From positions 15,105-79,104 of the forward strand of contig CAYFOA010000005.1 in assembly GCA_964344575.1 (NCBI GenBank): a stretch of 64,000 bases of DNA, in the 5' to 3' direction. This stretch comes from an uncultured Rickettsiales bacterium (GTDB lineage Bacteria; Myxococcota_A; UBA796; UBA9615). Positions 1 through 64,000 of this stretch are shown here, piece after piece. Positions within the stretch are counted from its first letter, which is position 1. The number at the start of each line of letters is the position of its first letter. The notes below the pieces were generated by a model. It had not been told where the DNA came from. It ran no database searches and saw nothing but the letters and a program-made list of their open reading frames with translations. Position numbers and translations under genes: made by a program.

Positions 1-451
1 TCCGGAGCCCCCGGATCGCCGTGTCGTAGCTCCCCTGGCGCTGGACCACGCGGTCGTGCTCGTCGCGGTCGCCGTGGATCGAGCAGATGACGAGGTCGAG
101 CTTGCTCAGCTCGTCGATCCGGGACTCGACGAACGTCCCGTTGGTCACCATCGTCGTGTCGAGCCCGAGCCGGTTCGCGTGGGCGATCCACAGCCCCAGG
201 TCCTTGATCAGGGTCGGCTCGCCCCCGTTGAAGACCCACCACCGCGTCCCCATCCGCGCGAACGCGTCCATCATGGGGAGCACCTGCTCCGTCTTCATGT
301 GGCCCGAGGGGACGTGGATGCGGGTGCAGAAGCCGCACTCGACGTTGCACCGGTAGGTCACGAGGTGCGTGACCTTCAGGGGGGTCGACAGGCCCACGCG
401 GGCGCGCGCGAGCGACGCGGCGATCTGCAAGGGCTTGTTCGGGAGACGCAT
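1..451 (-). CDS. Radical SAM domain protein, N-terminal part only. The gene continues past the window start.
   Basis: The reverse-strand translation begins MRLPNKPLQ and contains TYRCNVECGFC, the CxxxCxxC radical SAM cluster motif, followed by a GGEPTL-like motif. It is absent from the ORF track because it has no stop inside the window. The start near 451 is hand-derived. Confidence 0.6.
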   Translation of the reverse strand, partial: MRLPNKPLQIAASLARARVGLSTPLKVTHLVTYRCNVECGFCTRIHVPSGHMKTEQVLPMMDAFARMGTRWWVFNGGEPTLIKDLGLWIAHANRLGLDTTMVTNGTFVESRIDELSKLDLVICSIHGDRDEHDRVVQRQGSYDTAIRGLR

Positions 452-494
452 CGGCGTGCCACCTTAGCGCAGGGGAGGCTGCTAGCTTCGGGCC

Positions 495-1253
495 GTGTTG
501 CGCCGCCTGACGTGGGACCAGTGGAGGGCGCTGGAGGACGAGTTCGCCGCGCTGGATCCGCCGACGGAGCGGGAGCGCGCCGACGTCGTCGGGCTCTACC
601 TCGTCGCCTGCCTCGCGCTGTGGGCCTCCCAGGACCTCCACAAGCCGCTCTGGTACGCGATCAAGGGGGCGTCCTGGATCCCCGGCGAGCACCGCAGCCT
701 CGCCCGCCACCTCGTCTGGTGCTGGTGGGTCATCGCCTGCTACTCGGTCCCCGCGTGGGCGTACGGCCGGTACGTCCTGGGGATGTCCCTCCGCGACCTC
801 GGGTGGCGGACGGACGGCCTGCTGAAGCACGCCTGGATCTACGTCGCGGGGTTCGCGATCGTCCTGCCGCTCGTGTTCGTCGTCGCTCCGACGCCGGGCT
901 TCCAGGAGACCTACCCCTTCTACCGCGGGGCCGGGAGGGACCTCGGCCCGACGCTGCTGTGGGAGGCCTCGTACGCGGCCCAGTTCGCCGCGCTGGAGTT
1001 CTTCTTCCGGGGGTTCCTCCTCTTCGGGGCGTTCCGCGTGGTCGGCCCGTGGGCGATCTTCGCGATGATGCTCCCCTACCTCGCCATCCACTTCCCCAAG
1101 CCGCCCCTGGAGGCGCTCGCGTCCATCGTCGCGGGGGCGGCGCTGGGGCTGGTGGCGCTGAGGACGAAGTCGATCGTGTTCGGCGTCGTCATCCACGTGG
1201 GCGTGGCGTGGACGATGGACGCGCTGGCCGTCTGGCACCGGGGCGCCGCGTGA
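495..1253 (+). CDS. CPBP family intramembrane metalloprotease (CAAX protease / Abi-like)
   Basis: Polytopic membrane protein with the EExxxR motif (ALEFFFRGFLLFG) and downstream FxxxH / HVGVAW motifs typical of the CPBP/Abi family. Confidence 0.75.
   Translation: MLRRLTWDQWRALEDEFAALDPPTERERADVVGLYLVACLALWASQDLHKPLWYAIKGASWIPGEHRSLARHLVWCWWVIACYSVPAWAYGRYVLGMSLRDLGWRTDGLLKHAWIYVAGFAIVLPLVFVVAPTPGFQETYPFYRGAGRDLGPTLLWEASYAAQFAALEFFFRGFLLFGAFRVVGPWAIFAMMLPYLAIHFPKPPLEALASIVAGAALGLVALRTKSIVFGVVIHVGVAWTMDALAVWHRGAA
1201..1240 (+). repeat. 3' end of the CPBP gene, copy A of a long-range direct repeat
   Basis: The sequence gcgtggcgtggacgatggacgcgctggccgtctggcaccg has a 27-nt exact core that recurs at 16107..16146. 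Confidence 0.7.
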
Positions 1254-1271
1254 GGGGGAGCCCCCGAGTCT

Positions 1272-2006
1272 ATGATCTTCGCGTTGGACACCACCCGCAG
1301 AGCGTGGGACCGGCGCCGCGCGGAGCGGGCGGTCTACCGTTGGAGCCTCGGGCTCGCCGCCGGGATCGGGCTCGCCGCCGCCGCCCTCCCCGGTGAGCTC
1401 GGCGCCATCGTCGCCCGCCGCGGGTACGGGTTCTTCGCCTTCTGGTACCTGACCGTCATCCTGCTCAGCACCCCGTGGGCGCGCTTCCACCGGGGGCGGG
1501 CCGTCGCCCGCGTCATCGCCGTGCGCGAGGCCCTGGGCAACGCCACCACCTTCCACGTCGCCGGCCACGTCCTCGCCATGGGTCTCATGGAGCCGCGGTA
1601 CCTCGTCGACTACCGGAACCCCGAGGACCTGCCCGGGATCGTCAGCTCGACGATCGTGGCGATCCTCGCGATCACCTCGCTCCCGGGCGTCCGGCGGCGG
1701 ATCCCCGGGGTCGCGTGGAAGCGCCTCCACCGGTGGGTCTACGTGGCCTGGGCGCTGATCGTGCTGGTCGTGGTCATGAGCCGGCCGTACACCGCGATCC
1801 CGCACATCGGGATCGTGCTCGTCGTGATCGGGTACCGCGTGGCGCTGTGGCGCGACCGGCGGCGAAAGGGGCACCGCATCGCGGCCGCGGACCTCGCAAA
1901 CTACGCCGCGATGACGGCGACCTTCGCGACCGTGATCGTGCTGACGATGCCCGAGGCGATGAAGGACGGGCTCGGGATCGGCCTCTTCGCGGGGATCGGG
2001 TCGTGA
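1272..2006 (+). CDS. Integral membrane protein, possibly a ferric-reductase-like (MsrQ/YedZ-type) b-heme domain
   Basis: Six predicted TM segments with conserved His residues in TM helices (FHVAGHVLAMGL, RLHRWVYVAW, AIPHIGIV). The family assignment is tentative. Confidence 0.55.
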   Translation: MIFALDTTRRAWDRRRAERAVYRWSLGLAAGIGLAAAALPGELGAIVARRGYGFFAFWYLTVILLSTPWARFHRGRAVARVIAVREALGNATTFHVAGHVLAMGLMEPRYLVDYRNPEDLPGIVSSTIVAILAITSLPGVRRRIPGVAWKRLHRWVYVAWALIVLVVVMSRPYTAIPHIGIVLVVIGYRVALWRDRRRKGHRIAAADLANYAAMTATFATVIVLTMPEAMKDGLGIGLFAGIGS

Positions 2007-3688
2007 GCGCAGCGACGGAGCCGCCGCCGCGCGGGTGGCGCGTCGTGCGGGCGGCGGGCGCCGTCGTCCTGGTCTGGATCGCGCTGGACCTTGTCTTCGG
2101 GGTCGCCCTTCCCGGCGCCGCGACCCTGGAGCAGCTCGCGTTCGCGGCCGTCGTCGAGCTTCCGGTCTACGTCATCTTCGGCGGCCCCCTGGTGTGGACG
2201 GGGGGCGCCGCCGCGATCGTCGCTGCGATCACGCTGCGGAGCCGCTTCCCCGGCCCTGCGGAGTTCCTCGGGGAAGCGTTCCAGGCCGCCGCGTGGGCGG
2301 TGGTCGGAACGGCCGGGATCGTCGGCGTGCTGAAGCTCCCGGTCCTGACGCTGCCGCTGGTGGCGGTGGCCGCGGGGAGCGCGTTCGTGCACGCGCGCGC
2401 CGCCCCCGATCGACCGACCGGACGCGCTCGCACCGCGGCGGCCGTCGCCCTGGTCGCGGTCGTGGGCGGGGCCGCCGTCGTGCAGCTCCACGCGCTCGTC
2501 TGGTCGGACGAGCTGTGGCGGTCGATCGTGGCCGCGATCGACGACGGCGCCGCCCCCGCGCGCGTCGCCCTGGTCGGCTCCGTCGTCGCCGCGGCGGGGC
2601 TCGTCGCCACGCTCCTGCCGATCCCGTTGGAGCGCCTCACGACGGACCGCGCCATCCCCCGCTGGCTGCCCCGATTCGCCCTCGGTCTCTTCCTCGCCGG
2701 CGCCCTCGGTCACGAGCGCGCGCTGGCGGGTCCGTACTTCTCGCTGTGGGGGATCGACGTGCCGGAGGCGCTGCACCGGCTCGACCGCGACCCGCGCCGC
2801 GTGCACCCCGAGGCGTTTCGGCTCGCGGCCACCGACGACGGCTCCACGCTGCTCGTCGTCTACCGCCAGAGCACCCGCCTCGCCCTCTACTCGAGCCGGG
2901 GCGGCGGCGGCCGCGGGATCCCGCTCGCCCTCCCCGACGAGGGCACGCTGGAGAACGTCGTCTGGGACGGCGCGCGGGATCGCTTCCTCGTCAGCTTCGA
3001 GCATGACGACCCGACGGCCCCGGACGCGCTCCTCGTCGTCCCCCGCGCGGGCACCCCGATCGGGCGACTGGAGGTCCCCGACCACGGCTGGATCGCCTCG
3101 CTGACCATCGACGGCGACGACCTCCTCATCGGCTACGAGGCGCGGCCGACGCTGCTCCGCTGGGATCTCGCGACGGACCGCCCCCGCGAGCCCCTCCGCC
3201 TCCCCCGCCTCGGAGACGTGGAGGACGCCGTCGCGGTCGGGGGGAGGCTCTACACCGTGCCCCTGCACCACCCCTGGGGGCTGCACCTGAGCGAGGTCGA
3301 CGTCGACGCCGGCGCCATCACCCGGCAGCTCCGCATCGGGGGCGCGAACCAGCAGCTCGTCGCGGCCGGAGACCGCCTCCTCACGGGCCGCTACTACGCC
3401 TCCCGGGTGACGGTCATCGACCGCGTCGCCTGGCGCGTCGAGCGCTCCCTCCGGGCGGGCTTCGGGGTGCGCGCGATCGGCGTCGACGTCGGGCGCGGCC
3501 TCGTCGTCACCGGCGGGCAGTACGCGGGGGAGCTGCGCGTGCACGACCTCGCGGACGGCCGCGAGCTCGCCCGCGTCCCCAGCTGCGGCTACGTCAAGGA
3601 CCTCGTCGTCGTCCGCGGCGCCGCCTTCTTCGCTTCCCTGTGCGGGGTCTGGCGCCTCGACCTCGACGCCCTCGAGCAGGCCCCGTGA
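2003..3688 (+). CDS. Membrane-anchored hypothetical protein with a C-terminal beta-propeller-like domain
   Basis: The GTG at 2003 overlaps the upstream stop (GTGA). The N-terminal 200 aa are hydrophobic and the C-terminal ~350 aa are repeat-like and soluble. It shares a frame with track ORF 1475..3688. Confidence 0.55.
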   Translation: MSAATEPPPRGWRVVRAAGAVVLVWIALDLVFGVALPGAATLEQLAFAAVVELPVYVIFGGPLVWTGGAAAIVAAITLRSRFPGPAEFLGEAFQAAAWAVVGTAGIVGVLKLPVLTLPLVAVAAGSAFVHARAAPDRPTGRARTAAAVALVAVVGGAAVVQLHALVWSDELWRSIVAAIDDGAAPARVALVGSVVAAAGLVATLLPIPLERLTTDRAIPRWLPRFALGLFLAGALGHERALAGPYFSLWGIDVPEALHRLDRDPRRVHPEAFRLAATDDGSTLLVVYRQSTRLALYSSRGGGGRGIPLALPDEGTLENVVWDGARDRFLVSFEHDDPTAPDALLVVPRAGTPIGRLEVPDHGWIASLTIDGDDLLIGYEARPTLLRWDLATDRPREPLRLPRLGDVEDAVAVGGRLYTVPLHHPWGLHLSEVDVDAGAITRQLRIGGANQQLVAAGDRLLTGRYYASRVTVIDRVAWRVERSLRAGFGVRAIGVDVGRGLVVTGGQYAGELRVHDLADGRELARVPSCGYVKDLVVVRGAAFFASLCGVWRLDLDALEQAP

Positions 3689-6096
3689 TCGTGCTCCAGA
3701 CGGCCGCCATCGTCGCGGTGGGGGTGTTCGTCTTCGGCCTCCCCGGCGCGCTCCTGGGCCGGCTCCTCGTGCCCCGCGCCGCCCCTCACGAGCGCCTCGT
3801 GCTCACGGGCGCGGCCGGCTTCTCCGTGCTGCCGCTGGGGCTCTACCTCGTCGCCACCTTCGCCGACCGGCCCATCACGCCGGGGTTCGTGCTCGTGGCC
3901 GCGGCCGCGGCGAACGCCTCGCTCGGGGCGGTCCTCCTCCGCCGGGGCGGGGACGTCGAGCGACCGGACACCAGGGCGCTCGCCGCCACCGCCGCGATGC
4001 TCGTCGCGTTCGGCGTGCTGCTCGCGGGCAGCGTGCAGCCGATCGGCGGCGTCGACGTCTTCGCGACCATCCACCACTGCATGTACGTGATGGTCCTGTA
4101 CGCCATCGGGAACGACCCGAGCGTCGGGATCCCCCTGTACGACGGCGTCGATCGCACCGTGCTGAGCCTCCTCGCCCACCACCCCCACGAGCCGCTGGGC
4201 GGCCTCGGCGGGCTCTTCGGCGAGCAGCGGCCCGGCAACGTCGCCCTGCTCGCGCCTCACGTCAGCCTCTTCGGCACGGTCGGCTGGCTGACGGCGCCCG
4301 TGCTCGCGTCGACCGTCGGCGCGGCGGCCTGCTACGCGGCGGCGCGGGAGCTGGGCGCGCGACCGGCGGTGGCGGCGGTCTGCGTCGGGGCCGGCATGCT
4401 CGGCGTGCACTCGTTCCTCGGCTACGTCATCAACGAGAACCTCTTCGGCTTCGCGCTCCTCGCCGTGTTGACGTGGCTGCTCGTCCGGCGCGACCTGTCC
4501 CCGGGGATGCTCGTGCTGGCGGGGTTGCTGATGGCCCACGTCGTCGGCGTGCGCTACACGGCGTGCCTGTTCTGGCCGGCGCTGGCGTGGCGGTTCGCGA
4601 CGGTCGAAGCGGTCGGCCGGCCGGCCCGGCGCGCCGCGCTGTGGGCGGTGCCTGCGGGGGTGCTGTCGGTGCCCTGGCTCGCCCTCAACGTCGGCCTCCT
4701 CGGCACCCCCTTCGCGCACCCCGCCGGCGCGCTCGATCTCGACGCTTCCGTGGTCGAGAACCTGCTCCCGGGGACCGACGCCGTCTTCCGCTTCAAGGCG
4801 CTGAACTACCCGTTCGCCGAGGCGCTGGTGCGCGCGCCCTGGAACCCGTTCCCCAACGCGCTGATGGTGCCCCTCCGCACGGCCCAGGAGCTCGGCGCGC
4901 CGCTGCTGGCGCTGGGGCTGGGCGGGCTCGTCCTCCACGCGGCCGGGGATCGGCGGCGGGCGCTCGCGCTGCTGGCCTTCGCGGCGCCCCACCTGCTCGC
5001 GATCGCGTGGCTGGAGAACCTGAACCGGGCCCAGCTGACGTACGTCGTGCTCGGGCTGGCCCCGCTCCTCGCGTGGGCCGCGGGGGGCGCGGAGGCGGCG
5101 GTCGCGCGGCCGCGGGATCGGGCGACGTGGGCCGCGCTGGGGGGCGCCGCTGTCCTCGTCGTGGGGGGCGGGTTCGTCGCGCGGGCGGTCGACGTCCCCC
5201 CGGACGAGCGCCTGGCCGGGGACGGCGCCGCGATCGGCCCCGACCCGGGGCTCGCCCGCGAGCTCACGACCCCGCGGCTGCTGCCCGCCCTCGCGCCCCT
5301 CCGGACGGACCGGCTCGCCGCGACGGCGGCGGCGATCCGCCACCACCGCTGGCGGCGCGGGGACGGCCGCTACCGCTCGGGCGAGGTCGCGATCACGGTG
5401 CCGGTGGGGCGCGCCGAGCCGACGACGTGGAGCTTCACCCTCACCGGTCGCCCCCACCGCCGCGAAGGCGATCCGGTCCGCACCTCCCAGGGGCTCCAGA
5501 CGGTGACGCTGGCGCTGCCGGTCGCCGAGGTGGAGGTGCGCGTGCGCGGCGCCCGGGGGGAGTACGAGGTCGCGGTCGATCCCGTCGGCCCCGAAGGGGA
5601 GGTCCACGACTTCACGTTCTTCGTCCACGGCTGGTCGCAGCCCACCCACGCGGTGGCGGTCCGCTGGAAGGGGCTGCCCCTGCCGGACGTGCGCTTCGAG
5701 CAGACGGAGTCCGAGCACGAGTGGCGCACGGGCGTCACCACCAACGTGCCCCCGCGCCTGCTCGGCCTCGTGGACGTGCCGTTCACGGTCGACCTGGGCG
5801 GGCTGGAGGCGGACTGCGGCTACTTCACCTTCGTGGGGCGGGGCGGGGGAGGGCACCGACACCCCTGGACGGGGGCCCGGTCGGGCACGATCCCGCTCCC
5901 GCCGGCCCTGCGGACGGACCGCGTCGTGTTCCTCCCCGACCCCTACTGCCGCCCGGGCCCGCCCCAGCCGGGCGCGCGCTACGCCGAGGCGGCCGGCCCC
6001 TTCGGTCCGGGACGCCCGATCCGCCTCCGCGTCGATCGCGCCTTCGGGCTGCGAGGGGGCGGCTGGCTCGAGTTCCACGACCCCCCGGGCCGGTAG
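3640..6096 (+). CDS. Polytopic membrane protein with a C-terminal soluble domain, possibly a GT-C-type glycosyltransferase
   Basis: About 11 TM helices followed by a ~300 aa non-membrane domain. An alternative start is the GTG at 3685, which overlaps the upstream stop as GTGA. Confidence 0.6.
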   Translation: MRGLAPRPRRPRAGPVIVLQTAAIVAVGVFVFGLPGALLGRLLVPRAAPHERLVLTGAAGFSVLPLGLYLVATFADRPITPGFVLVAAAAANASLGAVLLRRGGDVERPDTRALAATAAMLVAFGVLLAGSVQPIGGVDVFATIHHCMYVMVLYAIGNDPSVGIPLYDGVDRTVLSLLAHHPHEPLGGLGGLFGEQRPGNVALLAPHVSLFGTVGWLTAPVLASTVGAAACYAAARELGARPAVAAVCVGAGMLGVHSFLGYVINENLFGFALLAVLTWLLVRRDLSPGMLVLAGLLMAHVVGVRYTACLFWPALAWRFATVEAVGRPARRAALWAVPAGVLSVPWLALNVGLLGTPFAHPAGALDLDASVVENLLPGTDAVFRFKALNYPFAEALVRAPWNPFPNALMVPLRTAQELGAPLLALGLGGLVLHAAGDRRRALALLAFAAPHLLAIAWLENLNRAQLTYVVLGLAPLLAWAAGGAEAAVARPRDRATWAALGGAAVLVVGGGFVARAVDVPPDERLAGDGAAIGPDPGLARELTTPRLLPALAPLRTDRLAATAAAIRHHRWRRGDGRYRSGEVAITVPVGRAEPTTWSFTLTGRPHRREGDPVRTSQGLQTVTLALPVAEVEVRVRGARGEYEVAVDPVGPEGEVHDFTFFVHGWSQPTHAVAVRWKGLPLPDVRFEQTESEHEWRTGVTTNVPPRLLGLVDVPFTVDLGGLEADCGYFTFVGRGGGGHRHPWTGARSGTIPLPPALRTDRVVFLPDPYCRPGPPQPGARYAEAAGPFGPGRPIRLRVDRAFGLRGGGWLEFHDPPGR

Positions 6097-6106
6097 AATC
6101 GACGCG

Positions 6107-9100
6107 GTGCGGAGCGCCCCTCTCGCCGTCGCGCTGCTCGGCACCCTGGCGGTGGCGGCGCCGATGCTGTTCGGGCAGGGCGTCGACGCGGCCGATGACC
6201 TCGTCTACCACGGCACCCTGCCGTGGGAGTGGCTGCGGACGGCGTGGCGCACGGGGCAGTCGCCCTGGTATGCGCCCGGCGTCGTCGGCGGCGCGCCGCT
6301 GCTCTCGGACGCCGTCTACATGGCGCCCTTCTACCCGGCGTCGTGGCTCGTCCTCGTGCTCCCCGTGCACGTCGCCTACCCCCTCGTGTGCGTGCTCCAC
6401 GCGCTCGGCGCCGCGCTCGCCACCTGGTGGCTGGCGCGCCGCCTGGGCGCCTCCCCCGGGAGCGCCGCGCTGGCGGGGGCCGCGATCGGGATGGGGCCGC
6501 TGGGGGCGACCGGCATCGTCGACGGGCGGCCGATGCAGTGGGCGATCGTCGTCTGGCTCCCGGTCGCGTTCGGCTGCCTCGAGGCGCTGAAGTCGGCCGA
6601 GGGGCGGGCTCGCTGGCGCTGGGTCGGGGGCGCCGGCATCGCCATCGCCCTGGTCCTGCTGGGGGCCCACCTCCGCCTCGCCGCTGCCGCCGGGGCGGTC
6701 CTCGTGCTGCGGGTGCTCCTCGGGGGGCTGCCCCGCGGGCCGGCCTCCGTCGCGGTGGCGCTCGGGCTCCTCGGCGGCGCGCCGGCGGTGCTGCCGCTGC
6801 TGCTGGAGTGGCGCGAGGCGTCGGCCGGGGGAACCGCGGCCGGCTCCCTGCTCGCGGCGATGGCCGGCCCGGCCTTCGGGGGCATCCACCCGGACAACGT
6901 GCCGGGGCTCCTGGCGCCGACGCCGCGGGCCATGCGACCGGACTACAGCGTCGGCCTCGTGCTGGGGGCGGCCCTGATCCTGACCGCCGGCCGCGGACGC
7001 CTGGCGTGGCGCAGCGCGGGCGGGCGGCTGGTCGCGCTCTGGGGGATCGTCGCGACCGCGGTGTTCCTCGCCTCGTTCCCCGGCGTCCGCTACCTGACCG
7101 CGCCGCTGCTGCTCATCACCCACCCGGTCAACGACATGTACCTGGGCGCGGTCCTGCCCGTCGTCGCCGCGACGGGCGCGCTGGCCCTGGACGAGGCGAC
7201 GGCGCGGTTCGGCGAGCGGCCGCGAAGCCTGGGACGTCGCGGGCTCGTCGTCGCCGTGCTCGTGGTGGGCGCGGTCCTGGTCGCGGCGCTCCCTTCGGAC
7301 CAGATCACGGACGCGTGGACCCGCGGGCTCTACCTGCTCGGGGCCGGCCGGGCGGTCGCGATCGCCGTCGCCGCGTGGCGCATGCCCGCGCGGACGTGGG
7401 TGCCGCTGGGGATGGCGGACGTCGCGCTCTACGCCCTCGCCCTGCACGTCGCGGTGCCGTCGACGCCGCTTCGGCTGGACCGGCCGGCGGCGCAGGAGTA
7501 CGCCGAGCTGCGTGACGGCTACGCCGACTTCATCGACCTCGCCAACATGGAGCCGACCCGGTACTCGGGTGAGGGCCGCGGCTTCGTGTTCGACGGAGAG
7601 TTCCCCCCCTACCGCCTGTTCGTCGAGCAGACGCAGGAGCTGCTGGACGGCCGGAGCGTGCCCCTCGGCTACGCCGCCGCCCACGGCGTCCGCGCGCTCG
7701 CCGGCGAGCACAAGCTGACGTCGGTCCGGCAGAGCGTCGCGTTGGAGCCCCTGCTCGCCCGCATGCCGCGGGACGGACCACCGACGGACGCGGACGTCGA
7801 CGTCATCCTCGCCGTGCCGGAGGCCGCCCGGGTGATCGCGCTGCACGGGATCGGCATGGCGGTCGGACCGCGCCGGGGGGTGCGCGTGCCCGGTCCCATC
7901 GCGCCGCCCTGCTACTCGCCCGATCGGTTCGTCGTGGAGCCCGATCCGGCGGCCCGGATGCGGGCGCTGCTCGCGGCCCCCTTCGACCCGCGCCGCGCCT
8001 GGCTCGAGGCGCCGCTCCCCGCTGACGTCTCGACGGCCGCGGAGGTCACCTGCCCGTCGTCGCGGGCGGTCGCCGCCAACGCCGCCGACGGTCCCGCCCT
8101 GATCGTCTTCGGGGAGCGCTGGCACCCGGGCTGGCGGGTCCTCGACGAGGACGGGACGGAGCGCCGGCCGATGCCGGTCAACCAGATCCACCTCGGGGTC
8201 GTGGTGGAGCCGGGGCAGCACCGCCTCACGCTCGACTTCGTGCAGCCCGGCCTCGCCGCGGCGGGAGCCTGCGCCCTCGGCGCGTGGTTCCTGCTGCTCG
8301 GGCTCGTCGCGCCGTCCCTCCGGGAGACCGCCGCCGCCGCCCCGCCGCCCCCCGAAGCGCGGGGCTGGCCGACCGCCGCGGCGGTCGCGCTGTCCGCCGC
8401 CGTCGCGCTCCCCCTGGCGGTCGGCCGGGGCGTCGACCTGCCCGACGACGCGCTCTTCCACGTCGTCCCCCTCTTCGAGTGGCTCCGCACCGCGCTGCTG
8501 GAGGGTCGCTCGCCGTGGTTCGTGCCCGGCAAGCTCGGCGGCACGAGCCTGTTCGCCGACGCCTCCATCCACCCGCTGTACCCCGGCGTCTGGGGGGTGC
8601 TCGCGCTCGACGCGCACCACGCGCTCGTCGCGTCGATGGTCCTGCACGCCGTCGGCACCGTCTTCGCGGTCCGCTGGATGGCGCGCTCCTTCGGCGCCTC
8701 GGCCACCTCGGCCACGCTCGCGGGCGCCGGGGTCGCCGCGGGCACGATCGGGTGCCTGAGCGCGATCGACGTGATGGTCGACACGTGGCCCGTCTTCCTC
8801 TGGTTCCCGGTGGCTCTGGGCGCGCTGGAGCGCCTCCGCCTCGCGCCGGCGGACGACGCGGCCGCCGCGCGGCGCTGGACGGCGGTCGCGGGAGCGGCCG
8901 TGGCGCTGATGCTGCTGGGCAGCCACCTCCGGTACGGCGCCGCGGCGGGAGCCGCGCTCGGGGTGTGGGCGCTCTGGCGTCCGGGCCGCCGGGCGTGGGC
9001 TCTGGGCGCGCTCGCGATCGGCCTCGCGGGGGGCGCCGTCGCCCTCGTGCCCTCGCTCCTGGAGTGGCAGCACGCCGCGTCGGACACGGCCCGAGCGGCC

Positions 9101-10633
9101 GCGCTGTCGGTGCCGGCGCACGACCAGGTGGCGCTCTGGAACGTGCCCGGCCTGTTCGCCCCGAAGCCGCTCCGCCTCCGGCCCGACTGGTCGGTGGGGC
9201 TCGTGCTCGCGGCGGCGTTCGTCGTCGGAGGCGCGGGCACCCGCGACCGGCGCCTGTTCGCGTTCGCGATCGCGCTCTACGCGACGGGCATCGCCGGGGG
9301 AGTCCCGATCCTGCGCTACCTGTTCGCGCCCCTGCTGCTCGTCACCCACCCCGTCGACACGTTCTGGGGGGCGCTGGCGCTGCTCCCCGGCGCCGCGGTC
9401 GGCGCCCTCGCGCTGGACCGGCTCCTCGCCGAGGACCGGGTCGCGTTGGCCGCCCGGCTCCGGGGACCGGCCGGCGCGGTGCTCGGCGTCGTCCTCGCAG
9501 GCGGCGTCCTCCGCGTCGCGCTGGCCTCGTCGTGGCTGCCTTCGGAGGTGGAGCGGCAGGGCGTGCTCGTCGCCGCGCTCCAGGCCGCCGCGGTCGTGGC
9601 GGCGCTCGTCGTCGTCCTCCGGATGCCCCCCGGCCGGCGCCGCACCGCGGCCGTCGCGGCGATCGCGCTGATCGACCTGGCGGCCCTGGCGGTCCGCTTC
9701 CACACGGCCCTGCCGTCGGTCCCGCTGGAGCTGGCGGACCGGGTGGAGGACGCGGACGCCGAAGCCCTCGCCGGCGGCTACCTCCACCTCGGCGAGTTGG
9801 CCGACCTGGAGGGCTTCCTCTACGACACCGGGGGGATGGGGCCGAGCGCCGACCTCGCCGACGAAGGGGAGAACTTCGACGACCTCGCGCGGTACCTCCG
9901 GGAGAACATCGTCCACCTGCGCTGGCCCGTGCACCTCGGCGTGGGCCGGGGGATCCGGGGGGCGAGCGGGCGCGCGAAGATGCCGCCTCGCCGGCCCCTG
10001 GCGCTGCTCGCGCCGCTGGCGGACGCCATCGTCGGCGACGGCCCCGAGCGCAAGCGCCTGGAGGACGACCACCCCGAGCTGATCCGGCCGCTGTTCCGGG
10101 ACGCCTCCGCCCTCGGCACCAACACGCTGCGCCTGATGCGCGTCCGCACCGCGGTCGGCGGGATCGACGGCTCGCTCCGGTTCGACGCGGGGCCGCCCCA
10201 GCCCCGCTGCTGGACTGCCCCGTCGGTGCGCGTGCTCGCCGGCGAGGACGAACGCGTGGCCGAGCTGCTGGCGGCTCCCTTCGACCCGGCGGCGCCCGCG
10301 ATCGTCGAGGACCCGACCCTCGCCGAGCGCCCGCTCGTCCCCGCCACCGCCCGCTGCGACGACACCGGCGACGTGGCGGTGGAGGCGACCGGCCCGGCCC
10401 TCGTCGTGGTCGGCGAGACCTGGCACCCGGGCTGGCGCGTCGGCGACGGCCGGCCGACCTTCCCCGTCAACCAGGTCCACTTCGGCTTCTTCGCCGACGC
10501 CTCCGACGAGGCGCCCCTCGCCCTGCGGTTCGTCCCCCCGGGGCTGCTCCCCGCGGCGGGGGCGTCGGCGCTCGCCTGGCTCACCGTCGTCGGCCTCGCC
10601 CTCGCGGCGCGCCGGTCCGGGCGCGGGGCCTGA
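6107..10633 (+). CDS. Tandemly duplicated YfhO-like membrane protein (two YfhO-family modules fused, 1508 aa)
   Basis: Both halves start with the YfhO-like N-terminus (HGTLPWEWLRTAWRTGQSPWYAPGVVGGAPLL and HVVPLFEWLRTALLEGRSPWFVPGKLGGTSLF). Both end with the YfhO C-terminal W-HPGWRV motif (ERWHPGWRV and ETWHPGWRV) plus a terminal TM helix. Confidence 0.75.
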   Translation: MRSAPLAVALLGTLAVAAPMLFGQGVDAADDLVYHGTLPWEWLRTAWRTGQSPWYAPGVVGGAPLLSDAVYMAPFYPASWLVLVLPVHVAYPLVCVLHALGAALATWWLARRLGASPGSAALAGAAIGMGPLGATGIVDGRPMQWAIVVWLPVAFGCLEALKSAEGRARWRWVGGAGIAIALVLLGAHLRLAAAAGAVLVLRVLLGGLPRGPASVAVALGLLGGAPAVLPLLLEWREASAGGTAAGSLLAAMAGPAFGGIHPDNVPGLLAPTPRAMRPDYSVGLVLGAALILTAGRGRLAWRSAGGRLVALWGIVATAVFLASFPGVRYLTAPLLLITHPVNDMYLGAVLPVVAATGALALDEATARFGERPRSLGRRGLVVAVLVVGAVLVAALPSDQITDAWTRGLYLLGAGRAVAIAVAAWRMPARTWVPLGMADVALYALALHVAVPSTPLRLDRPAAQEYAELRDGYADFIDLANMEPTRYSGEGRGFVFDGEFPPYRLFVEQTQELLDGRSVPLGYAAAHGVRALAGEHKLTSVRQSVALEPLLARMPRDGPPTDADVDVILAVPEAARVIALHGIGMAVGPRRGVRVPGPIAPPCYSPDRFVVEPDPAARMRALLAAPFDPRRAWLEAPLPADVSTAAEVTCPSSRAVAANAADGPALIVFGERWHPGWRVLDEDGTERRPMPVNQIHLGVVVEPGQHRLTLDFVQPGLAAAGACALGAWFLLLGLVAPSLRETAAAAPPPPEARGWPTAAAVALSAAVALPLAVGRGVDLPDDALFHVVPLFEWLRTALLEGRSPWFVPGKLGGTSLFADASIHPLYPGVWGVLALDAHHALVASMVLHAVGTVFAVRWMARSFGASATSATLAGAGVAAGTIGCLSAIDVMVDTWPVFLWFPVALGALERLRLAPADDAAAARRWTAVAGAAVALMLLGSHLRYGAAAGAALGVWALWRPGRRAWALGALAIGLAGGAVALVPSLLEWQHAASDTARAAALSVPAHDQVALWNVPGLFAPKPLRLRPDWSVGLVLAAAFVVGGAGTRDRRLFAFAIALYATGIAGGVPILRYLFAPLLLVTHPVDTFWGALALLPGAAVGALALDRLLAEDRVALAARLRGPAGAVLGVVLAGGVLRVALASSWLPSEVERQGVLVAALQAAAVVAALVVVLRMPPGRRRTAAVAAIALIDLAALAVRFHTALPSVPLELADRVEDADAEALAGGYLHLGELADLEGFLYDTGGMGPSADLADEGENFDDLARYLRENIVHLRWPVHLGVGRGIRGASGRAKMPPRRPLALLAPLADAIVGDGPERKRLEDDHPELIRPLFRDASALGTNTLRLMRVRTAVGGIDGSLRFDAGPPQPRCWTAPSVRVLAGEDERVAELLAAPFDPAAPAIVEDPTLAERPLVPATARCDDTGDVAVEATGPALVVVGETWHPGWRVGDGRPTFPVNQVHFGFFADASDEAPLALRFVPPGLLPAAGASALAWLTVVGLALAARRSGRGA

Positions 10634-10635
10634 GG

Positions 10636-12750
10636 ATGGTGCGGTCGCGGCGCGCGATCCACGCGGCGTCGGCCGCGCTGTTCGGCTTCGTCGCGATCAC
10701 GGGGCTGTACGTGCTCCTCGCCGAGCTGTTCACGCCCGGCTACTTCCCGATGCTCGCCGCTCACGTGTACGTCGGCCTGCTCCTCGCGATCGCCGTGCCG
10801 ATCGGGCTGGGGCTGCACCTGAAGCGGACGTCGTCGCCCGGGCTCCGGTCGATGCTGCCGGTGGTCGCGCTCCTCGCGATCCCGACCCTGCTGGTGGAGA
10901 TCGCGCTGCGGGCGGAGATCCGGAGCGTGCAGGACGTGCCCAGTCGGGACGGGCTCGACCGGCTGTTCGGGGAGATCGCCCTGCTCGTCTGGGGCACCGA
11001 CGGCGGCGACGGCGCCACGGTGGGGTCCGCGGCGGGCCTCGCGACCGGGCTGGCGCTCTTCTCCGCGGCGCTGGCGTGGTGGCTGCGCGAGCGGCAGCCG
11101 TCGGTCCCGGTGCGGTGGACGGGGGTGCTCGCGACGGCGGCGCTCATGCTCGCGGTGACGACCGGCCTGACCAGCTGGCTGGGGCGGGGGGACGCGCGCT
11201 TCGACGCGTTCGCTGCCCACTCCCTGGTCGGCCTCCTGTGCATCGTCGCGACCGTCGCCCACCTCCGCGCGCCCCGCCGGTGGCTCGGGCCGCGCCTCGG
11301 CGCGGTGGCGCTCGTGGCGGTGCTCGCGGGGGCGACCTGGGCGTGGGTCGAGACCTACCCCGAGGAGCACACCTGGCGCGTGCAGGACGACGTCCCCGAG
11401 ATGGGCCCGCGGGACCTGCACGCCGACGGTGCAGACCTCGGGCAGCCGATCGACGCCTCGCTCCTCGAAGGCTCGGCCGGTTGCGGCGAGGCCGGCTGCC
11501 ACGAGGCCCTCACCCACCAGTGGCAGGGGTCGGCGCACGCCTTCGCGGCGGACAACGCGCTGTACCGGGCGGTGGTGCGGCAGCTCGTGAGCGAGAGGGG
11601 CGCGGGCGAGGCACGGTTCTGCGCCGGCTGCCACGACCCCGTGAGGGCGCTCGCGGGCACGGTCGAGGCCGCGTACGCCGCCGGCGATCCGCCTCCCGGC
11701 GAAGGCGTCTCCTGCGTGGTCTGCCACGTGATGGTGGCGCACACCGGCGAGCCCAAGAACGGAGACGCCGCCTACCGCACGCCGATCCCCTACCCGGGCA
11801 CCGACGAGGACCAGCGCGCGGCCCGGATCCGGCTCGATCCGCGCTACCACCGGATGACGATGACCTCGCCGCTGACCGTGCACCGCGAGCTGTGCGGCAC
11901 CTGCCACCGCGTCCGGCTCGGTCCGTTCATGGGGGCCGCGGTCGAGGTCGAGGTCCAGAACGCGTACGAGGGCGAGGGCTCGATGGGGGGGTACGGCGGC
12001 ACCAGCCAGCTCTGCAGCGACTGCCACCTGCCCACGACGACGGAGCAGCCGCGGCACAGCCTGCTGCTGTACGACCACCAGATGGGTGGGCTGAACCTCG
12101 ATCTGCCGGCCTACGTGACCCACCCCGAGGCCGACCGGGCCGCCCTGGCGGACGGCGTGGCCCGAGTCGAGGCCATGATCGCGGGCGCGCTCCCCGACGG
12201 GCGCCAGTTCCCGCCCCCGCCCTTCGTGGCCGACTGGCCGCTGGCCGAGGGCGCGCCGGGGGTCCTCGCGGTCGAGGTGACGCCGACGCGCGTCGCCGAC
12301 CAGCTGGCGGTGCGCGTGACGACCGGGAACCCCCGCATCGGGCACGCCTTCCCCGTGGGCCCCTTCGACCTGCGGGAGGTGTGGCTCCGGGTCGTCGTCC
12401 GGGACGATGCCGGAGACGCGATCGCGACCCTCGGCGCCCTGGACGCCGACGGCCGCGTGCCCGAGGACGCGCCCCGCCTCGGCGCCGTCGAGCTCGACCG
12501 GTCGGGGCAGCCGCTCCGGCGGCACCGCATCTGGGACGTCGCCGGCGTCCGCGACAAGCGCACGATCCCCCGCGGCGGCACCGTCACCGACGACGTCGTG
12601 CTGGCCCTGCCTCCGGACGCGGCCGGGCCCCTCACGGTCGAGGCGACCTGGCTGGTCCGCCGCACGAACCCCGACTTCGCCGCCTTCGCGCTGGGGCCCG
12701 AGCACCCCGGGTTCCCCGTCCACGAGGTGGCCTGGGGGCGGTCGCCGTGA
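10636..12750 (+). CDS. Membrane-anchored multiheme c-type cytochrome
   Basis: N-terminal ~6-TM domain with His-containing helices, then four canonical CxxCH heme motifs (CAGCH, CVVCH, CGTCH, CSDCH) and one CX4CH (CGEAGCH). The start is the first ATG after the upstream stop. Confidence 0.75.
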   Translation: MVRSRRAIHAASAALFGFVAITGLYVLLAELFTPGYFPMLAAHVYVGLLLAIAVPIGLGLHLKRTSSPGLRSMLPVVALLAIPTLLVEIALRAEIRSVQDVPSRDGLDRLFGEIALLVWGTDGGDGATVGSAAGLATGLALFSAALAWWLRERQPSVPVRWTGVLATAALMLAVTTGLTSWLGRGDARFDAFAAHSLVGLLCIVATVAHLRAPRRWLGPRLGAVALVAVLAGATWAWVETYPEEHTWRVQDDVPEMGPRDLHADGADLGQPIDASLLEGSAGCGEAGCHEALTHQWQGSAHAFAADNALYRAVVRQLVSERGAGEARFCAGCHDPVRALAGTVEAAYAAGDPPPGEGVSCVVCHVMVAHTGEPKNGDAAYRTPIPYPGTDEDQRAARIRLDPRYHRMTMTSPLTVHRELCGTCHRVRLGPFMGAAVEVEVQNAYEGEGSMGGYGGTSQLCSDCHLPTTTEQPRHSLLLYDHQMGGLNLDLPAYVTHPEADRAALADGVARVEAMIAGALPDGRQFPPPPFVADWPLAEGAPGVLAVEVTPTRVADQLAVRVTTGNPRIGHAFPVGPFDLREVWLRVVVRDDAGDAIATLGALDADGRVPEDAPRLGAVELDRSGQPLRRHRIWDVAGVRDKRTIPRGGTVTDDVVLALPPDAAGPLTVEATWLVRRTNPDFAAFALGPEHPGFPVHEVAWGRSP

Positions 12751-14411
12751 GCCGGGCCCGGTGCGCCTGGTTGCTGGCGGTGCTGGCCGCCTGCCCCGCG
12801 CCCGACGACGACGACGACTTCGCCGTGGGCGACGACGACGACGACGACGCGACGGTCGAGACCCGTCCCCTGGGGCCGGGCTCCGAGGGGGACTTCGCCT
12901 GGGGCGACGACGTCGTCTGCGAGGACCCCTTCGCGGGGTGGGCCGGCCGCTTCGTCGAGGACGGCGCCGATCGCGGGCTGACCGAGGTGCTCGCGGGGGA
13001 GCTCATCGAAGACGGCGGCATCTACGAGGGCTACGCGTCCGTCGTGCCCGCCGACCTCGACGGGGACGGGGACCTCGACCTCGTCTTCGGGCACGACGGC
13101 GGCGCCGTGCACGCGTACCTCAACGACGGCGCCGGGGACTTCGACCCGGCCCCGACCTTCGAGTCGCCCCCGACGTGGCCGCACGGAGACCAGCCGCCGC
13201 TCCTCGCGGTGGCCGACCTCGACGGCGATGCGCTGCCCGAGGTCCTCGCCGTGGGGGAGCAGGCCTGGGTCTGGGACGACCTCGGGGACGGCTCGTGGGG
13301 CGCGCCCGCCGTGATCGCGGCGTCGTTCGACGAGCCCCCGGCGGCGCTGACGGTGGGCGACACCGACGGAGACGGCGACCTGGACGCCGTGCTCGGCACC
13401 TTCGCGGCGGGCCCCGACGGCCCGTACTTCCCGGAGCTCCTCCTCCTCAACGACGGCGCCGGGGGGTTCACCGTCGCGGGCGAAGTCGTCGCGACCGCCG
13501 GCCACGTCAGCACCCAGGCGATCACGCTGACGGATCGGGACCTCGACGGGGACCCGGACCTGTTCGTGGCGGACGGGATGTTCGACGCCGCCGCCCCCTC
13601 GGCCTTCTTCACCAACGACGGCAGCGGCGGCTTCACCGACGAGGCGGCGGCCCTGTCGGCGGACCTCGTGCTCGCGGGCATGGGGTTCGCGACCTGGGAC
13701 TGGAACGGCGACGGCGCCTTCGACTACTGCGTGACCGACGTCGGGCCGGCGCGCTGCCTCGTGTCCGACGGCGGGGGCCGGTTCTTCGAGGCCACCGCCC
13801 AGATCGGGCTGGGGCCGGCGGAGCGGCCGTTCGAGGAGCTCGAGGTCGCCACGATCGGCTGGTCGCTGGACGTCGTCGACCTGGACCACGACGGCGTGCT
13901 CGACGCGGTGCAGGCGTCGGCCCCCGACTTCGGCACGGGCCTCGCCCCGGATCAGCTCCGCTGGCCGGACCTCGTGTGGCGGGGGACGTCCGACGGCGCG
14001 TTCGTCGACGTCACCGGCGGCTCCGGCTTCGGCACGTCCGACGCCAACTACGGGTCCGCGCCGGGCGACTTCGACGGGGACGGCAGCCAGGACATCGTCG
14101 TCGCCGGCCCCGGCCGCCGGCCCCGCCTCTACCTGAACCGGTGCAGCGCCGGGGGCTGGCTGGAGGTCGAGCTGCTCGGCCCCCCGGGCAACGCCGACGC
14201 CATCGGCGCCGTGCTGTGGGTCGACGGGGCGTCGCCGCGGGAGCTCCAGGGGCCGCGGGGGTGGGGGCAGCGGCCGAGCCGGTTCCACGTGGGCCTCGGG
14301 GACGCGACGGAGGCCTCGCTGGAACTCCGCTGGCCGGACGGTGCGGTCAGCACGATCGACCGGCTCCGGCCGCGTCGTCGCGTCGTCGTCACCCACCCTG
14401 CTGCGCGCTAG
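12747..14411 (+). CDS. ASPIC/UnbV plus FG-GAP repeat lipoprotein (CRTAC1-like)
   Basis: The GTG overlaps the upstream stop (GTGA). It has a lipoprotein signal (VSRARCAWLLAVLAAC), DxDGDGxxD FG-GAP repeats and a UnbV_ASPIC-type C-terminus (AIGAVLWVDG...FHVGLGDATEASLELRWPDG). Confidence 0.75.
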   Translation: MSRARCAWLLAVLAACPAPDDDDDFAVGDDDDDDATVETRPLGPGSEGDFAWGDDVVCEDPFAGWAGRFVEDGADRGLTEVLAGELIEDGGIYEGYASVVPADLDGDGDLDLVFGHDGGAVHAYLNDGAGDFDPAPTFESPPTWPHGDQPPLLAVADLDGDALPEVLAVGEQAWVWDDLGDGSWGAPAVIAASFDEPPAALTVGDTDGDGDLDAVLGTFAAGPDGPYFPELLLLNDGAGGFTVAGEVVATAGHVSTQAITLTDRDLDGDPDLFVADGMFDAAAPSAFFTNDGSGGFTDEAAALSADLVLAGMGFATWDWNGDGAFDYCVTDVGPARCLVSDGGGRFFEATAQIGLGPAERPFEELEVATIGWSLDVVDLDHDGVLDAVQASAPDFGTGLAPDQLRWPDLVWRGTSDGAFVDVTGGSGFGTSDANYGSAPGDFDGDGSQDIVVAGPGRRPRLYLNRCSAGGWLEVELLGPPGNADAIGAVLWVDGASPRELQGPRGWGQRPSRFHVGLGDATEASLELRWPDGAVSTIDRLRPRRRVVVTHPAAR

Positions 14412-14486
14412 GAGCGGCGCCGCGCCCGCCGCGCGAGGTCGAGCACGGCCTCCACGGGGCCCTGAGCCCACCGCCGATCCCGGCCT

Positions 14487-16091
14487 ATGCTGGACGATGG
14501 CGTGCGGCAGCTTCTCCCCGTCCTGATCCTCTCGGCGGCGTGTGGGTCGGTGCCCCCCGAGCCCGAGGCGACGCCCGGCGACCCGGCGGCGACGACCCCC
14601 GGCTACGACGACGGCAGCGCGCTCGCCGATCTCGGCTTCCGCCAGTCGCAGGTCGGTCCGGACGTCGGCTACTGGGCCCGGATCGTCGGCGGGGGGGTCG
14701 TCGCCGCCGACCTCGACGCCGACGGGTTCGACGACCTGTTCTTCCCCCAGGCCGCCGGCGCCAACGCGCTCTACTGGGGGCAAGGGGACGGCACGTTCGT
14801 CGCCGACGCCTCGCTCGCCTTCGACTCCGACGTCACCGTCGCCGCGTCCACCGCGGACGCCGACGGGGACGGCCGCCTCGACCTGCTGCTGCTCGGGCAG
14901 GACGTCCTCCGGTTGTTCCTCAGCGCCGGCGACCGCACCTTCGCGGAGACCGCCATGCCGCCCGTCGACGGCGTCGCGGCCACGTCCGCGTGGGGCGACC
15001 TGGACCTCGACGGGGACCTCGATCTGTTCGTCGGTGTCTATGCTGGAGACACGCCGTCGGAAGCCGCCGGAGGCACCGAGGCGGGGCGGCCCAACCTCTG
15101 GCTCCTCAACGACGGCGCCGCCACCTTCGAGCCCCTGCCCCCGCCCCCCGGCAGCGACGGCGCGCCCCTGCACGCCCTCTTCCGGGACTTCGACCACGAC
15201 GGCCGCCCCGACCTGCTCCAGGTCAACGACTTCGGCCTCGAGGGCGACTGGAACACCATGCTCTGGATGCGCGACGGCGAGGGCGGCTGGATCGACCGCG
15301 CCTCCGAGCTCGGCATCGGGCTGCTCGAGTTCCCCATGGGCGCGCTCCACGACGACCTCGACGGGGACGGCGTCGAGGACCTCTGGTTCAGCAACATCGG
15401 CGCCACCCGCGTCTTCCAGGGGCTGGCCGAGGGCGGCTGGGTGGAGGTGTCCGGCCTGTGGGGCGCGGCCCTGCCGTCGCACCACGAGTCCGTGAGCTGG
15501 AGCGTGCTGCCCGTCGACCCCGACGGCGACGGCCGGCCCGGCGTCTACGTCACCTACGGGCCCATGTCCGAGCTCGACCACGTGCCCGACGACCCCGACG
15601 TCTACTTCGACCAGCCCGACCGGCTGCTCGTCCCGACCTCCGGCGCCGACGACGCCCCGAGCCCGTTCGCGGAGGCGCCCGCCGGTACGCTGGCGGGGCG
15701 GCTGGACGGCAACCACCGGGGCGTCGCCGAGGCCGACCTCAACAGCGACGGGGTGCCCGACCTCGTGGTCGGGGCCGTCAACGGCGAGCCGCTGGTGCTC
15801 CTCGGGCGGCCCGGCGGAGGGCGACGGCTGGCGGTCGAGCTGCGCGATCCGGCGTCGCCCAACGGGTTCGCGATCGGCGCCCGCGTCACCGTCGAGGCGG
15901 GGGGGCGGACGTGGAGCCGCGAGCTCGGCGCGGGCGGGCGCGGGAGCCAGAGCGGCGAGGGGCCCGTGCTCTGGTTCGCGGTCGGGGACGCCGGCGCGAT
16001 CGACGGCCTGGCGGTGGCGTGGCCCGGCGGCGGGAGCGACGTCTTCGACGTGGACTGCGTGGACTGCCGGATCGTGCTGACGCGACCCTAG
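14487..16091 (+). CDS. ASPIC/UnbV plus FG-GAP repeat lipoprotein, paralogous to the preceding gene
   Basis: Lipobox LSAAC, FG-GAP repeats and a UnbV_ASPIC C-terminus (FAIGARVTVEAGG...VLWFAVGDAGAIDGLAVAWPGG). Confidence 0.8.
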   Translation: MLDDGVRQLLPVLILSAACGSVPPEPEATPGDPAATTPGYDDGSALADLGFRQSQVGPDVGYWARIVGGGVVAADLDADGFDDLFFPQAAGANALYWGQGDGTFVADASLAFDSDVTVAASTADADGDGRLDLLLLGQDVLRLFLSAGDRTFAETAMPPVDGVAATSAWGDLDLDGDLDLFVGVYAGDTPSEAAGGTEAGRPNLWLLNDGAATFEPLPPPPGSDGAPLHALFRDFDHDGRPDLLQVNDFGLEGDWNTMLWMRDGEGGWIDRASELGIGLLEFPMGALHDDLDGDGVEDLWFSNIGATRVFQGLAEGGWVEVSGLWGAALPSHHESVSWSVLPVDPDGDGRPGVYVTYGPMSELDHVPDDPDVYFDQPDRLLVPTSGADDAPSPFAEAPAGTLAGRLDGNHRGVAEADLNSDGVPDLVVGAVNGEPLVLLGRPGGGRRLAVELRDPASPNGFAIGARVTVEAGGRTWSRELGAGGRGSQSGEGPVLWFAVGDAGAIDGLAVAWPGGGSDVFDVDCVDCRIVLTRP

Positions 16092-16106
16092 CGGGCGCGG
16101 GGGCGG

Positions 16107-16146
16107 GCGTCGCCTGGACGATGGACGCGCTGGCCGTCTGGTACCG
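16107..16146 (+). repeat. Remnant copy B of the CPBP gene 3' end, in the intergenic gap upstream of the metalloprotease gene
   Basis: The sequence gcgtcgcctggacgatggacgcgctggccgtctggtaccg is 35/38 identical to 1203..1240. It still reads VAWTMDALAVWYRLRP* in frame, with its TGA overlapping the ATG at 16156. Confidence 0.7.
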
Positions 16147-16155
16147 TCTCCGGCC

Positions 16156-17556
16156 ATGAGCCGGCTCCTCCTCGCGGCGCTCCTGACCCTCCTGTGCGCG
16201 TGCCCCGCGCCGGAGTCCGAGCCGGTCCCGGTCGTCCCCGAGGACCCCGGCCCCTGGCCGATCACCACGGGGCTGAGCGTGACGGACGTCGTGGTCAACC
16301 AGGGGGTCGAGATCGCGCTGCAGCGCGACGGCGAGCCGGTCGCCGAGCGGAACGCCCCCGTCGTCGCCGGGCGGCCGCTCCTCGTCCGCGTCGCCGTCGC
16401 CACGGACTTCCTCTGGAACCCGCGGGAGGTGCGCGCCGAGCTGACCCTGCTCCAGCCCGACGGGACGTCCGACCGGCGCGACCAGGTCGTCTTCGTCGAC
16501 GAGGACGGCGACCTGCTCGACCCCGACACGACCCTGCACTTCCGGCTCGCGGCGACCGACGTCCTCCCGGGGACGCGCTTCGCCGTCAGCTTCTGGGCGA
16601 CCCGGGACCTGGGCCAGGACGGCGACCCCGTGGCGTGGCCCGCGTACGGCGAGACGGCGCCGCTGCTGGCCGACGACGCCGGCGGCCTGCTCCGCGTCTG
16701 GCTCCTCCCCGTCCGCTACACCGCCGACGGCAGCGACCGCCTCCCCGACACCAGCCCCGAGCAGATCCGCCTCCTCGAGGAGACGCTCGCCGGGATGCTG
16801 CCGGTGCGGGCCGTCGAGCTGTCGGTCCTCGACCCGATCGAGACGACCGAGCACTGGGACAGCGGAGGCGCGTCCATGGGCGCGCTCCTGAGCCACCTGC
16901 GCGACCTCCGCGAGAACCTCCACGTCCCCTGGGACACGTACCTGTACGCGCTCGTCAGCCCCCGCAACACGTGGGGCGGGTTCTGCAACCTCGGCTGCAC
17001 CGCGGGCATCTCCTACCGGCCCACCAACCCGATCAACGACCGCCTCCGCGTCAGCGTCGGGCTGGGCTTCACCGGGGTGAACGCCGCCTACGTGATGGTC
17101 CACGAGCTCGGCCACGCGCACGACCGGGGGCACGCGCCGTGCGGCAACGCCGGCAACGTCGACCCCGACTTCCCCTACGTCGGCGGCTGGATCGGGACGC
17201 GCGGGTACGACGTCGTCAACGACGTCCACTACGGCACCGTCGACGCGTACGACGTCATGGGGTACTGCGACCCGGACTGGGTGAGCGACTACACCTACGC
17301 GGCCGTCCACGAGCGGATGGGGGCGGTCGAGGGGCTGCGGGACGAGCACAGCGCCCGCGCGGTGGAGGACTGGACGGCGATCGACGTGTTCGGCGGCGAG
17401 GTCCGGAAGGTCCACCCGACGCGGTCGTTCGCGTTCACCCCCGAGGGCGATCGGGTCGACGTCGAGCTCCCCGACGGCCGCACGGTCGAGGGCTGGCGCG
17501 TCCCCATGACGCACATCGACGGGGCGACGATCTTCGTCCCCGGCGCGATCGACTAG
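16156..17556 (+). CDS. Secreted zinc metalloprotease lipoprotein
   Basis: Lipobox LLCAC and the zinc-binding motif HELGHAHDRGH (HExxHxxxxxH). The ATG overlaps the stop of a CPBP-gene remnant (CCATGA). Confidence 0.7.
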   Translation: MSRLLLAALLTLLCACPAPESEPVPVVPEDPGPWPITTGLSVTDVVVNQGVEIALQRDGEPVAERNAPVVAGRPLLVRVAVATDFLWNPREVRAELTLLQPDGTSDRRDQVVFVDEDGDLLDPDTTLHFRLAATDVLPGTRFAVSFWATRDLGQDGDPVAWPAYGETAPLLADDAGGLLRVWLLPVRYTADGSDRLPDTSPEQIRLLEETLAGMLPVRAVELSVLDPIETTEHWDSGGASMGALLSHLRDLRENLHVPWDTYLYALVSPRNTWGGFCNLGCTAGISYRPTNPINDRLRVSVGLGFTGVNAAYVMVHELGHAHDRGHAPCGNAGNVDPDFPYVGGWIGTRGYDVVNDVHYGTVDAYDVMGYCDPDWVSDYTYAAVHERMGAVEGLRDEHSARAVEDWTAIDVFGGEVRKVHPTRSFAFTPEGDRVDVELPDGRTVEGWRVPMTHIDGATIFVPGAID

Positions 17557-19196
17557 CTCGAGCCGCCCGCCTTCCGGCGCTCCTCGTCGCGGACCTCGCG
17601 GCGGAGGAGCTTGCCCACCTTGCTGCGCGGGAGCATGTCCCGGAACTCGAACGCGTGGGGGACCTTGTAGGGGGCCAGTCTCTCTCTCGCGAACGCCTTC
17701 AGGGCGGCGCCGGAGACGCCGCGGGCGTCGTGGCGGAAGACGACAATCGCCTTGATCCGCTCGCCCGTCGCCTCGTCCGGGACGCCGACCACGCAGGCCG
17801 CGATCACCGCGGGGTGGTCCTGGAGGACCGCCTCGATCTCCGACGCCGAGACGCGGTAGCCCTTGTACTTGATGACGTCCGCGGTCCGCTCCACGAACCG
17901 GATCGACCCGTCCGGGCGGCGGATCACGAAGTCCCCCATCCGGTACCACGTGGACCCCTCGTGTTCGACGAACGCCGCCGCCGTCGCGGCCTCGTCGTTC
18001 GCGTACCGGCCGAGCGAGGGGGGGGACGCGACGAGCAGCTCGCCGACCTCCCCGTCGGGCACCGGATCCGTCGTCTCGGGGGCCACGACGAGCGTCCGGT
18101 AGGACTTCAGCGGCCACCCGATCGACCCCGCCTCGGGCTCGACGTCGAGCTTGCCGTAGGTCACGTGGCCCACCTCGGTGGAGCCGTAGACCGGCTGGAT
18201 CGTCGTCCCCGTCCGCGCCTTCCACCGCTCGGACGTCTCCACCGGGAGCGCGTCGCCGCCGCTGAAGCAGACCCGGAGCGAGGACAGGTCGTAGCGGTCG
18301 ACCCGGTCGCACTCCAGCAGCATCCGGTACATCGCCGGCACGCCGAGCATCCAGCGGACCCCATGGCGGCCGATCGCGGCCAGCGCGGCGTCGGGCTGGG
18401 GGACCGGCATCAGCACCGTCGGGTTGCCGCAGTTCAGGCCGACGGCGATGAAGAACCCGCGCGGCATGATGTGGAACAGCGGGGGGACCATCAGGAGCGG
18501 GTCCTTCCCCGGGCGGATGTGGCCGGCGAGCACGTCGTCGACGACGTCGCGGACGTACGCCACCTCGGAGGTGTGGTTCGCGGGGACCGCCTTGGGGAAC
18601 GCCGTCGTGCCGCCGGTGAACATCAGCTGGGCGAGGTCCCGGTCGGGGTCGACGGTGACGTCCGGCGGGTCCGGCGGCGCGCCCCTCAGCAGCGTCCCGA
18701 AGCCGTGGACGTGGTCGAAGCGGCCGACCGATCCGCGGGGGATCCGGTTCAGGAGGTGGCCGGCGGCGCGCTTCCACGCGGGGAGGAGCTCGGTCAGCGA
18801 CGTGACGACGATCCGCTTCAGGCCGGCCTCGCCGCCGGCGAAGACCTGCTGGACGTAGCCGAAGTTGGTGTCCAGGCAGATCGCCGTCTCGGCGCCGGCG
18901 TCGCGGATCATCGGGGCCAGCTCGTGGGCCGTGTAGATCGGCGAGACGGGGACGACGGCGGCGCCGAGGCGCTGCACGGCGAAGGACGCGATGACCTGTT
19001 GGGGCGAGTTCGGGAGGTAGACGAGGACGCGGTCGCCGGGGCCGACGCCGAGGCGGTGCAGCGCGGTCGCGAACCGGAGGACGGCCTCCTTCAGGGCGCC
19101 GAACGACGTGCGCGTGCCGAGGAAGATCAGGGCCGTCGCGTCGGGCTGCCGGTCGGCGACCTCGAACAAGCGGGTGTAGGTCAGCTCGCCGGACAC
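17553..19196 (-). CDS. AMP-dependent acyl-CoA synthetase/ligase
   Basis: AMP-binding motifs (FTGGTTAFPKAV, YGSTE, RMGD, KVGK) in a 547-aa protein. Confidence 0.85.
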   Translation of the reverse strand: MSGELTYTRLFEVADRQPDATALIFLGTRTSFGALKEAVLRFATALHRLGVGPGDRVLVYLPNSPQQVIASFAVQRLGAAVVPVSPIYTAHELAPMIRDAGAETAICLDTNFGYVQQVFAGGEAGLKRIVVTSLTELLPAWKRAAGHLLNRIPRGSVGRFDHVHGFGTLLRGAPPDPPDVTVDPDRDLAQLMFTGGTTAFPKAVPANHTSEVAYVRDVVDDVLAGHIRPGKDPLLMVPPLFHIMPRGFFIAVGLNCGNPTVLMPVPQPDAALAAIGRHGVRWMLGVPAMYRMLLECDRVDRYDLSSLRVCFSGGDALPVETSERWKARTGTTIQPVYGSTEVGHVTYGKLDVEPEAGSIGWPLKSYRTLVVAPETTDPVPDGEVGELLVASPPSLGRYANDEAATAAAFVEHEGSTWYRMGDFVIRRPDGSIRFVERTADVIKYKGYRVSASEIEAVLQDHPAVIAACVVGVPDEATGERIKAIVVFRHDARGVSGAALKAFARERLAPYKVPHAFEFRDMLPRSKVGKLLRREVRDEERRKAGGSS

Positions 19197-19203
19197 GCCG
19201 TCC

Positions 19204-19950
19204 TCAGGTCCCGAAGTACGCCGCGCGGACGTCGGGGTTGGCGAGGAGCTCGGCGCCGGTCCCCTCCAGCACGGGGGAGCCGTTCTCGAGGATGAGCGCC
19301 CGGTCGACGCAGGGGAGCAGCGCGCGGGCGTACTGCTCGGTGACGATCACCGAGATCCCGCGCTCCGTCCGGATGGCGGGGATCGCGTCGGCGACGACCC
19401 GCTGCAGCGCCGGCGCCAGCCCGAGGAGCGGCTCGTCCAGCAGCAGCAGCCGCGGCTGGGCCATCAGCGCGCGGCCGATCGCCGCCATCTGCTGCTCGCC
19501 GCCGGACAGGAAGCCCGCGCGGCGCTTGAGCAGGCCCCGCAGCGGGGGGAACAGGTCCAGCACGAAGTCGAGCGTGGCGCGCGCCTGGGCGGCGGTGGCG
19601 AGGTGGGCGCCGATCTTCAGGTTCTGCAGGACCGTGGACTCGGCGAACAGCCGCCGCCGCTCGGGGCACAGGACGATCCCCCGGCGGGCGCGGGCGCTCG
19701 CCTCCAGTCCCCCGATCGGCTCCCCCTCGAACGTCAGCGTCCCGAACGTCGCGATCCGCTCGCCCCCCCGCATCCGCTCCTTGCGGGCGAGGTCCACGAC
19801 GATGCCGGACAGCGCGTACATCAGCGTGGACTTGCCCGCCGCGTTGGCCCCGAAGACGCCGACCACCTCGCCGCCCTCGCAGCGCAGGGAGACGCGGTTC
19901 AGGGCCGCGAGGTTCTCGTAGTAGACGACCAGGTCGCGGGCCTCGATCAC
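19204..19950 (-). CDS. livF: Branched-chain-amino-acid-type ABC transporter ATP-binding protein (LivF-like)
   Basis: Walker A GANAAGKST, LSGGEQQ signature and Walker B LLLLDEP. The GTG start at 19950 overlaps livG's stop. Confidence 0.85.
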   Translation of the reverse strand: MIEARDLVVYYENLAALNRVSLRCEGGEVVGVFGANAAGKSTLMYALSGIVVDLARKERMRGGERIATFGTLTFEGEPIGGLEASARARRGIVLCPERRRLFAESTVLQNLKIGAHLATAAQARATLDFVLDLFPPLRGLLKRRAGFLSGGEQQMAAIGRALMAQPRLLLLDEPLLGLAPALQRVVADAIPAIRTERGISVIVTEQYARALLPCVDRALILENGSPVLEGTGAELLANPDVRAAYFGT

Positions 19951-20705
19951 GGCGCCGCCTCCTCGGGGCCGAGGTAGGCCGACCGGACCTCGGGGTGGTC
20001 GAGGACCCCCTCGGGGGGGCCGTCGGCGATGACGCGGCCGAACGACAGCGCCACCACCCGGTCCGCCACCGCGAACAGCTCCCGGAGCCGGTGCTCCACC
20101 ATCACCAGCGTCATCCCCCCGTCCCGGAGCCGCTCGATGAGGGGGACGAGCGTCGCGATCTCGCCCGGCGACAGCCCCGAGAACGCCTCGTCGCAGATCA
20201 TCAGGCGCGGCTGGAGCGCCAGCCCGCGCCCCAGCTCGAGGCGCTTGAGGTAGCCCGTCGGGAGCGTGCCCGCGCGCTGGCGGGGGACCCGGGAGCCGCG
20301 CTCGAACCCGAGCTCCTCGAGGAGGTCCAGCGCCCGCGTGTCCCGATCGCCGCGGCCCCCCAGGCGGCGCGCGCGGGGCGAGCAGAGCGGCACGACGAGG
20401 TTCCGCCAGGCGGGGAGGCCGGACCACGGGCGCATCACCTGGAAGGTCCGGGCGACGCCGAGGTCGGCCACGCGGTGCGGCTTCAGGCCGGTGATGTCGC
20501 GGCCGTCGAACCGGACGGTCCCGCCGGTGGGGCGGACGAAGCCGGTGATGCAGTTCACGAGCGTCGTCTTGCCCGAGCCGTTGGGGCCGATGATCCCGAC
20601 GATCTCGCCCGCCCGGACGGTCAGGTCGACCCCGTCGAGCGCGCGGACGCCCCCGAACCGGCGGGCGAGGCCGGCGACCTCCAGCAGGGGCGCGCCGCCG
20701 GTCAC
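19947..20705 (-). CDS. livG: ABC transporter ATP-binding protein (LivG-like)
   Basis: Walker A GPNGSGKTT and signature LSPGE. The GTG start overlaps livM's stop (GTGA). Confidence 0.85.
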   Translation of the reverse strand: MTGGAPLLEVAGLARRFGGVRALDGVDLTVRAGEIVGIIGPNGSGKTTLVNCITGFVRPTGGTVRFDGRDITGLKPHRVADLGVARTFQVMRPWSGLPAWRNLVVPLCSPRARRLGGRGDRDTRALDLLEELGFERGSRVPRQRAGTLPTGYLKRLELGRGLALQPRLMICDEAFSGLSPGEIATLVPLIERLRDGGMTLVMVEHRLRELFAVADRVVALSFGRVIADGPPEGVLDHPEVRSAYLGPEEAAP

Positions 20706-21721
20706 GCGTCCACCCGGCGCTCGAACTGGTGGTACTTGCGCGCCGCCCAGTTCAGGAGCCCCTCGGAGCGGAGCACCACGAACCCGGTCAGGAGCAGCGC
20801 GTAGAGCACGATGCGGAGGCTGCCGAAGTCGCGCAGGAGCTCGGACAGGGGGACGAGGATCAGCGCGCCCACGACCCCGCCCGCGAGCGTCCCCGTCCCC
20901 CCGATGACCGCCGCCGCGATCGGCATGATCGACAGGTCCAGGGCGAACGAGGAGATCCCCGCCCCCTGGTACAAGTGGGTGTACCAGGCGCCCGCGAAGC
21001 AGGCGGGCAGCGCGGCGAGGAAGACGGCCCGGGTGCGGACGGCGGTGACGTCGATGCCGGCCGCCCGGACCGCCTGGTCGTCCTCCCCGGTCGCCCGGAT
21101 GACCAGCCCGACGTCCTCGTCGGCGAGCCGCCGCAGCCCGAACAGGAACAGGAGCGTGGCGCCGACGAGCCCGTACGCCTCGACCCATTCCGAGCCGAAC
21201 CCGGCCACCCCCCCCAACCCCACCGTCCCCCCGAGGACGTCCCCCGCCTCGATGATCCGGGCCATCAGCAGCGGGTACATCAGCGTGACGATCGCGAAGT
21301 AGATGCCCCGGAGCGGCAGGCAGGGGCGGATCAGGAGGGTGCAGAACGCCGCTCCGACGACCGTCGCGAGGGGGATGGAGAGGGCGGTGGGGAGGCCCCA
21401 CGTCGCGCTCGCCACGGCCGCCCCGTACGCGCCCACGCCGTAGAAGAAGGCGCCGCCGAGGCAGACGAGGCCGGCGAAGCTCGCGAGGAAGTCGAAGGAG
21501 ATCGCGAGCAGCGCCATGACGCAGACCGACAGCGCCACGCGGCCCCAGTAGGGGTACGGGATCAGGAGCACGGGGAGGAGGAGCAGGCCGCCGATCAGGA
21601 GCGCGCGGGGGGCCGCGAGGTAGGCGAGCTCGCGGACCGACGACAGGGCGTACACCGACTCGGCGCGGACCCGGATCCCGCGGTCCAGGCGCTCGATCCG
21701 GCGGTCGGGGGAGGGCTCCAC
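20702..21721 (-). CDS. livM: ABC transporter permease (LivM-like)
   Basis: Polytopic permease of the Liv family, 339 aa. Confidence 0.85.
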   Translation of the reverse strand: MEPSPDRRIERLDRGIRVRAESVYALSSVRELAYLAAPRALLIGGLLLLPVLLIPYPYWGRVALSVCVMALLAISFDFLASFAGLVCLGGAFFYGVGAYGAAVASATWGLPTALSIPLATVVGAAFCTLLIRPCLPLRGIYFAIVTLMYPLLMARIIEAGDVLGGTVGLGGVAGFGSEWVEAYGLVGATLLFLFGLRRLADEDVGLVIRATGEDDQAVRAAGIDVTAVRTRAVFLAALPACFAGAWYTHLYQGAGISSFALDLSIMPIAAAVIGGTGTLAGGVVGALILVPLSELLRDFGSLRIVLYALLLTGFVVLRSEGLLNWAARKYHQFERRVDA

Positions 21722-21722
21722 G

Positions 21723-22589
21723 TCAGACCCGCTCGGCCAGCTGCTTGTGGACCCCGAACAGCCCCGAGGGGCGGACGATCAGCGTCCCGATGATCGCGAG
21801 CAGCATGACGACCATCTGGTAGTGGGGCTTGCCGTAGGCGACGGTCAGCGACTGCGCGAAGCCGAGGAGGAGCGCCGCCGCGATGGTCCCCGGCCAGCTC
21901 CCCAGCCCGCCGACGACGCACACCGCGATCGCGTAGATGAGGACCTTGTAGCCCTCCTCCACGACGACGTTGCCCAACGGCAGGAGCACGATCGCGCCGA
22001 GCCCCGCCAGCGCCGAGCCGAGGGCGACGGCGAGCGTGGCGGTCCGGTCGCTGTCGATGCCGAGCATCATCGCCGCCTGCTCGTCCTGGGCGACCGCCCG
22101 CATCGCCCGGCCCGGCCGCGTCCAGCTGGTGAACGCCCACACCGCGGCGGTCATGGCGATCCCGACGAGGACGACCGCGACGCGCTGGTGGTCGACGGGC
22201 ACGCCGAAGACGTCGACGGTCCCCTTCGAGAGCACCGGCAGCGTCTGCGTCGTGCCCCTCAGCCCGAAGAACCGCATCCCCTCGAGCAGCGCCAGGCCGA
22301 TCGCGTAGGTCGCGATCATCTCGGACATCTCCATGCCCCGGATGCGCCGCAGGACGACGACGTAGAGCAGCACCCCGAGGAGCGCGGCGGCGGCCAGCGC
22401 CCCGGCCACGGCGACGCCGAAGGGGAGGCCGAGCTCGCGGGTCAGCCCCCACGCGACCCACCCGGTGAAGACGTAGATCGCGCCGTGGGCGAAGTTCGGC
22501 AGCCGGCCGACCCCGTAGACCAGGGAGAAGCCGTACGCCATGAGGATCAGCGCGAAGCTCTGGATGGTCCCGTAGACGACGATGTCCAA
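21723..22589 (-). CDS. livH: ABC transporter permease (LivH-like)
   Basis: Polytopic permease, 288 aa, adjacent to livM. Confidence 0.85.
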   Translation of the reverse strand: MDIVVYGTIQSFALILMAYGFSLVYGVGRLPNFAHGAIYVFTGWVAWGLTRELGLPFGVAVAGALAAAALLGVLLYVVVLRRIRGMEMSEMIATYAIGLALLEGMRFFGLRGTTQTLPVLSKGTVDVFGVPVDHQRVAVVLVGIAMTAAVWAFTSWTRPGRAMRAVAQDEQAAMMLGIDSDRTATLAVALGSALAGLGAIVLLPLGNVVVEEGYKVLIYAIAVCVVGGLGSWPGTIAAALLLGFAQSLTVAYGKPHYQMVVMLLAIIGTLIVRPSGLFGVHKQLAERV

Positions 22590-22596
22590 CGGGGGG

Positions 22597-23892
22597 CTAC
22601 TCCTCCATCCAGGGGGGCAGCTTCAGCGTGCCCACGGCCGCGGCGGGGGGCCAGACGGTGACGCGCTCGCCGTCCTGCCACTGGAACACGCTCCCCACGA
22701 CGCCCTCGTTCGGGTCCGTCGACGCGATCACCTGGTGCGTCTTCGGGTCGAAGCGGACGCGCCCGTAGACCCCCATCAGGTCGATCGCCTCCAGCGCCGT
22801 CACCACCGCCTCGGCGTCCGTCGTCCCCGCCCGCTCGACGGCGTCCTTCAGCGAGTAGACCGCCATGTAGCTGCTCGACGCGCCGTACCCCTCCGGGGGG
22901 AGGCCCCAGCGCTGCTCGTAGGCGGCGACGAAGCGGGGGGTCCACTCCGTCAGGTTCGAGGCGGCGTTGCCGGCGTTGATGAGGTCGACGACGGTGTACT
23001 CGGCGCTGCCGTCGCTGGCGTCCCAGAAGCCCGGCTGCTCGGCGGCGGACATGAAGCCGACGGGGAGGCTGGCGAGCCGAAGCGACTTCCACTGCCGGAG
23101 CAGGTTCGACGTCTCCGGCATGTCCATCCAGATGAAGATGATCTGCGCCTTCGCCCGCCCCGACGCGAGCAGCCCGGGGGCGAAGTCGGTCGTCCCGGTG
23201 GGGTAGATCTCGTGGCCGACGACCTCGAAGCCGCCGTCCTTCAGCAGCCCCTCGACGAACTCCCCCGCCCGCCGCGCGTGGGCGACGTCCTGCACCATGA
23301 TGGCGACCCGCGACAGCCCGTGGTCCGTCCGGAGCCCGCCCAGCACGGTCATCAGGTCCTTGCCCAGCGTGATGACCTCGCTGGTGTTCCGGAAGCAGTA
23401 CTTGTAGGCGTCGTAGTTCTCCGCGACGGCCTTGTGGTAGGCGGGGGACAGCACGCCCGTGGTGATGATCGAGACGCGCTGGTGGCGGCTGAGCAGGTCC
23501 ATCACCGCCATCGCCGCCTCGGAGCGGACGGGGCCGCCGACGAGGAAGTCGACGCGCTTCTGGAGGATCAGCTTCTCGACCGCCTTGATCGCGTCGTCGA
23601 GGGGGACGCCGGGCTCGAGGTCGCGGGTGTCGATGACCTCGTAGGCGAGCTTGCGCTCGACGCCGCCCACGTCGACGCCGCCGGCCGCGTTGATCTCCTC
23701 GACGGCGAGCACGATCCCGCGCTCGGCGGCCCAGCCGTACAGGTAGGCGCGGGAGACGGGGACGCCGATGAGGATGGGATCGGGCTCCGCGGGGGCGGCC
23801 GCCGTGGAGGCCTCGTCGTCGGAGCCGCAGCCGAACCCCGCCGGGAGCGTCAGGGCGAGGGCGAGGAGGAGGGCGGGGAGGGCGCGGTGCAT
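22597..23892 (-). CDS. Periplasmic substrate-binding lipoprotein of the Liv-type ABC transporter
   Basis: Signal with lipobox (LTLPAGFGCGS) and a type-I periplasmic binding fold (Leu/Ile/Val-binding family). Confidence 0.85.
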   Translation of the reverse strand: MHRALPALLLALALTLPAGFGCGSDDEASTAAAPAEPDPILIGVPVSRAYLYGWAAERGIVLAVEEINAAGGVDVGGVERKLAYEVIDTRDLEPGVPLDDAIKAVEKLILQKRVDFLVGGPVRSEAAMAVMDLLSRHQRVSIITTGVLSPAYHKAVAENYDAYKYCFRNTSEVITLGKDLMTVLGGLRTDHGLSRVAIMVQDVAHARRAGEFVEGLLKDGGFEVVGHEIYPTGTTDFAPGLLASGRAKAQIIFIWMDMPETSNLLRQWKSLRLASLPVGFMSAAEQPGFWDASDGSAEYTVVDLINAGNAASNLTEWTPRFVAAYEQRWGLPPEGYGASSSYMAVYSLKDAVERAGTTDAEAVVTALEAIDLMGVYGRVRFDPKTHQVIASTDPNEGVVGSVFQWQDGERVTVWPPAAAVGTLKLPPWMEE

Positions 23893-23949
23893 CGGCGGGA
23901 GGCCGGAGACTAGGACGGGCCGGCCCCCTTCCGCAAAGCGGGGCGGGGG

Positions 23950-26292
23950 TCAGGGCGCCTCGGCGACGCCGCTGCCTTCGACGACGCGGAGGCGCTGGTT
24001 GGGGACGACGCCCTCGATCGTCTCCGTCGCCCCCCCGACCCAGCGGACGGTGACGCTGTCGACGGCGTCGAGATCCGCGAGCCCGAAGTGGACGACGCGG
24101 GAGGACTGGGCGTTGACGTGGGCCCCGGGGCCGCGGACGTCGCGCATCTGGGTGTCCCCGCCGGCGGTCAGGGTGACGCGGGCCCCGAGGGCGTCGCGGT
24201 TGCTCGTCGTCCCCTCCAGCTCCAGCTGCACCCAGCTCCGGTCCTGGCCGACGGTGTTCTCGAAGACGGCGTCCTCGATGACGATGTCGAGGTCGCCGTC
24301 GGTGTCGAAGTCCGCCCACACGAGGCTGACCGTGTCGTGCCGCTGCAGGCCCGCCTCGTGGGTGACGTCGAGGAACGTGCCGTCGTCGTTTCGGTAGAGG
24401 CGGCTGTAGTGGTTCGGGTAGATGGACGCGATCGCGAGGTCGAGGTCCATGTCGTGGTCGAAGTCGGCGAACGTCGCGTTGAAGTCCCCCTCGTCGTAGA
24501 GGAAGCCGCGCTGCTCGGTCTCCGGGTAGAAGCGGTAGTCGGGCGGGCCCTGGTTGACGAGGAACTGGCTCGGGTCGGACCACGGGTGCTCGCGGGGGTG
24601 GGCGAGGTTGGCGACGTACAGGTCCATGTCGCCGTCGTTGTCGAAGTCGCCGAAGTCGCCGCCGTAGCTGTGCCCGCCGGTCAGCAGGGGGTGGCCGGAC
24701 TCGATGCCGTCGAAGGCCGCGTTCACGTCCTCGGCGACGTCGACGAAGGTGCCGTCGCCCTGGTTGGCCCAGAGCTGGTTCGGGTAGAGGTGGTAGTTGC
24801 TGACGTAGATGTCCTGGTGGCCGTCGTTGTTCCAGTCGTTCCAGAGCACGCCGTACACCGAATACGGGTAGGTCAGCTCGAGCCCGGCGGCCTCGAACGC
24901 GTCGGTGAAGGTGCCGTCGCCGTTGCCTTCGAAGTAGCGGTCGGGGTGGGCGGGGTGGTCGGGGTAGGTGATCAGCCAGTTGCCCCAGTAGACGTCGAGC
25001 GCGCCGTCGCCGTTCGCGTCGCCGAAGCCGGCGCCGGTGGACTGGTCCCAGACCTCGACGCCCGAGCCTTCCAGCTCGGTGAAGTACCCCGCGCCGTCGT
25101 TGAGGAGGACGTGGTTGGTGGTGGCCTCGTCGGTGGTGCCGTCGCAGTCGTTGTCGAGGTTGTCGCCGACTTCGAGCGCGTCGGGGTGGACGACGTCGAG
25201 CGTGTCGTCGCAGTCGCCCTCGGACAGCGCGACGCCGTCCCCGTCGGCGTCCTGGTCGTCGAGGCCGTCGTCGGCGACGCCGTCGCAGTCGTCGTCCCGC
25301 CCGTTGCCGGCGACCTCCTCGGCGTCGGGGTGGATGGCGGCGTCGCCGTCGTGGCAGTCGACGGACTTGTCGAAGCCGTCGCCGTCGTCGTCGGGACCTG
25401 CCCACGTGGTGGTGAAGGCGTCGGCGTCGCCGTCGTTGTCGAGGTCGGCGAAGAAGGTGGTGCCCGCGACGACGTCCTCGGGGAAGCGGCCGTCGGTGGA
25501 CTCCGTGAAGCCGCCGGCGCCGTCGCCGAGGTAGACGGTGGGGCCGCCGGACAGGACGAGGTCCTCGTGGCCGTCGCCGTCGACGTCTGTCACGTGGGGG
25601 GCCGAGCCCGTGCCGAACGGCCCGGCGAGCGGCTGGAACCAGCGGTCGGCGTCGGACCACGCGCAGAAGAAGCGGCCGCGGAGCTTCATCCGGAAGTTGG
25701 CGTCGGTGGACCAGGGGAAGAACTCGCCGGGGACGAGCATGAGCGCCTGGGAGGAGCCGTCGGGTCCGAGGGTCTCCTTGACGACGCCGGGGCCGCCTTC
25801 GAGGCGCTCGCTGACCACGTGGTAGTGCTGCGTGGGGAGGAGGAAGACGTCGTGCTCGCGGACGTCGAAGTTGACGTACGTCTCGGGGTCGACGACGTCC
25901 AGCGTGCCCTCGATGGGGGGGACGAGGTCGGCGTCGGGGTTGTCGACGTCGGGGTAGGAGCGGCCGAGGCTGGTGGTGAGGCGGACGCGGTAGGGGCCGG
26001 CGGGGCCGGCGAAGCGGACGCGGATCTCCTCGACGTGGAACGGCTGCGGGGGGATGACCTTCTGGCTGTGGACGGTGCCGGCGGGGAGGTCGAACCAGCC
26101 GTAGTAGTTGCCCTGGAGGTCGGGGACCTGGGCGTCCTCGACGGTCTCCTCCCAGGGGACGTCGCAGAAGCGGTCGAAGTCGGCGGTCGGGCCGAGGGCG
26201 GGGGCGGGGGTCGGCTCGGGCTCGGGCTCGGCGGACGGGCAGCCGGCGAGGAGCGCGGCGAGGGCGGCGGCGGCAGCGACGCGGCGCACGTC
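23950..26292 (-). CDS. ASPIC/UnbV plus FG-GAP lipoprotein with MopE-like Cys-Asp metal-binding motifs
   Basis: Lipoprotein signal VRRVAAAAALAALLAGC. MopE-like motifs such as CHDGDAAIHPDAEEVAGNGRDDDCDG, FG-GAP repeats and a UnbV_ASPIC C-terminus. The start is hand-chosen within a longer GC-shadow ORF. Confidence 0.7.
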   Translation of the reverse strand, partial: DVRRVAAAAALAALLAGCPSAEPEPEPTPAPALGPTADFDRFCDVPWEETVEDAQVPDLQGNYYGWFDLPAGTVHSQKVIPPQPFHVEEIRVRFAGPAGPYRVRLTTSLGRSYPDVDNPDADLVPPIEGTLDVVDPETYVNFDVREHDVFLLPTQHYHVVSERLEGGPGVVKETLGPDGSSQALMLVPGEFFPWSTDANFRMKLRGRFFCAWSDADRWFQPLAGPFGTGSAPHVTDVDGDGHEDLVLSGGPTVYLGDGAGGFTESTDGRFPEDVVAGTTFFADLDNDGDADAFTTTWAGPDDDGDGFDKSVDCHDGDAAIHPDAEEVAGNGRDDDCDGVADDGLDDQDADGDGVALSEGDCDDTLDVVHPDALEVGDNLDNDCDGTTDEATTNHVLLNDGAGYFTELEGSGVEVWDQSTGAGFGDANGDGALDVYWGNWLITYPDHPAHPDRYFEGNGDGTFTDAFEAAGLELTYPYSVYGVLWNDWNNDGHQDIYVSNYHLYPNQLWANQGDGTFVDVAEDVNAAFDGIESGHPLLTGGHSYGGDFGDFDNDGDMDLYVANLAHPREHPWSDPSQFLVNQGPPDYRFYPETEQRGFLYDEGDFNATFADFDHDMDLDLAIASIYPNHYSRLYRNDDGTFLDVTHEAGLQRHDTVSLVWADFDTDGDLDIVIEDAVFENTVGQDRSWVQLELEGTTSNRDALGARVTLTAGGDTQMRDVRGPGAHVNAQSSRVVHFGLADLDAVDSVTVRWVGGATETIEGVVPNQRLRVVEGSGVAEAP

Positions 26293-26294
26293 CC

Positions 26295-27206
26295 TCACCG
26301 CACCCGGAAGACGTCGGCGTTGTACCCCCAGGCGACGCCCCCGCCGGTGAACACGGCGGCCTGGACGGAGACGGGGAGGACGTGGGTCGCGGGGACGCCG
26401 CCCATCTCGAAGGGGTCCTCGCCGACGTCGCCCATCGTGGCGCTGGAGTCGGGGTCGGACGCCCAGAGGTAGTGGGCGCTGACGGAGCCGTCGGCGGGCC
26501 AGTCGCCGGGCTGGCCGCCGCAGTCGCCCCCGCGGCCGGGGGTGAGGAGGAACCAGTCGCCGCCGGAGCCTTCGACGTAGACCTCGAGGCCGCTGCCGCC
26601 GCCGTCCTGCCAGTCGCCCCCGTCGTCGTCGCCGGCGACGGCGACCATGCGGGCGCCGGGGTGGAGCTCGCCGAGGACGGGTCGGAGGGCCTCGATCTGC
26701 GACGGCAGGTAGGGCTCGCCGGAGTCGGGGTGGGCGTAGCCGACGTCGAAGGCGACGAGGGCGCTCGCCTCGAGCACGACGTCCTCGACGACGTCGTCTT
26801 CGTGGCCGATGTGGACGAAGTTGAAGGCGGCGTCGTCGGCGCACTTGAGCCAGGGGTTGTCCTCGGCGCGGGAGACGACGAGGACGCCGTCGGCGTCGTC
26901 CAGGGCGAGCCGGATCCAGCCGCCGCCGTCGTCGGTCATGTCGCAGGCGACGACGAAGGCGGGCTCGGTGGGGTTGCCGCCGTCGACCCAGTAGTCGCCG
27001 TCGTCCAGGTCCGGCGCGAGGACGAGGAGGTCGGCGCAGGAGGGGACGGCGCACTCGGCGTCGAGCCCGTGCCGGTCGGTGCAGTCGGGCCCCGGATCGG
27101 GCGTCGGCTCGGGGGTCGCGGTGTCGTCGTCGTCGTCCAGCGGACCGCCGGTGGGGCAGGCGGTCAGGAGGAGGAGGAGGGCGAGGCCGGGGATCGGGGG
27201 ACGCAT
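26295..27206 (-). CDS. Lipoprotein with a fibrinogen-related domain (FReD/FBG-like)
   Basis: Signal MRPPIPGLALLLLLTAC, then DCTDRHGLDAECAVPSCADLL...DGDYWVDGG...PAFVVACDMTDDGGGWIRL, matching the FBG-domain hallmark (xCDMxTDGGGWT). Confidence 0.6.
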   Translation of the reverse strand: MRPPIPGLALLLLLTACPTGGPLDDDDDTATPEPTPDPGPDCTDRHGLDAECAVPSCADLLVLAPDLDDGDYWVDGGNPTEPAFVVACDMTDDGGGWIRLALDDADGVLVVSRAEDNPWLKCADDAAFNFVHIGHEDDVVEDVVLEASALVAFDVGYAHPDSGEPYLPSQIEALRPVLGELHPGARMVAVAGDDDGGDWQDGGGSGLEVYVEGSGGDWFLLTPGRGGDCGGQPGDWPADGSVSAHYLWASDPDSSATMGDVGEDPFEMGGVPATHVLPVSVQAAVFTGGGVAWGYNADVFRVR

Positions 27207-27286
27207 CGCGTCCGGGCAGGTTACGTCATGGCGCGACGAAGCCGGGGGGCACCGTCGGCGGGGCTGAGTCCGGCTCGCGGTCGCCC

Positions 27287-28564
27287 TCAGATCGCGACCG
27301 CCGGGGCGGCCTCCTCGGTGGGGACGTCGGGGACGTACAGGCGTCGCTGGAGGGGGCCGGCCGCGGCGATGAGGACGAGCCCGACGGCGGCCCCCGCGAG
27401 CGCTCCCCAGAGGTGGAGATCGCTCGCCGCGGGGACGTTGTCGCGGAGCCACGTCAGCCCCGCCGCCGTCGTGATGCGCGCCGCCATCCAGGCGCCGACG
27501 ACGGCCGTCGTGGCCCGCCAGTGGTGGTCGCCTCCGATCCGGGACAGGAGCAGGGGGCCGACGAGGACCTCGCCGAGGGCGAGGAGCGCGAACACCGCGA
27601 CCAGCTGCTCCGGCGCCCGGTTCGGGTCGAGCAGGGTCACCCCGAGCGAGAGGATCGCGAGGCCGAGGCCGGCGACGCGGAGGGCGGGGACGTTGCGCCG
27701 GGCCGTCGCGAGGACGACGAAGCACGCGCTTACGAGCAGGCCGAACCAGCCGACGAAGGCGGGGTTGACCAGCTCCCACCAAGCGCCGCTGAACAGGGTG
27801 GGGAGGTACACGGGGACGCCGAACACGTATCCGGTCGCGCTGGAGTAGGAGCCGCCGATCCCGCTGAACATCGGCGCCGCGGCGTCGAACCACGTCATGG
27901 CCGCGCTGTAGGGGAGCACCACCACGACGCCGAGGGCCGCCGCCGTCGCCACCACCGGGAGGTCGAGCCGCTCGGTCACCGCCTCTGCGTCGGCGTCCGG
28001 GTCGCGGGTCAGGAACCAGCCCGCCCACAGGAGCGCTGCGAGGCTCGCGGCCACGCCCGCCAGAGTGGCCGCCGAACCGTAGGCGAGCACGCCGCCGCCC
28101 TGGTTCAGGAGCATCTCCCAGAGCACCGGCCCGGCGATGGCCGTCCCCCCCGCTAACGCCCACAGCCCGATCACCATCGCGTTCCGGGCGGCCTCGTAAG
28201 GGCGGGGGAAGGGGAGGACGGCGGCGGCCCACAGGCACGGCGCGATGACGCCGTAGCCCAGCGCCGCGCCGTTCCGGGCGGCGTCCATCCACGCCGGCCC
28301 GACCACGGGGACGAGGAACCAGGACAGCGCGACGAGGAACAACCCGCCCGCGAGCACCAGCCACGGCCCGACTGCCACCGCCGCCGCCGCCGCCGCCGCG
28401 ATCCCGACGAGCGTCAGCGTGCGCTCCGTCGTCCCGGCGTAGGCCGCGATCTCGGCGTAGTGCCCGTCGACGAGGATCGGGTGCGTTCCCCACCACGCCC
28501 ACGCCTGGAGGGTCAGGATGGCGGGGAGGAAGAGGACCGCCGCGAGGCGCCGGCTGGGACGCAC
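27287..28564 (-). CDS. Polytopic integral membrane protein of unknown function
   Basis: 425 aa with 10-12 predicted TM helices. Co-directional and tightly spaced with the upstream HAD gene. Confidence 0.6.
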   Translation of the reverse strand: MRPSRRLAAVLFLPAILTLQAWAWWGTHPILVDGHYAEIAAYAGTTERTLTLVGIAAAAAAAVAVGPWLVLAGGLFLVALSWFLVPVVGPAWMDAARNGAALGYGVIAPCLWAAAVLPFPRPYEAARNAMVIGLWALAGGTAIAGPVLWEMLLNQGGGVLAYGSAATLAGVAASLAALLWAGWFLTRDPDADAEAVTERLDLPVVATAAALGVVVVLPYSAAMTWFDAAAPMFSGIGGSYSSATGYVFGVPVYLPTLFSGAWWELVNPAFVGWFGLLVSACFVVLATARRNVPALRVAGLGLAILSLGVTLLDPNRAPEQLVAVFALLALGEVLVGPLLLSRIGGDHHWRATTAVVGAWMAARITTAAGLTWLRDNVPAASDLHLWGALAGAAVGLVLIAAAGPLQRRLYVPDVPTEEAAPAVAI

Positions 28565-28567
28565 CCC

Positions 28568-29128
28568 TCAGAGCTCCCAGGTGTCCCAGGTGGTGAAGAG
28601 GCGGGCGTCGACGCCGGCGGCGCGGGCGGCGGCGACCAGGTCGGCGCGGTCGTCCCAGAACACAACGGGGCGGCCGGCGGCGACCACCGCAGCGAGCTCG
28701 TCGAAGGCCCCGGGGTCCGCTTTGACGCGGCCGCGCTCGAAGCTGAGGAGGTAGCGGTCGAAGCCGCGCAGCCAGGGGTGGTCGTCGAGGACGCGGGCGA
28801 AGTGGGCGGGGTCCGTGTCGGACAGCATCCAGAGCTCGCGGCCGGCCGCCCGCAGCTCGGCGAGGGCGCGCGCGGCGGCCGGGCGGGGGGTGAAGATCGC
28901 GGTCCACGACTTGAGCAGCGCCTCGACGTCGGCGTCTCCGGCGAGGCCCCCGAGGAACGCCCGGGGGGAGAGCCGCCCGCGGTCGAGGTCGTGCTTGGGC
29001 GGCGTCGACGGCGCCGCCCGGGCGACGTCCTCGGCCAGACCCGCCGCGACGGCCCCGGCCACCCACCGCTCGAAGTCGACGTCCACGAGGACGTTCCCGA
29101 GATCGAAGACCAGCAGCGGGTCGGTCAC
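28568..29128 (-). CDS. HAD-superfamily hydrolase
   Basis: HAD motif I near the N-terminus (VTDPLLVFDLGNVLVDVD). The start was moved from the track's GTG at 29179, which lies inside the operator palindrome, to the GTG at 29128. Confidence 0.55.
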   Translation of the reverse strand: MTDPLLVFDLGNVLVDVDFERWVAGAVAAGLAEDVARAAPSTPPKHDLDRGRLSPRAFLGGLAGDADVEALLKSWTAIFTPRPAAARALAELRAAGRELWMLSDTDPAHFARVLDDHPWLRGFDRYLLSFERGRVKADPGAFDELAAVVAAGRPVVFWDDRADLVAAARAAGVDARLFTTWDTWEL

Positions 29129-29138
29129 GGGCCGAAGG

Positions 29139-29186
29139 TTGACACGCCGGGGCGCGCCGGATAGTAAGTAAGCAATCACTTACTAA
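29139..29186 (+). promoter_or_regulatory. Sigma70-like promoter (TTGACA-N17-TAGTAA) overlapping a perfect 8-bp inverted-repeat operator (TAGTAAGT-N8-ACTTACTA) upstream of the TetR gene
   Basis: AT-rich palindrome at 29162..29186 in a high-GC intergenic region. The -35 is at 29139..29144 and the -10 at 29162..29167. Confidence 0.45.
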
Positions 29187-29197
29187 CGGGGTGCGAA

Positions 29198-29794
29198 ATG
29201 GCCCGACCGCGACAGTTCACCGACGCGCAGATGCTGGAGGCCGCCCGGGAGGCGTTCCTCGAGCAGGGGCCCGGCGTCTCGACCACGGCGATCGCCGAGC
29301 GGCTGGGGGTGTCCCAGGCCGCGCTGTTCAAGCGGTTCGGGACCAAGGAGGGGCTGCTGCTGAAGTCGATGCTCCCCGACGGGCCGCCGCCGTTCGTGGG
29401 GCAGCTGCTCGGCGGCCCCGATCCCGACCGGCCGCTGACCGATCAGCTCGCCGAGTTCGGGCGCAACGCCGTCGCCTTCCTGCGCGAGATGATGCCCCGC
29501 ATCCAGTGCATCCACGCCGCCGGGCTCGAGCCCGCGGACCACTTCGGCGACGCCGAGAACCTCCCCCCCGTCGTCGTCCGGCGGCTGCTCACGACCTGGC
29601 TGGAGGTCGGCCGGGACCAGGGCCGGATCGCCGGCGACGTCGACCTCGAGACCGCCGCCAGCGCGCTGATGGGGGCGTTCCAGTTCCGCGCCTTCCTCGG
29701 CCGCTTCTGCGGCGGGGCGGTCGCCCCCGAGGACGACGGGGACTACGTCGAGGGCGTCGTCGGCGCGCTGTTCCGCGGATTGGAGCCCCGATGA
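29198..29794 (+). CDS. TetR family transcriptional regulator
   Basis: N-terminal HTH (TTAIAERLGVSQAALFKRFGTKEGLL), 198 aa, immediately upstream of the RND efflux genes. Confidence 0.85.
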   Translation: MARPRQFTDAQMLEAAREAFLEQGPGVSTTAIAERLGVSQAALFKRFGTKEGLLLKSMLPDGPPPFVGQLLGGPDPDRPLTDQLAEFGRNAVAFLREMMPRIQCIHAAGLEPADHFGDAENLPPVVVRRLLTTWLEVGRDQGRIAGDVDLETAASALMGAFQFRAFLGRFCGGAVAPEDDGDYVEGVVGALFRGLEPR

Positions 29795-31215
29795 GAGCCC
29801 CCCTGCAGACCCTGTCCCTCCTGCCGGCGGCGGTCCTCCTCTCCGTCGCCCCCGCCGCCCCCGCCGCCGCCCAGTCGCCGCTCTCGTTCGGGGACGCCGC
29901 CCTCGACGGCGCCATCGACCGCGCGCTCGCCGCCAACTACGACGTCCAGGCCGCCCGCGCCCGCCTCGCCCAGGCCGACGCCCTGTCGTGGACCGCCCGC
30001 GCGTCGCTGATGCCGCAGCTCAGCTTCGGCCTCGGCGTCAACGTCCAGCCCTACGACGCCCTGACCTTCGGCCGGCCCGACTTCGAGATCGAGTGGCCCG
30101 ACATCCCCGGGTTCGAGCCCCCCGAGGAGGACGAGGACGAGGACCCGGCCCTGTTCTGGTCGGGCTCGGCCATGCTCAACCTCGGCTGGCAGCCCGACGT
30201 CTTCGCCCGCCAGGCCCACGCTCACAAGGCGTCGCGGCTGGACGTGCGGGCCGCCGCGGGGGACCGCGACGCCCTCGCCCAGGCCACCGCCGTCCGCGTC
30301 GCCGCCGCCTGGTTCGACCTCGCCGCGGCGAAGGCGCGCGTCGCCGTGATCGACGAGCAGATCGCGACCAACGAGCAGGTCCTCGCCGTCGCCGAGCTGC
30401 GGTTCGCGTCGTCGGACGGAGGCGGGCTCGACGTCGCCCAGCAGCGCGGCCAGCTCGCGGCCACCCGGGCGCTCCTCCCCCCCGCCCGCGCCGCCGTCCG
30501 GCAGCTCCGCGAGCAGCTCCGCGTGCTGCTCGCGCTGGAGCCCGGCGAGGAGTTGATGGAGCCCCGGGCGGAGATCCCCGAGCCGGCCCACACCATCGAC
30601 CCCGTCCTCGACGAAGCGGCGGTCCAGGCGACCGTCCAGGCCGACCCCGACGAGCTGACCGCGGACCGCCCCGACCTGCGCGCCGCCGTCGCCCGCGCCG
30701 AGGCCGCCCGCGCCCGCCACGTCAGCGCCGGGCTGGGGCTGCTCCCCACGCTGCAGCTGTCCGGCAACGCCGGCGTGCAGGGGGTCCACGCGGACGAATT
30801 CGACACCCTCTGGACCTGGGGCGCCGGTGCGACCCTGTCCGTCCCGATCTTCTCCGGCCTCGGCCCCTGGGGGAGCGTGCGCCAGGCCCGCGCCGCCGAG
30901 GTCGCGGCCGCTGCCACCCTCCGGCAGGCCACCGCGACGGCGCAGGCGCAGGTCGCGTCGGCGGTCGCGCGGGAGGACGAGGCGATCGCGCAGCTCGTCG
31001 CCACCGAGGCCCAGCTGGAGGCCGCCGAGATCGCGTTCACGATCAGCCTCGATCGCTACACGTCGGGCCTGACCGGCTACTCCGGCGTGCTGCTCGCGCT
31101 GGCGTCCAAGCAGGCCGCCGAGCTGAGCGCCATCACCGTCCGCCGCGAGCGCCTCGCCGCCCGCGTCGCCCTGCTCGACGCCCTCGGCCGCGTCGAGCTC
31201 CCGGAGGTCCGCTGA
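29791..31215 (+). CDS. Outer membrane efflux protein (TolC/OMF family)
   Basis: ATG overlapping the TetR stop (ATGA). Signal peptide plus two OEP-type repeats. Confidence 0.8.
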   Translation: MRAPLQTLSLLPAAVLLSVAPAAPAAAQSPLSFGDAALDGAIDRALAANYDVQAARARLAQADALSWTARASLMPQLSFGLGVNVQPYDALTFGRPDFEIEWPDIPGFEPPEEDEDEDPALFWSGSAMLNLGWQPDVFARQAHAHKASRLDVRAAAGDRDALAQATAVRVAAAWFDLAAAKARVAVIDEQIATNEQVLAVAELRFASSDGGGLDVAQQRGQLAATRALLPPARAAVRQLREQLRVLLALEPGEELMEPRAEIPEPAHTIDPVLDEAAVQATVQADPDELTADRPDLRAAVARAEAARARHVSAGLGLLPTLQLSGNAGVQGVHADEFDTLWTWGAGATLSVPIFSGLGPWGSVRQARAAEVAAAATLRQATATAQAQVASAVAREDEAIAQLVATEAQLEAAEIAFTISLDRYTSGLTGYSGVLLALASKQAAELSAITVRRERLAARVALLDALGRVELPEVR

Positions 31216-32405
31216 TGTCCCTGCCCCGCCCCCTCCGGATCGCGCTGCCGTTCGCCATCGTCGCGTTCGGCCTGATGGCCGCCGTCCTCCTGGTGAAGAC
31301 GCGGAGCAAGGCCGAGCGCTCGCAGGCACCGCCGCGCGCTCCCGTCGTCGACGTCCTCGAAGCCGCCCCCGGCGATCTCGTCGCCACCGTCGAGGCGACC
31401 GGCGTCGTCGTCCCGTCCCGCGAGGTCGCCATCGCCGCCGAGGTCGGGGGGCGGGTCGTCCGCGTCAGCGACGCGCTGGTGCGCGGGGGCCGCTTCGCCC
31501 CCGGCGACGTCCTCTTCTCCGTCGACGCCCGCGACTACGAGCTCGCCGTCCGCCAGGAGGCCAGCCGCGTGCAGCAGGCCGAGCTCGAGCTGGCCCTGGA
31601 GCGCGAGCGCGGGGCCGTCGCCGCCCGCGAGCTGGACATGCTCGGCGCCGGGTCGTCGGACGCCCCCGGCGCCGGCGCCCTGGCCCGCCGCGAGCCCCAC
31701 CTCGCCACCGCCGAGCGCGCCCTGGAGGCCGCCCGGAGCGCGCTGGAGCGGGCCGAGCTGAACCTCTCCCGGACCACCGTCCGCGCGCCGTTCGCCGCCG
31801 TCGTCCGGAGCGAGACCGTCGAGGTGGGGCAGGTCGTCCAGCCCGGGATGGCGGTCGCGACGCTCCTCGGGAGCGAGCTGTTCTGGGTCGACATCAGCGT
31901 CCCCGTGGACCGCCTCCGCGTGCTCGACGTCCCCGGCCTGGGGGGCGCCGACGCCGGCTCCGCGGCGGTCGTCACGCAGGATCTCGGGGGCAACGGCGGC
32001 CTCGCCCGGACGGGCCGCGTCGTCGGCCTCGCCGCGGACCTCGACCCCCGCACCCGGACGGCCCGCGTGCTCGTCGGCGTCGACGCCCCCCTGGATCCGC
32101 CCGAGGGCGGCCTGCCGCTGCTCCCCGGCGCCTTCGTCGAGGTCGCCGTCAGCGGCCGTACGCTCCCCGGCGCGATCGCCGTCCCGCGGACTGCGCTGGT
32201 CGACGGCGACGCCGTGTGGGCCGTCGGCGCCGGCGACGCGCTCGTCCGCCGCGCCGTCGAGGTCGGCTGGGAGCAGGCCGACACGGTCGTCGTGGTCGGC
32301 GGCCTCGACGCCGGCGACCGGGTCGTCACGACGAAGATGTCGCTCCCCATCGAGGGGATGAAGGTCCGCGTCGCGGGCGCCGGCGCCGAGGGCGACGACG
32401 CATGA
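31215..32405 (+). CDS. RND efflux membrane fusion protein (HlyD/AcrA family)
   Basis: Start overlaps the OMF stop. N-terminal TM anchor, then a coiled-coil/beta-barrel MFP architecture. Confidence 0.8.
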   Translation: MSLPRPLRIALPFAIVAFGLMAAVLLVKTRSKAERSQAPPRAPVVDVLEAAPGDLVATVEATGVVVPSREVAIAAEVGGRVVRVSDALVRGGRFAPGDVLFSVDARDYELAVRQEASRVQQAELELALERERGAVAARELDMLGAGSSDAPGAGALARREPHLATAERALEAARSALERAELNLSRTTVRAPFAAVVRSETVEVGQVVQPGMAVATLLGSELFWVDISVPVDRLRVLDVPGLGGADAGSAAVVTQDLGGNGGLARTGRVVGLAADLDPRTRTARVLVGVDAPLDPPEGGLPLLPGAFVEVAVSGRTLPGAIAVPRTALVDGDAVWAVGAGDALVRRAVEVGWEQADTVVVVGGLDAGDRVVTTKMSLPIEGMKVRVAGAGAEGDDA

Positions 32406-35400
32406 GGACGGTCGGCCCCATCGCCTGGATGGCGCGCAACCCCGTCGCCGCCAACCTGCTGATGCTGCTCATCTTCGCGGGCGGCTTCCTGGGGATGTGC
32501 AACGCCAAGAAGGAGGTGTTCCCCGCGTTCTCGCCGGACGTCATCGCCGTCGCCGTTCCCTACCCGGGGGCCAGCCCGGCGGAGGTCGAGCAGGGGATCG
32601 TGCTCGCCGTCGAGGAGGCCGTCCGCGGCATCGACGGCGTCAAGCGCGTCAACAGCCAGTCGGCCGAGGGCTCCGGCACCGTCACCGTCGAGTTGCTCAT
32701 CGACGCCGACGCCGACCAGGTGCTGTCGGACGTCAAGACGGCGGTCGACCGGATCCGCTCGTTCCCGGAGGAGGCCGAGGACCCCAAGGTCGCGCTGGCG
32801 TCGCGCCGGAGCCACGTCATCAGCGTCCTCATCGCCGGCGACGTCGGCCGGAAGACGCTCCACGGGATCGCTGAGAAGGCGCGCGCGGACCTCCTCGGCA
32901 CGGGCGAGGTCACGCAGGTCTCCATCGGCGGGGTGCCCCCCCTGGAGGTCGCGATCGAGGTGCGCCGGTCCAGCCTGGAGGCGTACGGGCTGAGCTTCGT
33001 GGACGTCTCCCGCCAGGTCGCGGCGGCGAGCCTGGAGCTCCCCGGCGGCGGCATCGACACGAGGGCGGGCGAGATCCTCGTCCGCGTCGCCGACCGGAAG
33101 CGGGACGGAGACGAGTTCGGGGACATCATCGTCGCCGCGACGGACGACGGCTCGGTGGTGCGGCTGCGGGACGTCGCCGCGATCACGGACGGCTACGCGG
33201 ACACCGACGAGGCGATCTACTTCGACGGGCGGCCGGCGGTCCGGCTGTCGGTCTACCGGACCGGCGACGAGACCCCCAAGGGGATCGCGACCATCGTCAA
33301 GGACTACGCGGGGACGCTGGAGGAGACGCTCCCCGCGGGGGTCTCGCTGCACCCCTGGGACGACGACTCGAAGATGCTCGAGGCGCGCATCTCGCTGCTG
33401 ACCCGGAACGCGCTCCTCGGCGGCTTCCTCGTCGTGCTCGTGCTCGCCCTGTTCCTCGACCTCCGGCTGGCCTTCTGGGTGTCGCTCGGCATCCCGATCA
33501 CCTACCTCGGCATGCTCGCCCTGATGCCCGCGCTGGACGTGAGCATCAACATGATCACGCTGTTCGCGTTCATCGTGACGCTGGGGCTGGTCGTCGACGA
33601 CGCCATCGTCGTGGGGGAGGCGGCCTACGAGAAGATGGAGTCCGGGCTGCCGCCGCTCGACGCGGCCATCGCCGGGGCCCGCCAGATGGCCGTCCCGGTG
33701 ACGTTCGCGATCCTCACCTCGATCGCCGCGTTCAGCCCGCTCCTCACGGTGCCCGGGGTGATGGGCAAGATCTTCAAGCTGATCCCCGCCGTCGTCATCG
33801 GCGTGCTGGCGTTCTCGCTGATCGAGTCCTTCTTCGTCCTCCCCGCCCACCTCGGGCACGGGCCCCCGTCCGACCGGCGGGGGAACCGGGTCAACCGGGC
33901 CGTGCAGGCGCGGCTGCAGGGCTTCATCGAGCGGCGCTACAAGCCGTTCCTGCGGGTCGCGATCGCGAACCGGGCGATCGTCATCGCCACGGCGGTGGCG
34001 CTCTTCGCCGTCACGATCGGGACGGTGGCGAGCGGCCGGGTGCCGTTCCACTTCTTCCCCCGCATCGAGTCGGACGTGGTCGTCGCCTCGGCGCGGCTCC
34101 CCTACGGCAGCCCGCTGGCGCAGACGGAGCGGGTCAAGGAGATCCTCGAGGCGTCCGCGGCGGCCACCCGGGACCGGCTCGGGGGCGGCGTCGAGGGGAT
34201 GATCAGCAACGTCGGCCGGGGCCCCGAGCCGCGCGGTCCGGCGCGGAGCCAGGAGATCGGCGGCCACCTCGTCGCGATCGAGCTGCAACTGGTGGACCGG
34301 GAGGCCCGGGAGTACGGCGCGCACGCCTTCGCGGCGGCGTGGCGGAAGGCGACGCCGCCGCTGGCGGGGGTCGAGACCATCAGCTTCAGCGGCGGCGGGG
34401 GGCCGAGCGCGGGAGCGGACATCGCGATCCAGCTGAGCCACGCCGACACGGCCGTCCTCGAGCAGGCGAGCCGCGAGCTGGAGGAGGCGTACCGGGGCTA
34501 CGACCAGCTGACGAACATCGCCAACGAGTTCGCGGCGGGGAAGCCGCAGCTGGACTTCCACCTCAAGCCCGAGGCGCGGACGCTGGGGCTGACCGCGCAG
34601 GACGTCGCCGCGCAGCTGCGGGGGAGCCTGTTCGGCGCGGAGGCGCTCCGGGAGCAGCGGGGGCGGAACGAGCTGAAGGTCATGGTGCGGCTGCCCGCGG
34701 ACCAGCGCGCCTCGGAGCACGACCTCCGCCTGATGCAGATCCGGACCCCCGCCGGCGGCCACGTGCCGCTCCTGTCGGTGGCGGAGTTCGAGCGGGGCCG
34801 CTCGCCGACGTCGATCGACCGGGAGGGGGGGAAGCGGGTGGTCAACATCACCGCGGACCTGAAGCCGGGCATCGACTCGCCGCGGGAGGTGCGGGAGGAC
34901 CTGGAGGGGGTCGTGCTCCCCGAGCTGCTCGCGAGCCACCCGGGCCTGGGCTGGGCCCCGGTCGGCAGCCAGCGCGCGCAGAAGGAGTCGATGCGGGCGC
35001 TGGGGATGGGGTACCTGCTGGCGCTGATCGCGATCTACGCGCTGCTCGCGGTGCCGTTCCGGAGCTACGTGCAGCCGGTGATCATCATGTCGGCGATCCC
35101 CTTCGGCTTCGTCGGCGCCGTGCTGGGCCACGCGATCATGGGGTTCGAGCTGAGCCTGATGAGCTTCTTCGGGATCGTGGCGCTGTCGGGCGTGGTGGTG
35201 AACGACTCGCTGGTCCTGATCGACGCGACGAACCGGTTCAAGGCGGAGGGGAGGACCGCGCGGGAGGCGATCGAGGCGGGCGCGGCGCGGCGCTTCCGGC
35301 CGATCCTGCTGACGTCGCTGACGACCTTCTTCGGGCTCGCCCCGATGCTGCTGGAGACGGACCCCCAGGCCCGCTTCCTGATCCCGATGGCGGTGAGCCT

Positions 35401-35575
35401 CGGCTTCGGCGTGCTCTTCGCGACGCTGATCGTCCTGATCCTGGTCCCCGCGCTGTACCTCGTGGTCGAGGACATCCGCGCCTGGTTCGCGGCGACGGAC
35501 GAGGAGCTCGACGCCCGCCGCTCGTCGCCGCCCCCCACGCTCCCCGACGGACGAGGAGCCTGGGACCCGACCTGA
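32402..35575 (+). CDS. RND efflux transporter permease (AcrB/HAE1 family)
   Basis: ATG overlapping the MFP stop (ATGA). 1057 aa with 12 TM helices and two large periplasmic loops. Conserved AcrB motifs (e.g. FGLAPMLLETDPQARFLIPMAVSLGFGVLFATL). Confidence 0.9.
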   Translation: MRTVGPIAWMARNPVAANLLMLLIFAGGFLGMCNAKKEVFPAFSPDVIAVAVPYPGASPAEVEQGIVLAVEEAVRGIDGVKRVNSQSAEGSGTVTVELLIDADADQVLSDVKTAVDRIRSFPEEAEDPKVALASRRSHVISVLIAGDVGRKTLHGIAEKARADLLGTGEVTQVSIGGVPPLEVAIEVRRSSLEAYGLSFVDVSRQVAAASLELPGGGIDTRAGEILVRVADRKRDGDEFGDIIVAATDDGSVVRLRDVAAITDGYADTDEAIYFDGRPAVRLSVYRTGDETPKGIATIVKDYAGTLEETLPAGVSLHPWDDDSKMLEARISLLTRNALLGGFLVVLVLALFLDLRLAFWVSLGIPITYLGMLALMPALDVSINMITLFAFIVTLGLVVDDAIVVGEAAYEKMESGLPPLDAAIAGARQMAVPVTFAILTSIAAFSPLLTVPGVMGKIFKLIPAVVIGVLAFSLIESFFVLPAHLGHGPPSDRRGNRVNRAVQARLQGFIERRYKPFLRVAIANRAIVIATAVALFAVTIGTVASGRVPFHFFPRIESDVVVASARLPYGSPLAQTERVKEILEASAAATRDRLGGGVEGMISNVGRGPEPRGPARSQEIGGHLVAIELQLVDREAREYGAHAFAAAWRKATPPLAGVETISFSGGGGPSAGADIAIQLSHADTAVLEQASRELEEAYRGYDQLTNIANEFAAGKPQLDFHLKPEARTLGLTAQDVAAQLRGSLFGAEALREQRGRNELKVMVRLPADQRASEHDLRLMQIRTPAGGHVPLLSVAEFERGRSPTSIDREGGKRVVNITADLKPGIDSPREVREDLEGVVLPELLASHPGLGWAPVGSQRAQKESMRALGMGYLLALIAIYALLAVPFRSYVQPVIIMSAIPFGFVGAVLGHAIMGFELSLMSFFGIVALSGVVVNDSLVLIDATNRFKAEGRTAREAIEAGAARRFRPILLTSLTTFFGLAPMLLETDPQARFLIPMAVSLGFGVLFATLIVLILVPALYLVVEDIRAWFAATDEELDARRSSPPPTLPDGRGAWDPT

Positions 35576-35615
35576 GTCTTTCCGGAGCGCTCCCGCGCCG
35601 GTTGGCACGGACGAG

Positions 35616-36113
35616 GTGCCGAAGCGACTCCTGCTCTCCATCCTCCTGGCCGTCGCGGCCTGCGGCTGTCGCGGCTCCTCGATCCTGGATCAGTGCCTCG
35701 AAGGAAGCCCGCTGTTCGTCCTCGACACCTGGCCGGGGTGCTCCCACATGTGCCCCTTCGACTCCTGCCTCGGCGGTTTCGGGACGGCTCCACCGATCCG
35801 CACCAACGCGATCATCGAGGTCGAGACAGGGAGCGCCGACCCGCTCGCGCTGGAGCCCGACGACGGCCTCGGCGAGGTCACGATTCGGAACGTCGGCGAC
35901 GACACGCTTCAGCTCCAGTTCGTCGAGATCGAGCGGACCACCGCCTGGACGGTGGACACGACCGACCTGACACGGCTCCTCGGCCCCGACGACTCGACCG
36001 TCCTCGTCCTCCACTACGAACCCCTCGCCGAGCTCCCCGCCGAGGGCGTCCTCCGGATCGGCTCGAACGACCGCGAGCACCCGGAGGTCGGCGTCCGGCT
36101 GCTTACCGACTGA
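35616..36113 (+). CDS. Cys-rich lipoprotein, possibly a choice-of-anchor-D-like beta-sandwich
   Basis: Lipobox LAVAACGC. A later segment (LGEVTIRNVGDDTLQLQFVEIERTTAWTVDTT...VLVLHYEP) resembles the choice-of-anchor D / ASH domain pattern. Confidence 0.5.
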   Translation: MPKRLLLSILLAVAACGCRGSSILDQCLEGSPLFVLDTWPGCSHMCPFDSCLGGFGTAPPIRTNAIIEVETGSADPLALEPDDGLGEVTIRNVGDDTLQLQFVEIERTTAWTVDTTDLTRLLGPDDSTVLVLHYEPLAELPAEGVLRIGSNDREHPEVGVRLLTD

Positions 36114-36140
36114 GCTTCGCGGGACGGGCATGATCGGCCC

Positions 36141-36662
36141 GTGAGCTACGACCTCCACGCCTTCCTCGTCCCCCCCGGCGTCTCCCCGGCCGACCACGCC
36201 CGGGCCGTCCTCGAGGCCGCCGCCCGGCCCCCGGCGCCCGCGCCGCCCGAGGCTCGCGAGTCGAACGAGCGGCTCGCCGCCGCGCTCGTCGCGAGGTGCC
36301 CCGAGCTCGTCCGGTTCGACACGGATCGCGAAGACGTCGAGCTCATCGCCGAGCCCATCGGCGTCCAGGTCACGCTGACGACCGACTCCGCCTTCGTCAG
36401 CGTCCCCTACTGGCACGAGGGGGAGGCCGCCCGGGCCGCGTTCGCCGTGATCTGGGCCGCCGTCCGCGTCCTCGCCGCCGACGCCGGCTACGCCATCCAC
36501 GACCCCCAGCGCGACGCGTTCCTCGACCTCGGCGCCGACTTCGACGCCGTCGTGGCCGGCTACGAGGCGACCATCGGGCGCGTGCACGGGATCTTCGACG
36601 ACGAGGACGAAACCGAGCCCGAGCCGCCGCCGCCGAAGAAGCCCTGGTGGAAGCTCTGGTAG
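36141..36662 (+). CDS. Hypothetical cytoplasmic protein
   Basis: 173-aa ORF with ordinary composition and no recognisable motifs. Confidence 0.5.
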   Translation: MSYDLHAFLVPPGVSPADHARAVLEAAARPPAPAPPEARESNERLAAALVARCPELVRFDTDREDVELIAEPIGVQVTLTTDSAFVSVPYWHEGEAARAAFAVIWAAVRVLAADAGYAIHDPQRDAFLDLGADFDAVVAGYEATIGRVHGIFDDEDETEPEPPPPKKPWWKLW

Positions 36663-36675
36663 CGGTCGTCCCCCT

Positions 36676-37476
36676 TCAGCGCCCCCCGATCGTCTCCACC
36701 ACCTCCGCCTCCCGCCGCCCCCGACGCCTGGGCCGGCCGGTCCCGATCCGGTCCAGGAGCACGACGCCGACCAGATCCTGCAACCCCCGGAGGTAGCGGA
36801 AGGGGCCGTACTTCGACCGCCCGAACGGCCGCCGCGCGTGGCGGACGGGGACCTCCGTGACGCGGAACCCGCGACGGTGGAGCAGCACGGGGACGAAGCG
36901 GTGCATGTCGTCCCCCAGCTCCAGCGCCGCCGCCGCCTCCGCCGTCATCGCCTTCATCCCGCAGTTGACGTCCCGCAGCCTCAGCCCCGAGAACGAGCTG
37001 CAGAGCACGTTGAACGCCCACGACGCCGCCACCTTCGCGCGGGCGTCCTGCCGGTCGCGGCGCCACGCCTGGACCACGTCGAAGTGGCCGCCGTCGAGCA
37101 CGCTGAGCAGCTTCGGGAGCTCCTCGGGGAGGTCCTGCAGGTCGGCGTCCATCGTCACCACGAACCGCCCCCGCGCCGCCTCGATCCCCCGCTGCAGGGC
37201 CGCCGACTTGCCGTGCCGCGCCCCCAGCCGGAGCGCCCCGAACCGCCCGTCCTCGTCGTGCAGCCGGTGCAGCGTCCGCCCCGTCCCGTCGGCGCTCCCG
37301 TCGTCCACCACGATCAGCTCGAACGTCCGCCCGTCCCGCTCCAGCACGTCCCGCAGCGAGTGCGCCAGCACCACCAGCGAGGCCTCCTCGTCGTGCGCGG
37401 GGACCACCACCGTCACGTCCGGCCGCGCCGGCGCCGGCGCCTTCCCCCCGTCGAGCACCCGCATCGTCGCCGTCAT
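36676..37476 (-). CDS. Family 2 glycosyltransferase (polyprenol-phosphate sugar transferase-like)
   Basis: GT2 motifs VTVVVPAHDEE, VVDDGSADGT and TMDADLQD. The start ATG at 37476 overlaps the stop of the upstream Yip1 gene by 1 nt. Confidence 0.8.
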   Translation of the reverse strand: MTATMRVLDGGKAPAPARPDVTVVVPAHDEEASLVVLAHSLRDVLERDGRTFELIVVDDGSADGTGRTLHRLHDEDGRFGALRLGARHGKSAALQRGIEAARGRFVVTMDADLQDLPEELPKLLSVLDGGHFDVVQAWRRDRQDARAKVAASWAFNVLCSSFSGLRLRDVNCGMKAMTAEAAAALELGDDMHRFVPVLLHRRGFRVTEVPVRHARRPFGRSKYGPFRYLRGLQDLVGVVLLDRIGTGRPRRRGRREAEVVETIGGR

Positions 37477-38285
37477 CAGAACCCCTCGCGGCTGATGATG
37501 AAGATGATGTAGACGATGTAGCAGGCGATGCAGACCGCGAACGGGATGAGGATCCCGAGCGCCGACTTCCAGCCGTCCTGCTCGTGGATCTGGGTGTACC
37601 CGATGCCCTGCAGCGGCAGGTACCACGCCCACGCGACGTAGTTGCAGCAGGGGATGAGCTGGAGGATCTGGACGGGGCTCGTCATGAGGACCACCCGCAG
37701 CGTCGCCCCCACGCCCTGCCGGCCGCCGCCCACGAGCAGCATGACGACGTGGTGGACCAGCGCCCACACGAACATCATCACGAGGAGCCAGACGGGCGGG
37801 ATGATGGTGTAGATGGCGCCGACGAAGGCCATCACGAGCCCCATCTCCGGCTCCCACGGGATCTCCCCCGCGGCGATGAAGATCCCCACCGCGCCCCCGA
37901 TGCAGGTGACCAGGCCGAAGTAGAAGATCGCCAGCCACGCGGTGCTGATCAGCGCGAAGAGGACCGCGCCGCCGATGGGGGCGTGGGGGTCGAGCTTGCG
38001 GAAGTAGTCGACGGGCTGCACCGCGAGCATGCCCGCCGTCTGCGCCCACGCCCGAAGCATGCCGAGGTTGGCGCGGTCGTCCCAGGGCAGGCCGAACACG
38101 CTGACCCGGTCCTCGCGCACGCAGGTCGCGCAGATCTGGCGGCTCCCCAGCCACCCCAGGCAGGCGCCGCAGGAGAACGTCCCGCAGTGCTCGCACGTCC
38201 CCACCGACGGCCGGTCGGGATGGTTCGCGCAGGTCGGGCCGAGGGGCTCCGAGGGGCCGGCGGTCGGCTCGGTCTCAAGCGACAT
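37476..38285 (-). CDS. Yip1-family membrane protein with an N-terminal zinc-ribbon
   Basis: N-terminal CANHPDRPSVGTCEHCGTFSCGACLG...CATC with four Cys pairs, then a 5-TM Yip1-like domain. Paralogous to 38694..39530. Confidence 0.65.
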   Translation of the reverse strand: MSLETEPTAGPSEPLGPTCANHPDRPSVGTCEHCGTFSCGACLGWLGSRQICATCVREDRVSVFGLPWDDRANLGMLRAWAQTAGMLAVQPVDYFRKLDPHAPIGGAVLFALISTAWLAIFYFGLVTCIGGAVGIFIAAGEIPWEPEMGLVMAFVGAIYTIIPPVWLLVMMFVWALVHHVVMLLVGGGRQGVGATLRVVLMTSPVQILQLIPCCNYVAWAWYLPLQGIGYTQIHEQDGWKSALGILIPFAVCIACYIVYIIFIISREGF

Positions 38286-38694
38286 CGGCGATCCAGACGT
38301 AGCCCCAGTTGACGAACACCGCCGCCACGACCGCCCCCCGCAGCGTCCACGCCTCCCGCTCCGACCCCGTCCGGAGCCGCACCGCGGGGACGCCCGCGAA
38401 CCGCCGCAGGGCCAGGTAGGCGACGAACAGGATCGCGCTCAGCGCCAGCGCCGCCCCCAGCGGGTTCTGGAGGAAGGCGGCGACGCCGTGCCCGTGCATC
38501 ACGTGGATCCAGGACCGCGTCATCCCGCACGCGACGCACGGGTACCCCGTCCCGAGCTTGAACCCGCACATCGACGGCAGCGCGTGGAAGGGGACGAACC
38601 GCGCCGCTACCAGCGCCGCCCCCGCGATCAGGGCCAGCGACCCCGTCAGCCAGGGATCCGCCGGCGGGGCGTCGCGGTCCAGCTCGAGGCGCAT
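38275..38694 (-). CDS. DUF2752 domain membrane protein
   Basis: CPxCGxTR-type motif (YPCVACGMTRSW) characteristic of DUF2752. 139 aa. 1-nt start/stop overlap with the upstream gene. Confidence 0.6.
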   Translation of the reverse strand: MRLELDRDAPPADPWLTGSLALIAGAALVAARFVPFHALPSMCGFKLGTGYPCVACGMTRSWIHVMHGHGVAAFLQNPLGAALALSAILFVAYLALRRFAGVPAVRLRTGSEREAWTLRGAVVAAVFVNWGYVWIADVA

Positions 38695-39530
38695 CAGTAG
38701 CCGGAGCCGCTCATCAGCCCCGCCGCGACGAACCCGAACACCACCGCGCCGGCGCAGACGCAGAAGATCGTCACCGCCAGCGGCCACAGCACCGCGATCG
38801 CGCCCTTCCACCCGGCGGTCCGGTGGATCCCGATGACCCCGAGGATGAGGAGGACGTACAGCCACAGGCCGGCGACGAGCTGCCCGCAGATCGGGATCAC
38901 GCCCCACGCGAGGATGCACCAGCCGTAGTACGTCGCCTTGAGGGTCCCCTTGAGGCCGTGCTCGTTGCCGCCGACGACCATCAGCCCGAGGTGGATCAGG
39001 AGCGCCGCCACCGTCGCCCACAACAGCGACTGCAGCGGGAACGTCAGCGCCTGGAAGCCGGACCGGAGGATCGACGGCTCGATCGACCGGAGGTACATCT
39101 GCGTGACCACGTGGTCCTCGCCGAGGAGGTCGATCACCGGCTGCGGATCCTGGGGGAAGACCGCCTGCGAGCCGTAGTTGATGCCGGCGGCGACGAAGCC
39201 GGCCGGGATCAGGACGATCAGCAGCAGGATGATCGCGTCCTTGATCCGCTCGGTCGGGTGGAGGGACTCGAAGAACGAGACGGGGTGGAGGGTCAGCTCC
39301 ATCATCGTCTGCCCGAGGGCGGCGAAGAGGCCGAGCTCGGCGCGCCGCTCCCAGGCGCAGAGCTGCTGCTCGCTGACGCGCCCCTCCTCGACGCACGTCC
39401 GGCAGATGACCTCGCCGTCCATCGTGCCGAGGCACTCGCCGCATCCGTAGTTGCCGCAGTGGGAGCACGTGCCGACCGACGGGACGCCGTCGTGGACGGC
39501 ACACATCGCCGTGGGGTGGGCTGGATCCAT
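38694..39530 (-). CDS. Yip1-family membrane protein with an N-terminal zinc-ribbon (paralog)
   Basis: CAVHDGVPSVGTCSHCGNYGCGECLG...CRTC followed by a Yip1-like TM domain. Confidence 0.65.
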   Translation of the reverse strand: MDPAHPTAMCAVHDGVPSVGTCSHCGNYGCGECLGTMDGEVICRTCVEEGRVSEQQLCAWERRAELGLFAALGQTMMELTLHPVSFFESLHPTERIKDAIILLLIVLIPAGFVAAGINYGSQAVFPQDPQPVIDLLGEDHVVTQMYLRSIEPSILRSGFQALTFPLQSLLWATVAALLIHLGLMVVGGNEHGLKGTLKATYYGWCILAWGVIPICGQLVAGLWLYVLLILGVIGIHRTAGWKGAIAVLWPLAVTIFCVCAGAVVFGFVAAGLMSGSGY

Positions 39531-39559
39531 GGCGCGCAGCCTACGATAATCGGAGGCTC

Positions 39560-41113
39560 GTGTTCAGCCGGACCGCCATCGCCGTCGCGGCCGCCGCGTC
39601 CCTCGCGGGGTGCGCGGCGGGGCCCGCGAGCGTGCAGACCGAGGCGGTCTCGGAGAACGGCCTCGTCCGCTTCGAGTTCGCCACCGAGGGGAAGAACAGC
39701 TTCACCGTCGCGGGCGCCTCCTGCGACGCCCCCCGGGGCGGGACCTGCGTCGTCGAGATCTCGATGGCCGACCTCCAGGCGGGGTGGAACGAGATCCCCA
39801 TCGAGACGCGCCGCCGCACCGGTGAGGAGGAGAAGCTGACGGCGCGGGTGTTCGTCGGCGAGGACGCGTTCCGGCGGACCTGCGAGGTGCGCCAGTCGGG
39901 CGGCCCCGACCCCCGCACCCTCCAGTACGAGATCAAGTGCGAGTTCGAGGACGGCTTCGCGGGCGAGCTCTTCGGGGAGGCGATGCCCGGCGGGCTGGCC
40001 ATCGTGAAGGCGGCCGAGGTCCGGGTGGACGAGAACCCCGCCAACGCCGGCGTCCTCCGCCCGCTCGTGGTCGGCGACCTCCCCATCGTCGTCACGAACC
40101 GCGCCGGCGGTCGCTGGGAACGCCCCCTGAAGGTCGTCGTCCCGCTGCCCCTGGTGCAGCTGTCGGTCACGGGCTGGCAGGACCCCTGGTACGAGGACGT
40201 CCTGCCGCTCCGCATCCGCGCCGAAGCGGGGGCGGAGATCCTGGTGGACGGGGAGCCGGTCCGGCCCAAGCGGGACGGCGCATCGTTCGTCCGCGAGGTG
40301 AAGATCAAGCCCGGACCGAACCGGATCCGCGTGGAGGCGAGGCTCCCCGACCGGGTCGACGCCGTCGTCGACCTGTCCATCCGCGGCAAGGCCCCCGACA
40401 CGCCGCTGTACATCGACGAGCCGGCCGTCGCCGAGCTGACGACGTCCGACCACTTCGTCCGCATCCGCGGCCGCACCATCCCCGAGGCGCGCGTCTACCT
40501 CGCCAACCGGCCCGCCGACATCGCCCGCGACGGCAGCTTCGAGTTCGTCGTCCCGCTGGACGAGGGGGACAACGAGATCGAGGTCCTCGCCGTCGTCGAC
40601 CCCGGCCCCCGGATCCAGGCCCGGCCCGCCACCAAGCGGAGCTTCGCGGTGCGCGTCGAGGGCGACGACGAGCAGCGGATCGAGCAGCGGCAGTACGCGG
40701 CGTCCGACCTGGAGGCGGCCAACGCCGAGGTCCTCGCCGACCTGGGGCGCGACCCCTGGGGCCACGTCGGCGCCAAGGTGACCTTCCCGATGGTGCTCCG
40801 GGACATGGCCACGTCGCTCGTCAAGGGGGGCTGCGAGGCCCGCATCGAGGGGGACGCGTGCACGCACGAGGTCTCCCAGGAGGTGCGCGTCGGGTTCGAG
40901 ACCCGCGAGGCGAAGGCGTGCGACGGCGAGGAGCTCCCCGCCGTCATCGAGCTCGACTCCTGCCCCGACGTCGCCGAGGGGCAGCGCGTCATCGTCGTCG
41001 GCAAGGTGCTCGGCGGGCTCGGCGGCCGCGTCGGCCAGTTCACCGTCGAGCGGCCCCGCATCCGGGCGTCCGAGCTGCGCGACGCGCCCTGGATCGTCGA
41101 GGCGCGGCGCTGA
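39560..41113 (+). CDS. Hypothetical lipoprotein, translationally coupled to the pseudokinase-FGE gene
   Basis: Lipobox AASLAGC. 517 aa with no recognisable catalytic motif. Its stop overlaps the next ATG. Confidence 0.6.
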   Translation: MFSRTAIAVAAAASLAGCAAGPASVQTEAVSENGLVRFEFATEGKNSFTVAGASCDAPRGGTCVVEISMADLQAGWNEIPIETRRRTGEEEKLTARVFVGEDAFRRTCEVRQSGGPDPRTLQYEIKCEFEDGFAGELFGEAMPGGLAIVKAAEVRVDENPANAGVLRPLVVGDLPIVVTNRAGGRWERPLKVVVPLPLVQLSVTGWQDPWYEDVLPLRIRAEAGAEILVDGEPVRPKRDGASFVREVKIKPGPNRIRVEARLPDRVDAVVDLSIRGKAPDTPLYIDEPAVAELTTSDHFVRIRGRTIPEARVYLANRPADIARDGSFEFVVPLDEGDNEIEVLAVVDPGPRIQARPATKRSFAVRVEGDDEQRIEQRQYAASDLEAANAEVLADLGRDPWGHVGAKVTFPMVLRDMATSLVKGGCEARIEGDACTHEVSQEVRVGFETREAKACDGEELPAVIELDSCPDVAEGQRVIVVGKVLGGLGGRVGQFTVERPRIRASELRDAPWIVEARR

Positions 41114-42741
41114 TGGAGATCAAGGGCTACCAGCTCAACGAGATCGCCGGCGACGGGCGCACCGGGCGCGTCTACCAGGCGACGCGGAAGGCCGACGGCG
41201 CCAGCGTCGCGTTCCGCCAGGTCAAGCCCCGCCTCGCCAAGGAGCCGGGCGTGTCGGAGTCGATCTGCCGGCTCAAGCAGCAGTGCGCGGGGCTCCGGAA
41301 CGTCGTCATCGTCCCCGTGGTCGAGTCCTTCGAGGTGGAGGGGGCGATCTGCGTGGTCGAGCCCTGGGTGGAGGGGACGACGCTGCGGAAGCGGCTGAGC
41401 GAGGGGGCGCTCCCCCGGGAGGACGTCCTCACCCTCGGCGTCGAGGTCTGCGAGGCCCTCGAGGAGCTGCACGAGGCGGGGATCGTCCACGGGGACGTCT
41501 CCCCCTCGAACATCATGCTCACGGCGCGGGGGGCGCGGCTCACGGGGATCGGGGTGGCGGCGCGGACGAACCGGCGGCGCAAGAGCAGCACGATGTTCGG
41601 CGACCCCTACGACGCCCCCGAGATGCGGAACGCGGCGGGCGCCTCGCCGAGCACGGACATCTACGCCCTGGCGGCGTGCCTCGACGCGGCCCTGAACGGC
41701 GAACAGGACGGCACCGGCGGCTTCCAGCTGACCAGCGGGCAGACCGAGGAAGACGAGCTGATCCAGGTCATCGCCGAGGCGCTCGCGTCGCACCCGAGCA
41801 TGCGGCCGCCGACGGTGCGGGCGTTCAAGCGGGCGCTGATGGGCGTCCGGATCGGGGCCTCGCCGCCGCCGCGGAAGACGCAGGACGCGCCCGCGGACTG
41901 GGACGAGGAGGCGCTGGAGCGGGTGACGGGGTCGCAGCGGGCGGCCCCCCCGGCCGAGAAGATCCCGCCCTGGGCGCCCAAGGCGGCGGCGGCGGTGGTC
42001 GGCGTGGCGGCGCTGGTGGGGCTGGGGGTCTGGATCAAGGGCATCCTCCCCGACGTCCCCGACGGCATGGTCGCGGTGGCCCGGGGAGCGACGGCGGTGG
42101 GCGGCGAGGAGGGGCCGTCGGACGAGCGGCCGGGGTTCGTGTGGACGCACCCGCGGTTCTTCCTCGACCGGACCGAGGTGACGGTGGACGCGTACGAGGC
42201 GTGCGTCGCCGACGGCGGCTGCAGCGGGGTGGGGACGCGGCTGGAGCGGCGGCAGGACGACCTCCGGGAGCCGGTCGTGGGGGTGACGTGGCTGCAGGCC
42301 AACGCGTACTGCGCGTGGGCGGGGAAGCGGCTGCCGTCGGAGAACGAGTGGGAGGCGTCGGCGGCGGCGTTCGGCGTCGGCGCGGGCGAGCCGGACTGCG
42401 GCAACGCGTGGTTCGGGGCGTGGGCGACGGGCCCCTGCGGGACGCCCGGGCTGGTGGCGGCGCCCCAGGCGATCTTCCCCGACGAGGGCGACCCCGACGC
42501 CCCCGTCCACCTCGCGGGCAACGTCTGGGAGTTCACGAACAGCGACTACCTCCCCAACCGCCGCCCCGGCACGGGCGACCTCGCGCCGGCGGGGGGATCG
42601 GTGCTGAAGGTCATCAAGGGGGGCGCGTTCTCGACGACGGGGGAGGAGCTGACGCGGGCGGCGCGGCTGGGGGTGGAGATGGACCACTGGGCGGCGGACG
42701 TGGGGTTCCGGTGCGCGATGGACGCGGAGCGGCAGAAGTGA
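41113..42741 (+). CDS. Degenerate Ser/Thr protein kinase (predicted pseudokinase) fused via a TM segment to an FGE-sulfatase (SUMF1-like) domain
   Basis: Gly-loop GDGRTGRVY is present, but the beta3 Lys is replaced (VAFR), the catalytic loop is HGDVSPSN instead of HRDLKPxN, and DFG is replaced by GIG. The C-terminal FGE fold carries motifs such as VTWLQANAYCAWAGKRLPSENEWE and GNVWEFT. Confidence 0.7.
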   Translation: MEIKGYQLNEIAGDGRTGRVYQATRKADGASVAFRQVKPRLAKEPGVSESICRLKQQCAGLRNVVIVPVVESFEVEGAICVVEPWVEGTTLRKRLSEGALPREDVLTLGVEVCEALEELHEAGIVHGDVSPSNIMLTARGARLTGIGVAARTNRRRKSSTMFGDPYDAPEMRNAAGASPSTDIYALAACLDAALNGEQDGTGGFQLTSGQTEEDELIQVIAEALASHPSMRPPTVRAFKRALMGVRIGASPPPRKTQDAPADWDEEALERVTGSQRAAPPAEKIPPWAPKAAAAVVGVAALVGLGVWIKGILPDVPDGMVAVARGATAVGGEEGPSDERPGFVWTHPRFFLDRTEVTVDAYEACVADGGCSGVGTRLERRQDDLREPVVGVTWLQANAYCAWAGKRLPSENEWEASAAAFGVGAGEPDCGNAWFGAWATGPCGTPGLVAAPQAIFPDEGDPDAPVHLAGNVWEFTNSDYLPNRRPGTGDLAPAGGSVLKVIKGGAFSTTGEELTRAARLGVEMDHWAADVGFRCAMDAERQK

Positions 42742-43496
42742 TGGCGACGACCGACGGACGGCGGGTCTTCGTGACGGGCGGCAGCGGCGCGATCGGGCGC
42801 GCGCTGGCGGTGGCGTTCGCGCGGCAGGGGGCGACGGTCGCGTTCTCCTACTTCATGGGGCACGACGGGATGGAGGCGACGAGCGCGGCCATCCGCGAGG
42901 CGGGCGGCGAGCCGCGGGCCGTGCAGTGCAACCTGCGCGACCGGTCCGGCGCGAAGGAGGCGGCCGAGGGCGCGCTCGAGGCGCTCGGCGGCGGCGTCGA
43001 CGTCTTCGTCTCCAACGCGGCCACGGGCGTCCTCAAGCCGCTGGCCGGCGTCAGCCCCAAGAGCTGGCAGGGGGTGCTCCAGGTCAACGCGGGCGCGTTC
43101 CTGGAGATGACGAACCTCCTCGCCCCGACGATGGGCGACGGCGGTCGCGTCCTCGCCCTGACGTCGGCGGGGTCCGTCCGCGCGCTGGAGCATTACGGCG
43201 CGATCGGCGCGTCCAAGGCGGCGCTGGAGTCGCTGGTCCGGCACTTCGCGATGGAGCTCGGCCCGCGCGGCATCACGGTCAACGCGATCCGGCCCGGCGT
43301 CGTCGACACGCCCGCCCTGGAGTACTTCCCCAACCGCGAGCAGATGCTCCACATCGCCCGCCTGCGGACCCCTGTCGGCCGCATCGCGACGCCGGAGGAC
43401 GTGGCCGACGTGGCCCTCTTCCTGGCGTCCGACGGGGCGAAGATGATCAACGGCGAGACGATCACGGTCGACGGGGGGTATTCGATCCTCGCCTGA
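42741..43496 (+). CDS. Short-chain dehydrogenase/reductase (SDR)
   Basis: TGGSGAIGRA Rossmann motif and the YGAIGASKAA catalytic Tyr-x3-Lys. 1-nt overlap with the upstream stop. Confidence 0.85.
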   Translation: MATTDGRRVFVTGGSGAIGRALAVAFARQGATVAFSYFMGHDGMEATSAAIREAGGEPRAVQCNLRDRSGAKEAAEGALEALGGGVDVFVSNAATGVLKPLAGVSPKSWQGVLQVNAGAFLEMTNLLAPTMGDGGRVLALTSAGSVRALEHYGAIGASKAALESLVRHFAMELGPRGITVNAIRPGVVDTPALEYFPNREQMLHIARLRTPVGRIATPEDVADVALFLASDGAKMINGETITVDGGYSILA

Positions 43497-43513
43497 CCGG
43501 ACGCGGTGATAGC

Positions 43514-46150
43514 GTGCCCCGCGTGAGAGTCGCCCCCCTCGTCGTCGCCTCCTCCGCTGTCGCCCTGCTGCTGTCGTCGTGCCCCACGACCGAGCCGCCG
43601 CCGCCCGTCGGTCCGTCGCTCTTCGCGGAGGGCTGCCCCGTCCCCGGACAAGCCCTCGCCCGCGTCATCGGCGTCGCCGGCCCGCGCCCCGGCGCGGCCG
43701 CCACGGGGACGAAGGGGGACCTGCTGCTGGCCAACGACCGGGCCGCCTTCGTCGTGACCGACACGGGGCCGCAGTCGACGTACTGGTACTACCCCGGCGT
43801 CCTCGCCGACGCGACGACGGTGGCCGACTGCGTGCCCGCGCCGGACAAGCTGGACGAGCTCGGCTACGTCTTCGTCGTCGCCGACGTGTTCGAGTTCGAG
43901 CAGTCGATCCTGCGGGCGTTCGAGGCGGAGACGGTGGAGGTCGTGAACGACGGCTCCGACGGCGGGGCGGCGGTCGTCCGGGCGCGGGGGTCCGACTCGA
44001 TCCACTGGCTCGTCGAGCACACGCTCATCAAGGAGGCGGCGGACAGCGGGGGTCGGGACTTCAGCGAGCCGTACGGCGTCGAGATCACGATCGACTACGT
44101 CCTCGAGCCGGACAGCTCCGTGCTCTTCATGGACGTCGGCGTGCTGAACCTCAGCTCGGGTCAGGTCCAGCTCGTCGACGCCGCGCTGATGCAGCACGGG
44201 CACACGATGGACGAGTTCAGCTACAGCAGCGGCCCGATCTCGGTCGCCAGCCTGAACCTCGACGCGGGCCTGCCGTGGATCCTGGCGTCCGACGGCGCGG
44301 GCGCCTACGCGCTCAACATGAGCGACGCCAACCTCGCCACCGTGACGTTCAGCGGCGTGCAGACGGGGGTCGACGTCAACCAGCTCAACGACGGGTTCAC
44401 GCTCGGCATCGGGGAGCGCAAGACGCTGCGGCGCTACCTCGCGGTGGGGCCCGGGGACGGCACCGCCGCCATCGAGGCGCTGCTCACCGCCAACCCCGTG
44501 CCCCTGCGCGACCAGCCGGCCACGGCGGCGCGGATCCGGGGTTCGCTCCAGGAGGCGGACGGGTCGCCGGCCGCGGGCACGGTGCTGGTGCAGGCCCGCG
44601 CCGGCGACGCCTCGTGGGGGAACCTCTACCGGGCGGTCGCGGGCGAGGACGGCGCCTTCACCGTCGCCGTCCCCGAGCTCGACGAGCCGTGGTCCTACCG
44701 GCTGCTCGCGGAGGGCCCGGGGAGGGACGCGGCGGCGCCCGTGTCCGTCGATCCGGGAGACTCCGGGGTCACGCTCACGCTGGAGCCGCGGGGCAACGTC
44801 GCGTACGCGATCACCGCGGACGGCGAGCCGTCCCCCGCGCGGCTGGCGTTCCTCCGCGACGACGGCAAGCGGTTCGACTTCTGGGAGCACGGCGAGGGCC
44901 GCCTCGACCTCCCCCCGGGGACGTGGGAGTGGACGGCCACGCGGGGGTACGAGTTCACCCCGGATCGGGGGACGGTGACGGTGCCGGCGGGCGGCGAGGC
45001 GGCGGTCGAGGCGTCGCTGGCGCGGGCGTTCGAGACCGACGGCTGGATCTCGGTCGACACCCACGTCCACACGATGGACAGCCCCGACAGCCGGACGGAC
45101 GTCGGCGACCAGATGAAGGGCGCGGCGGCGCACGGGCTGGACGTCGTCATCCACACCGAGCACGAGCACATCGTGGACCGGCGGTACGTCCCCGCGGAGG
45201 TGGGGGTCGACGGGTGGTCGACGAGCGTGATCGGGGAGGAGGTCACCAGCGTCGCCGTCGAGCACATGACGATGTTTCCGGTCGAGCCCGACGGCAGCCC
45301 CCGGGGCGGCTACGTCGAGTGGTACGGGATGGACATGGAGGAGCTCTTCGCGGCGATGCGGGCGCGGAGCGACGGCGGCGTCAACCTGCTCAACCACCCC
45401 GGCTGGATGAACGACATCGGCTGGGACCGGGTCGCCGCCGAGCCCACCGTCGACCCCACGCTGCTGGGCTTCACGGAGGACGACGCGCTCTGGTCGTGGG
45501 ACCTGGACGGCGTCGAGGTGATGAACGGCCACAGCAGCCCGTTCGCGGACGGCAACGGCCGGTTCGACGACTGGATGAGCATGGTCAACGCGGGCCACCG
45601 GGTGATCGGGGTCGGCTGCAGCGACGCCCACGGCCGCGAGGTGGGCTTCCCCCGGACGTACGTGACGGCGCCGTCGGACGACGTGACGGAGCTGGACACG
45701 GACGCGCTCACCGACTCGTTCCAGAGCGGCCGCGCGATGGCCAGCGCGGGTGCGTACGCCCAGGTCACCATCGACGGCGCGGGCCCCGGTGAGCTGGTCG
45801 CGGACGACGACGGCGCGGTCACGGTCTCGATCGCGGTGGAGGCCCTCGCGGAGGTGAACGTCACCCACGCGGTGGTCTTCGTGAACTGCGACCAGGCGGC
45901 GTCGATCGCGGCGACGGATCCCGACGCGGTCCTCAAGCTGGACGCGACGGTGACGGTCCCGGTGGACGGCGACAGCAGCGTGGTCGTCGCGGCGTTCGGC
46001 GAAGGCGGCATGCCCTTCGGCCTCCGCCAGTACGACGCCACCCGCACCCCCCGCGTCCTCGTCAACCCGATCTACGTCGACTTCGACGGCGACGGCGCCT
46101 TCTCAGCCCCCGGCGGCCGGGAGTGCAGCTACGACCTCGCCGCCCCCTGA
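43514..46150 (+). CDS. Lipoprotein with a PHP-type metal-dependent phosphoesterase domain (CehA/McbA-like)
   Basis: Signal VPRVRVAPLVVASSAVALLLSSC. PHP His clusters (ISVDTHVHTMDSPDS, HGLDVVIHTEHEH, GVGCSDAHG). The start is hand-placed, +/- 3 codons. Confidence 0.65.
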   Translation: MPRVRVAPLVVASSAVALLLSSCPTTEPPPPVGPSLFAEGCPVPGQALARVIGVAGPRPGAAATGTKGDLLLANDRAAFVVTDTGPQSTYWYYPGVLADATTVADCVPAPDKLDELGYVFVVADVFEFEQSILRAFEAETVEVVNDGSDGGAAVVRARGSDSIHWLVEHTLIKEAADSGGRDFSEPYGVEITIDYVLEPDSSVLFMDVGVLNLSSGQVQLVDAALMQHGHTMDEFSYSSGPISVASLNLDAGLPWILASDGAGAYALNMSDANLATVTFSGVQTGVDVNQLNDGFTLGIGERKTLRRYLAVGPGDGTAAIEALLTANPVPLRDQPATAARIRGSLQEADGSPAAGTVLVQARAGDASWGNLYRAVAGEDGAFTVAVPELDEPWSYRLLAEGPGRDAAAPVSVDPGDSGVTLTLEPRGNVAYAITADGEPSPARLAFLRDDGKRFDFWEHGEGRLDLPPGTWEWTATRGYEFTPDRGTVTVPAGGEAAVEASLARAFETDGWISVDTHVHTMDSPDSRTDVGDQMKGAAAHGLDVVIHTEHEHIVDRRYVPAEVGVDGWSTSVIGEEVTSVAVEHMTMFPVEPDGSPRGGYVEWYGMDMEELFAAMRARSDGGVNLLNHPGWMNDIGWDRVAAEPTVDPTLLGFTEDDALWSWDLDGVEVMNGHSSPFADGNGRFDDWMSMVNAGHRVIGVGCSDAHGREVGFPRTYVTAPSDDVTELDTDALTDSFQSGRAMASAGAYAQVTIDGAGPGELVADDDGAVTVSIAVEALAEVNVTHAVVFVNCDQAASIAATDPDAVLKLDATVTVPVDGDSSVVVAAFGEGGMPFGLRQYDATRTPRVLVNPIYVDFDGDGAFSAPGGRECSYDLAAP

Positions 46151-47730
46151 GCGCGGACGCGGCGGCGGAGCCCGACGAGCCACCCCGCCGCGAGGAGGAC
46201 CGGCACGCTCGATGACGAGCCGGACGTCTCGCAGGCGCAGCCCTCGCCCGCCAGCTCGCCGCCGCCGGACGCTTGGTCGGTGTCGTCGTCGTCCCCGAGG
46301 TCGTCGTCGTCGGCGTCGTCATCGTCCCCGAAGTCGTCGTCTCCGAGGTCGTCGTCGTCGGTGACGTCGTCGTCGTCGTCGGCGTCGTCGTCGTCGTCGT
46401 CCACGGGGGGACAGCCCGGCAGATCCGGTGAGCCGTCGCCGTCCAGGTCGCCGCACCCCAGGAAGACGAACACGGCCCCCCGGTTGTCGCCGCCGAAGGG
46501 AAAGCCGGGATCACTCGCCACGACGTCGTCGAATCCGTCTCCGTTGACGTCCCCGGACACCATCCTCAGCCCGAGCGATTCCGCCTTCAGTCCGGTCGAC
46601 CAGGTCAGCGCCGCGGAGTCGGGGAGGGCGATGGAGCCCGTTCCGAGGAACACATGCACCTCGTCGGGACCGATCGAGGCGGTCACGAGATCCTGGTGGC
46701 CGTCACCGTTGAGGTCCCCCAGCCGAACGGAGGCCCCGACTTGCTGGCCGCCCTCGCCCTGATGGCTCCACGACGGCTCGTACGAGGGCCCGTCGGGGCC
46801 GCCCCCCCAGGCCCTCACGATGCCGTGGTCCTCACCTACGAAGTCCGGGTTGGTGTGGAGCGGGTTGCCCATCACGATGTCGTCGAACCCGTCGCCGTCG
46901 AGGTCCCCGAGGGCTGCTCCCCAAGCCGTCAAAGGGGGCCCATCCGCCCCGCAGACCGCCCACAGCGGCGTACCCCCCAGCGGTCCGTCGGGCTCAGCGC
47001 CGGCGTATGCGCGCGTGCAGGTTCTGGTGGCCACGAAGTCGTCGAGGCCGTCACCATTCAGGTCCCCTCCTGGCGTGACGAACTCCGTCAGAATCGCGAG
47101 TTCGCCGTCGGACAGCTCGGCGACCGGAGCCTGTTGGAGGCCGACGAGGGCGCCTCCGAGGTACACCTGCGCCGAGCCTCCCGATCTGGAGAGCACCGCG
47201 TCGTCCCATCCGTCGCCGTTGAGATCGCCGGGGCCCGCGACTTCCAAGCCCTGGCCCTCCTGGGAGGCTGCCCAAGACCACTCGCTTTGCAGACCTTCGG
47301 CGCTGCCGAGGTAGAGAACGACCCCCTCGAGCGCACCGGTTCCGGGGGCGCCGATCAACAGGTCGTCGAACCCGTCGTCGTTGGGATCGCCGACTGAGGC
47401 CAGGGACGCGCTGAACATGGCGTTGGCCGAGCCGCCGGTGGCCTCCCATCCGGCGGCAAGGGGCAGCTCGTCGGCACCGTAGAAGACGAGGACGCGCCCC
47501 TCGACGACCAATCCATTGCCTTGCCAGTGGTGCGTGCCGATCGCCCAGTCGTCGAACCCGTCGCCGTCGAAGTCGCCGATCGCCAACTCGGACCCGAGCT
47601 GTTCGTCCGCGTCGTCGCCTTCGAGATACCAGTCTTGGCCGTTCAAGGTCCCCGCGGACACGGTCGGAGAGAGACGATGGTGAGGATCGCTGCCGCCGAG
47701 GTCGGGACGAGGGGGAGACACTCCACGCAC
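46129..47730 (-). CDS. FG-GAP repeat protein with a poly-Asp tract and a MYXO-CTERM-like sorting tail. The N-terminus is unresolved.
   Basis: FG-GAP repeats (GDFDGDGFDD, GDLNGDGWDD...), a poly-Asp linker and a C-terminal GEGCACETSG...VPVLLAAGWLVGLRRR. No signal peptide is found in the body frame. An ATG overlapping the upstream stop (ATGA) at 47807 opens a different frame that stops after 54 codons. Confidence 0.5.
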   Translation of the reverse strand: MRGVSPPRPDLGGSDPHHRLSPTVSAGTLNGQDWYLEGDDADEQLGSELAIGDFDGDGFDDWAIGTHHWQGNGLVVEGRVLVFYGADELPLAAGWEATGGSANAMFSASLASVGDPNDDGFDDLLIGAPGTGALEGVVLYLGSAEGLQSEWSWAASQEGQGLEVAGPGDLNGDGWDDAVLSRSGGSAQVYLGGALVGLQQAPVAELSDGELAILTEFVTPGGDLNGDGLDDFVATRTCTRAYAGAEPDGPLGGTPLWAVCGADGPPLTAWGAALGDLDGDGFDDIVMGNPLHTNPDFVGEDHGIVRAWGGGPDGPSYEPSWSHQGEGGQQVGASVRLGDLNGDGHQDLVTASIGPDEVHVFLGTGSIALPDSAALTWSTGLKAESLGLRMVSGDVNGDGFDDVVASDPGFPFGGDNRGAVFVFLGCGDLDGDGSPDLPGCPPVDDDDDDADDDDDVTDDDDLGDDDFGDDDDADDDDLGDDDDTDQASGGGELAGEGCACETSGSSSSVPVLLAAGWLVGLRRRVRAQGAARS

Positions 47731-47803
47731 GCCGACAACGCGCGACCCCTCCCAACAGCCCGGCTGTCGCGGCTGCTGTCCATCCGGCGCTCCACCCGCT
47801 GGG

Positions 47804-49515
47804 TCATGTCCGCTCTGACGCTCTGTCGCGTTGCCGGCGGAGACAGAGCAGGGGAAGGAGCACCACCGGGAACGCGACGGCTCCGTCACCGCCGCAGGTG
47901 CAGCCGCCGCCGCTGGCCCCGTCGACGACCCCGTCGCAATCGTCGTCGAGACCATTCTCGATCTCCTCTGCTCCGGGGTAGATGGCCGAGGATTGGTCGT
48001 TGCAGTCGACGGACGCGTCGTAGCCGTCTCCGTCGCAATCGGTGCAGTCGTCATCGTCGTCCGTGCCGTCGTCGTCATCCGTGGCGTCGTCGTCGTCCGT
48101 GGCGTCGTCGTCGTCCGTGGCGTCGTCGTCGTCCGCCGCATCGTCGTCGTCTGCCGTGTCGTCGTCGTCTCCAGAGGCCGGCTCGCAGTCGGTCGAGTCC
48201 GGGACTCCGTCGCCATCGTCATCGGCGCAGGCGAACCAGAGGAAGACCGCCCCGGCGTCCTCGGCGACGGCGTCGTGCCTGGGCGCCCCGACGGCGAGGT
48301 CGGCGAAGCCGTCGCCGTTGACGTCGCTGACGATGGAGACCGCGTCGCCGAATCGCGCCGAGTCGGACCCCTCCGTGTCGGCCCAGGCGTCTGTCGCCGA
48401 CGGGCCCGAGGGAGACCCCAGGACGAGGAAGGCCCGCCCATGGTTGTCGGTGGGTGCGGACATCGACGGATCGCCGACGAGGATGTCCGCGTAGCCGTCG
48501 CCGTTCACGTCCGCGACCGACACGGCGAAACCGAAGTCGTCGGAGCCCACGCCGCCGGCGATCACGGCGTCCGCGGCCTGCGACGGTCCCGCGGTCGAGC
48601 CGTAGTGGACGTAGACCGCGCCCTGGGCATCGGGCGGATCGACGTAGTCCGGTGCGCCGATCACCACGTCGCTGTACCCGTCACCGTTGACGTCCCCCCC
48701 GTCCACGCTCAGGCCGAACGTCCACTGGGGTGCCGGGCCCTCGATCGTGGCGACGGGCTCCGACTCGAGGCCGGAGGCCGAGCCCAGGTAGACCTCCACC
48801 TTGCCCTGGTTCTCGACCACGCCATCCCAGTTCGGCGCGCCGTAGGCGACGTCGTCGTAGCCGTCGCCGTTCACGTCTCCGAGTCCGGCCAGGCTGTAGG
48901 GGATCTGGGCCAACTCCTGGTCACCCACGACGATCCAGCCGGGGAGGAGGCTCAGGGTGGTCGCCGGGTCACCATGGAACAGGTAGACCCGCCCCTCCTG
49001 TTCGTAGTCACCCGTGTAGGTGCGGGCGCCTACGAGGACGTCGTCGTAGCCGTCGCCGTCGACGTCGCCGGCGCCGGCTACGACGAGTCCGAACTGCTCC
49101 TCGTCCGACTGGCCGTCGAAGGCCCACGCGGCCGGGTCGACGAGTCCGTCTGTGCTGCCGCGGTAGAGGAAGGCTTCTCCGTCGTCGTCGTTCGCAGTGC
49201 GGGCTCCTACGAGCAGATCGTCGAACCCGTCCCCATCGACGTCCCCCGCACCATCGAGCGAATACCCGAAGAGGCCGTTGGAGTACTGCTCCCAGTCCGG
49301 CTCCTCCGCCGGTCCCGTCGTCGAACCCAGGAACAGCCGGGCCGGCCCGCGTCCGCTACGGGTTGACCTACCTCCCGACTTTCGTGCGGGCCCTCGAAGG
49401 ACCAGTCCGGGGTCGAACCCGCGACGGCCAGGGCTGCGGTCTCCAAGCTGGTCTCGGTGCAGGAGATCGTCCCAAGCGCGGCCACGAGCACCACTGGAAT
49501 CGAGATTCGGCTCAT
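47804..49515 (-). CDS. FG-GAP repeat lipoprotein with a poly-Asp tract and MYXO-CTERM tail. There is an apparent frameshift between the signal peptide and the body (possible pseudogene or sequence error).
   Basis: Signal-peptide ORF 49207..49515 (MSRISIPVVLVAALGTISC...) is in one frame. The FG-GAP body (DGAGDVDGDGFDD ... GGGCTCGGDGAVAFPVVLLPLLCLRRQ) is in another frame from about 49366 down to the stop at 47804. Confidence 0.5.
48062..48169 (-). repeat. Six tandem copies of an 18-bp GTC-rich unit (cgtggcgtcgtcgtcgtc) encoding a (T/A)DDDDA linker
   Basis: Three perfect units and three variant units read directly from the sequence. A similar but less regular GTC tract lies at about 46270..46410 in the neighbouring paralog. 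Confidence 0.55.
49292..49410 (-). repeat. Imperfect ~92-nt direct duplication flanked by 9-nt repeats (CCGGACTGG and GGGTTCGAC), enclosing a GC-rich hairpin (49344..49392), at the frame junction of the FG-GAP gene
   Basis: Two copies of the GST..PDW coding segment lie 110 nt apart, which is not a multiple of 3. The stem ggcccgc/gcgggcc encloses a 33-nt loop. Confidence 0.45.
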
Positions 49516-49559
49516 CTCGCCCTCCCTCTCGCGAGCCTACCCCCGCCGCCGCGTCGGAG

Positions 49560-49636
49560 GAATTCGACAATCTCACTTCTGTCGAAGTAAATCGACATAG
49601 TGTCTTTTGTCGAATACCATCGACAAGATGTCGACG
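49560..49636 (+). promoter_or_regulatory. Three TCGACA/TGTCGA inverted-repeat sites (two with 10-nt spacers) in a locally AT-rich promoter/5' region of the AAA ATPase gene
   Basis: TTCGACA-N10-TGTCGAA at 49563..49586, TCGACA-N10-TGTCGA at 49592..49613, and TCGACA-N3-TGTCGA at 49620..49634. Confidence 0.4.
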
Positions 49637-50800
49637 CCCCTCCTCGATGTGGTCCGCGACTGGAGCTGGTGGGACCGGCCGCGGCGGGCCACTGTGCCCC
49701 GGGGCGTCGAGCTCCCCGCGGCGCTGAGCGAGACGCTCTGCCTCGTCGTTCAGGGCGTGCGCCGGTGTGGAAAGTCGACGTTGCTGGGACAGCTCGTGGA
49801 CCGCTACGGGCTCGATCCCCTGCGCTGCGCGTTCCTCAACTTCGAGGACCCGCGCCTCGTCGCGCGGCTCGATTGGACGGTGCTGGACGAGCTCGTGACC
49901 GCGTTCCGCGCGCGCCACGACGACGACCAGCCGCTCTACTTCTTCCTCGACGAGATCCAGCATGTCGACGGGTGGCAGCGGTGGCTGCGCGCCCAGCTCG
50001 ACCGCCCGCGTGGCCATGTCTTCACGATCACGGGCTCGAACGCCCACCTGCTGAGCGGGGAGCTGTCCACGTCCCTGACGGGCCGCCACCTGGTGGTCGA
50101 GCTGTTCCCCTTCGATCTGGACGAGCTCCGGACCGCGGATCCGGCCGCCGATCTCGCCGCCTACCTGGCCCACGGCGGATTCCCCGAGCCGGTGGGGAGC
50201 CCCGACCGCGACCGCCTCCTGAGGCAGTACTTCGCGGACATCGTCGAGCGCGATGTCCGGGAGCGCGCCGGCGCCCGCTCGGCGCTGCCGGTCCGGCAGG
50301 TCGTGCAGATGGTGTTCGAGGCGGCCGGCTCCGAGCTGAGCCTCCGTCGCGTGGCGGCGGCGACGGGCCTCGCGATCGAGACGGCGGGCGCCTACCTCGC
50401 CGCGGCGGAGTCGGCGTACGTCGTCCTGAGCTGCCCCTACTTCGCCTTCTCCGAGCGCCGCCGGGCGAGCCGCAACAAGAAGTACTACCCGGTCGACACG
50501 GGGCTGCGCCGCGTCTGCGTCACCCGGACGGGCGAGGACCGGGGCAAGTCCCTGGAGTGCGCCACCCACCTCGCGCTGCGCCGCCGCTTCGGCCCGGTGT
50601 TCTACTGGCGCGAGCGCGGCGAAGTGGACTTCGTCGTGCACCACGAGGGCCGCATCATCCCCGTCCAGGTGTGCTCGGACGGCCCCCAGGAGCGGCACCA
50701 CCGGGCGATCGAGTCCTTCTACGAGCGCTTCCCACAGGCCGAGGAGACGGTCTGGGTCAGCTTCGAGACGTTCGAAGAGGAGCTGGCGAGGCTGGACTGA
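49607..50800 (+). CDS. AAA-family ATPase with a C-terminal DUF4143-like domain (COG1373-type)
   Basis: Walker A GVRRCGKST and Walker B YFFLDEIQ. The more likely start is the second ATG at 49628 (MSTPLLDVV), downstream of the palindromes. Confidence 0.75.
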   Translation: MSNTIDKMSTPLLDVVRDWSWWDRPRRATVPRGVELPAALSETLCLVVQGVRRCGKSTLLGQLVDRYGLDPLRCAFLNFEDPRLVARLDWTVLDELVTAFRARHDDDQPLYFFLDEIQHVDGWQRWLRAQLDRPRGHVFTITGSNAHLLSGELSTSLTGRHLVVELFPFDLDELRTADPAADLAAYLAHGGFPEPVGSPDRDRLLRQYFADIVERDVRERAGARSALPVRQVVQMVFEAAGSELSLRRVAAATGLAIETAGAYLAAAESAYVVLSCPYFAFSERRRASRNKKYYPVDTGLRRVCVTRTGEDRGKSLECATHLALRRRFGPVFYWRERGEVDFVVHHEGRIIPVQVCSDGPQERHHRAIESFYERFPQAEETVWVSFETFEEELARLD

Positions 50801-50809
50801 CGCCGCCCC

Positions 50810-52351
50810 CTAGGTGTCGTACCACTCCGGCTTCACGAGGTTCGTGAACGTCTCGTGCTGCTTGATGGGGTTGATGCGCTGCTTGACCGCGTCGAACGTC
50901 ACCCCGAGCGCCACCTTGAGCCACCACTGGTACATCTGGCGCTTGTACTTCTCGGGGCTGAGCAGCCCCTTCATCAGCCACTTCGGGTTCACGAACTTGC
51001 GGTTGATGTCGTACAGCGCGCGGGAGATCTCGTCCCGCGTCATGTAGTCGCTCTCCATCATCGGAGTCATCCAGTCGAACTCCGTGAAGTCGTCCAGCGT
51101 GATCCAGCCGTTCTCCATCGCCTCGTCGAAGAGCGGCGTCCCCGGCACCGGGGTGATGGGGTGGAACGCGGGGTAGTCGACGTTCAGCTCCTTGGCCAGC
51201 TCCGCCTGGCGGAACATCGACTCCCGGGTCTCGTACTTCGTGCCGACGATGAACGTCGCCTGCTTGAAGATCTGGGGGTACTTGTCGAGGATGCGGAACG
51301 TCTCCCGCAGCTGGTCGTTGTTGTAGAAGCCCTTGTTGAAGTCCTTGAGGCGCTCGTCCTCGGCCCGCTCCACCCCGATGCAGAGGTGCCGCAGCCCCGC
51401 GGCGACCAGCTTCTCCATGATCCCGCGCTTCTCGTCGCGGATGATGCAGTCGCTCCGCATGAACGCGAACCAGTCGATGTCCATGCCGGAGCGGATGATC
51501 TCCTCGGCGAACTGGTCGTTCCAGCGGGCGTCGATGTTCCAGGACTCGTCGACCCACACGAACGACCGCTTGCCGTGCTTGTAGTAGAGCTCGTGGATCT
51601 CGGCGATCGTCGAGTCCACCGACTTCGTCCGCCACCGCGGGCGGAGGCTGATGTAGCCGTCCTCGTCCTCGTCCCGGTGGGCCATCTGCGTCCACCACAC
51701 GCAGAAGCTGCACGACGCCGTGCAGCCGCGGCTGTGGTGGATGGTCGCGCCGCCGGGGCTGAAGCTCAGCGACGACGTGCCGTACAGCTCCATCGGTACG
51801 AGGTCGTAGGCCGGCATGGGGAGCTCGTCGAGGTCCTCGATGAGGTGCCGCGCCCGCGTCTTGATGAACTGCTTGTCGTCGCCCTCGCCCTCGACGTAGA
51901 CGATGCCCGCGACCGAGCTGTAGTCGGGCTTCGCCTTGCCGATCTCCTCGACCAGCGCCCGCAGCGTGTACTCGCCCTCCGCGCAGACGCAGAAGTCGAT
52001 GGGGTTCTCGCCCATGTACTTGTTGAAGAGGTTCGTGAAGTGCGCCCCGCCGACGACGCGCTTGGCGCGGGGGATGACGTCTGCGGCCATGTTGATGACG
52101 CGCATCGCCTCGTGGGCGTACAGGGCGTGGTTCTCGCCGACGCAGAGGACGTCGGGGTCCCGCTCGCGCATCGCGTTCTCGAGGGAGCGCCAGCCCATCT
52201 TCAGGGGCATGCAGTCGTAGACGGAGACGTCGTGGCCGGCCTCCCGGAGGACCGCCGAGAGGTACACCAGCGACTGCGGCACGAGGTAGTTGTCGCCCTC
52301 GCTGACGAACGGCCAGTAGTACCGCGGGCTGAAGACGAACATGACCTTCAT
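50810..52351 (-). CDS. B12-binding radical SAM protein
   Basis: N-terminal cobalamin-binding-like domain (MKVMFVFSPRYYW...), a CTASCSFC radical SAM cluster and a C-terminal extension. GC is lower than its surroundings. Confidence 0.8.
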   Translation of the reverse strand: MKVMFVFSPRYYWPFVSEGDNYLVPQSLVYLSAVLREAGHDVSVYDCMPLKMGWRSLENAMRERDPDVLCVGENHALYAHEAMRVINMAADVIPRAKRVVGGAHFTNLFNKYMGENPIDFCVCAEGEYTLRALVEEIGKAKPDYSSVAGIVYVEGEGDDKQFIKTRARHLIEDLDELPMPAYDLVPMELYGTSSLSFSPGGATIHHSRGCTASCSFCVWWTQMAHRDEDEDGYISLRPRWRTKSVDSTIAEIHELYYKHGKRSFVWVDESWNIDARWNDQFAEEIIRSGMDIDWFAFMRSDCIIRDEKRGIMEKLVAAGLRHLCIGVERAEDERLKDFNKGFYNNDQLRETFRILDKYPQIFKQATFIVGTKYETRESMFRQAELAKELNVDYPAFHPITPVPGTPLFDEAMENGWITLDDFTEFDWMTPMMESDYMTRDEISRALYDINRKFVNPKWLMKGLLSPEKYKRQMYQWWLKVALGVTFDAVKQRINPIKQHETFTNLVKPEWYDT

Positions 52352-52358
52352 CGTTCGC

Positions 52359-53177
52359 TCATCCCTCCTTGCGGCCCACGGCGAGGTGGGCGCGCGGCAG
52401 CGGCGCGAGGTCGGGGTCGTCCCCGAGCCGGCGCTCCAGGTCCAGCAGGGCATCGGCGTAGTCGGCGTCCGGCAGGCGGTCCGGATCGACGCACCCCATC
52501 AAGGGTCCGTCGAGCACCCGGAACAACCCCCTCGATCGCACGACGTCCAGCCCGGCGCCGAGCAGTATAGCCGCCAGTTCGCCGGCCGCGAGGAGCCTGA
52601 CCCAGCGGTCCCCGGGGACCTCGATGATGCGGCGACGTACGGCGTTCTCGACCTGTTCTGGGGACAGCCCCGAGGGGTCCGCGAGGAGGCCGCCGGGCCA
52701 GGCCTCGACCGACGCGATCAGGTGCCCGCCGGGTGCGAGCGTCGCGGCGAGGCGCTTCGCCGTGGCGGCCGCGTCGTCGAGGTAGCAGAGGAGCTCCATG
52801 GCGAGGACGAGGTCGTAGCCTCCGCCGAGGTCGGCGACGTCGACGTCCCCCTCCCGGAGCTCCACCCGGTCGCCCACCCCGGCGGCGGCGACGTGCCGGC
52901 GGGCGGCGTCGAGGGACGGCGCGCAGGCGTCGATGGCGACGACGTGGTGCCCGGCCCGCGCCAGGGGCACCGCCCACCGCCCGATCCCGCAGGCCGCGTC
53001 GAGCACCCGGAGCGGCCGGTCGGCCTCCAGCAGGTCCCCGATCGCGTCCCCATACAGCCGCGTCTGCAGCGCCTTGAACGCCCGTCCAGGGGACTCCGGA
53101 TCGAGGAAGTCCATCCACTCGGGGTACTCGGCCCAGCCCTTGTGCAGGCCGGCGAGGTTCCAGGCGACCGCGCTCAC
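52359..53177 (-). CDS. Class I SAM-dependent methyltransferase
   Basis: Motif I VLDAACGIGRWA plus acidic post-I and motif II residues. 272 aa. Confidence 0.75.
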   Translation of the reverse strand: MSAVAWNLAGLHKGWAEYPEWMDFLDPESPGRAFKALQTRLYGDAIGDLLEADRPLRVLDAACGIGRWAVPLARAGHHVVAIDACAPSLDAARRHVAAAGVGDRVELREGDVDVADLGGGYDLVLAMELLCYLDDAAATAKRLAATLAPGGHLIASVEAWPGGLLADPSGLSPEQVENAVRRRIIEVPGDRWVRLLAAGELAAILLGAGLDVVRSRGLFRVLDGPLMGCVDPDRLPDADYADALLDLERRLGDDPDLAPLPRAHLAVGRKEG

Positions 53178-53211
53178 GCCGCCACTGTAGACGCAGACGG
53201 GCGGGCTCGGC

Positions 53212-56200
53212 TCAGGGCAGGGGGTTGACGAAGACGTTGACCCCGTCGACCCCGGAGGTGCTCAGCCCGCTGCACGTACCCGCCGTCGTGGCGACCAGGT
53301 CGAGCCGGCCGTCGCCGTCGAGGTCCGCCGCGCCCACCTCCCAGCCGGCCGTCGCCCACGCGTCCGTCGCCTCGAAGGACCAGCCGTCGCCGATCGCGCT
53401 GAGGCCGCCGCCGCCCGCGTAGTACGCGACGATCTCGGCGCCGGGGAGGACGAACGCCTTGCCGATCGGGCCGCACGACCGGGCGAACCCGTGGAGCAGG
53501 TCGGGGACGCCGTCCCCGTCGACGTCGGCCGCCCGCGGCTGGCGGTAGGGGATGGGGACGCCCTCGTACTGGATGTCCGCGCCGGCCCCGAAGATCACCA
53601 CCGGGTTGGCGACGAGGTAGGCGCCGGAGTGGAGCTGCATCGAGGTGCTGCTCCTCCCCCCGAGGAGCACTTCGTCGTGGCCGTCGCCGTTCCAGTCGGG
53701 CAGGCCGCCGACGACCCAGCCGGCCTGGGCCCCGCCCGCTCCCGTGACCTGGACGTCGGACGCGGAGGCGGCGAGGCCTCCGTTCGCCGCCATGGTGGCG
53801 TCGAAGACGATGAACGCGTCGCCGTCCGCGAACTCGGGGAAGGTGGTCCCCGGGGCGCCCGCGACGAGGTCTGTGAGCCCGCTCCCGTCGACGTCCGCGC
53901 CGGAGAGCGCGCCGGTCCACGCCCCGCTCCGCGAGCCGGCGCCGAGGAAGCCGTCGGCGTCCTCGCCCCACAGCGCGAACCAGGCGTCCGCCTCGTCCAG
54001 CGCGCCGCCGGCGAGCAGGTCCGTGCCGTCGAAGACGAACGCGCTGCCCCCGTTGGCGGCCAGGGGGGAGTGCGGTCCGCCGAGGGCGAGGTCGGGCAGG
54101 CCGTCGCCGGTCGCGTCGGGGAGGGCGGCGACCGACCGGAACCCGTCGCCCCCCGCGGTGTGGACGATCGAGACCGCCGCCGGCAGGCCCGCGGGATCGG
54201 TGACGACGTCGACCCCGAACACGATCGTGGCGTCGCCCCCGACGAACGCGAGGTCGTCGCGGCCGTCGCCGTCGAGGTCGCCGAGCGCGACGGCCGCCGT
54301 CTCCTCCACCGCCAGCACGGCGTCGGCGGCGAAGTGCTCCCCCAGGTCGAGCGGTCCGAACCAGACCTCGCCGTCGATCACCACGTCGTCGAAGCCGTCC
54401 CCGTTGACGTCCGCGCCGGCGACGAGCGACTGGCCCCACACGCCGCTCCCGGGGAAGCGGAGCGTCGCCGCGGTGACGACGAACGCGTCGCCGCCGTCGC
54501 AGTTCGCGTCGACCCCGTCCGTCCGTCCCGCCGCCGTGGCGTCGTCCCACGAGCCGGGGAAGATCGCGGGGTCGAGGTCGTCGCAGTCCCCCTGGCAGGG
54601 GAACCAGCCGTCGCCGTCGCCGTCGGCGTCGACGCCGTCGTCCACGACGCCGTCGCAGTCGTTGTCGACGAGGTCGCACAGCTCCGGCTCGCCGGGCGAC
54701 GTGGAGTCGACCGCGTCGTCGCAGTCGCCGCCCCCCAGCACCTCCGGGGCGGTCCCCGACCACGGCTCGCACTCCACCCAGCCGTCCGCATCGTCGTCCT
54801 CCTCGTCCCCGGGGACCACACCGTCGCAGTCCTCGTCGAGGCCGTCGCACACCTCGACCGCGCCGGGGTGGAAGGCGGCGTCGAGGTCGTCGCAGTCGGC
54901 GCACGCGATGTAGCCGTCGCCGTCGCCGTCCGCCTCGTCGGCGGGGACGACGCCGTCGCAGTCGGAGTCGACGCCGTCGCAGGCCTCGCCCCCGCCGGGG
55001 AGCACGGCCGGGTTGAAGTCGGAGCAGTCTCCCTCGCACGGCGAGACCCCGTCGGCGTCGAGGTCGGCGGTGTTCAGGAGCGGGTCGCCGTCGTCGCAGT
55101 CGCCGGCGCAGGAGGTCTCGCCGTCGCCGTCGGCGTCGAGGGAGGTCAGGGCGGGGTCGGTGTCGTCGCAGTCGGAGCAGGCGGGGTCGCCGTCGCCGTC
55201 GTCGTCCGCCTCGTCGGGGGGGAGCGTCCCGTCGCAGTCGGTGTCGAGGCCGTCGCACAGCTCGGCGGGGGCGGCGGGGGAGGCGCCGGGGTCGTCGTCG
55301 GCGCAGTCGCCGTCGCACACCCGGTACCCGTCGCCGTCGGCGTCGTCGCAGTCGCCCGCGGGGCCGCAGGCGGGGGCCTCGTCGTCGCAGTCCTCGAACT
55401 CCTGGGCGAGGCCGTCGCCGTCGGCGTCGACGCCGTCGGTCCCGTCGCAGTTCTGGTCGACCCCGTCGGCGTACCCGTCGGCGGCGGCGGGGTAGGCGGC
55501 CGCGTCGAGATCGTCGCAGTCCGGGCTGCACGGACCGTCGCCGGGGCAGGCCGCGCCGCAGGTGTCGTAGCCATCGCCGTCCACGTCCCGGGAGTCGACG
55601 CCATCGTCGCTGTCGTCGCAGTCCGAGCAGGCGAAGTCCCCGTCGGCGTCGGCGTCCTCCTCGCCGCCGGCGGCCGCGGTGGCGGGGTCGCAGTCGTCGT
55701 CGGCGCCGTTGCACAGCTCGGGGGCGTCGGGCGCGGCATCGGCGCGGGCGTCGTCGCAGTCGCCGTCGCAGATCCGCCACCCGTCGCCGTCCGCGTCGGC
55801 CTCGTCGGCGGGGGTCTCGGCATTGCAGTCGTTGTCGAGGCCGTCGCAGATCTCGTCGTGCCCGGGGTGCCGCGTGGGCTCGGCGTCGTCGCAGTCGAGG
55901 TCGCACACCCGGTAGTCGTCCCCGTCCGCGTCGGCGCAGTCGCCGGGGGCGAAGCAGCCCGAGTGGGCGTCGTCGCAGTCCGAGCCGCCGCACAGGGGGT
56001 GGTCGTTGAGGACGCCGTCGCCGTCCACGTCGCAGCGGACGTCGCCGCCGGCGCAGTCGTTGTCGATCCCGTCGTCGGCGACCTCCTCGGCGTCGGGGTG
56101 GGTGGCGGCGTCGTCATCCCGACAGTCCTCGCCGCCGGACGCCTCCGAGGCGAAGGTGTCGCCGTCGGCGTCGACGCCGTCGGCTCCGTCGCAGTTCTGG

Positions 56201-56376
56201 TCGACGCCGTCGCCCACCCGGTCCGGAGCGCCGGGGTAGATGGTGGGGTCGTCCCCGTCGCAGTCAGCGGCGTCGGCGGCCCCGTCGCCGTCGAAGTCGG
56301 AGAGCGCGCCCCCCGAGCCGTCGGCGCAGCCGGCCAGCCACAAGGGCAGCAGGACGGCGAGGACGCGGCCAGGCAT
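53212..56376 (-). CDS. Giant lipoprotein with ~15 MopE-like Cys/Asp-rich putative metal-binding repeats, then FG-GAP repeats
   Basis: Lipobox LWLAGC. Reiterated CxDxDxD...HPGAxExCDGxDNDCDG units across ~600 aa. C-terminal DVNGDGFDD / DLDGDGRDD FG-GAP repeats. Confidence 0.75.
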   Translation of the reverse strand: MPGRVLAVLLPLWLAGCADGSGGALSDFDGDGAADAADCDGDDPTIYPGAPDRVGDGVDQNCDGADGVDADGDTFASEASGGEDCRDDDAATHPDAEEVADDGIDNDCAGGDVRCDVDGDGVLNDHPLCGGSDCDDAHSGCFAPGDCADADGDDYRVCDLDCDDAEPTRHPGHDEICDGLDNDCNAETPADEADADGDGWRICDGDCDDARADAAPDAPELCNGADDDCDPATAAAGGEEDADADGDFACSDCDDSDDGVDSRDVDGDGYDTCGAACPGDGPCSPDCDDLDAAAYPAAADGYADGVDQNCDGTDGVDADGDGLAQEFEDCDDEAPACGPAGDCDDADGDGYRVCDGDCADDDPGASPAAPAELCDGLDTDCDGTLPPDEADDDGDGDPACSDCDDTDPALTSLDADGDGETSCAGDCDDGDPLLNTADLDADGVSPCEGDCSDFNPAVLPGGGEACDGVDSDCDGVVPADEADGDGDGYIACADCDDLDAAFHPGAVEVCDGLDEDCDGVVPGDEEDDDADGWVECEPWSGTAPEVLGGGDCDDAVDSTSPGEPELCDLVDNDCDGVVDDGVDADGDGDGWFPCQGDCDDLDPAIFPGSWDDATAAGRTDGVDANCDGGDAFVVTAATLRFPGSGVWGQSLVAGADVNGDGFDDVVIDGEVWFGPLDLGEHFAADAVLAVEETAAVALGDLDGDGRDDLAFVGGDATIVFGVDVVTDPAGLPAAVSIVHTAGGDGFRSVAALPDATGDGLPDLALGGPHSPLAANGGSAFVFDGTDLLAGGALDEADAWFALWGEDADGFLGAGSRSGAWTGALSGADVDGSGLTDLVAGAPGTTFPEFADGDAFIVFDATMAANGGLAASASDVQVTGAGGAQAGWVVGGLPDWNGDGHDEVLLGGRSSTSMQLHSGAYLVANPVVIFGAGADIQYEGVPIPYRQPRAADVDGDGVPDLLHGFARSCGPIGKAFVLPGAEIVAYYAGGGGLSAIGDGWSFEATDAWATAGWEVGAADLDGDGRLDLVATTAGTCSGLSTSGVDGVNVFVNPLP

Positions 56377-56465
56377 CCCGCGATCCTACCGTCGCGGACC
56401 ACATTCGAGCGCTGCCCCAGTCCCCCGTGTGTTAGAAGCCCCGCCCCACCCCGGAGGAGGCACCC

Positions 56466-57335
56466 ATGCATCGCGTTTTCCTGACCTGCGCCCTGTGCGC
56501 CGCTGTCCTGCTCCCCGCGTCGTCCTTCGCCAAGAAGGACAAGAAGAGCGACGAGGTCGATCCCGAGGACCACGAGAACCACTTCGAGGAGGTCGATCCC
56601 GTCGAGGTGGGGGACATCACCGTCACGTTCTCCAACCAGCACGCGCAGATGGAGTTCATCATGGTGAAGGCGAAGGTGAAGAACGACGCCGACCAGTACC
56701 TCTTCATCGAGCCGCGCGAGTCGAGCTGGATCGTCGACGGCGAGGAGGAGGCGGCCGACGCGAGCAAGCCGAAGTCGGTGCTCATCCACCCGTTCAAGGA
56801 GAAGAGCGTCACCTTCAAGATCAAGGGCGACCTCGACAAGGGCGCCGACTACCACGTCGAGGAGTGCAGCCTGAAGCTCGACGGGTTCAGCGTGGCGACC
56901 AACGAGGGGGTCTCCATCGACACCGACGACTTCCAGATCCCGCCGTCGCAGAACAAGTTCAAGGTCAACGACTTCGACTGCAAGCTCGACCACCTCAAGA
57001 ACGACACCCACTTCACCAAGGCGCAGTTCAGCTGCACCTACAAGGGCGACCACGTCGGCTTCATCGACCCCAGCGTCGCCGGCTGGCGCATCCCCTCGGG
57101 GCAGGAGTTCGCGAACGAGGAGCGGAACGCCAAGAAGGTCATGCTCACGCGCGGCAAGTCCGCCAAGTTCGCCGTCAGCTCCGACATCGACTCCGGCATC
57201 TTCGACATGGAGGAGGACGGCGTCTGGCACCTCATCTGGAACGACACGTTCAGCGAGAGCAAGCGCAAGGGCGTCGAGATGGAGACCGTCGACTTCGAGC
57301 TCGACGAGGAGAAGACCGAGGAGGAGAACTCCTAG
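56466..57335 (+). CDS. Secreted Lys/Asp/Glu-rich hypothetical protein with lower GC
   Basis: Signal peptide MHRVFLTCALCAAVLLPASSFA and a strong SD (GGAGGAGG) 7 nt upstream. Composition is very different from its neighbours (many AAG/AAC codons). Confidence 0.6.
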   Translation: MHRVFLTCALCAAVLLPASSFAKKDKKSDEVDPEDHENHFEEVDPVEVGDITVTFSNQHAQMEFIMVKAKVKNDADQYLFIEPRESSWIVDGEEEAADASKPKSVLIHPFKEKSVTFKIKGDLDKGADYHVEECSLKLDGFSVATNEGVSIDTDDFQIPPSQNKFKVNDFDCKLDHLKNDTHFTKAQFSCTYKGDHVGFIDPSVAGWRIPSGQEFANEERNAKKVMLTRGKSAKFAVSSDIDSGIFDMEEDGVWHLIWNDTFSESKRKGVEMETVDFELDEEKTEEENS

Positions 57336-58042
57336 GTCGCGTCCTCCGCGTACTTCAGCGCGCCCGCCGCCAGCTCTGCGCGGGTCGCGTCCCCGTTGGT
57401 CGCGTGGGACGGATCAACCCGCTCGATGCGTCCCGTCAGCCGCCCCCGCGCCCGCCACGGGCCGAGGTCGCCGAGCACGTCGAGGAGCTTGTGCCAGGCC
57501 GGCTCGTCGCGCATCCGCGGACGGCCGCCGTAGAGCGCGGCGCCGTCGCGGAAGACGACCGCGTCGTCGGGGCGGGCGCCGGGGAACAGCGGGCGGAGGT
57601 CGCGGGCGTGATCCGCGTCGATGAAGGTCCGGGCGTCCGCCGGCGCCGCGCCGCCCCGCCACCGCACCGTCGCCCTGCCGAAGGTCACCGACACGTCCAG
57701 ATCGGGCCGGCGTCCCCCGAACCCGGCCGCGCGCAGGGCGCGGACCCAGGGCCGCGCGCTGCCGTCGAGGATCGGCGCCTCGCCGTGGTCGAACCGCAGG
57801 TCCACGTCGTCCACGTCCAGCATCACGAGCGCCGCGAAGAGGTGCTCCGGCATCTGCACCTGGCCCGCGATCGACGAGCGGTGGGGGAGGGGAGCGTGGT
57901 CGTCGGGGTTGAGGGCCCGCATCGGCTCGGTCCCCACCGCCCACCGCCACCCCGCGCCGGCGCGCCCCGGCGTCACGACGACCGTCGCCGGACCGCCCCC
58001 GAACAGCGCCCGCCCGGCGATCCGGAAGCCGCGCCGCCTCAC
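57332..58042 (-). CDS. LpxC-like (UDP-3-O-acyl-GlcNAc deacetylase fold) protein, shorter than canonical LpxC
   Basis: Motifs FDHGEAPILDGSARPWV (cf. EAPIMDGSAAPF), HKLLDVLGDL and the C-terminal PSHATNGDATRAEL resemble LpxC. The GTG start overlaps the upstream stop (GTGA). About 236 aa. Confidence 0.5.
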   Translation of the reverse strand: MRRRGFRIAGRALFGGGPATVVVTPGRAGAGWRWAVGTEPMRALNPDDHAPLPHRSSIAGQVQMPEHLFAALVMLDVDDVDLRFDHGEAPILDGSARPWVRALRAAGFGGRRPDLDVSVTFGRATVRWRGGAAPADARTFIDADHARDLRPLFPGARPDDAVVFRDGAALYGGRPRMRDEPAWHKLLDVLGDLGPWRARGRLTGRIERVDPSHATNGDATRAELAAGALKYAEDAT

Positions 58043-58368
58043 TTGTCCGGCAGCTCGAACGTCGCCTTGTCGCCGACCCCGATCCCGCGCTCCGCGAACC
58101 ACCCCTGGTTCACCTCCAGCGCGTACAGCGCCGGCTTCGCCGAGCGGTGCGACTTCCTCGACTGGGGCTGCATGTCCTGGATGTCGACGATGACGCCGTC
58201 CGCGTCGAGGAACGCGATCGACAGCGGCACGAACGTGTTCTTCATCCAGAAGCCGAGCGTCTTCTCGGACTCGTAGACGAAGAGCATCCCGGCGTTCTTC
58301 CCCAGCTCGCGGCGGTACATCAGCCCCCGGCTCTGCTGGTCCGGCGTGAGCGCCACCTCCGCCTTCAC
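58039..58368 (-). CDS. DUF192 domain protein
   Basis: 109-aa core as in the ORF track. The upstream in-frame sequence encodes a signal-peptide-like segment ([19 protein letters not shown]) but contains no ATG/GTG/TTG. The only candidate is a CTG overlapping the ruvB stop at about 58482. Confidence 0.6.
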   Translation of the reverse strand: MKAEVALTPDQQSRGLMYRRELGKNAGMLFVYESEKTLGFWMKNTFVPLSIAFLDADGVIVDIQDMQPQSRKSHRSAKPALYALEVNQGWFAERGIGVGDKATFELPDK

Positions 58369-58478
58369 GGTGTGGCCGGCGACGTCGATCTTGATGACCT
58401 TCAGCCCCGCCTCGCTCGTCCCCGTGCACGACGGGGCCTGGAGGACGAAGAGCGCGGCGAACGCGAGCGTGAGGACCC

Positions 58479-59501
58479 TCAGAACAGCGACCCCGTCTTG
58501 CCCGCGGGGGTGCGGACGCCGAGGTGGCGGTAGGCGAGGTCGCCGGCGACGCGGCCCTGGCGGCTCCGGACGATGTAGCCCTGCTGGACGAGGTACGGCT
58601 CGTAGACGTCCTCCAGCGTGTCCCGCTCCTCGCCCACGGCGGCGGCCAGCGCGTCGATCCCCACGGGGCCGCCGGCGAACCGCTCCACCAGGGCCGTCAG
58701 GAGGCGGCGGTCCATCTTGTCGAGCCCGGCGCGGTCGACGTCCAGCCGCTCCAGGGACGACGCCACCACCGCGTCGTCGATCGACCCGTCCCCCTCGACC
58801 TGGGCGAAGTCCCGCACCCGGCGGAGCAGCCGGTTCGCGATCCGCGGCGTCCCCCGTGACCGCCGGGCCAGCTCCAGGGCCGCGCTGTCCGCGATCGGGA
58901 CATCGAGCAGGCCCGCGCTCCGGCGGACGATCGTGGCGAGCTCCTCGGCCGAGTAGAAGTCGAGCACGGCGACGTACCCGAAGCGCGCCCGGAACGGCGA
59001 GCTGAGCAGCCCCTCGCGGGTCGTGGCGCCGACCAGCGTGAACGGCGGGAGGTCGAACTTCAGCGCCCGCGCGGCCGGCCCCGCGCCGAGCACGATGTCG
59101 ATCTCGTAGTCCTCCATCGCCGGGTAGAGGACCTCCTGGACCGCCCGGTTGAGGCGGTGGATCTCGTCGATGAAGAGGACGTCCCCCTCGTCGAGGTTCG
59201 ACACGATCGCGGCGAGGTCCCCGCCGCGCTCCAGCACCGGCCCGGACGTCGCCTTGATCTGGACGCCCATCTCGCGGGCGATGACGTGCGCGAGCGTCGT
59301 CTTGCCGAGCCCCGGGGGACCCGCGAAGAGCACGTGGTCCAGCGCCTCCGACCGACGCCGCGCGGCCTCGATGAAGACGCTCAGGTTGTCGAGGATCGCC
59401 CGCTGCCCGACGTACTCGTCCAGGGTCGAGGGGCGGAGGCTGATCTCCTCGCCGATCTCGTCCGCGTCTTCCTGCACTTCGGGGGACAGGTCGCGCTCCA
59501 C
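58479..59501 (-). CDS. ruvB: Holliday junction branch migration ATPase RuvB
   Basis: Walker [10 protein letters not shown], Walker B DEIHRL and the RuvB C-terminal winged-helix. 340 aa. Confidence 0.95.
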
Positions 59502-59510
59502 GGTCCGAGT

Positions 59511-60428
59511 CTAGCCCCCCGGAGGGGTCTGTGGGACCGAGAGACGGAACATCTGATCAGCGTCCGCCGCGATGACCGGCAGGAGGTCCTTCCAGGGGGT
59601 CTCGGGGGCGACCTCGATCGGGTCGGCGTCCGCGGTCCAGGTCGTCACGATGGCGCCGACCGGGGGGCCGGGGAACATCGGGATCTGGAGCATCGTGACG
59701 ATGCGGGGGGCCTGCTTGGGGCACTCCTTCCAGATCGAGTCGATGCTCGCCGCGAGCAGCGAGCACTTCGCCTCCGGCGCCGCCACCGCCACCGCCGTGA
59801 ACGCATGCACCGCCACCTCGCAGCCGTCGACCTCCGAGGAGGTGCGCTCGGCGAGCCGCGTCTGGAGCTCCCCCGGCGCTCTCGTCTCCAGCTCGGCGAA
59901 CACCGACTCGGCGAGCTCCGGGACGACGAACGGGGGCGGCTCCGCGGCCCCGGGGATCCGGACCAGCCACTGCATCGTGTGGAACCCCGCCGCGTCCGCC
60001 ACCGCCGCCGCCTCGGCGACCCGCGACGCGGGCACGTCGGGCTGGATCGACCACATCATCCGGCCCTCGAAGCGGTACTTCGGCGCCATCTCGGCGATCG
60101 CGCGTGCCTGGTCCGCCTTCTCCCGGAGCATGTCCCCGAGGGCCTGCGCGTCGCGGACGAGGACTCCGTCGAGGACCGTCTCGTCGGGCTTCAGCACGGC
60201 CGAGACGCTGAGCTCCGGCAGCGTGGTGGGGCCGTCCCACGCGAGGAGTCCTTCGGAGGTGACGAAGACCTCCGGACGGCTGCAGTACGCCGCTTCGAAC
60301 CCGGCGCTGTCGAGCCGGGGCGCTGCGTCGGCGGCGGGGGCGGCCGCCGGCGCGGGGTCGCCGCCCCCGGAGCAGGCGCCCGCGAGGCCGAGGGCGAGGG
60401 CGAGGCCGACGGCGGCGGCGGCCCTCAC
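59511..60428 (-). CDS. Hypothetical lipoprotein inserted between ruvA and ruvB
   Basis: Lipobox LGLAGAC. 305 aa. Its start overlaps the ruvA stop. Confidence 0.6.
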   Translation of the reverse strand: MRAAAAVGLALALGLAGACSGGGDPAPAAAPAADAAPRLDSAGFEAAYCSRPEVFVTSEGLLAWDGPTTLPELSVSAVLKPDETVLDGVLVRDAQALGDMLREKADQARAIAEMAPKYRFEGRMMWSIQPDVPASRVAEAAAVADAAGFHTMQWLVRIPGAAEPPPFVVPELAESVFAELETRAPGELQTRLAERTSSEVDGCEVAVHAFTAVAVAAPEAKCSLLAASIDSIWKECPKQAPRIVTMLQIPMFPGPPVGAIVTTWTADADPIEVAPETPWKDLLPVIAADADQMFRLSVPQTPPGG

Positions 60429-61036
60429 GCCGGACTCAGCGCCTTCAGCGCGCGCCGGAGCAGCGTCTGCACCGTGTCGTCGGGGGTCGGGTCGGCCGCC
60501 GCCAGGGCCTTCTTGATCTCCCGGGCGTTGTAGCCGAGCGCCGCCAGCGCGGCCGTCGCGTCCTCCACCGCGGGGGGCTCGACGGGCATCGTCTCGTCCA
60601 ACGCCGCCGACAGCGCGGGGTGCGGCAGCAGCTTGCCGAGCTTGTCCTTCAGCTCCAGGCAGAGCCGCGCCGCCGTCTTCTTCCCGAGGCCCGGGATCCG
60701 CGTCAGGCCGGCCACGTCGTCGCGGGCGATCGCGTCCGCCAGCGCCTTCGGGTCGACCGTCCCGACCACCGCGAGGGCCAGCTTGGGGCCGATCCCGGTC
60801 ACGCTCTGGACCACCCGGAAGACCCGCCGGTCCGCCTCCGTGCCGAACCCGTACAGCGTGATCGCGTCCTCCCGGACGTGGGTGTGGACGTGGAGGACGA
60901 CCTCGGCGCCGACCGCCGGCAGCTCCATCAGCGCCCGCGGCGCCGTCAGCACCTCGTACCCGACGCCGTCCCCCGCCTCGACCAGCACCCGGTCCGGCTC
61001 CGTCGCGATCAGCTTGCCCCGCAGTCGCCCGATCAT
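60425..61036 (-). CDS. ruvA: Holliday junction DNA helicase subunit RuvA
   Basis: MIGRLRGKL N-terminus, an HhH pair (GIGPKLA...GLTRIPGLGKKTA) and the C-terminal domain III. Confidence 0.9.
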   Translation of the reverse strand: MIGRLRGKLIATEPDRVLVEAGDGVGYEVLTAPRALMELPAVGAEVVLHVHTHVREDAITLYGFGTEADRRVFRVVQSVTGIGPKLALAVVGTVDPKALADAIARDDVAGLTRIPGLGKKTAARLCLELKDKLGKLLPHPALSAALDETMPVEPPAVEDATAALAALGYNAREIKKALAAADPTPDDTVQTLLRRALKALSPA

Positions 61037-61043
61037 CGCCCTG

Positions 61044-61586
61044 CTACCCCCTCACCTTCCGCAGCGGCTTCCGCGGCTCGCCGCCGCCGCCCCCCGTCGC
61101 CTCGACCACCTTGCTCGCGAACTTCGCCGCGTGAGCGTGGCAGATGGCCACCGCGAGCGCGTCCGTCCGGTCCGCGGCGCCCTCGATCTCGTCCCGCAGC
61201 AGCTTCGACACCATCGCCCGGACCTGCTCCTTGTCGGCCGCCCCGTTGCCCGTGACCGCCTTCTTGACCGTCGCCGGAGGGTACTCGCACACGCTCAGCC
61301 CCGCCTGCGCGGCGGCCAGCACCAGCACCCCCCGCGCGTGCCCCAGCTGCAGCGCCGACCGGGCGTGCTCGGCGTGAAACACGGCCTCGATGGCGAAGGC
61401 GTCCGGCGTCGTCCGCGTCAGGATCGCGGCCAGCTCGCGGTGGAGGTGGGCCAGCCGATCGGGGAACGCCGCCTTCTTCGGCGGCCGGATCAGTCCCGAC
61501 TCGAGGTGCAGGAGGCGACCGCCGTCGCGCCGCACCAGGCCCCAGCCCGTGCAGAACCCGCCGGGATCGACGCCGAGGACGATCAC
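61044..61586 (-). CDS. ruvC: Crossover junction endodeoxyribonuclease RuvC
   Basis: VIVLGVDPG N-terminus (RNase H fold with catalytic D), 180 aa. The GTG start overlaps yebC's stop. Confidence 0.9.
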   Translation of the reverse strand: MIVLGVDPGGFCTGWGLVRRDGGRLLHLESGLIRPPKKAAFPDRLAHLHRELAAILTRTTPDAFAIEAVFHAEHARSALQLGHARGVLVLAAAQAGLSVCEYPPATVKKAVTGNGAADKEQVRAMVSKLLRDEIEGAADRTDALAVAICHAHAAKFASKVVEATGGGGGEPRKPLRKVRG

Positions 61587-62350
61587 CCGGCTGCGATCCG
61601 CTCCATCTCGGCGTCCGAGATCTCGAAGTTCGCGTGGACGTTCTGGACGTCGTCGTTGTCCTCCAGCGCCTCGATCAGCGCCAGCAGCTTCTCGGCGTCC
61701 GACCCCTCCACCGGGACCGTCGTCGACGGGATCCACCACAGGCCGTACTCCTGCAGCTCGACGCCCTCGCCCTCGAGCCCCTCGCGGAGCATCTCCAGGT
61801 CCCCGACCTCGCAGACGACCTGCCACACCGCGTCGCCGTTGTCGTTGACGTCCTCCGTCAGGTCGTCGGCGCCGTGCTCCATCCCCGCCATCATCAACGA
61901 CTCCTCGTCGATGGCGTCCCGGGCCACGAGCGCGCGCCCCACCCGCCGGTAGCTGTGGGCCGCCGCGCCGCTCGCCGCGAGGGCGATCCCGCGCTTGCTC
62001 AGGAGGTGCTTGATCTCCGGCCCCGTCCGCGCCCGGTTGTCCGTCAGCACCTCGACCAGCAGCGCCACCCCGCCGGGCCCGTAGGCCTCGTACATGATCT
62101 CCTCGTACTCCTGCCCCTCGAGCAGGCCGGCACCCTTCTTGATGGCGCGGTCGAGGTTGTCCCGGGGGAGCGAGACGGCCTTCGCCTTGGCGATCGCGAG
62201 GCGGAGGCGGGGGTTGGCGTCGGGGTCCGGTCCGCCGACGCGGGCGGCGACCATGATGTCCTTGACGACCTTGCTGAACAGCTTGGAGCGGCGAGCGTCC
62301 TGGGCACCCTTGCGGTGCTTGATGTTGGCCCATTTGCTGTGGCCGGCCAT
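61583..62350 (-). CDS. yebC: YebC/PmpR family DNA-binding transcriptional regulator
   Basis: MAGHSKWANIKHRK N-terminus diagnostic of the YebC family. 255 aa. Confidence 0.9.
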   Translation of the reverse strand: MAGHSKWANIKHRKGAQDARRSKLFSKVVKDIMVAARVGGPDPDANPRLRLAIAKAKAVSLPRDNLDRAIKKGAGLLEGQEYEEIMYEAYGPGGVALLVEVLTDNRARTGPEIKHLLSKRGIALAASGAAAHSYRRVGRALVARDAIDEESLMMAGMEHGADDLTEDVNDNGDAVWQVVCEVGDLEMLREGLEGEGVELQEYGLWWIPSTTVPVEGSDAEKLLALIEALEDNDDVQNVHANFEISDAEMERIAAG

Positions 62351-62397
62351 CGACTTCCTCCGTGAAGGGTGCGATCGGATAGCATGCGGGCCGAGTC

Positions 62398-62742
62398 GTG
62401 ACCAGCGCACCCGAGCAACGCCGCCGCCGCCGCCGCCCCCTCATCGTCGAGGTCCAGGTGCAGCAGAGCGACGAGGTCTACCTCTACACCGCGCGCAACG
62501 TCAGCGCGGGCGGCATGTTCATCGACACGCCCGTCCCCCTCCCCCCCGGGACCGCGCTCCAGCTCGAGTTCAAGCTCCCCGGCGCCGACGCCGTCGAGGT
62601 CGCCGCCGAGGTGCGGTGGAACACCGAGCTCGCCGCCGCCCCGGGGACGCGCGTCAAGCACCCCGGGATGGGGGTCGTCTTCCGGGACCTCCCCCAGGTG
62701 GTCTACGACGAGCTGCTCAGCTGGGTCGAGGGCGCCGCGTGA
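62398..62742 (+). CDS. PilZ domain protein (c-di-GMP receptor)
   Basis: RxxxR (RRRRRRP) and D/NxSxGG (RNVSAGGMF) c-di-GMP-binding motifs. Confidence 0.7.
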   Translation: MTSAPEQRRRRRRPLIVEVQVQQSDEVYLYTARNVSAGGMFIDTPVPLPPGTALQLEFKLPGADAVEVAAEVRWNTELAAAPGTRVKHPGMGVVFRDLPQVVYDELLSWVEGAA

Positions 62743-62975
62743 AGCTCCCCGTCGCCCGGTGCCCCCGGTGCCGGACCGACGTCGTCGTCTACCGCACCGT
62801 CGCCCTCGGCGAGGACCCCCTCACGGCCCCCCTGGAGACCCGCTGCGTCGACTGCGACGCCCGCCTCGACCGCTTCGGCGTCGAGCCGGAGATCGTGGAG
62901 AAGACCGAAGGCGGGCGCTGCTTCGAGACGAAGGGGTGCGACGGCTGCCCCAAGATCGGCACCCGCCCCTGGTAG
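62739..62975 (+). CDS. Small zinc-ribbon protein, translationally coupled to the PilZ gene
   Basis: The GTG overlaps the PilZ stop (GTGA). CPRCRT...CVDCDAR...CFETKGCDGC Cys pairs. 78 aa. Confidence 0.5.
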   Translation: MKLPVARCPRCRTDVVVYRTVALGEDPLTAPLETRCVDCDARLDRFGVEPEIVEKTEGGRCFETKGCDGCPKIGTRPW

Positions 62976-62987
62976 GCGGCGCGGCCG

Positions 62988-63962
62988 CTACTTCTCGTTC
63001 CGCGTGGACGTCGAGCGGCGCTTGAGCGTCTCCATGATGACGGGCGTGGGGTCGGTGTTCCCCTCGCTGCTGTCGGGGCTCGACGGCGCGATGTGGACCT
63101 GGTTGCGGCCCCCGTGCTTGGCCGCGTAGAGCGCGAGGTCGGCCCGCTGCAGCCACTCGTGCAGCTCCTCGTCCTCCTCCAGCGTGGCCACGCCGACCGA
63201 CGCGGTGACCCGGAGGCCGGGGCTGAGGCTGTCGAGGTTGAGCCGGCTGATCGACCGCCGCACCCGCTCGCCGACGTGGGCGGCCTCGGGGGCGTCGGTG
63301 CCGGGGAGGATGACGCAGAACTCCTCGCCGCCGTAGCGGACGGCCGAGTCGGCGGTCCGGACGGTGGCGCGGACGGCCTCGGCGACCCGCCACAGGACCT
63401 CGTCGCCGACGAGGTGGCCGTGGTTGTCGTTGATCGCCTTGAAGTGGTCGAGGTCGATGATGAGCAGCGACAGCGCCTGCCGGTTGCGCCGGTGCGCCTT
63501 CATCAGCCCGGGCAGCTGCTCGTCCATGTAGCGCCGGCTGTAGAGCCCCGTCAGCGTGTCCTTGCGGGCGTTCCGGACCTGGCGGCTGATGTCCTCCTGG
63601 AACGCGATGTCGGCGTGGTCCATGAGGCGGAAGCGGAGGACGACGTCGCCGATGCGGATGAGGTCGCCGTCGACGATCTTGACCGGCCCCTCCAGCATCT
63701 CGCCGCCGACCCGGGTGCCGTTCGTGGAGCCGAGGTCCTCGACGCGGACCTCCAGCGGCGCCCCCTCGACGCGGATGCAGGTGAAGCGGGCGTGGCAGCG
63801 GGAGACGGACGCGTCCTTGACCTGGAAGTTGGCGATCTCCCCGCGGCCGACCTCGATGGCCTCGGCCTCCTCGGGGAAGAGGAACCAGTCCCCGACGGTG
63901 GGGCCGCGCTGGACGAGGAGGGCGGGGCGGGGACCGACGGCGGGCAGCCCCGCGGTGTCCAC
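62988..63962 (-). CDS. FHA domain-containing diguanylate cyclase (GGDEF)
   Basis: N-terminal FHA (VGRGEIANFQVKDASVSRCHARF...GSTNGTRV) and a C-terminal GGDEF with GGEEF active site and RxxD I-site. Confidence 0.85.
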   Translation of the reverse strand: MDTAGLPAVGPRPALLVQRGPTVGDWFLFPEEAEAIEVGRGEIANFQVKDASVSRCHARFTCIRVEGAPLEVRVEDLGSTNGTRVGGEMLEGPVKIVDGDLIRIGDVVLRFRLMDHADIAFQEDISRQVRNARKDTLTGLYSRRYMDEQLPGLMKAHRRNRQALSLLIIDLDHFKAINDNHGHLVGDEVLWRVAEAVRATVRTADSAVRYGGEEFCVILPGTDAPEAAHVGERVRRSISRLNLDSLSPGLRVTASVGVATLEEDEELHEWLQRADLALYAAKHGGRNQVHIAPSSPDSSEGNTDPTPVIMETLKRRSTSTRNEK

Positions 63963-64000
63963 CGTGGAGCCTCCGCGGGTCGTGAACAGCGTGTGCTCCT

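What the first reader, a model, noticed from the sequence alone, without database searches (positions are those of the whole stretch)
495..17556. A 17-kb co-directional envelope operon combining a CPBP protease, heme membrane proteins, three GT-C/YfhO-like modules, a multiheme cytochrome c, FG-GAP/ASPIC lipoproteins and a metalloprotease
Nine genes sit on one strand, most joined by GTGA/ATGA 4-nt overlaps, and a radical SAM gene diverges from the 5' end. The set combines b-type and c-type heme membrane electron carriers, YfhO-type glycosyltransferase modules, ASPIC/UnbV beta-propeller lipoproteins and two proteases. I do not recognise this combination as any named pathway. It could be a redox-dependent extracytoplasmic glycosylation or modification system, or an extracellular electron-transfer and adhesion module.
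Basis: partly seen in the sequence, partly recalled or inferred. Interest (0 to 1): 0.75.

Follow-up and report, generated by a model that had tools for sequence, protein, structure and literature searches.

The report
Conserved heme-and-glycosyltransferase envelope gene set
A real nine-gene operon whose six core genes (two membrane heme proteins, three GT-C-type glycosyltransferase modules, two periplasmic propeller proteins) stay together in at least four related uncultured marine bacteria, and whose function nobody has described.

Summary
Nine + strand genes (495-17556) and a divergent radical SAM gene are real by codon-position GC. Only 3 of 8 junctions are 4-nt overlaps.

- g1: CPBP protease.
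- g2: Ferric_reduct/MsrQ-like, 4 invariant His.
- g3: not a heme protein; 7 TM helices plus a periplasmic 7-bladed beta-propeller.
- g4: rare polytopic family, distantly PMT_2-like.
- g6: diheme-b-like anchor fused to a pentaheme cytochrome related to T. tepidum c552 and ExtKL/MccSep.
- g7, g8: CRTAC1/ASPIC lipoproteins.
- g9: HExxH lipoprotein.

Relatives of g2, g4, g5, g6 and g7 lie clustered, in shuffled order, in four other lineages: L002 (no g7 in view), L091+L093, L099, and in part L094. Intact g3 is in L002 and L091. g1, g9 and a g8 orthologue appear in none.

The soluble form of the cytochrome is followed by an ASPIC gene in 52 of 59 loci from many phyla.

My reading: a quinol-linked periplasmic electron-transfer module built on that pair, with dedicated GT-C glycosyltransferases. 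The function is inferred. An extracellular electron-transfer role is not supported.

The parts
1..451 (-). Divergent radical SAM gene. Only the N-terminal 150 aa lie in the window. No N-terminal B12-binding domain; full-length homologues elsewhere carry a SPASM domain.
   Evidence: Translation shows CNVECGFC. Pfam Radical_SAM 60.5 bits. Homologues at 29-32% identity sit next to a g4-like GT-C in L014 and next to GT2 genes near a g6-like gene in L015. No NCBIfam model reaches its cut-off for those homologues.
495..1253 (+). g1: CPBP (Rce1-like) intramembrane protease. A local addition, not part of the conserved set.
   Evidence: PF02517 33 bits against a cut-off of 22.4. NCBIfam MrtA archaeomyxosortase only 55.8 against 200. 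No homologue in any related locus.
1272..2006 (+). g2: Ferric_reduct / MsrQ-like membrane b-heme protein, 244 aa.
   Evidence: PF01794 35.7 bits against 28. MsrQ equivalog not met, 29.6 against 130. Invariant His 73, 99, 153 and 178 across three orthologues. Orthologues at 62-69% identity in L002, L093 and L099, next to GT-C genes.
2003..3688 (+). g3: 7-TM membrane anchor plus a 7-bladed beta-propeller (residues about 255-555), predicted periplasmic.
   Evidence: AlphaFold model has pLDDT of about 90 in the propeller. Foldseek gives generic WD40/YVTN propellers at E 1e-12. No Pfam, NCBIfam or PDB sequence hit. Positive-inside reading of the sequence places the propeller outside. No conserved His ligands in a 10-member alignment. 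g3-like genes pair with g6-like genes in L012, L013, L018 and L100.
3685..6096 (+). g4: 12-TM polytopic protein with a C-terminal domain of about 300 aa. Rare family, distantly PMT_2-like; a probable GT-C glycosyltransferase.
   Evidence: No direct Pfam hit. 181 representatives with E<=1e-3 among 1.84 billion. 6 of 50 relatives weakly match PMT_2 and one matches GT87. The L014 homologue scores PMT_2 27.5 against 26.1 and sits between a 229-aa GT2 and a radical SAM/SPASM gene. Orthologues at 59-66% in L002, L091 and L099.
6107..10633 (+). g5: 1508-aa tandem duplication of a GT-C-fold module (about 6107-8359 and 8360-10633). Each module has a DxxDD motif after TM1 and a YfhO-like C-terminal beta domain plus a last TM helix.
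10636..12750 (+). g6: 7-TM diheme-b-like anchor (residues 1-240) fused to a periplasmic pentaheme cytochrome c with a C-terminal beta domain.
   Evidence: Heme motifs are CX4CH at 283 and CXXCH at 329, 360, 420 and 460. Invariant TM His 43, 61, 195 and 209, and further invariant His 301, 405, 481, 570 and 630, in 14 full-length homologues. The family profile hits PDB 5ze8 (penta-heme cytochrome c552) at E 2e-9, colinear. Weak ExtKL hit.
12747..14411 (+). g7: FG-GAP/ASPIC (CRTAC1-type) propeller lipoprotein. The conserved partner of the cytochrome.
   Evidence: FG-GAP_3 105.8 bits and UnbV_ASPIC 37.1 bits. PDB 9etn (CRTAC1) at E 3e-6. Lipobox LAAC. Orthologues at 38-42% identity in L093, L094 and L099. 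Only Ca-binding DxDxDG motifs are conserved.
14487..16091 (+). g8: second FG-GAP/ASPIC lipoprotein, a distant paralogue of g7.
   Evidence: FG-GAP_3 109.6 bits and UnbV_ASPIC 37.8 bits. 30% identity to g7. Related loci match it only at the generic 27-30% level.
16156..17556 (+). g9: lipoprotein with HELGHAHDRGH (HExxHxxxxxH), a putative zinc metalloprotease. A local addition.
   Evidence: Motif and lipobox LLCAC. No significant Pfam, NCBIfam or PDB hit; M13 and M66 only at E 0.15-0.24. No homologue in any related locus.

Best explanation
The operon is a lineage-restricted envelope module built around a widespread two-gene pair: a pentaheme cytochrome c and a CRTAC1/ASPIC propeller.

Shown here:
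- The conserved set is g2 (MsrQ-like b-heme membrane protein), g3 (membrane-anchored periplasmic propeller), g4 and g5 (three polytopic modules; the g5 module has a GT-C fold with a conserved acidic first-loop motif), g6 (diheme-b-like anchor fused to the pentaheme cytochrome) and g7 (ASPIC lipoprotein).
- g1, g8, g9 and probably the radical SAM gene are local additions.

Inferred mechanism:
- The b-heme domain of g6, and separately g2, exchange electrons with the quinone pool or the cytoplasmic side.
- They relay those electrons through five probably bis-His c hemes to the periplasmic face.
- There the cytochrome works in complex with the Ca-binding propellers g7/g8 and g3. These act as binding or scaffold subunits rather than as redox enzymes.
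- The GT-C modules use polyprenyl-phosphate-linked sugars to glycosylate a periplasmic acceptor that belongs to the same assembly. The most likely acceptors are the module's own lipoproteins or cytochrome, through their Ser/Thr/Pro/Asp-rich linkers, or an envelope glycan that the propellers bind.

The physiological electron donor or acceptor is unknown.
For: Co-conservation with shuffled order:
- L002/L009 (MAG Ust_8) carries g3-g4, g2-g5 and g6, at 59-65% identity.
- L091 carries g3-g4, a g5 C-module and a cytochrome c.
- L093 carries a g5 N-module fused in frame to a g7 orthologue, then g2.
- L099 carries g4-g2-g7-module-module-g6 on one strand, with gaps of -4 to 41 nt.
- L094 carries other GT-C-like genes, a g6-like gene and a g7-like gene.
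- L014 carries a g6-like gene followed by a GT-C-like gene, plus GT2, a g4-like gene and a radical SAM gene.

Other support:
- The cytochrome-ASPIC pair: 52 of 59 evaluable loci from Gemmatimonadota, Planctomycetota, Acidobacteriota, Verrucomicrobiota, Bacteroidota and others have the ASPIC gene directly downstream on the same strand.
- GT-C fold for g5, with an invariant DxxDD motif.
- Heme ligand patterns in g6 and g2.
- Relation of g6 to pentaheme c552.
- 7 TM helices with N-in topology place the c domain and the g3 propeller in the periplasm.
Against: - No experiment or transcript data exist. The conserving lineages share 57-69% identity, so they are fairly close relatives.
- The cytochrome-ASPIC pair occurs without any GT-C gene in distant phyla.
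- More distant g5 relatives (34-40% identity) occur without a cytochrome. They sit next to B12 radical SAM and Rieske genes instead. The two halves can therefore work apart.
- No polyprenyl-phosphate sugar synthase or flippase lies in the operon. The nearest GT2 is at 36676-37476, about 19 kb away.
- g4 is GT-C only by weak hits in its relatives, and profile comparison finds no similarity between g4 and g5.
- FG-GAP genes are very common in this genome, with six in 64 kb. That raises the odds of chance adjacency for g8.
Confidence: 0.42

Rival explanations
1. The operon is a composite. Two or three independent envelope functions sit side by side without working on a common substrate: a cytochrome-ASPIC redox pair, GT-C glycosylation genes, and stray proteases.
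For: - The pair is found alone in 52 loci of other phyla, with no other widely shared neighbour.
- g5 relatives at 34-40% identity sit with B12 radical SAM and Rieske genes and no cytochrome.
- g1 and g9 are unique to this locus.
- No similarity was detected between g4 and g5.
Against: - The same families (g2, g4, g5, g6, g7) remain within one cluster in four lineages despite extensive reordering.
- One lineage has an in-frame GT-C-ASPIC fusion followed by g2.
- g6-like genes also neighbour other GT-C-like genes in L014 and L094.
Confidence: 0.3
2. The operon performs redox chemistry on a lipid-linked or envelope glycan or lipid. In this reading the heme proteins supply or remove electrons for a modification step on the substrate that the GT-C modules transfer. 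The radical SAM and Rieske enzymes seen in relatives would belong to the same pathway.
For: - A radical SAM gene diverges from the operon.
- L002 interleaves the core with two B12 radical SAM genes, a Tes/TrsS-like radical SAM gene, a Rieske oxygenase and an M50 protease.
- B12 radical SAM genes neighbour g5-like genes in L004, L006 and L096-L098.
- A radical SAM/SPASM gene follows the g4-like gene in L014.
Against: - All radical SAM hits are far below the family cut-offs, so no substrate can be named.
- The window's radical SAM gene is not of the B12 type.
- No periplasmic catalytic redox domain was found. The hemes look bis-His, and the propellers conserve no redox ligands.
Confidence: 0.15
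3. The operon is an extracellular electron-transfer or adhesion module.
For: A membrane-anchored multiheme cytochrome of the family that contains ExtKL and cable-bacteria pentaheme cytochromes (PMC11976967). Integrin-like FG-GAP lipoproteins could be surface exposed.
Against: - No outer-membrane beta-barrel and no outer-membrane cytochrome among the nine genes.
- Only five hemes, on one inner-membrane protein.
- This reading gives the conserved GT-C modules no role.
Confidence: 0.06

Closest known systems
Pentaheme cytochrome family: Thermochromatium tepidum cytochrome c552 (PDB 5ZE8) and Geobacter ExtKL/MccSep polysulfide reductase
   Same: Five c-heme sites in the same order, plus a C-terminal beta domain with the H-A-x-P-x-G motif. 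The g6-family profile matches 5ze8 at E 2e-9 and colinearly. There is a weak NCBIfam ExtKL hit.
   Different: - g6 carries an N-terminal 7-TM diheme-b-like anchor that those soluble proteins lack.
- Its first site is CX4CH.
- It has no Cys beyond the heme motifs. The heme-ligating Cys239 and the selenocysteine 325 that make MccSep a polysulfide reductase (bioRxiv 10.1101/2025.11.18.688581) therefore have no counterpart.
- The function of c552 is itself unassigned (PMC11976967).
MsrPQ: MsrQ/YedZ heme-b membrane protein feeding a periplasmic enzyme
   Same: g2 has the Ferric_reduct domain with four invariant His. The logic is also shared: a small membrane b-heme protein hands electrons to a periplasmic partner.
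   Different: The MsrQ equivalog score is far below its cut-off, 29.6 against 130. No MsrP-type molybdoenzyme is among the nine genes. Here the neighbours are GT-C modules and propellers.
GT-C glycosyltransferases that use polyprenyl-phosphate sugars: AftD, ArnT, STT3/PglB/AglB, PMT, and the YfhO family
   Different: - No Pfam GT-C family reaches threshold on g4 or g5.
- g5 is a tandem double module.
- No donor-synthesis gene lies in the operon.
- I found no description of any GT-C system coupled to multiheme cytochromes.
Cytochrome plus beta-propeller periplasmic redox complexes: quinohemoprotein amine dehydrogenase, hydrazine-synthase-like clusters flanking a CRTAC1 gene
   Same: A c-type cytochrome is encoded next to propeller proteins, with a radical SAM/SPASM gene and a protease nearby. 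CRTAC1-family genes were noted between hydrazine-synthase-like genes in Planctomycetota and other phyla (PMC12758564).
   Different: - No small cofactor-peptide gene and no PQQ, CTQ or heme ligands in the propellers.
- The g6 cytochrome shows no sequence similarity to hydrazine synthase subunits in the PDB search.

Membership tests
GT-C glycosyltransferase superfamily (g5 modules) | Polytopic membrane domain with the GT-C fold | tested here: met
GT-C glycosyltransferase superfamily (g5 modules) | Conserved acidic residue(s) in the first extracytoplasmic loop | tested here: met
   D27, D30 and D31 directly after TM1 are invariant in 7 modules, including both halves of g5.
GT-C glycosyltransferase superfamily (g5 modules) | Transfer from a polyprenyl-phosphate-linked sugar donor | not testable with these tools
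   This needs biochemistry. No donor-synthase gene lies in the operon; a GT2 lies at 36676-37476.
Pfam YfhO (PF09586) | Match to the family HMM above the gathering score | tested here: not met
   g5 N-module scores 9.6 bits against a cut-off of 28.5, covering only the last 43 profile positions. The C-module has no hit. One distant relative, P0012, carries PF09586 and aligns colinearly.
PMT_2 / GT-C (g4) | Match to a GT-C family HMM | tested here: inconclusive
   g4 itself has no hit. 6 of 50 relatives match PMT_2 weakly, and one matches GT87. The L014 homologue scores 27.5 against 26.1. No structure model of g4 was made.
Pentaheme cytochrome c552 / ExtKL family (g6 periplasmic part) | Five c-heme attachment sites and sequence similarity to a solved member | tested here: met
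   One CX4CH and four CXXCH motifs, all invariant. 5ze8_A matches at E 2e-9 and colinearly.
MccSep/ExtKL polysulfide reductase | Heme-ligating Cys and catalytic Sec/Cys at the active site | tested here: not met
   g6 has no Cys outside the five heme motifs. NCBIfam ExtKL scores 16.9 against 250.
Diheme membrane cytochrome b (PF01292-like), g6 N-domain | Four conserved His in two TM helices; family HMM match | tested here: inconclusive
   His 43, 61, 195 and 209 are invariant in 14 homologues. g6 has no Pfam hit. One relative, P0074, carries PF01292, and one is named cytochrome b561 by JGI.
Ferric_reduct / MsrQ (g2) | Ferric_reduct domain HMM; MsrQ equivalog; MsrP partner | tested here: inconclusive
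   PF01794 scores 35.7 against 28, which is met. The MsrQ equivalog scores 29.6 against 130, which is not met. No molybdoenzyme is among the nine genes.
CRTAC1 / ASPIC family (g7, g8) | FG-GAP repeats plus a C-terminal UnbV_ASPIC domain | tested here: met
   Both Pfam domains score above their cut-offs. g7 matches solved CRTAC1 (9etn) at E 3e-6. Seven DxDxDG motifs are conserved.
CPBP intramembrane protease (g1) | Rce1-like domain HMM | tested here: met
   PF02517 scores 33 against 22.4. The myxosortase-type model MrtA is not met, 55.8 against 200.
Zinc metalloprotease (g9) | HExxH zinc site and membership of a peptidase family | tested here: inconclusive
   HELGHAHDRGH is present. No family reaches significance; M13 and M66 are at E 0.15-0.24. 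There is no PDB hit.
Porin-cytochrome extracellular electron conduit (Mtr/Pcc type) | Outer-membrane beta-barrel with periplasmic and outer-membrane multiheme cytochromes | tested here: not met
   Only one cytochrome c gene is present, and none of the nine products has a barrel-family hit.

The most novel reading that the evidence does not exclude
The six-gene core may be a previously undescribed kind of envelope machine. In it, transmembrane heme conduits (a b-c5 fusion cytochrome and an MsrQ-like protein) would be mechanistically coupled to GT-C glycosyl transfer. One example would be a redox-gated or redox-driven assembly of a glycoconjugate on Ca-binding propeller scaffolds. The cytochrome-ASPIC pair that is widespread in many phyla would then be the ancestral, still uncharacterised, periplasmic redox unit.
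Probability: 0.2. Interest if true: 0.8.

Novelty: new variant of a known kind. Interest (0 to 1): 0.55.

Why it matters
Every part belongs to a known superfamily, but the conserved combination does not match any described system. The open-access literature I could search holds almost nothing on bacterial ASPIC/CRTAC1 proteins.

Two testable leads come out of this work:
1. A cytochrome c-ASPIC gene pair is conserved across at least eight phyla and has no assigned function.
2. A rare variant of that pair gained a membrane heme-b anchor and dedicated GT-C modules, which hints at a link between periplasmic electron transfer and envelope glycosylation.

If that link is real, it would add a new role for GT-C enzymes or a new class of glycosylated respiratory module. 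If it is not, the locus is still a clean entry point to the function of bacterial CRTAC1 homologues.

Tried and rejected
- Sequence searches of g3, g5 and g9, and of profiles of the g4 and g5 families, against the PDB gave nothing.
- NCBIfam gave no above-threshold family for any of the nine genes or for the radical SAM relatives.
- Profile-profile comparison of g5 with g4 found no similarity. Comparison with the L002 614-aa family found only the C-terminal 70 residues.
- The promoter and terminator scan was uninformative in 75% GC DNA.
- Attempts to see upstream of the window failed. The 99.9-kb source contig is not retrievable; only ENA contigs of 4-9 kb are.
- The metagenome scan with the g5 profile returned only 3 loci.
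- The afdb50 fold library was unavailable.
- A quinohemoprotein-amine-dehydrogenase-like cofactor system was considered and rejected. There is no room for a small peptide gene, and the propellers have no cofactor ligands.
- A myxosortase role for g1 was considered and rejected. The MrtA score is far below its cut-off, and g7-g9 have no C-terminal sorting signal.
- A membrane-lipid (Tes-like) pathway was considered. It rests only on neighbours in L002, not on this window.


Full report
**1. The observation**

The window is about 75% GC, so raw ORF lists are full of spurious frames. The GC content at each codon position and a GC3-based caller agree on nine + strand genes:

| Gene | Coordinates |
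|---|---|
| g1 | 495-1253 |
| g2 | 1272-2006 |
| g3 | 2003-3688 |
| g4 | 3685-6096 |
| g5 | 6107-10633 |
| g6 | 10636-12750 |
| g7 | 12747-14411 |
| g8 | 14487-16091 |
| g9 | 16156-17556 |

A - strand radical SAM gene starts at 451 and is cut by the window edge. A convergent acyl-CoA synthetase plus Liv-type ABC transporter operon starts at 17553 on the - strand and closes the cluster.

Three junctions are GTGA overlaps: g2/g3, g3/g4 and g6/g7. The other gaps are 18, 10, 2, 75 and 64 nt. The layout is operon-like, but 'mostly 4-nt overlaps' overstates it.

**2. What each gene is**

- **g1** is a CPBP/Rce1-like intramembrane protease. Its similarity to the myxosortase-type model MrtA is far below the cut-off.
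- **g2** has a Ferric_reduct domain with four invariant His. It does not reach the MsrQ equivalog score.
- **g3** has no family hit.
  - Its model shows a helical membrane domain and a confident 7-bladed beta-propeller.
  - The distribution of Arg residues in the loops (sequence) gives 7 TM helices with the N terminus inside. The propeller is therefore periplasmic. This topology is an inference.
  - A ten-member alignment conserves no His ligands, so it is not a heme protein.
- **g4** is a 12-TM protein of a rare family, with 181 representatives among 1.84 billion. Only some relatives weakly match PMT_2 or GT87. One homologue, in L014, passes the PMT_2 cut-off and lies between a small GT2 and a radical SAM/SPASM gene.
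- **g5** is a tandem double module; its halves are 36-38% identical.
  - A DxxDD motif follows TM1 and is invariant in all modules.
  - The Pfam YfhO model is not met. A YfhO-annotated relative does align colinearly.
- **g6** has a 7-TM N-domain with four invariant His, at positions 43, 61, 195 and 209.
  - Five c-heme sites follow, with five further invariant His.
  - The family profile hits the T. tepidum penta-heme cytochrome c552 (5ze8) at E 2e-9.
  - That family also contains Geobacter ExtKL/MccSep, a polysulfide reductase that needs a heme-ligating Cys and a selenocysteine (bioRxiv 10.1101/2025.11.18.688581). It also contains the cable-bacteria pentaheme cytochromes (PMC11976967).
  - g6 has no spare Cys. 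It therefore looks like an electron carrier, not that enzyme.
- **g7 and g8** are FG-GAP plus UnbV_ASPIC lipoproteins. g7 matches solved CRTAC1. The two are only 30% identical to each other.
- **g9** is a lipoprotein with HELGHAHDRGH but no significant family match.

**3. Conservation elsewhere**

The g5 family is very rare, with 12 proteins found. So is the g3 family, with 4. Their contigs, plus loci found through the g6 family, give the following picture.

| Locus | Source | Gene content and order |
|---|---|---|
| L002/L009 | MAG Ust_8 | g3-g4; three radical SAM genes, an M50 protease and a Rieske oxygenase on the other strand; g2-g5; two more GT-C-like genes; g6 on the opposite strand |
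| L091 | JGI metagenome | a divergent g5 N-module; then g3-g4, a g5 C-module and a cytochrome c |
| L093 | JGI metagenome | a g5 N-module fused in frame to a g7 orthologue (42% identity), followed by g2 (68%) |
| L099 | JGI metagenome | a g3 remnant, then g4, g2, g7, two separate GT-C modules and g6, all on one strand with gaps of -4 to 41 nt |
| L094 | JGI metagenome | g6-like (47%), g7-like (38.5%), two other GT-C-like genes and a radical SAM gene |
| L014 | genome contig | g6-like followed by a GT-C-like gene, plus GT2, g4-like and radical SAM/SPASM |
| L012, L013, L018, L100 | genome and metagenome contigs | g3-like and g6-like genes lying together |

Neither g1 nor g9 has a homologue in any fetched locus, and g8 is matched only at the generic level. 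The co-conserved set is therefore g2, g3, g4, g5, g6 and g7. Its order is shuffled between lineages, which argues for selection on proximity rather than simple inheritance of one operon.

One caveat applies. These lineages share 57-69% identity, so the phylogenetic depth is modest.

**4. A wider module**

Beyond this lineage, the soluble version of the cytochrome (residues about 270-690 of g6) occurs in many phyla. In 52 of 59 evaluable genome loci, an FG-GAP/ASPIC gene follows it directly on the same strand. Those loci come from Gemmatimonadota, Planctomycetota, Acidobacteriota, Verrucomicrobiota, Bacteroidota and others.

No other neighbour is widely shared. Sigma-54 response regulators appear in 12 loci, Rrf2 regulators in 6 and a radical SAM gene in 6.

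Across 41 ASPIC partners, only the Ca-binding DxDxDG motifs and structural residues are conserved. The propeller therefore looks like a binding or scaffold subunit rather than a redox enzyme.

I found no description of this pair in the searchable literature. The closest is a remark that CRTAC1-family genes sit between hydrazine-synthase-like genes (PMC12758564).

**5. How it most likely works**

Shown here:
- The folds and families above.
- The heme-ligand patterns in g2 and g6.
- The gene linkage across lineages.

The periplasmic placement of the g6 c domain and the g3 propeller comes from my hydropathy and positive-inside reading, not from a topology predictor.

Inferred:
- g6 is a quinone-pool-to-periplasm electron conduit, and g2 is a second one.
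- The propellers g7 (with g8) and g3 are its periplasmic partners.
- g4 and g5 glycosylate an acceptor that belongs to this assembly, using polyprenyl-phosphate sugars.
- The lipoproteins have Ser/Thr/Pro/Asp-rich linkers after the lipobox, which makes them plausible acceptors.

I give this reading 0.42.

The rivals, with my confidence in each:
- **Composite of independent modules (0.30).** This is supported by the pair and the g5 family each occurring without the other in distant contexts.
- **Redox chemistry on a glycan or lipid intermediate, together with radical SAM and Rieske enzymes (0.15).**
- **Extracellular electron transfer or adhesion (0.06).** This lacks any outer-membrane component.

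**6. Novelty and verdict**

The parts are members of known superfamilies. The conserved combination matches no described system, and the underlying cytochrome-ASPIC pair is itself uncharacterised.

I rate it a new variant of known kinds of parts, with interest 0.55. There is a 0.2 chance that it is a truly new coupling of transmembrane electron transfer to GT-C glycosylation.

Noticed in passing
L026-L088 (genome loci): A soluble pentaheme cytochrome c (Cytochrome_C554-type, about 700 aa, sometimes TPR-fused) is followed directly by an FG-GAP/ASPIC gene in 52 of 59 evaluable loci across many phyla. This is a widespread two-gene module with no assigned function. Sigma-54 response regulators (12 loci), Rrf2 regulators (6) and a radical SAM gene (6) recur nearby.
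   Followed up: yes
L004, L006, L007, L096, L097, L098, L002: More distant g5-like GT-C proteins (34-40% identity, about 1560 aa with a PMT_2 second half) are consistently next to a B12-binding radical SAM gene. A Rieske/Ring_hydroxyl_A oxygenase is usually present too. In L004 and L006 there are also a GDSL lipase, a hexapeptide transferase and a Band_7 pair. This looks like a separate conserved neighbourhood of unknown function.
   Followed up: partly
L002:2872-9234: In the closest relative, the core genes flank two B12 radical SAM genes, a radical SAM protein with a Zn_ribbon_HMPTM domain, an M50 protease and a Rieske oxygenase. The Zn_ribbon protein resembles TrsS and tetraether synthase Tes (194 and 174 bits, below the cut-offs).
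   Followed up: partly
L093:171-3368 (protein P0003): A single GT-C module runs in frame into a g7-type FG-GAP/ASPIC protein, through a linker that still looks like a lipoprotein signal (LVCVSC). It could be a real fusion or a lost stop codon. The contig also lacks the module's N-terminus.
   Followed up: partly
L099:266-505: Only the last 74 residues of a g3-like gene (62% identity) remain upstream of g4, directly after a dodecin gene. g3 seems to have decayed in this lineage, while the rest of the set is intact.
   Followed up: no
window 23950-26298 (-), 46129-47730 (-), 47804-48928 (-), 53212-56376 (-): Four more FG-GAP genes lie in the same 64 kb. One has an ASPIC domain plus MopE-type Cu-binding motifs, and one has eight MopE motifs. 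The family is strongly expanded in this genome. Similar giant MopE/FG-GAP genes lie near g6-like genes in L100, and relatives in L019-L022.
   Followed up: partly
window 50810-53177 (-): A BchE-like B12-binding radical SAM gene (195.7 bits against a cut-off of 481) sits next to a class I methyltransferase. It is 27% identical to the B12 radical SAM genes of the L002 island but lies 33 kb from the operon.
   Followed up: partly
window 36676-39530 (-): A small GT2 glycosyltransferase is 31% identical to the GT2 that precedes the g4-like gene in L014. It sits in a run with a DUF2752 gene, a Yip1-domain gene and an unknown gene. It is a possible donor-sugar synthase for the GT-C modules, but it is 19 kb away.
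   Followed up: partly
window 41113-42741 (+): A Ser/Thr protein kinase is fused to an FGE-sulfatase (formylglycine-generating-enzyme-like) domain. Relatives lie near g6-like genes in L017, L018, L021 and L024, and one g4 relative (P0180) carries the same C-terminal domain.
   Followed up: no
window 17553-23892 (-) and 29198-35575 (+): These are ordinary neighbours. The first is an acyl-CoA synthetase with a Liv-type ABC transporter, whose end overlaps the g9 stop by 4 nt. The second is a TetR regulator with a three-part RND efflux pump.
   Followed up: yes

Follow-up and report, generated by a model that had tools for sequence, protein, structure and literature searches.

A block of 14,906 bp carrying seven genes, g2 to g8, appears to have been inserted between the CPBP gene g1 and the metalloprotease gene g9 in this lineage, and the insertion is well supported by the comparisons below. 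The window is the whole 64-kb stretch of DNA analysed. The host is an uncultured, very G+C-rich and probably myxobacterial lineage. The explanation as a whole, namely insertion into the end of the CPBP gene, the reason why both copies of a repeat were kept, and the mechanism proposed below, is in our judgement probable. The block lies between the two repeat copies, and the features at its two ends are the following.

2..463, minus strand: g0, radical SAM gene (Pfam PF04055), the conserved left neighbour, part of the backbone
495..1253, plus strand: g1, CPBP/Rce1-like intramembrane protease gene, 252 aa (Pfam PF02517)
1199..1240, plus strand: proximal 42-nt copy, exact core 1209-1235, encoding GVAWTMDALAVWHR
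1241..1271, plus strand: left end of the DNA taken as inserted, with codons GGC GCC GCG, TGA and an 18-nt spacer GGGGGAGCCCCCGAGTCT before g2
16092..16104, plus strand: right end of the DNA taken as inserted, a 13-nt spacer CGGGCGCGGGGGC read from the sequence
16105..16159, plus strand: relic, taken as the displaced original CPBP 3′ end, made of the 42-nt repeat and TCTCCGGCCATGA; reads GVAWTMDALAVWYRLRP and a stop, its TGA overlapping the g9 ATG
16156..17556, plus strand: g9, putative secreted zinc metalloprotease/lipoprotein with an invariant HExxHxxxxxH motif

The 27-mer TGGACGATGGACGCGCTGGCCGTCTGG occurs exactly at nt 1209-1235 and nt 16115-16141, both on the plus strand, so that the two positions given in an earlier note on this DNA are reproduced exactly. 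The near-exact flanks reported there are real, and the length of about 38 bp was slightly short. The similarity covers 42 nt (1199-1240 versus 16105-16146) with three mismatches, which are, proximal/distal, G/C at 1205/16111, G/C at 1208/16114 and C/T at 1236/16142. In both copies a TGA lies five codons past the 42-nt segment. The distal copy translates in frame as VAWTMDALAVWYRLRP followed by a stop, and its TGA at 16157-16159 overlaps the ATG at 16156, in agreement with the frame and coordinates first reported. Translation of the proximal copy gives VAWTMDALAVWHRGAA and then a stop, again in the same register. Only two exact direct repeats in the 64-kb window are longer than the 27-mer, and among the long ones it alone lies outside repeat-domain or low-complexity coding sequence. 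Around the repeats, third-position G+C is about 97-99%; thus their DNA identity adds little beyond the identical peptide. What the repeat demonstrates is shared ancestry and not an unusual degree of conservation of the DNA.

It is next to impossible that the junction structure is an assembly artefact, a chance match or a dispersed repeat. The 27-mer match arose in 0 of 100 shuffles, and a third copy was found on neither strand of the 64-kb window with up to 3 mismatches allowed. Its motif is confined to CPBP 3′ ends in about 1.5 Mb of fetched loci. A scan of public metagenomes with a degenerate pattern of the clade's CPBP 3′ end returned a sole match, L002, which is the orthologous CPBP site. 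With two copies in 64 kb, the repeat does not behave as a dispersed REP/MITE-like element with many unrelated sites. Contigs from independent assemblies of three other sequencing runs contain both junctions at 99.8-100% identity, the left one in L009, L016 and L017 and the right one in L018. These independent assemblies were built with k = 127, far above the repeat length. The earlier note had weighed an assembly error or a dispersed repeat against its own reading; the structure is no artefact, and the 27-mer is not dispersed in the sequence searched.

In five lineages (L001/L002, L100, L101-L103, L003-L005 and L006-L008/L019) the CPBP gene is followed directly by the g9 orthologue (46-59% identical), with a stop/start overlap of ATGA or TGATG. 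The CPBP protein ends in W-Y-R in all five, like the distal copy. A rooted neighbour-joining tree of CPBP gives (((L001,L100,L101),window),(L003,L006)) with 200/200 bootstrap, so the uninterrupted sites bracket the window's branch and the five relatives fix the direction of change. Comparison with related genomes had been proposed together with the idea that genes 1272-16091 entered between an ancestral CPBP gene and the metalloprotease gene, and the five lineages and the rooted tree support that idea. The relatives are all metagenomic contigs with at most 76% protein identity, and the timing of the insertion is therefore loose. Synteny shared with them consists only of the radical SAM gene, CPBP, g9 and a more distant GT2/Yip1 cluster. 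Gene g0 is 85-90% identical in L001, L100 and L101, where it adjoins CPBP or lies near it. The gene after g9 was considered as the counterpart of the L001 Glu_synthase gene and rejected; the window has an AMP-binding enzyme there, then an amino-acid ABC transporter.

An ancestral block that all relatives had lost by exact recombination between the repeats would also yield these sites, as deletion between the repeats would restore the exact CPBP/g9 arrangement seen in them. Under this history the block would have been lost precisely and independently two or more times, on either side of the window's branch, and an insertion would still be needed to produce the relic. L003 and L006 are outgroups with CPBP and g9 uninterrupted and without trace of the block. 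The homologue search, at its sensitivity, detected none of the block genes in the assemblies of the relatives, and the third-position A+T of the block differs from that of the backbone (see below). We consider ancestry of the block very improbable.

With the CPBP-g9 overlap and the W-Y-R ends of the five relatives, the distal copy is best read as what it is by descent, the displaced original CPBP 3′ end, still overlapping the start of g9. This relic, 54-55 nt long, matches the L001 CPBP 3′ end at 41/42 nt within the repeat. Its 16-residue peptide VAW...YRLRP is one residue (V/I) off the end of P0004, and the final six residues, WYRLRP, are identical. It agrees with the relatives at all three sites separating the two copies and shares with them the W-Y-R tail, a rare CGT codon and the GTC GCC codons. 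At 1205, 1208 and 1236 the base in the proximal copy is shared neither with the distal copy nor with any of the five relatives. The suggestion that the repeat is a footprint of insertion thus stands, and the plain duplication of the junction does not, as the distal copy represents the original end and the proximal one has three differences and an unrelated five-codon tail.

The earlier note offered as an alternative the deletion of a second CPBP paralogue. Tandem paralogues, CPBP-g2...g8-CPBP-g9, would then have existed, and all but the last 54 nt of the second would later have been removed. The structure now seen fits this, and the reading frame of the relic is intact. The history takes three events in place of a single one, namely gain of a gene by duplication or import, an insertion and a precise deletion. 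No second CPBP copy was found at this locus in the relatives, and no CPBP similarity upstream of the repeat at 16105, the spacer included. Nothing supports the deleted paralogue, and we regard it as improbable.

Gene g9 has no match in Pfam and only weak PDB matches, to reprolysins, with E about 0.3. In the last 13 CPBP codons, 7/9 degenerate codons are identical across six lineages, compared with 32% gene-wide (post-hoc binomial p of about 0.006). The final ~40 nt of CPBP are unusually conserved, synonymous sites included, probably because the translation-start region of g9 lies in them.

The body of g1 is native. It is 74-76% identical to its orthologues, is grouped with them in the tree and is phylogenetically congruent with the backbone, and no mosaic signal or boundary was found in g1. 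The window-specific differences sit in the variable N-terminal half, with ancestral states common to L003 and L006. Over nt 1170-1208 (about 39 nt) there is no synonymous change relative to L001 except at the 1205 and 1208 sites. The last five codons (HRGAA and a stop) are new, and g1 now ends in WHRGAA. The new tail is unrelated to the ancestral one, with 2/9 bases matching in three codons. Gene g1 is still full length (252 aa) and keeps its stop in the ancestral register, for which the chance is 0.4-0.9%. The tail W-H-R-G resembles the W-H-(K/R)-G tails common elsewhere in the CPBP family. The closest match of the proximal 42 nt is the relic (39/42), followed by the clade's orthologues (36-38/42); distant CPBP genes reach at most 33/42 and are ruled out as its source.

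The origin of this tail could lie in homology-facilitated illegitimate recombination, in which linear donor DNA carrying CPBP(WHRGAA)-g2...g8 recombined in or upstream of CPBP. The far end of the donor would have been joined illegitimately 55 nt before the resident stop, replacing most of the resident gene and stranding its end. The order of elements fits (conserved segment, new tail, new genes, same segment, old tail, old downstream gene), and the process parallels the model in PMC5361080. A duplication step is then unnecessary, and donor versus recipient differences between the copies are expected. Such a donor only shifts the origin of the CPBP-g2 adjacency to an unseen locus: a g2-g8 homologue within 10 kb was found at 0/80 CPBP loci from species-representative genomes, and no g2 homologue adjoins a CPBP gene. 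The congruence of g1 with the backbone and its lack of a mosaic boundary also argue against it. We consider this origin unlikely.

The block itself contains the following genes.

1272..2006, plus strand: g2, ferric-reductase-like (MsrQ/YedZ-type) haem-binding membrane protein (Pfam PF01794), first in the block
2003..3688, plus strand: g3, membrane protein of unknown family, 561 aa, from a frame plot
3640..6096, plus strand: g4, polytopic membrane protein of unknown family, about 818 aa, start codon uncertain
6107..10633, plus strand: g5, 1508-aa membrane protein of two paralogous halves
10636..12750, plus strand: g6, multihaem c-type cytochrome (c554-like) with an N-terminal membrane region (Pfam PF13435)
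12747..14411, plus strand: g7, FG-GAP/ASPIC-UnbV protein (Pfam PF13517, PF07593)
14487..16091, plus strand: g8, FG-GAP/ASPIC-UnbV protein (Pfam PF13517, PF01839, PF07593), last in the block

The NCBIfam matches of g2 are MsrQ/MamZ-like and below cut-off. Its homologues elsewhere number only 4 in 5.8 billion proteins, and the donor arrangement CPBP(WHRGAA-type)-g2 is absent from all four contexts. No similarity was found between nt 1236-1271 and the sequence upstream of the g2 homologues. Gene g3 has no match in Pfam, NCBIfam or PHROG. Homologues in L010 are 60% identical for g3, 58.5% for g4, 61% for g5 (a 1513-aa protein) and 65% for g6, the last on the opposite strand; the two halves of g5 are separate genes in L015. 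The g2-g6 set recurs in another genome at about 60% identity with a different gene order. The block as a unit was not seen elsewhere. In L012/L013 an ASPIC protein gene is followed directly by the closest g2 homologue, which is the adjacency expected in a circular form of the block.

Third-position A+T is 3.3% in the block, roughly four times the 0.8% of the flanking conserved backbone genes (chi-square p = 3e-12); the block does not differ from the whole window, at 2.8% (p = 0.07). A promoter/terminator scan of nt 1-18000 gave nothing useful. Compared with shuffled sequences, the junction RNAs show if anything less structure.

Searches of g2-g8 by Pfam, NCBIfam and PHROGs and of most called genes in the rest of the 64-kb window by Pfam, together with a tRNA search, gave no integrase, transposase, phage-like protein or tRNA for the block or the window. 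No terminal inverted repeats were seen at the block ends by inspection. Candidate terminal inverted repeats, dif-like symmetry and recurring GGGCG motifs at the ends were set aside as uninformative at about 74-76% G+C. The donor searches, in a lineage whose sampling is thin, turned up neither a donor locus nor a circular form, nor an allele of this population with an empty site, and the public collections searched gave neither an empty-site protein of at least 90% identity nor a circle-junction contig.

The comparisons show that the ancestor had a CPBP gene ending in ...VAWTMDALA(V/I)WYRxxP, its stop overlapping the g9 start codon, and that g2-g8 entered within the last 55 nt of that gene. The original end (16105-16159) was thereby moved 15 kb downstream and survives as a non-coding relic fused to the start of g9. 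A second 42-nt copy, then five new codons and a stop in the old register, complete the working CPBP gene. Because CPBP and g9 overlap and the last ~40 nt are conserved, an insertion between these genes would spare both only if the shared segment were present twice, which may be why both copies persist.

The most likely route, which we put forward tentatively, is one reciprocal Campbell-type exchange. The end of the resident gene would have recombined with a look-alike of it that lay on circular incoming DNA, in the interval from g8 to g2. Either general recombination acting on the 27-nt identity or a site-specific recombinase now unlinked from the block would have made the exchange. The same-register stop and the family-like W-H-R-G tail suggest that the incoming DNA carried a CPBP-type end. 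Many genomic islands complete the gene they enter (PMC12884075), which favours this route. Against it are the lack of a recombinase or tRNA in the block and window and of a donor, circle or empty-site allele among the sequences searched. Coding sequence reaches to 13-31 nt from the repeats and thus leaves little room for a complex attachment site. The crossover is also awkward to place. Inside the 27-mer, it requires that the resident gene had already acquired two lineage-specific synonymous changes (GTG GCG) and that the incoming copy was relative-like; outside the 27-mer, it must fall in the 6-nt left edge. Neither placement is naturally expected.

Alternatively, the insertion may have been illegitimate or replicative with a 42-bp target duplication, through staggered breaks or template switching at short G-rich microhomologies, the duplicated segment being GGGCGT...ACCG. 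The copies would then have been identical at first, and the three differences would have arisen later in the proximal copy, freed from the g9-start constraint. The three differences are indeed all derived in the proximal copy, with the relic unchanged, and the nucleotide-level constraint in relatives explains a fixed relic. The absence of a recombinase gene and of any donor CPBP-g2 arrangement or CPBP-like spacer is in accord with it. Three mismatches placed at random in 42 nt leave an exact run of 27 nt often enough (P = 0.16) for it to be unremarkable. However, the same-register stop and the W-H-(K/R)-G tail would have to be put down to chance or to selection at a later stage. The rate of change since the insertion would also be high, at three changes within 42 nt of a functioning gene, when the 1170-1208 region is otherwise without synonymous change relative to L001 over a longer time. 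We know of no transposition system that makes 42-bp duplications, which counts against it as well. Target duplication is possible, and we rate it below the Campbell-type exchange.

A more speculative reading, which we doubt, is that g2-g8 form a recombinase-less, cis-mobilisable cassette moved by a recombinase encoded elsewhere. It is equally doubtful that the ~87-nt g8-g2 spacer would be an attachment site mimicking the conserved CPBP end of this clade. If true, an uncultured lineage resembling myxobacteria would have a means to insert whole metabolic gene sets between overlapping genes with neither being damaged.

The entry of a large block between overlapping, probably translationally coupled genes can be read unusually clearly at this locus, as survival of the original gene end places the insertion point to within a few bases. 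It is a clean case of an ordinary kind of genome rearrangement and reveals no new mechanism; its value is that of a well-documented case and a reference point for closer genomes or reads. The locus further draws attention to a gene set that is rare and uncharacterised; its members, a ferric-reductase-like protein, giant membrane proteins, a multihaem cytochrome and FG-GAP/ASPIC proteins, are found together in at least two lineages.

Several features recall integrative islands. Islands entering the 3′ ends of tRNA or protein genes complete them, their attL/attR identity blocks having been mapped by Islander and TIGER (PMC12884075), and one integrative element has a 27-nt att core (PMC12540744). 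Here also, direct repeats with 27-nt identity bracket a 15-kb segment missing in relatives, sequence brought in by the insert completes the target g1 and supplies a stop in the ancestral register, the original end survives at the far junction, and the insert is mildly unlike the neighbouring backbone genes, though not the window as a whole, in composition. In contrast to such islands, the block and the 64-kb window lack integrase, excisionase, transposase, phage and conjugation genes, the cargo consists of ordinary-looking co-directional membrane and redox genes not seen as a unit elsewhere, and the room left for an attachment site by the coding sequence is only about 87 nt. A transposon or insertion sequence, with its transposase, terminal inverted repeats and target duplication of 2-15 bp, differs from this locus, which has no transposase and a 42-nt repeat.

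In the effector-immunity arrays of Rhs, CDI and type VI secretion systems, C-terminal displacement produces orphan 3′ ends (PMC5361080 and references therein). The likeness is in the order, a conserved segment followed by a new end and genes, with the old end and the old downstream gene shifted yet kept. The displaced tip here is only five codons without a toxin domain, the cargo is seven unrelated genes without an immunity gene, and neither a family of exchangeable modules nor a donor with the anchor beside the cargo is known.

Campbell-type single-crossover integration would likewise give an insert flanked by direct repeats of a shared segment, the copies being hybrids. The exact identity of 27 nt is about the minimum length reported for efficient RecA-dependent exchange. 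Such integration needs a circle bearing a CPBP 3′ end of this clade, and only an earlier stay of the DNA at this site would account for one. A cassette of the kind outlined above would be analogous to Xer-dependent or satellite islands in relying on a recombinase encoded elsewhere.

A frame plot of positional G+C reveals an uninterrupted series of plus-strand genes at 495–17556, which includes the following features.

495–1253, +: g1, CPBP/Rce1-like protease
1199–1240, +: proximal copy of a 42-nt repeat, at the end of g1
1272–16091, +: the block, g2–g8
g2, +: ferric-reductase-like membrane protein
g3, g4 and g5, +: large membrane proteins without a Pfam, NCBIfam or PHROG family match
g6, +: c554-like multihaem cytochrome
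g7 and g8, +: FG-GAP/ASPIC-UnbV proteins
16105–16146, +: distal copy of the 42-nt repeat, the first part of a relic (16105–16159)
16156–17556, +: g9, putative zinc protease with an invariant HExxHxxxxxH motif, weak PDB matches to reprolysins and no Pfam match

The 27-mer TGGACGATGGACGCGCTGGCCGTCTGG occurs exactly at 1209–1235 and 16115–16141, both on the plus strand, as the earlier note had claimed. No third copy turned up in the window when up to three mismatches were allowed, and shuffled sequence is expected to give none. Alignment by eye and by script extends the similarity to 42 nt with three mismatches: G/C at 1205/16111, G/C at 1208/16114 and C/T at 1236/16142. Past ACCG the two sequences are unrelated, with TGA in each five codons beyond the common TGG. 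The proximal copy terminates in VAWTMDALAVWHRGAA*. The distal copy lies entirely inside the 64-nt gap between g8 and g9 and terminates in VAWTMDALAVWYRLRP*, its TGA (16157–16159) overlapping the g9 ATG at 16156, again as first described. The 27-mer ranks third by length among the exact direct repeats of the window, and the others of similar length sit in FG-GAP, MopE or Asp-rich repeat genes. The longest (40 nt) is formed by an 18-nt tandem repeat (TCCGTGGCGTCGTCGTCG) within Asp-rich coding sequence at 48078–48135; the nearby FG-GAP repeat gene (46129–47955, minus strand) has 16% third-position A+T, far higher than any other gene of the window. Third-position G+C around the 42-nt repeat is about 97–99%, so that identical peptides nearly force identical DNA; the repeat is best read as evidence for common descent, not for unusual DNA conservation.

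In independent assemblies of three further runs of the same project, contigs reproduce both junctions. L009, L016 and L017 cover the radical SAM gene, CPBP, g2 and g3 with 99.8–99.96% identity, and L018 covers the end of g8, the relic, g9 and the next gene with 100% identity. The structure is thus not an assembly error, a check raised by the earlier note, and an artefact is extremely improbable.

Homologues of the CPBP protein were sought in a collection of 5.8 billion proteins. The closest fall into two groups: a 99% identical variant of the same population, with the tail WHRGAA, and five more distant lineages with 65–76% identity. In all five the CPBP protein ends in W-Y-R-x-x-P or W-Y-R-S-G, and P0004, one of these, ends in WYRLRP exactly like the distal copy. 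A g9 orthologue (46–59% identity) immediately follows the CPBP gene in 5/5 lineages, with an ATGA or TGATG stop/start overlap, in agreement with the proposal that the block was inserted between ancestral CPBP and metalloprotease genes. A neighbour-joining tree of CPBP, with more distant CPBP proteins as outgroup, has the topology (((L001,L100,L101),window),(L003,L006)) with bootstrap 200/200 at every node. The window's branch has uninterrupted lineages on either side; on this phylogeny, adjacency is ancestral and the 14,906-bp separation derived in the window's lineage. The opposite history, an ancestral block that was then lost, requires at least two precise losses plus an insertion to create the relic, and is very improbable. 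The MAG records with CPBP loci L019 (CAYQEG010000003.1, G+C about 72%) and L045 (CAMAVY010000011.1) bear the titles 'uncultured Rickettsiales' and 'Klebsiella pneumoniae'. The remaining CPBP matches are mostly Myxococcota; both titles look like taxonomic mislabels or contaminant contigs.

A radical SAM gene lies close upstream of CPBP in L100, L101 and the window. The gap is 31 nt in the window and small in L100 and L101, whereas in the L001 lineage about 6.5 kb (2317–8830), with a bpMoxR AAA+ ATPase gene, a bpX6 gene and unknown genes, separates the two. Different genes have been gained in this neighbourhood in each lineage.

Wherever the two copies differ in DNA sequence, the distal one has the bases of the relatives. 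GTC GC(C/T) ... TAC CGT is present in 5/5 relatives and in the distal copy, which keeps the T-ending CGT codon, rare in this genome. This agreement identifies the distal 55 nt, by their sequence, as the displaced original end of CPBP. Of the duplicated junction described in the earlier note, the CPBP-type end at both junctions stands; the distal copy alone is the original end, and the proximal copy carries GTG GCG ... CAC CGG. The uninterrupted site would read CPBP ...GTCTGG joined straight to TACCGTCTCCGGCCATGA. The comparisons show an insertion inside the final 55 nt of CPBP, flanked on each side by the conserved 42-nt segment. Deletion of a second CPBP paralogue, which would have left its end before g9, is very improbable. 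No mosaic boundary was found in g1; the sites at which it departs from the three closest relatives are in the variable N-terminal half and mostly have the state found in L003 and L006; the body of g1 is, on these comparisons, native.

The relic may persist through constraint on its nucleotides. Taking it as the window's representative, 7/9 degenerate codons among the last 13 CPBP codons are identical across six lineages, versus 32% gene-wide (p about 0.006, a post-hoc binomial estimate; two other conserved motifs score similarly). The CGT of TGG TAC CGT is kept in the relic (16142–16155) and in L001, L100, L101, L003 and L006 despite a third-position G+C of about 98%. This suggests nucleotide-level constraint on the CPBP 3' end, of which the simplest cause might be that the segment holds the translation-start region of g9, or an overlapping signal for its translation. 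Because the genes overlap, DNA could enter between CPBP and g9 without damaging either only if the common segment were present twice. Junction RNAs fold slightly worse than shuffled sequences, and a scan of 1–18000 gave neither promoter-like sites nor informative terminator-like ones. The relic also holds a 12-codon putative mini-ORF (16121–16159, ATG GAC ... CCA TGA, MDALAVWYRLRP*) with a stop that shares bases with the start codon of g9; if translated, it could preserve termination-reinitiation coupling; no convincing ribosome-binding site was seen upstream of it.

The origin of the block was sought through its genes. Only four other g2 homologues exist in the collection of 5.8 billion proteins (62–71% identity). 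The best, P0125 (71%), is a fragment of 164 aa that spans 67% of g2, and none of the four adjoins a CPBP gene. No g2–g8 homologue lies within 10 kb of CPBP in 80 loci of species-representative genomes, mostly Myxococcota. One other genome (L010/L011; GCA_024229515.1, a MAG) carries homologues of g2, g3, g4, g5 and g6 together, with about 60% identity. Their order (L010 66–20683/L011) differs from that of window 1272–12750, and radical SAM genes are interspersed, so the block genes are a functional set, not a fixed mobile unit. The g2–g6 set possibly encodes a membrane redox or envelope system not characterised before; in L010/L011 it adjoins three radical SAM/B12 genes, an M50 protease gene and a Rieske oxygenase gene. 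The closest full-length g2 homologue lies directly downstream of an ASPIC protein gene in L012/L013, an arrangement expected in a circular form of the block. Two paralogous halves, each about 750 aa long, make up the g5 product (6107–10633, 1508 aa). In L015 (4224–8850) they are encoded by two divergently oriented genes, and in L012/L013 a g5-like half is fused to an FG-GAP/ASPIC domain, indicating gene fusion and fission within the family.

Third-position A+T in the block is uniformly 2.7–4.4%, versus 0.3–1.5% in flanking backbone genes (p = 3e-12); the lineage-specific parts elsewhere in the window have similar values. The block has an overall G+C of 0.763, the remaining window 0.727. This composition fits, but is not strong evidence for, arrival later than the backbone. 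A second lineage-specific stretch (27287–36662), with third-position A+T likewise raised in most genes, lies between backbone genes 26295–27206 and a GT2 gene (36676–37476), which are neighbours in L001. It contains an unknown 425-aa gene, HAD hydrolase, TetR, an OEP/HlyD/AcrB efflux system and two small genes.

As the leading model we tentatively infer that circular DNA with a look-alike of the CPBP end between g8 and g2 would have recombined, Campbell-type, with the resident gene end. Such an exchange accounts for the long direct repeats, for the completed gene with its stop in the old register (chance 0.4–0.9%) and for the W-H-R-G tail, which is similar to tails common in the CPBP family. 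Many genomic islands complete the gene they insert into in this way (PMC12884075). However, a recombinase gene is absent, and the allocation of the three mismatches is explained only if two lineage-specific synonymous changes came before the exchange or the exchange fell at the 6-nt left edge. That mismatch pattern fits an insertion, illegitimate or replicative, that duplicated a 42-bp target, the proximal copy diverging after release from g9 constraint, and this rather unlikely course is consistent with no donor look-alike having been found. It leaves the same-register stop to chance or later selection, and no system is known to make duplications of 42 bp. A proposed origin of the orphan ends seen in type VI secretion and Rhs arrays is displacement by homology-facilitated illegitimate recombination (PMC5361080). 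Displacement of this kind fits the architecture of the locus, yet would require an unseen donor with CPBP already adjoining g2, and the donor and mosaic tests are both negative; it is improbable. About as improbable is that the block is a recombinase-less cassette whose attachment site mimics the CPBP gene end and which depends for its movement on a recombinase gene located elsewhere.

Neither the block nor the rest of the 64-kb window yielded an integrase, transposase, phage-family protein or tRNA; the window looks chromosomal because it holds ruvAB, lpxC and yebC. The locus works like genomic islands in the 3' ends of protein-coding genes, with a flanking identity block, an uninterrupted site in relatives, a completed target gene and a displaced old end. 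It differs from a site-specific island in having no integrase, and is therefore not classed as one. It is similar in form to 3'-end displacement, but with negative donor and mosaic tests. The locus is a well-documented case of a known kind of event.

Follow-up and report, generated by a model that had tools for sequence, protein, structure and literature searches.

The gene at positions 6107-10633 of the window (the whole 64,000-nucleotide stretch of DNA analysed here) encodes a genuine, conserved fusion of two complete GT-C modules in one polypeptide of 1508 aa. Each module, referred to below as a unit, has the GT-C fold and belongs to the YfhO superfamily as a divergent member. The protein is probably a natural single-chain pair of paralogous YfhO-related GT-C glycosyltransferases, in which both units would be active and would form two coupled periplasmic sites.

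Two homologous units in one polypeptide

As proposed in a preliminary description of this DNA, the reading frame was found to carry two homologous halves. Self-alignment of the protein, which that description had set as a check, was performed by BLASTP with composition-based statistics. Residues 1-749 (the N half) and 750-1508 (the C half) were 37% identical over 763 columns (258 bits, E 2e-79), and the two halves were collinear from end to end. When the C half was block-shuffled 200 times, the highest score obtained was 26.9 bits. The C-terminal signature that had been reported for both halves, WHPGW(R)V, was present in both (aa 672-678 and 1439-1445), and the motif V-D-x-x-D-D was located directly past the first TM helix of each half (D27/D30/D31 and D777/D780/D781). 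Full-length matches to the profile of the family were obtained twice in the fused protein, at aa 3-742 and at aa 752-1505. The in-frame tandem fusion that had been suggested is thus supported by two complete homologous GT-C modules, and also by an orthologue of the same architecture, P0002, which has two full units in 1513 aa and is 61% identical to the protein described here. This orthologue, labelled 'MAG: Proteobacteria bacterium' Ust_8, was present in two assemblies.

By hydropathy in both units, and by the AF2 model in the N half, each unit consists of 13 TM helices followed by a periplasmic domain of ~265 residues and a closing TM helix (Table 1). With 13 + 1 TM helices per unit, both termini of each unit would be cytoplasmic, so that the linker between them would also lie in the cytoplasm and the second unit would insert in the same orientation as the first. 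The acidic loops and the large domains of both units are predicted to face the periplasm. This topology is based on the model of the N half, on hydropathy and on the known topology of GT-C enzymes. Two cysteines in the large domain, C602 and C649, were invariant in a comparison of 47 units, and this pair would fit a periplasmic disulfide.

Table 1. Features of the fused gene and genes of the surrounding plus-strand cluster, with positions in the window
Feature	Position	Strand	Basis
Whole fused gene, 1508 aa: two YfhO-like GT-C modules, ~28 TM helices, two periplasmic domains	6107-10633	+	Frame, self-alignment, GC3, hydropathy
N unit, TM core, aa 1-450, ~13 TM helices	6107-7456	+	AF2 helices, hydropathy, GT-C fold matches
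N unit, acidic motif D27-A-A-D30-D31 in first periplasmic loop; putative catalytic site	6185-6199	+	Alignments
N unit, periplasmic domain, aa 451-713: subdomain 451-600, then beta-sandwich	7457-8245	+	AF2, unit alignments
N unit, W-H-P-G-W motif, aa 672-676	8120-8134	+	Motif search, weak Pfam YfhO match
N unit, closing TM helix (TM14), aa 714-739; predicted to bring the chain back to the cytoplasm	8246-8323	+	AF2, hydropathy
Ala/Pro-rich linker, aa 740-753, ETAAAAPPPPEARG, 14 residues	8324-8365	+	Sequence
C unit, TM core, aa 754-1202	8366-9712	+	Unit alignment, hydropathy
C unit, acidic motif D777-L-P-D780-D781	8435-8449	+	Sequence, unit alignment
C unit, periplasmic domain, aa 1203-1478	9713-10540	+	Unit alignment, hydropathy
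C unit, W-H-P-G-W motif, aa 1439-1443	10421-10435	+	Motif search
C unit, closing TM helix, aa 1479-1502	10541-10612	+	Hydropathy
Rce1-like protease	495-1253	+	Cluster gene
Ferric_reduct-type (PF01794) membrane protein; also adjoins related genes in loci L001 and L017	1272-2006	+	Pfam, loci compared
561-aa protein, no family assigned	2003-3688	+	Cluster gene
UP818, ~800-aa multi-TM protein, no family assigned; ends 10 nt upstream of the fused gene	3685-6096	+	Homologues near related genes in L001 and L003
Membrane-anchored multihaem cytochrome (Cytochrome_C554 match); starts 3 nt past the stop codon of the fused gene	10636-12750	+	Pfam; 65% identity to L001 counterpart
Two FG-GAP/ASPIC beta-propeller proteins	12747-14411, 14487-16091	+	Orthologues in L003; one fused to a unit in P0003
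466-aa protein, no family assigned	16156-17556	+	Cluster gene

The unit family and its two putative sites

An alignment of 11 units (alignment A1: both halves of this protein, both halves of P0002 and the N-terminal units of P0004-P0011) contained 57 invariant columns, and all of these were present in both halves. When compared with Pfam YfhO (PF09586), the N half scored 9.7 bits (E 0.34, aa 674-717 only), which is below the gathering threshold of 28.5 bits; the C half gave no match to this family, and no NCBIfam match was obtained. A search of 1.84 billion representative proteins with the A1 profile returned 8890 matches at E<1e-3, including 58 at E<1e-30. From the more distant matches (E 1e-15 to 1e-22), 54 sequences were aligned (alignment A3), and all except one of them matched Pfam YfhO at E<=1e-3. 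The hhalign comparison of A1 with A3 covered the whole unit (676 columns, probability 100%, E 8.3e-61), and the near-invariant Asp of YfhO was aligned with D31. The term 'YfhO-like' used in the preliminary description is therefore justified by profile-profile comparison, but not by the Pfam threshold.

The AF2 model of the N half, obtained with the A1 alignment (pLDDT 80.1, pTM 0.85), had ~13 TM helices within aa 1-450, a mixed alpha/beta extracytoplasmic domain (aa 451-713) ending in a beta-sandwich, and a last TM helix at aa 716-734. In a Foldseek search of the PDB with this model the top 11 matches were all GT-C proteins (probability 1.00), led by AftD (6w98), STT3 (6ezn), ArnT (5f15/5ezm) and PglB and followed by ALG9, Pmt4 and DPY19, with modest TM-scores to the solved GT-Cs (0.3-0.43). 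The leading matches AftD, ArnT and PglB/STT3 share with the unit an acidic catalytic loop in EL1, and polyprenyl-phosphate-linked donors would be common to all, but they have no detectable sequence similarity to it and carry other periplasmic domains. An acidic motif of the DXD or DxxD type in the first extracytoplasmic loop was used in this study as the mark of a GT-C enzyme. The V-D-x-x-D-D sequence past TM1 is a motif of this kind in both units, and it was invariant in 38 of the 40 other units.

Among described proteins, homology over the full length of the unit is found with YfhO (PF09586) of B. subtilis, S. aureus and L. monocytogenes, which glycosylates LTA or WTA from C55-P-GlcNAc. In the published layout of B. 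subtilis YfhO, a large loop separates the last two of 13 TM helices (PMC5836110). The biology of YfhO involves a C55-P-sugar donor and an extracytoplasmic acceptor (PMC5836110, PMC8035078), although for the B. subtilis protein itself there is no in vitro proof (PMC5836110). The unit resembles YfhO in its 13 TM helices, large extracytoplasmic domain and last TM helix, and also in the Asp of the first outer loop and in the C-terminal PGW motif. It differs in that the fused protein falls under the Pfam threshold, in that no csbB-type gene adjoins the fused gene, in the diderm host (apparently a Myxococcota-like MAG) without teichoic acids, and in the presence of two units per chain where described YfhO proteins have one.

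In the comparison of 47 units, a set of residues was kept in both halves (D27, D30, D31, E41, H98, D139, H188, R190, D279, R307, H339, K536 and R541). The presence of these core invariant residues in both modules makes the two active sites suggested earlier plausible. Five further charged positions, conserved in at least 30 of the 40 other units, were canonical in the C unit and substituted in the N lineage, including the stand-alone protein P0025 (K59V/T, D143M/P/T, R445A/T/G, H521G and R534E). As these residues are missing from the N unit, its activity could be altered or lost. The subdomain at aa 451-600 was only 23% identical between the N and C units, compared with 62-63% between orthologues, from which we infer that the specificities of the two sites differ. 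Identity to the corresponding unit of P0002 was 61% for the N unit and 63% for the C unit. These values are consistent with two modules that are each specialised and kept by selection, and that differ in substrate specificity.

It is unlikely, by contrast, that one half is an inactive pseudo-enzyme. In that case the N unit would be the likelier candidate, acting as a scaffold, a lipid-carrier binder or an acceptor-binding partner of the C unit, and the protein would be a pseudo-heterodimer with a single active site. The replacement of the five charged residues in the N lineage would agree with this, as would the sequence FGQGW, found in place of WHPGW in the N unit of P0002. However, the N unit has retained D27, D30, D31 and other core charged residues, P0025, a protein that lacks any fused partner, has the five substitutions fixed as well, and the N units of the two orthologues are conserved to the same extent as the C units.

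Gene neighbourhood and proposed mechanism

The fused gene is part of a tightly packed plus-strand cluster (Table 1). Genes for the 561-aa protein, UP818, the Ferric_reduct protein and the cytochrome were all present within 20 kb in L001, the orthologous locus. Downstream of a single N-type unit (P0025) in L003 lay a homologue of UP818 and the orthologues of the two FG-GAP/ASPIC genes, while in L017 an N-type unit was fused in frame to an FG-GAP/ASPIC protein (P0003) and followed by a Ferric_reduct gene. The FG-GAP/ASPIC lipoproteins and UP818 are the most consistent genomic partners. Profile comparison detected no similarity of UP818 to the unit or to PMT_2 halves, and its AF2 model, from 4 sequences, was unusable (pLDDT 46). 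The 742-aa gene after P0025 in L003 was considered as a split partner unit and rejected, as it is the UP818 homologue (hhalign 97%).

No CsbB/GtlA/GtrB-type GT-A gene and no GtrA flippase gene adjoined the fused gene. The only GT2 found by Pfam in the window, up to 43.5 kb, was a protein of soluble size encoded at 36679-37476, 26 kb from the fused gene. The window also contains OEP, HlyD and AcrB genes, from which the host is didermic. A didermic host has no teichoic acids, and these, as the known acceptors of YfhO (PMC8035078), are therefore not the target.

The units might alternatively share the GT-C fold without being sugar transferases of the YfhO type, and instead be polymerases, ligases or transferases of other lipid-linked groups, possibly tied to the redox neighbours (Ferric_reduct and multihaem cytochrome). 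This is quite improbable: the position of the family outside Pfam YfhO, the conserved neighbourhood of redox and unassigned membrane proteins and the lack of an adjacent GT-A or flippase partner are in its favour, but YfhO is homologous over the full length of the unit, the conserved Asp included, and the structural neighbours are all glycosyltransferases dependent on polyprenyl-(di)phosphate-sugars.

In the mechanism proposed for the pair of active glycosyltransferases, each unit would use a polyprenyl-phosphate-sugar as its donor on the outer side of the inner membrane, and the sugar would be passed to a periplasmic or outer-leaflet acceptor. The N and C sites would differ in acceptor or donor specificity. 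By fixing a 1:1 heterodimer, the fusion would couple two glycosylation steps on one acceptor, a coupling modelled on the non-covalent GT-C pairs Pmt1-Pmt2 and EmbA-EmbB. A more far-reaching version is speculative and rather doubtful, namely that the protein is obligately heterodimeric, with both GT-C modules in a single chain, and that a canonical C site and a derived N site work successively on the same periplasmic acceptor, for which the co-encoded FG-GAP/ASPIC lipoproteins are possible candidates. It would then belong to a wider, undescribed habit of a marine Myxococcota-like clade of hard-wiring GT-C pairs of the self-type, the PMT_2-type and a third, divergent type. If this were true, the protein would be the first tractable system for the cooperation of two GT-C modules.

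Pmt1-Pmt2 (6p25), the Pmt4 homodimer (9i5k) and EmbA-EmbB (PMC7341804) resemble the fused protein in having two paralogous GT-C modules, which are assumed to operate side by side, each with a periplasmic or luminal active site of its own. These pairs are non-covalent, whereas the pairing read from the present sequence is covalent, through a cytoplasmic linker of 14 residues that the extra closing TM helix would make possible. No relevant paper on tandem or fused GT-C proteins came up in the literature searches. The self-type GT-C tandem is rare and was not described before, but its fold, likely chemistry and dimeric operation are already known, and no concept is overturned. Many envelope glycans are built by GT-C enzymes, several of which are non-covalent homo- or heterodimers, and how the partners cooperate is difficult to study. 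In a covalent pair of two distinct YfhO-type modules, as it occurs here in nature, both the stoichiometry and the identity of the partners are fixed, which would make the protein a convenient structural target. This appeal is increased by the fact that no relative was recovered from the PDB sequences, either by the profile of A1 or by that of YfhO (A3).

Origin and integrity of the fusion

Most full-length members of the family were single units of 735-833 aa. A second architecture, of about 1390-1706 aa, consisted of a unit fused to a PMT_2 module (PF13231); P0004-P0011, P0013-16, P0019 and P0021, of about 1490-1700 aa, are of this kind. Among the best 150 of the 8890 matches in the 1.84 billion representatives, two full units were found only in P0001 and P0002, which form one 50%-identity cluster. 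Joining to a second GT-C module is frequent in the clade, and only the self-type tandem is rare. A covalent GT-C pair had been called unusual in the preliminary description, and this is correct for the self-type tandem, but not for fusion to a second GT-C module, usually of the PMT_2-type, which is common in the clade. The unit + PMT_2 proteins have in common with the fused protein the N-terminal unit (35-40% identity) and the second GT-C module in one chain. They differ in their partner, which is from an ArnT/PMT-like family, and in the connection to it, which is made by an extra TM hairpin and a periplasmic insert of ~120 aa. Together the relatives, 58 representative clusters at E<1e-30, make up a YfhO-related clade of marine high-GC MAGs that has lacked annotation. 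That its members have repeatedly been joined to a second GT-C module suggests that periplasmic glycosylation in these didermic bacteria follows a two-step pathway.

Each half of the protein was closer to stand-alone units than to the other half. The N half was 46-49% identical to stand-alone P0025 and 56% identical to the unit part of P0003, and the C half was 43-45% identical to stand-alone P0018 and 42% identical to P0023. A bootstrapped neighbour-joining tree of the 47 units (200 replicates) grouped the N unit, the N unit of P0002 and P0025 in 100% of replicates, while a clade of the N and C units alone was recovered in 0/200. On these comparisons, the protein is best read as a fusion of two old paralogues from different subfamilies, and not as a recent internal duplication. 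An ancient fusion followed by repeated fission is a less parsimonious alternative. If one gene had recently been duplicated in tandem in situ, the collinearity of the halves over their full length would be explained, but such an event is scarcely credible given the lower identity between N and C than between either half and its stand-alone relative, and the bootstrap values above. The earlier description of the protein as internally duplicated thus holds only in an ancient sense, as N and C are from different subfamilies, and the protein is in effect a heterodimer held together covalently. A survey for split versions, also suggested at that stage, found no adjacent pair of N-type and C-type genes in the 28 loci fetched; two adjacent units occurred only in the orthologue, and single units exist as separate proteins.

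The boundaries of the gene given in the preliminary description were exact. The frame contains zero internal stops, and neither a missed stop nor a frameshift, either of which had been named as a possible refutation, was found. The G+C content of the window is ~76%, as a result of which long ORFs occur in every frame. In the frame-specific GC3 profile, the frame of the fused gene remained at 0.93-1.00 throughout, including the junction near 8324-8365. The same-strand flanking genes upstream (3685-6096) and downstream (10636-12750) are in other frames than the fused gene. No in-frame ATG, GTG or TTG was present between codons 712 and 806, linker included; the nearest in-frame starts were these two codons, located inside the beta-sandwich of the first unit and past the acidic motif of the second unit, respectively. 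The second unit is therefore not translatable alone.

A merger of adjacent genes by sequencing error, frameshift or chimeric assembly, which the stop-poor high-GC DNA and the abundance of spurious long ORFs in the window might suggest, is ruled out for practical purposes by the startless second unit, the continuous GC3 signal, an identical protein on an ENA metagenome contig, and the 61%-identical orthologue from other assemblies with its matching architecture and a linker of similar length. P0160 (1546 aa) was considered as a third fused member and was rejected, as it is P0002 with other first 230 residues and 99.9% identity thereafter, and so is not independent. The fused protein carries the annotation 'hypothetical'. 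The MAGs of its relatives are labelled 'Kofleriaceae' and 'Deltaproteobacteria', the Kofleriaceae being a family within the Myxococcota.

Partner modules of the YfhO-like unit

In related proteins outside the window, the C terminus of the YfhO-like unit was often joined to a PMT_2 (PF13231) GT-C module (P0004-P0011, P0013-P0016, P0019, P0021 and P0024). These proteins, of approximately 1400-1700 aa, carry two unrelated GT-C modules per chain, with an extra TM hairpin and a periplasmic insert of ~120 aa at the junction, and this was the commonest multi-module architecture of the clade.

Two further module combinations were observed. In P0003, a signal-peptide or lipobox-like segment linked an N-type unit to an FG-GAP/ASPIC protein within one reading frame. 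Residues 1 to ~30 of P0003 did not align with the unit, and its 5' end may therefore be misassembled. In P0050 the unit was followed by a second multi-TM module of ~630 aa, whose family likeness was restricted to the C-terminal beta-sandwich and the last TM helix (hhalign, 66%). This module may represent a third kind of tandem partner.

In P0002, the orthologue with two full units, the WHPGW motif was intact in the C unit and replaced by FGQGW in the N unit. The N lineage therefore has no strict need of WHPGW.

Genes neighbouring the unit

The protein encoded directly upstream of the fused gene (UP818) had no Pfam or NCBIfam matches, and a search of 5.8 billion proteins yielded only four members, including the query. 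In the window, L001 (the P0002 locus) and L003 (the locus of a stand-alone N-type unit, P0025), UP818 adjoined the YfhO-like unit or was located within 10 kb of it. Its AF2 model, at pLDDT 46, was too poor for use. Both genomes kept the Ferric_reduct-type protein and the multihaem cytochrome in the neighbourhood of the fused gene.

Genes for a Rieske oxygenase and a B12-binding radical SAM protein were recurrent near L001 and L003, and Peptidase_M50 was also present in the L001 flank. A carbamoyltransferase and a DegT aminotransferase-SDR fusion were further encoded in the L003 flank; these two suggest sugar modification genes in the vicinity.

Coordinates of the fused-gene neighbours, other genes of the window and related genes
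Feature	Location	Strand	Remarks
Ferric_reduct-type membrane protein	window 1272-2006	+	
UP818	window 3685-6096	+	~800 aa; ~12-13 TM helices; beta-rich C-terminal domain
Membrane-anchored multihaem cytochrome	window 10636-12750	+	CxxCH motifs; Cytochrome_C554 match
FG-GAP/ASPIC (UnbV) beta-propeller paralogue	window 12747-14411	+	N-terminal lipobox-like LAAC, then Asp-rich stretch
FG-GAP/ASPIC (UnbV) beta-propeller paralogue	window 14487-16091	+	
FG-GAP/ASPIC (UnbV) beta-propeller paralogue	window 23953-26298	-	MopE-type putative copper-binding motifs
Ser/Thr protein kinase and FGE-sulfatase (formylglycine-generating-enzyme-like) domains	window 41113-42741	+	one fusion
P0002	L001:10001-14542		
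P0003	L017:171-3368		
Ferric_reduct gene	L017:3365-4084		directly after P0003
P0050	L018:2-3217		gene cut by contig end

Spurious reading frames

Two ORFs of ~1500 aa lying over the fused gene in other frames, at 5825-10480 (-) and 8284-12750 (+), were rejected as spurious. Such frames result from the high G+C content (~76%) and GC3 (~0.97), and the length of an ORF in the window is therefore by itself no evidence for a gene.
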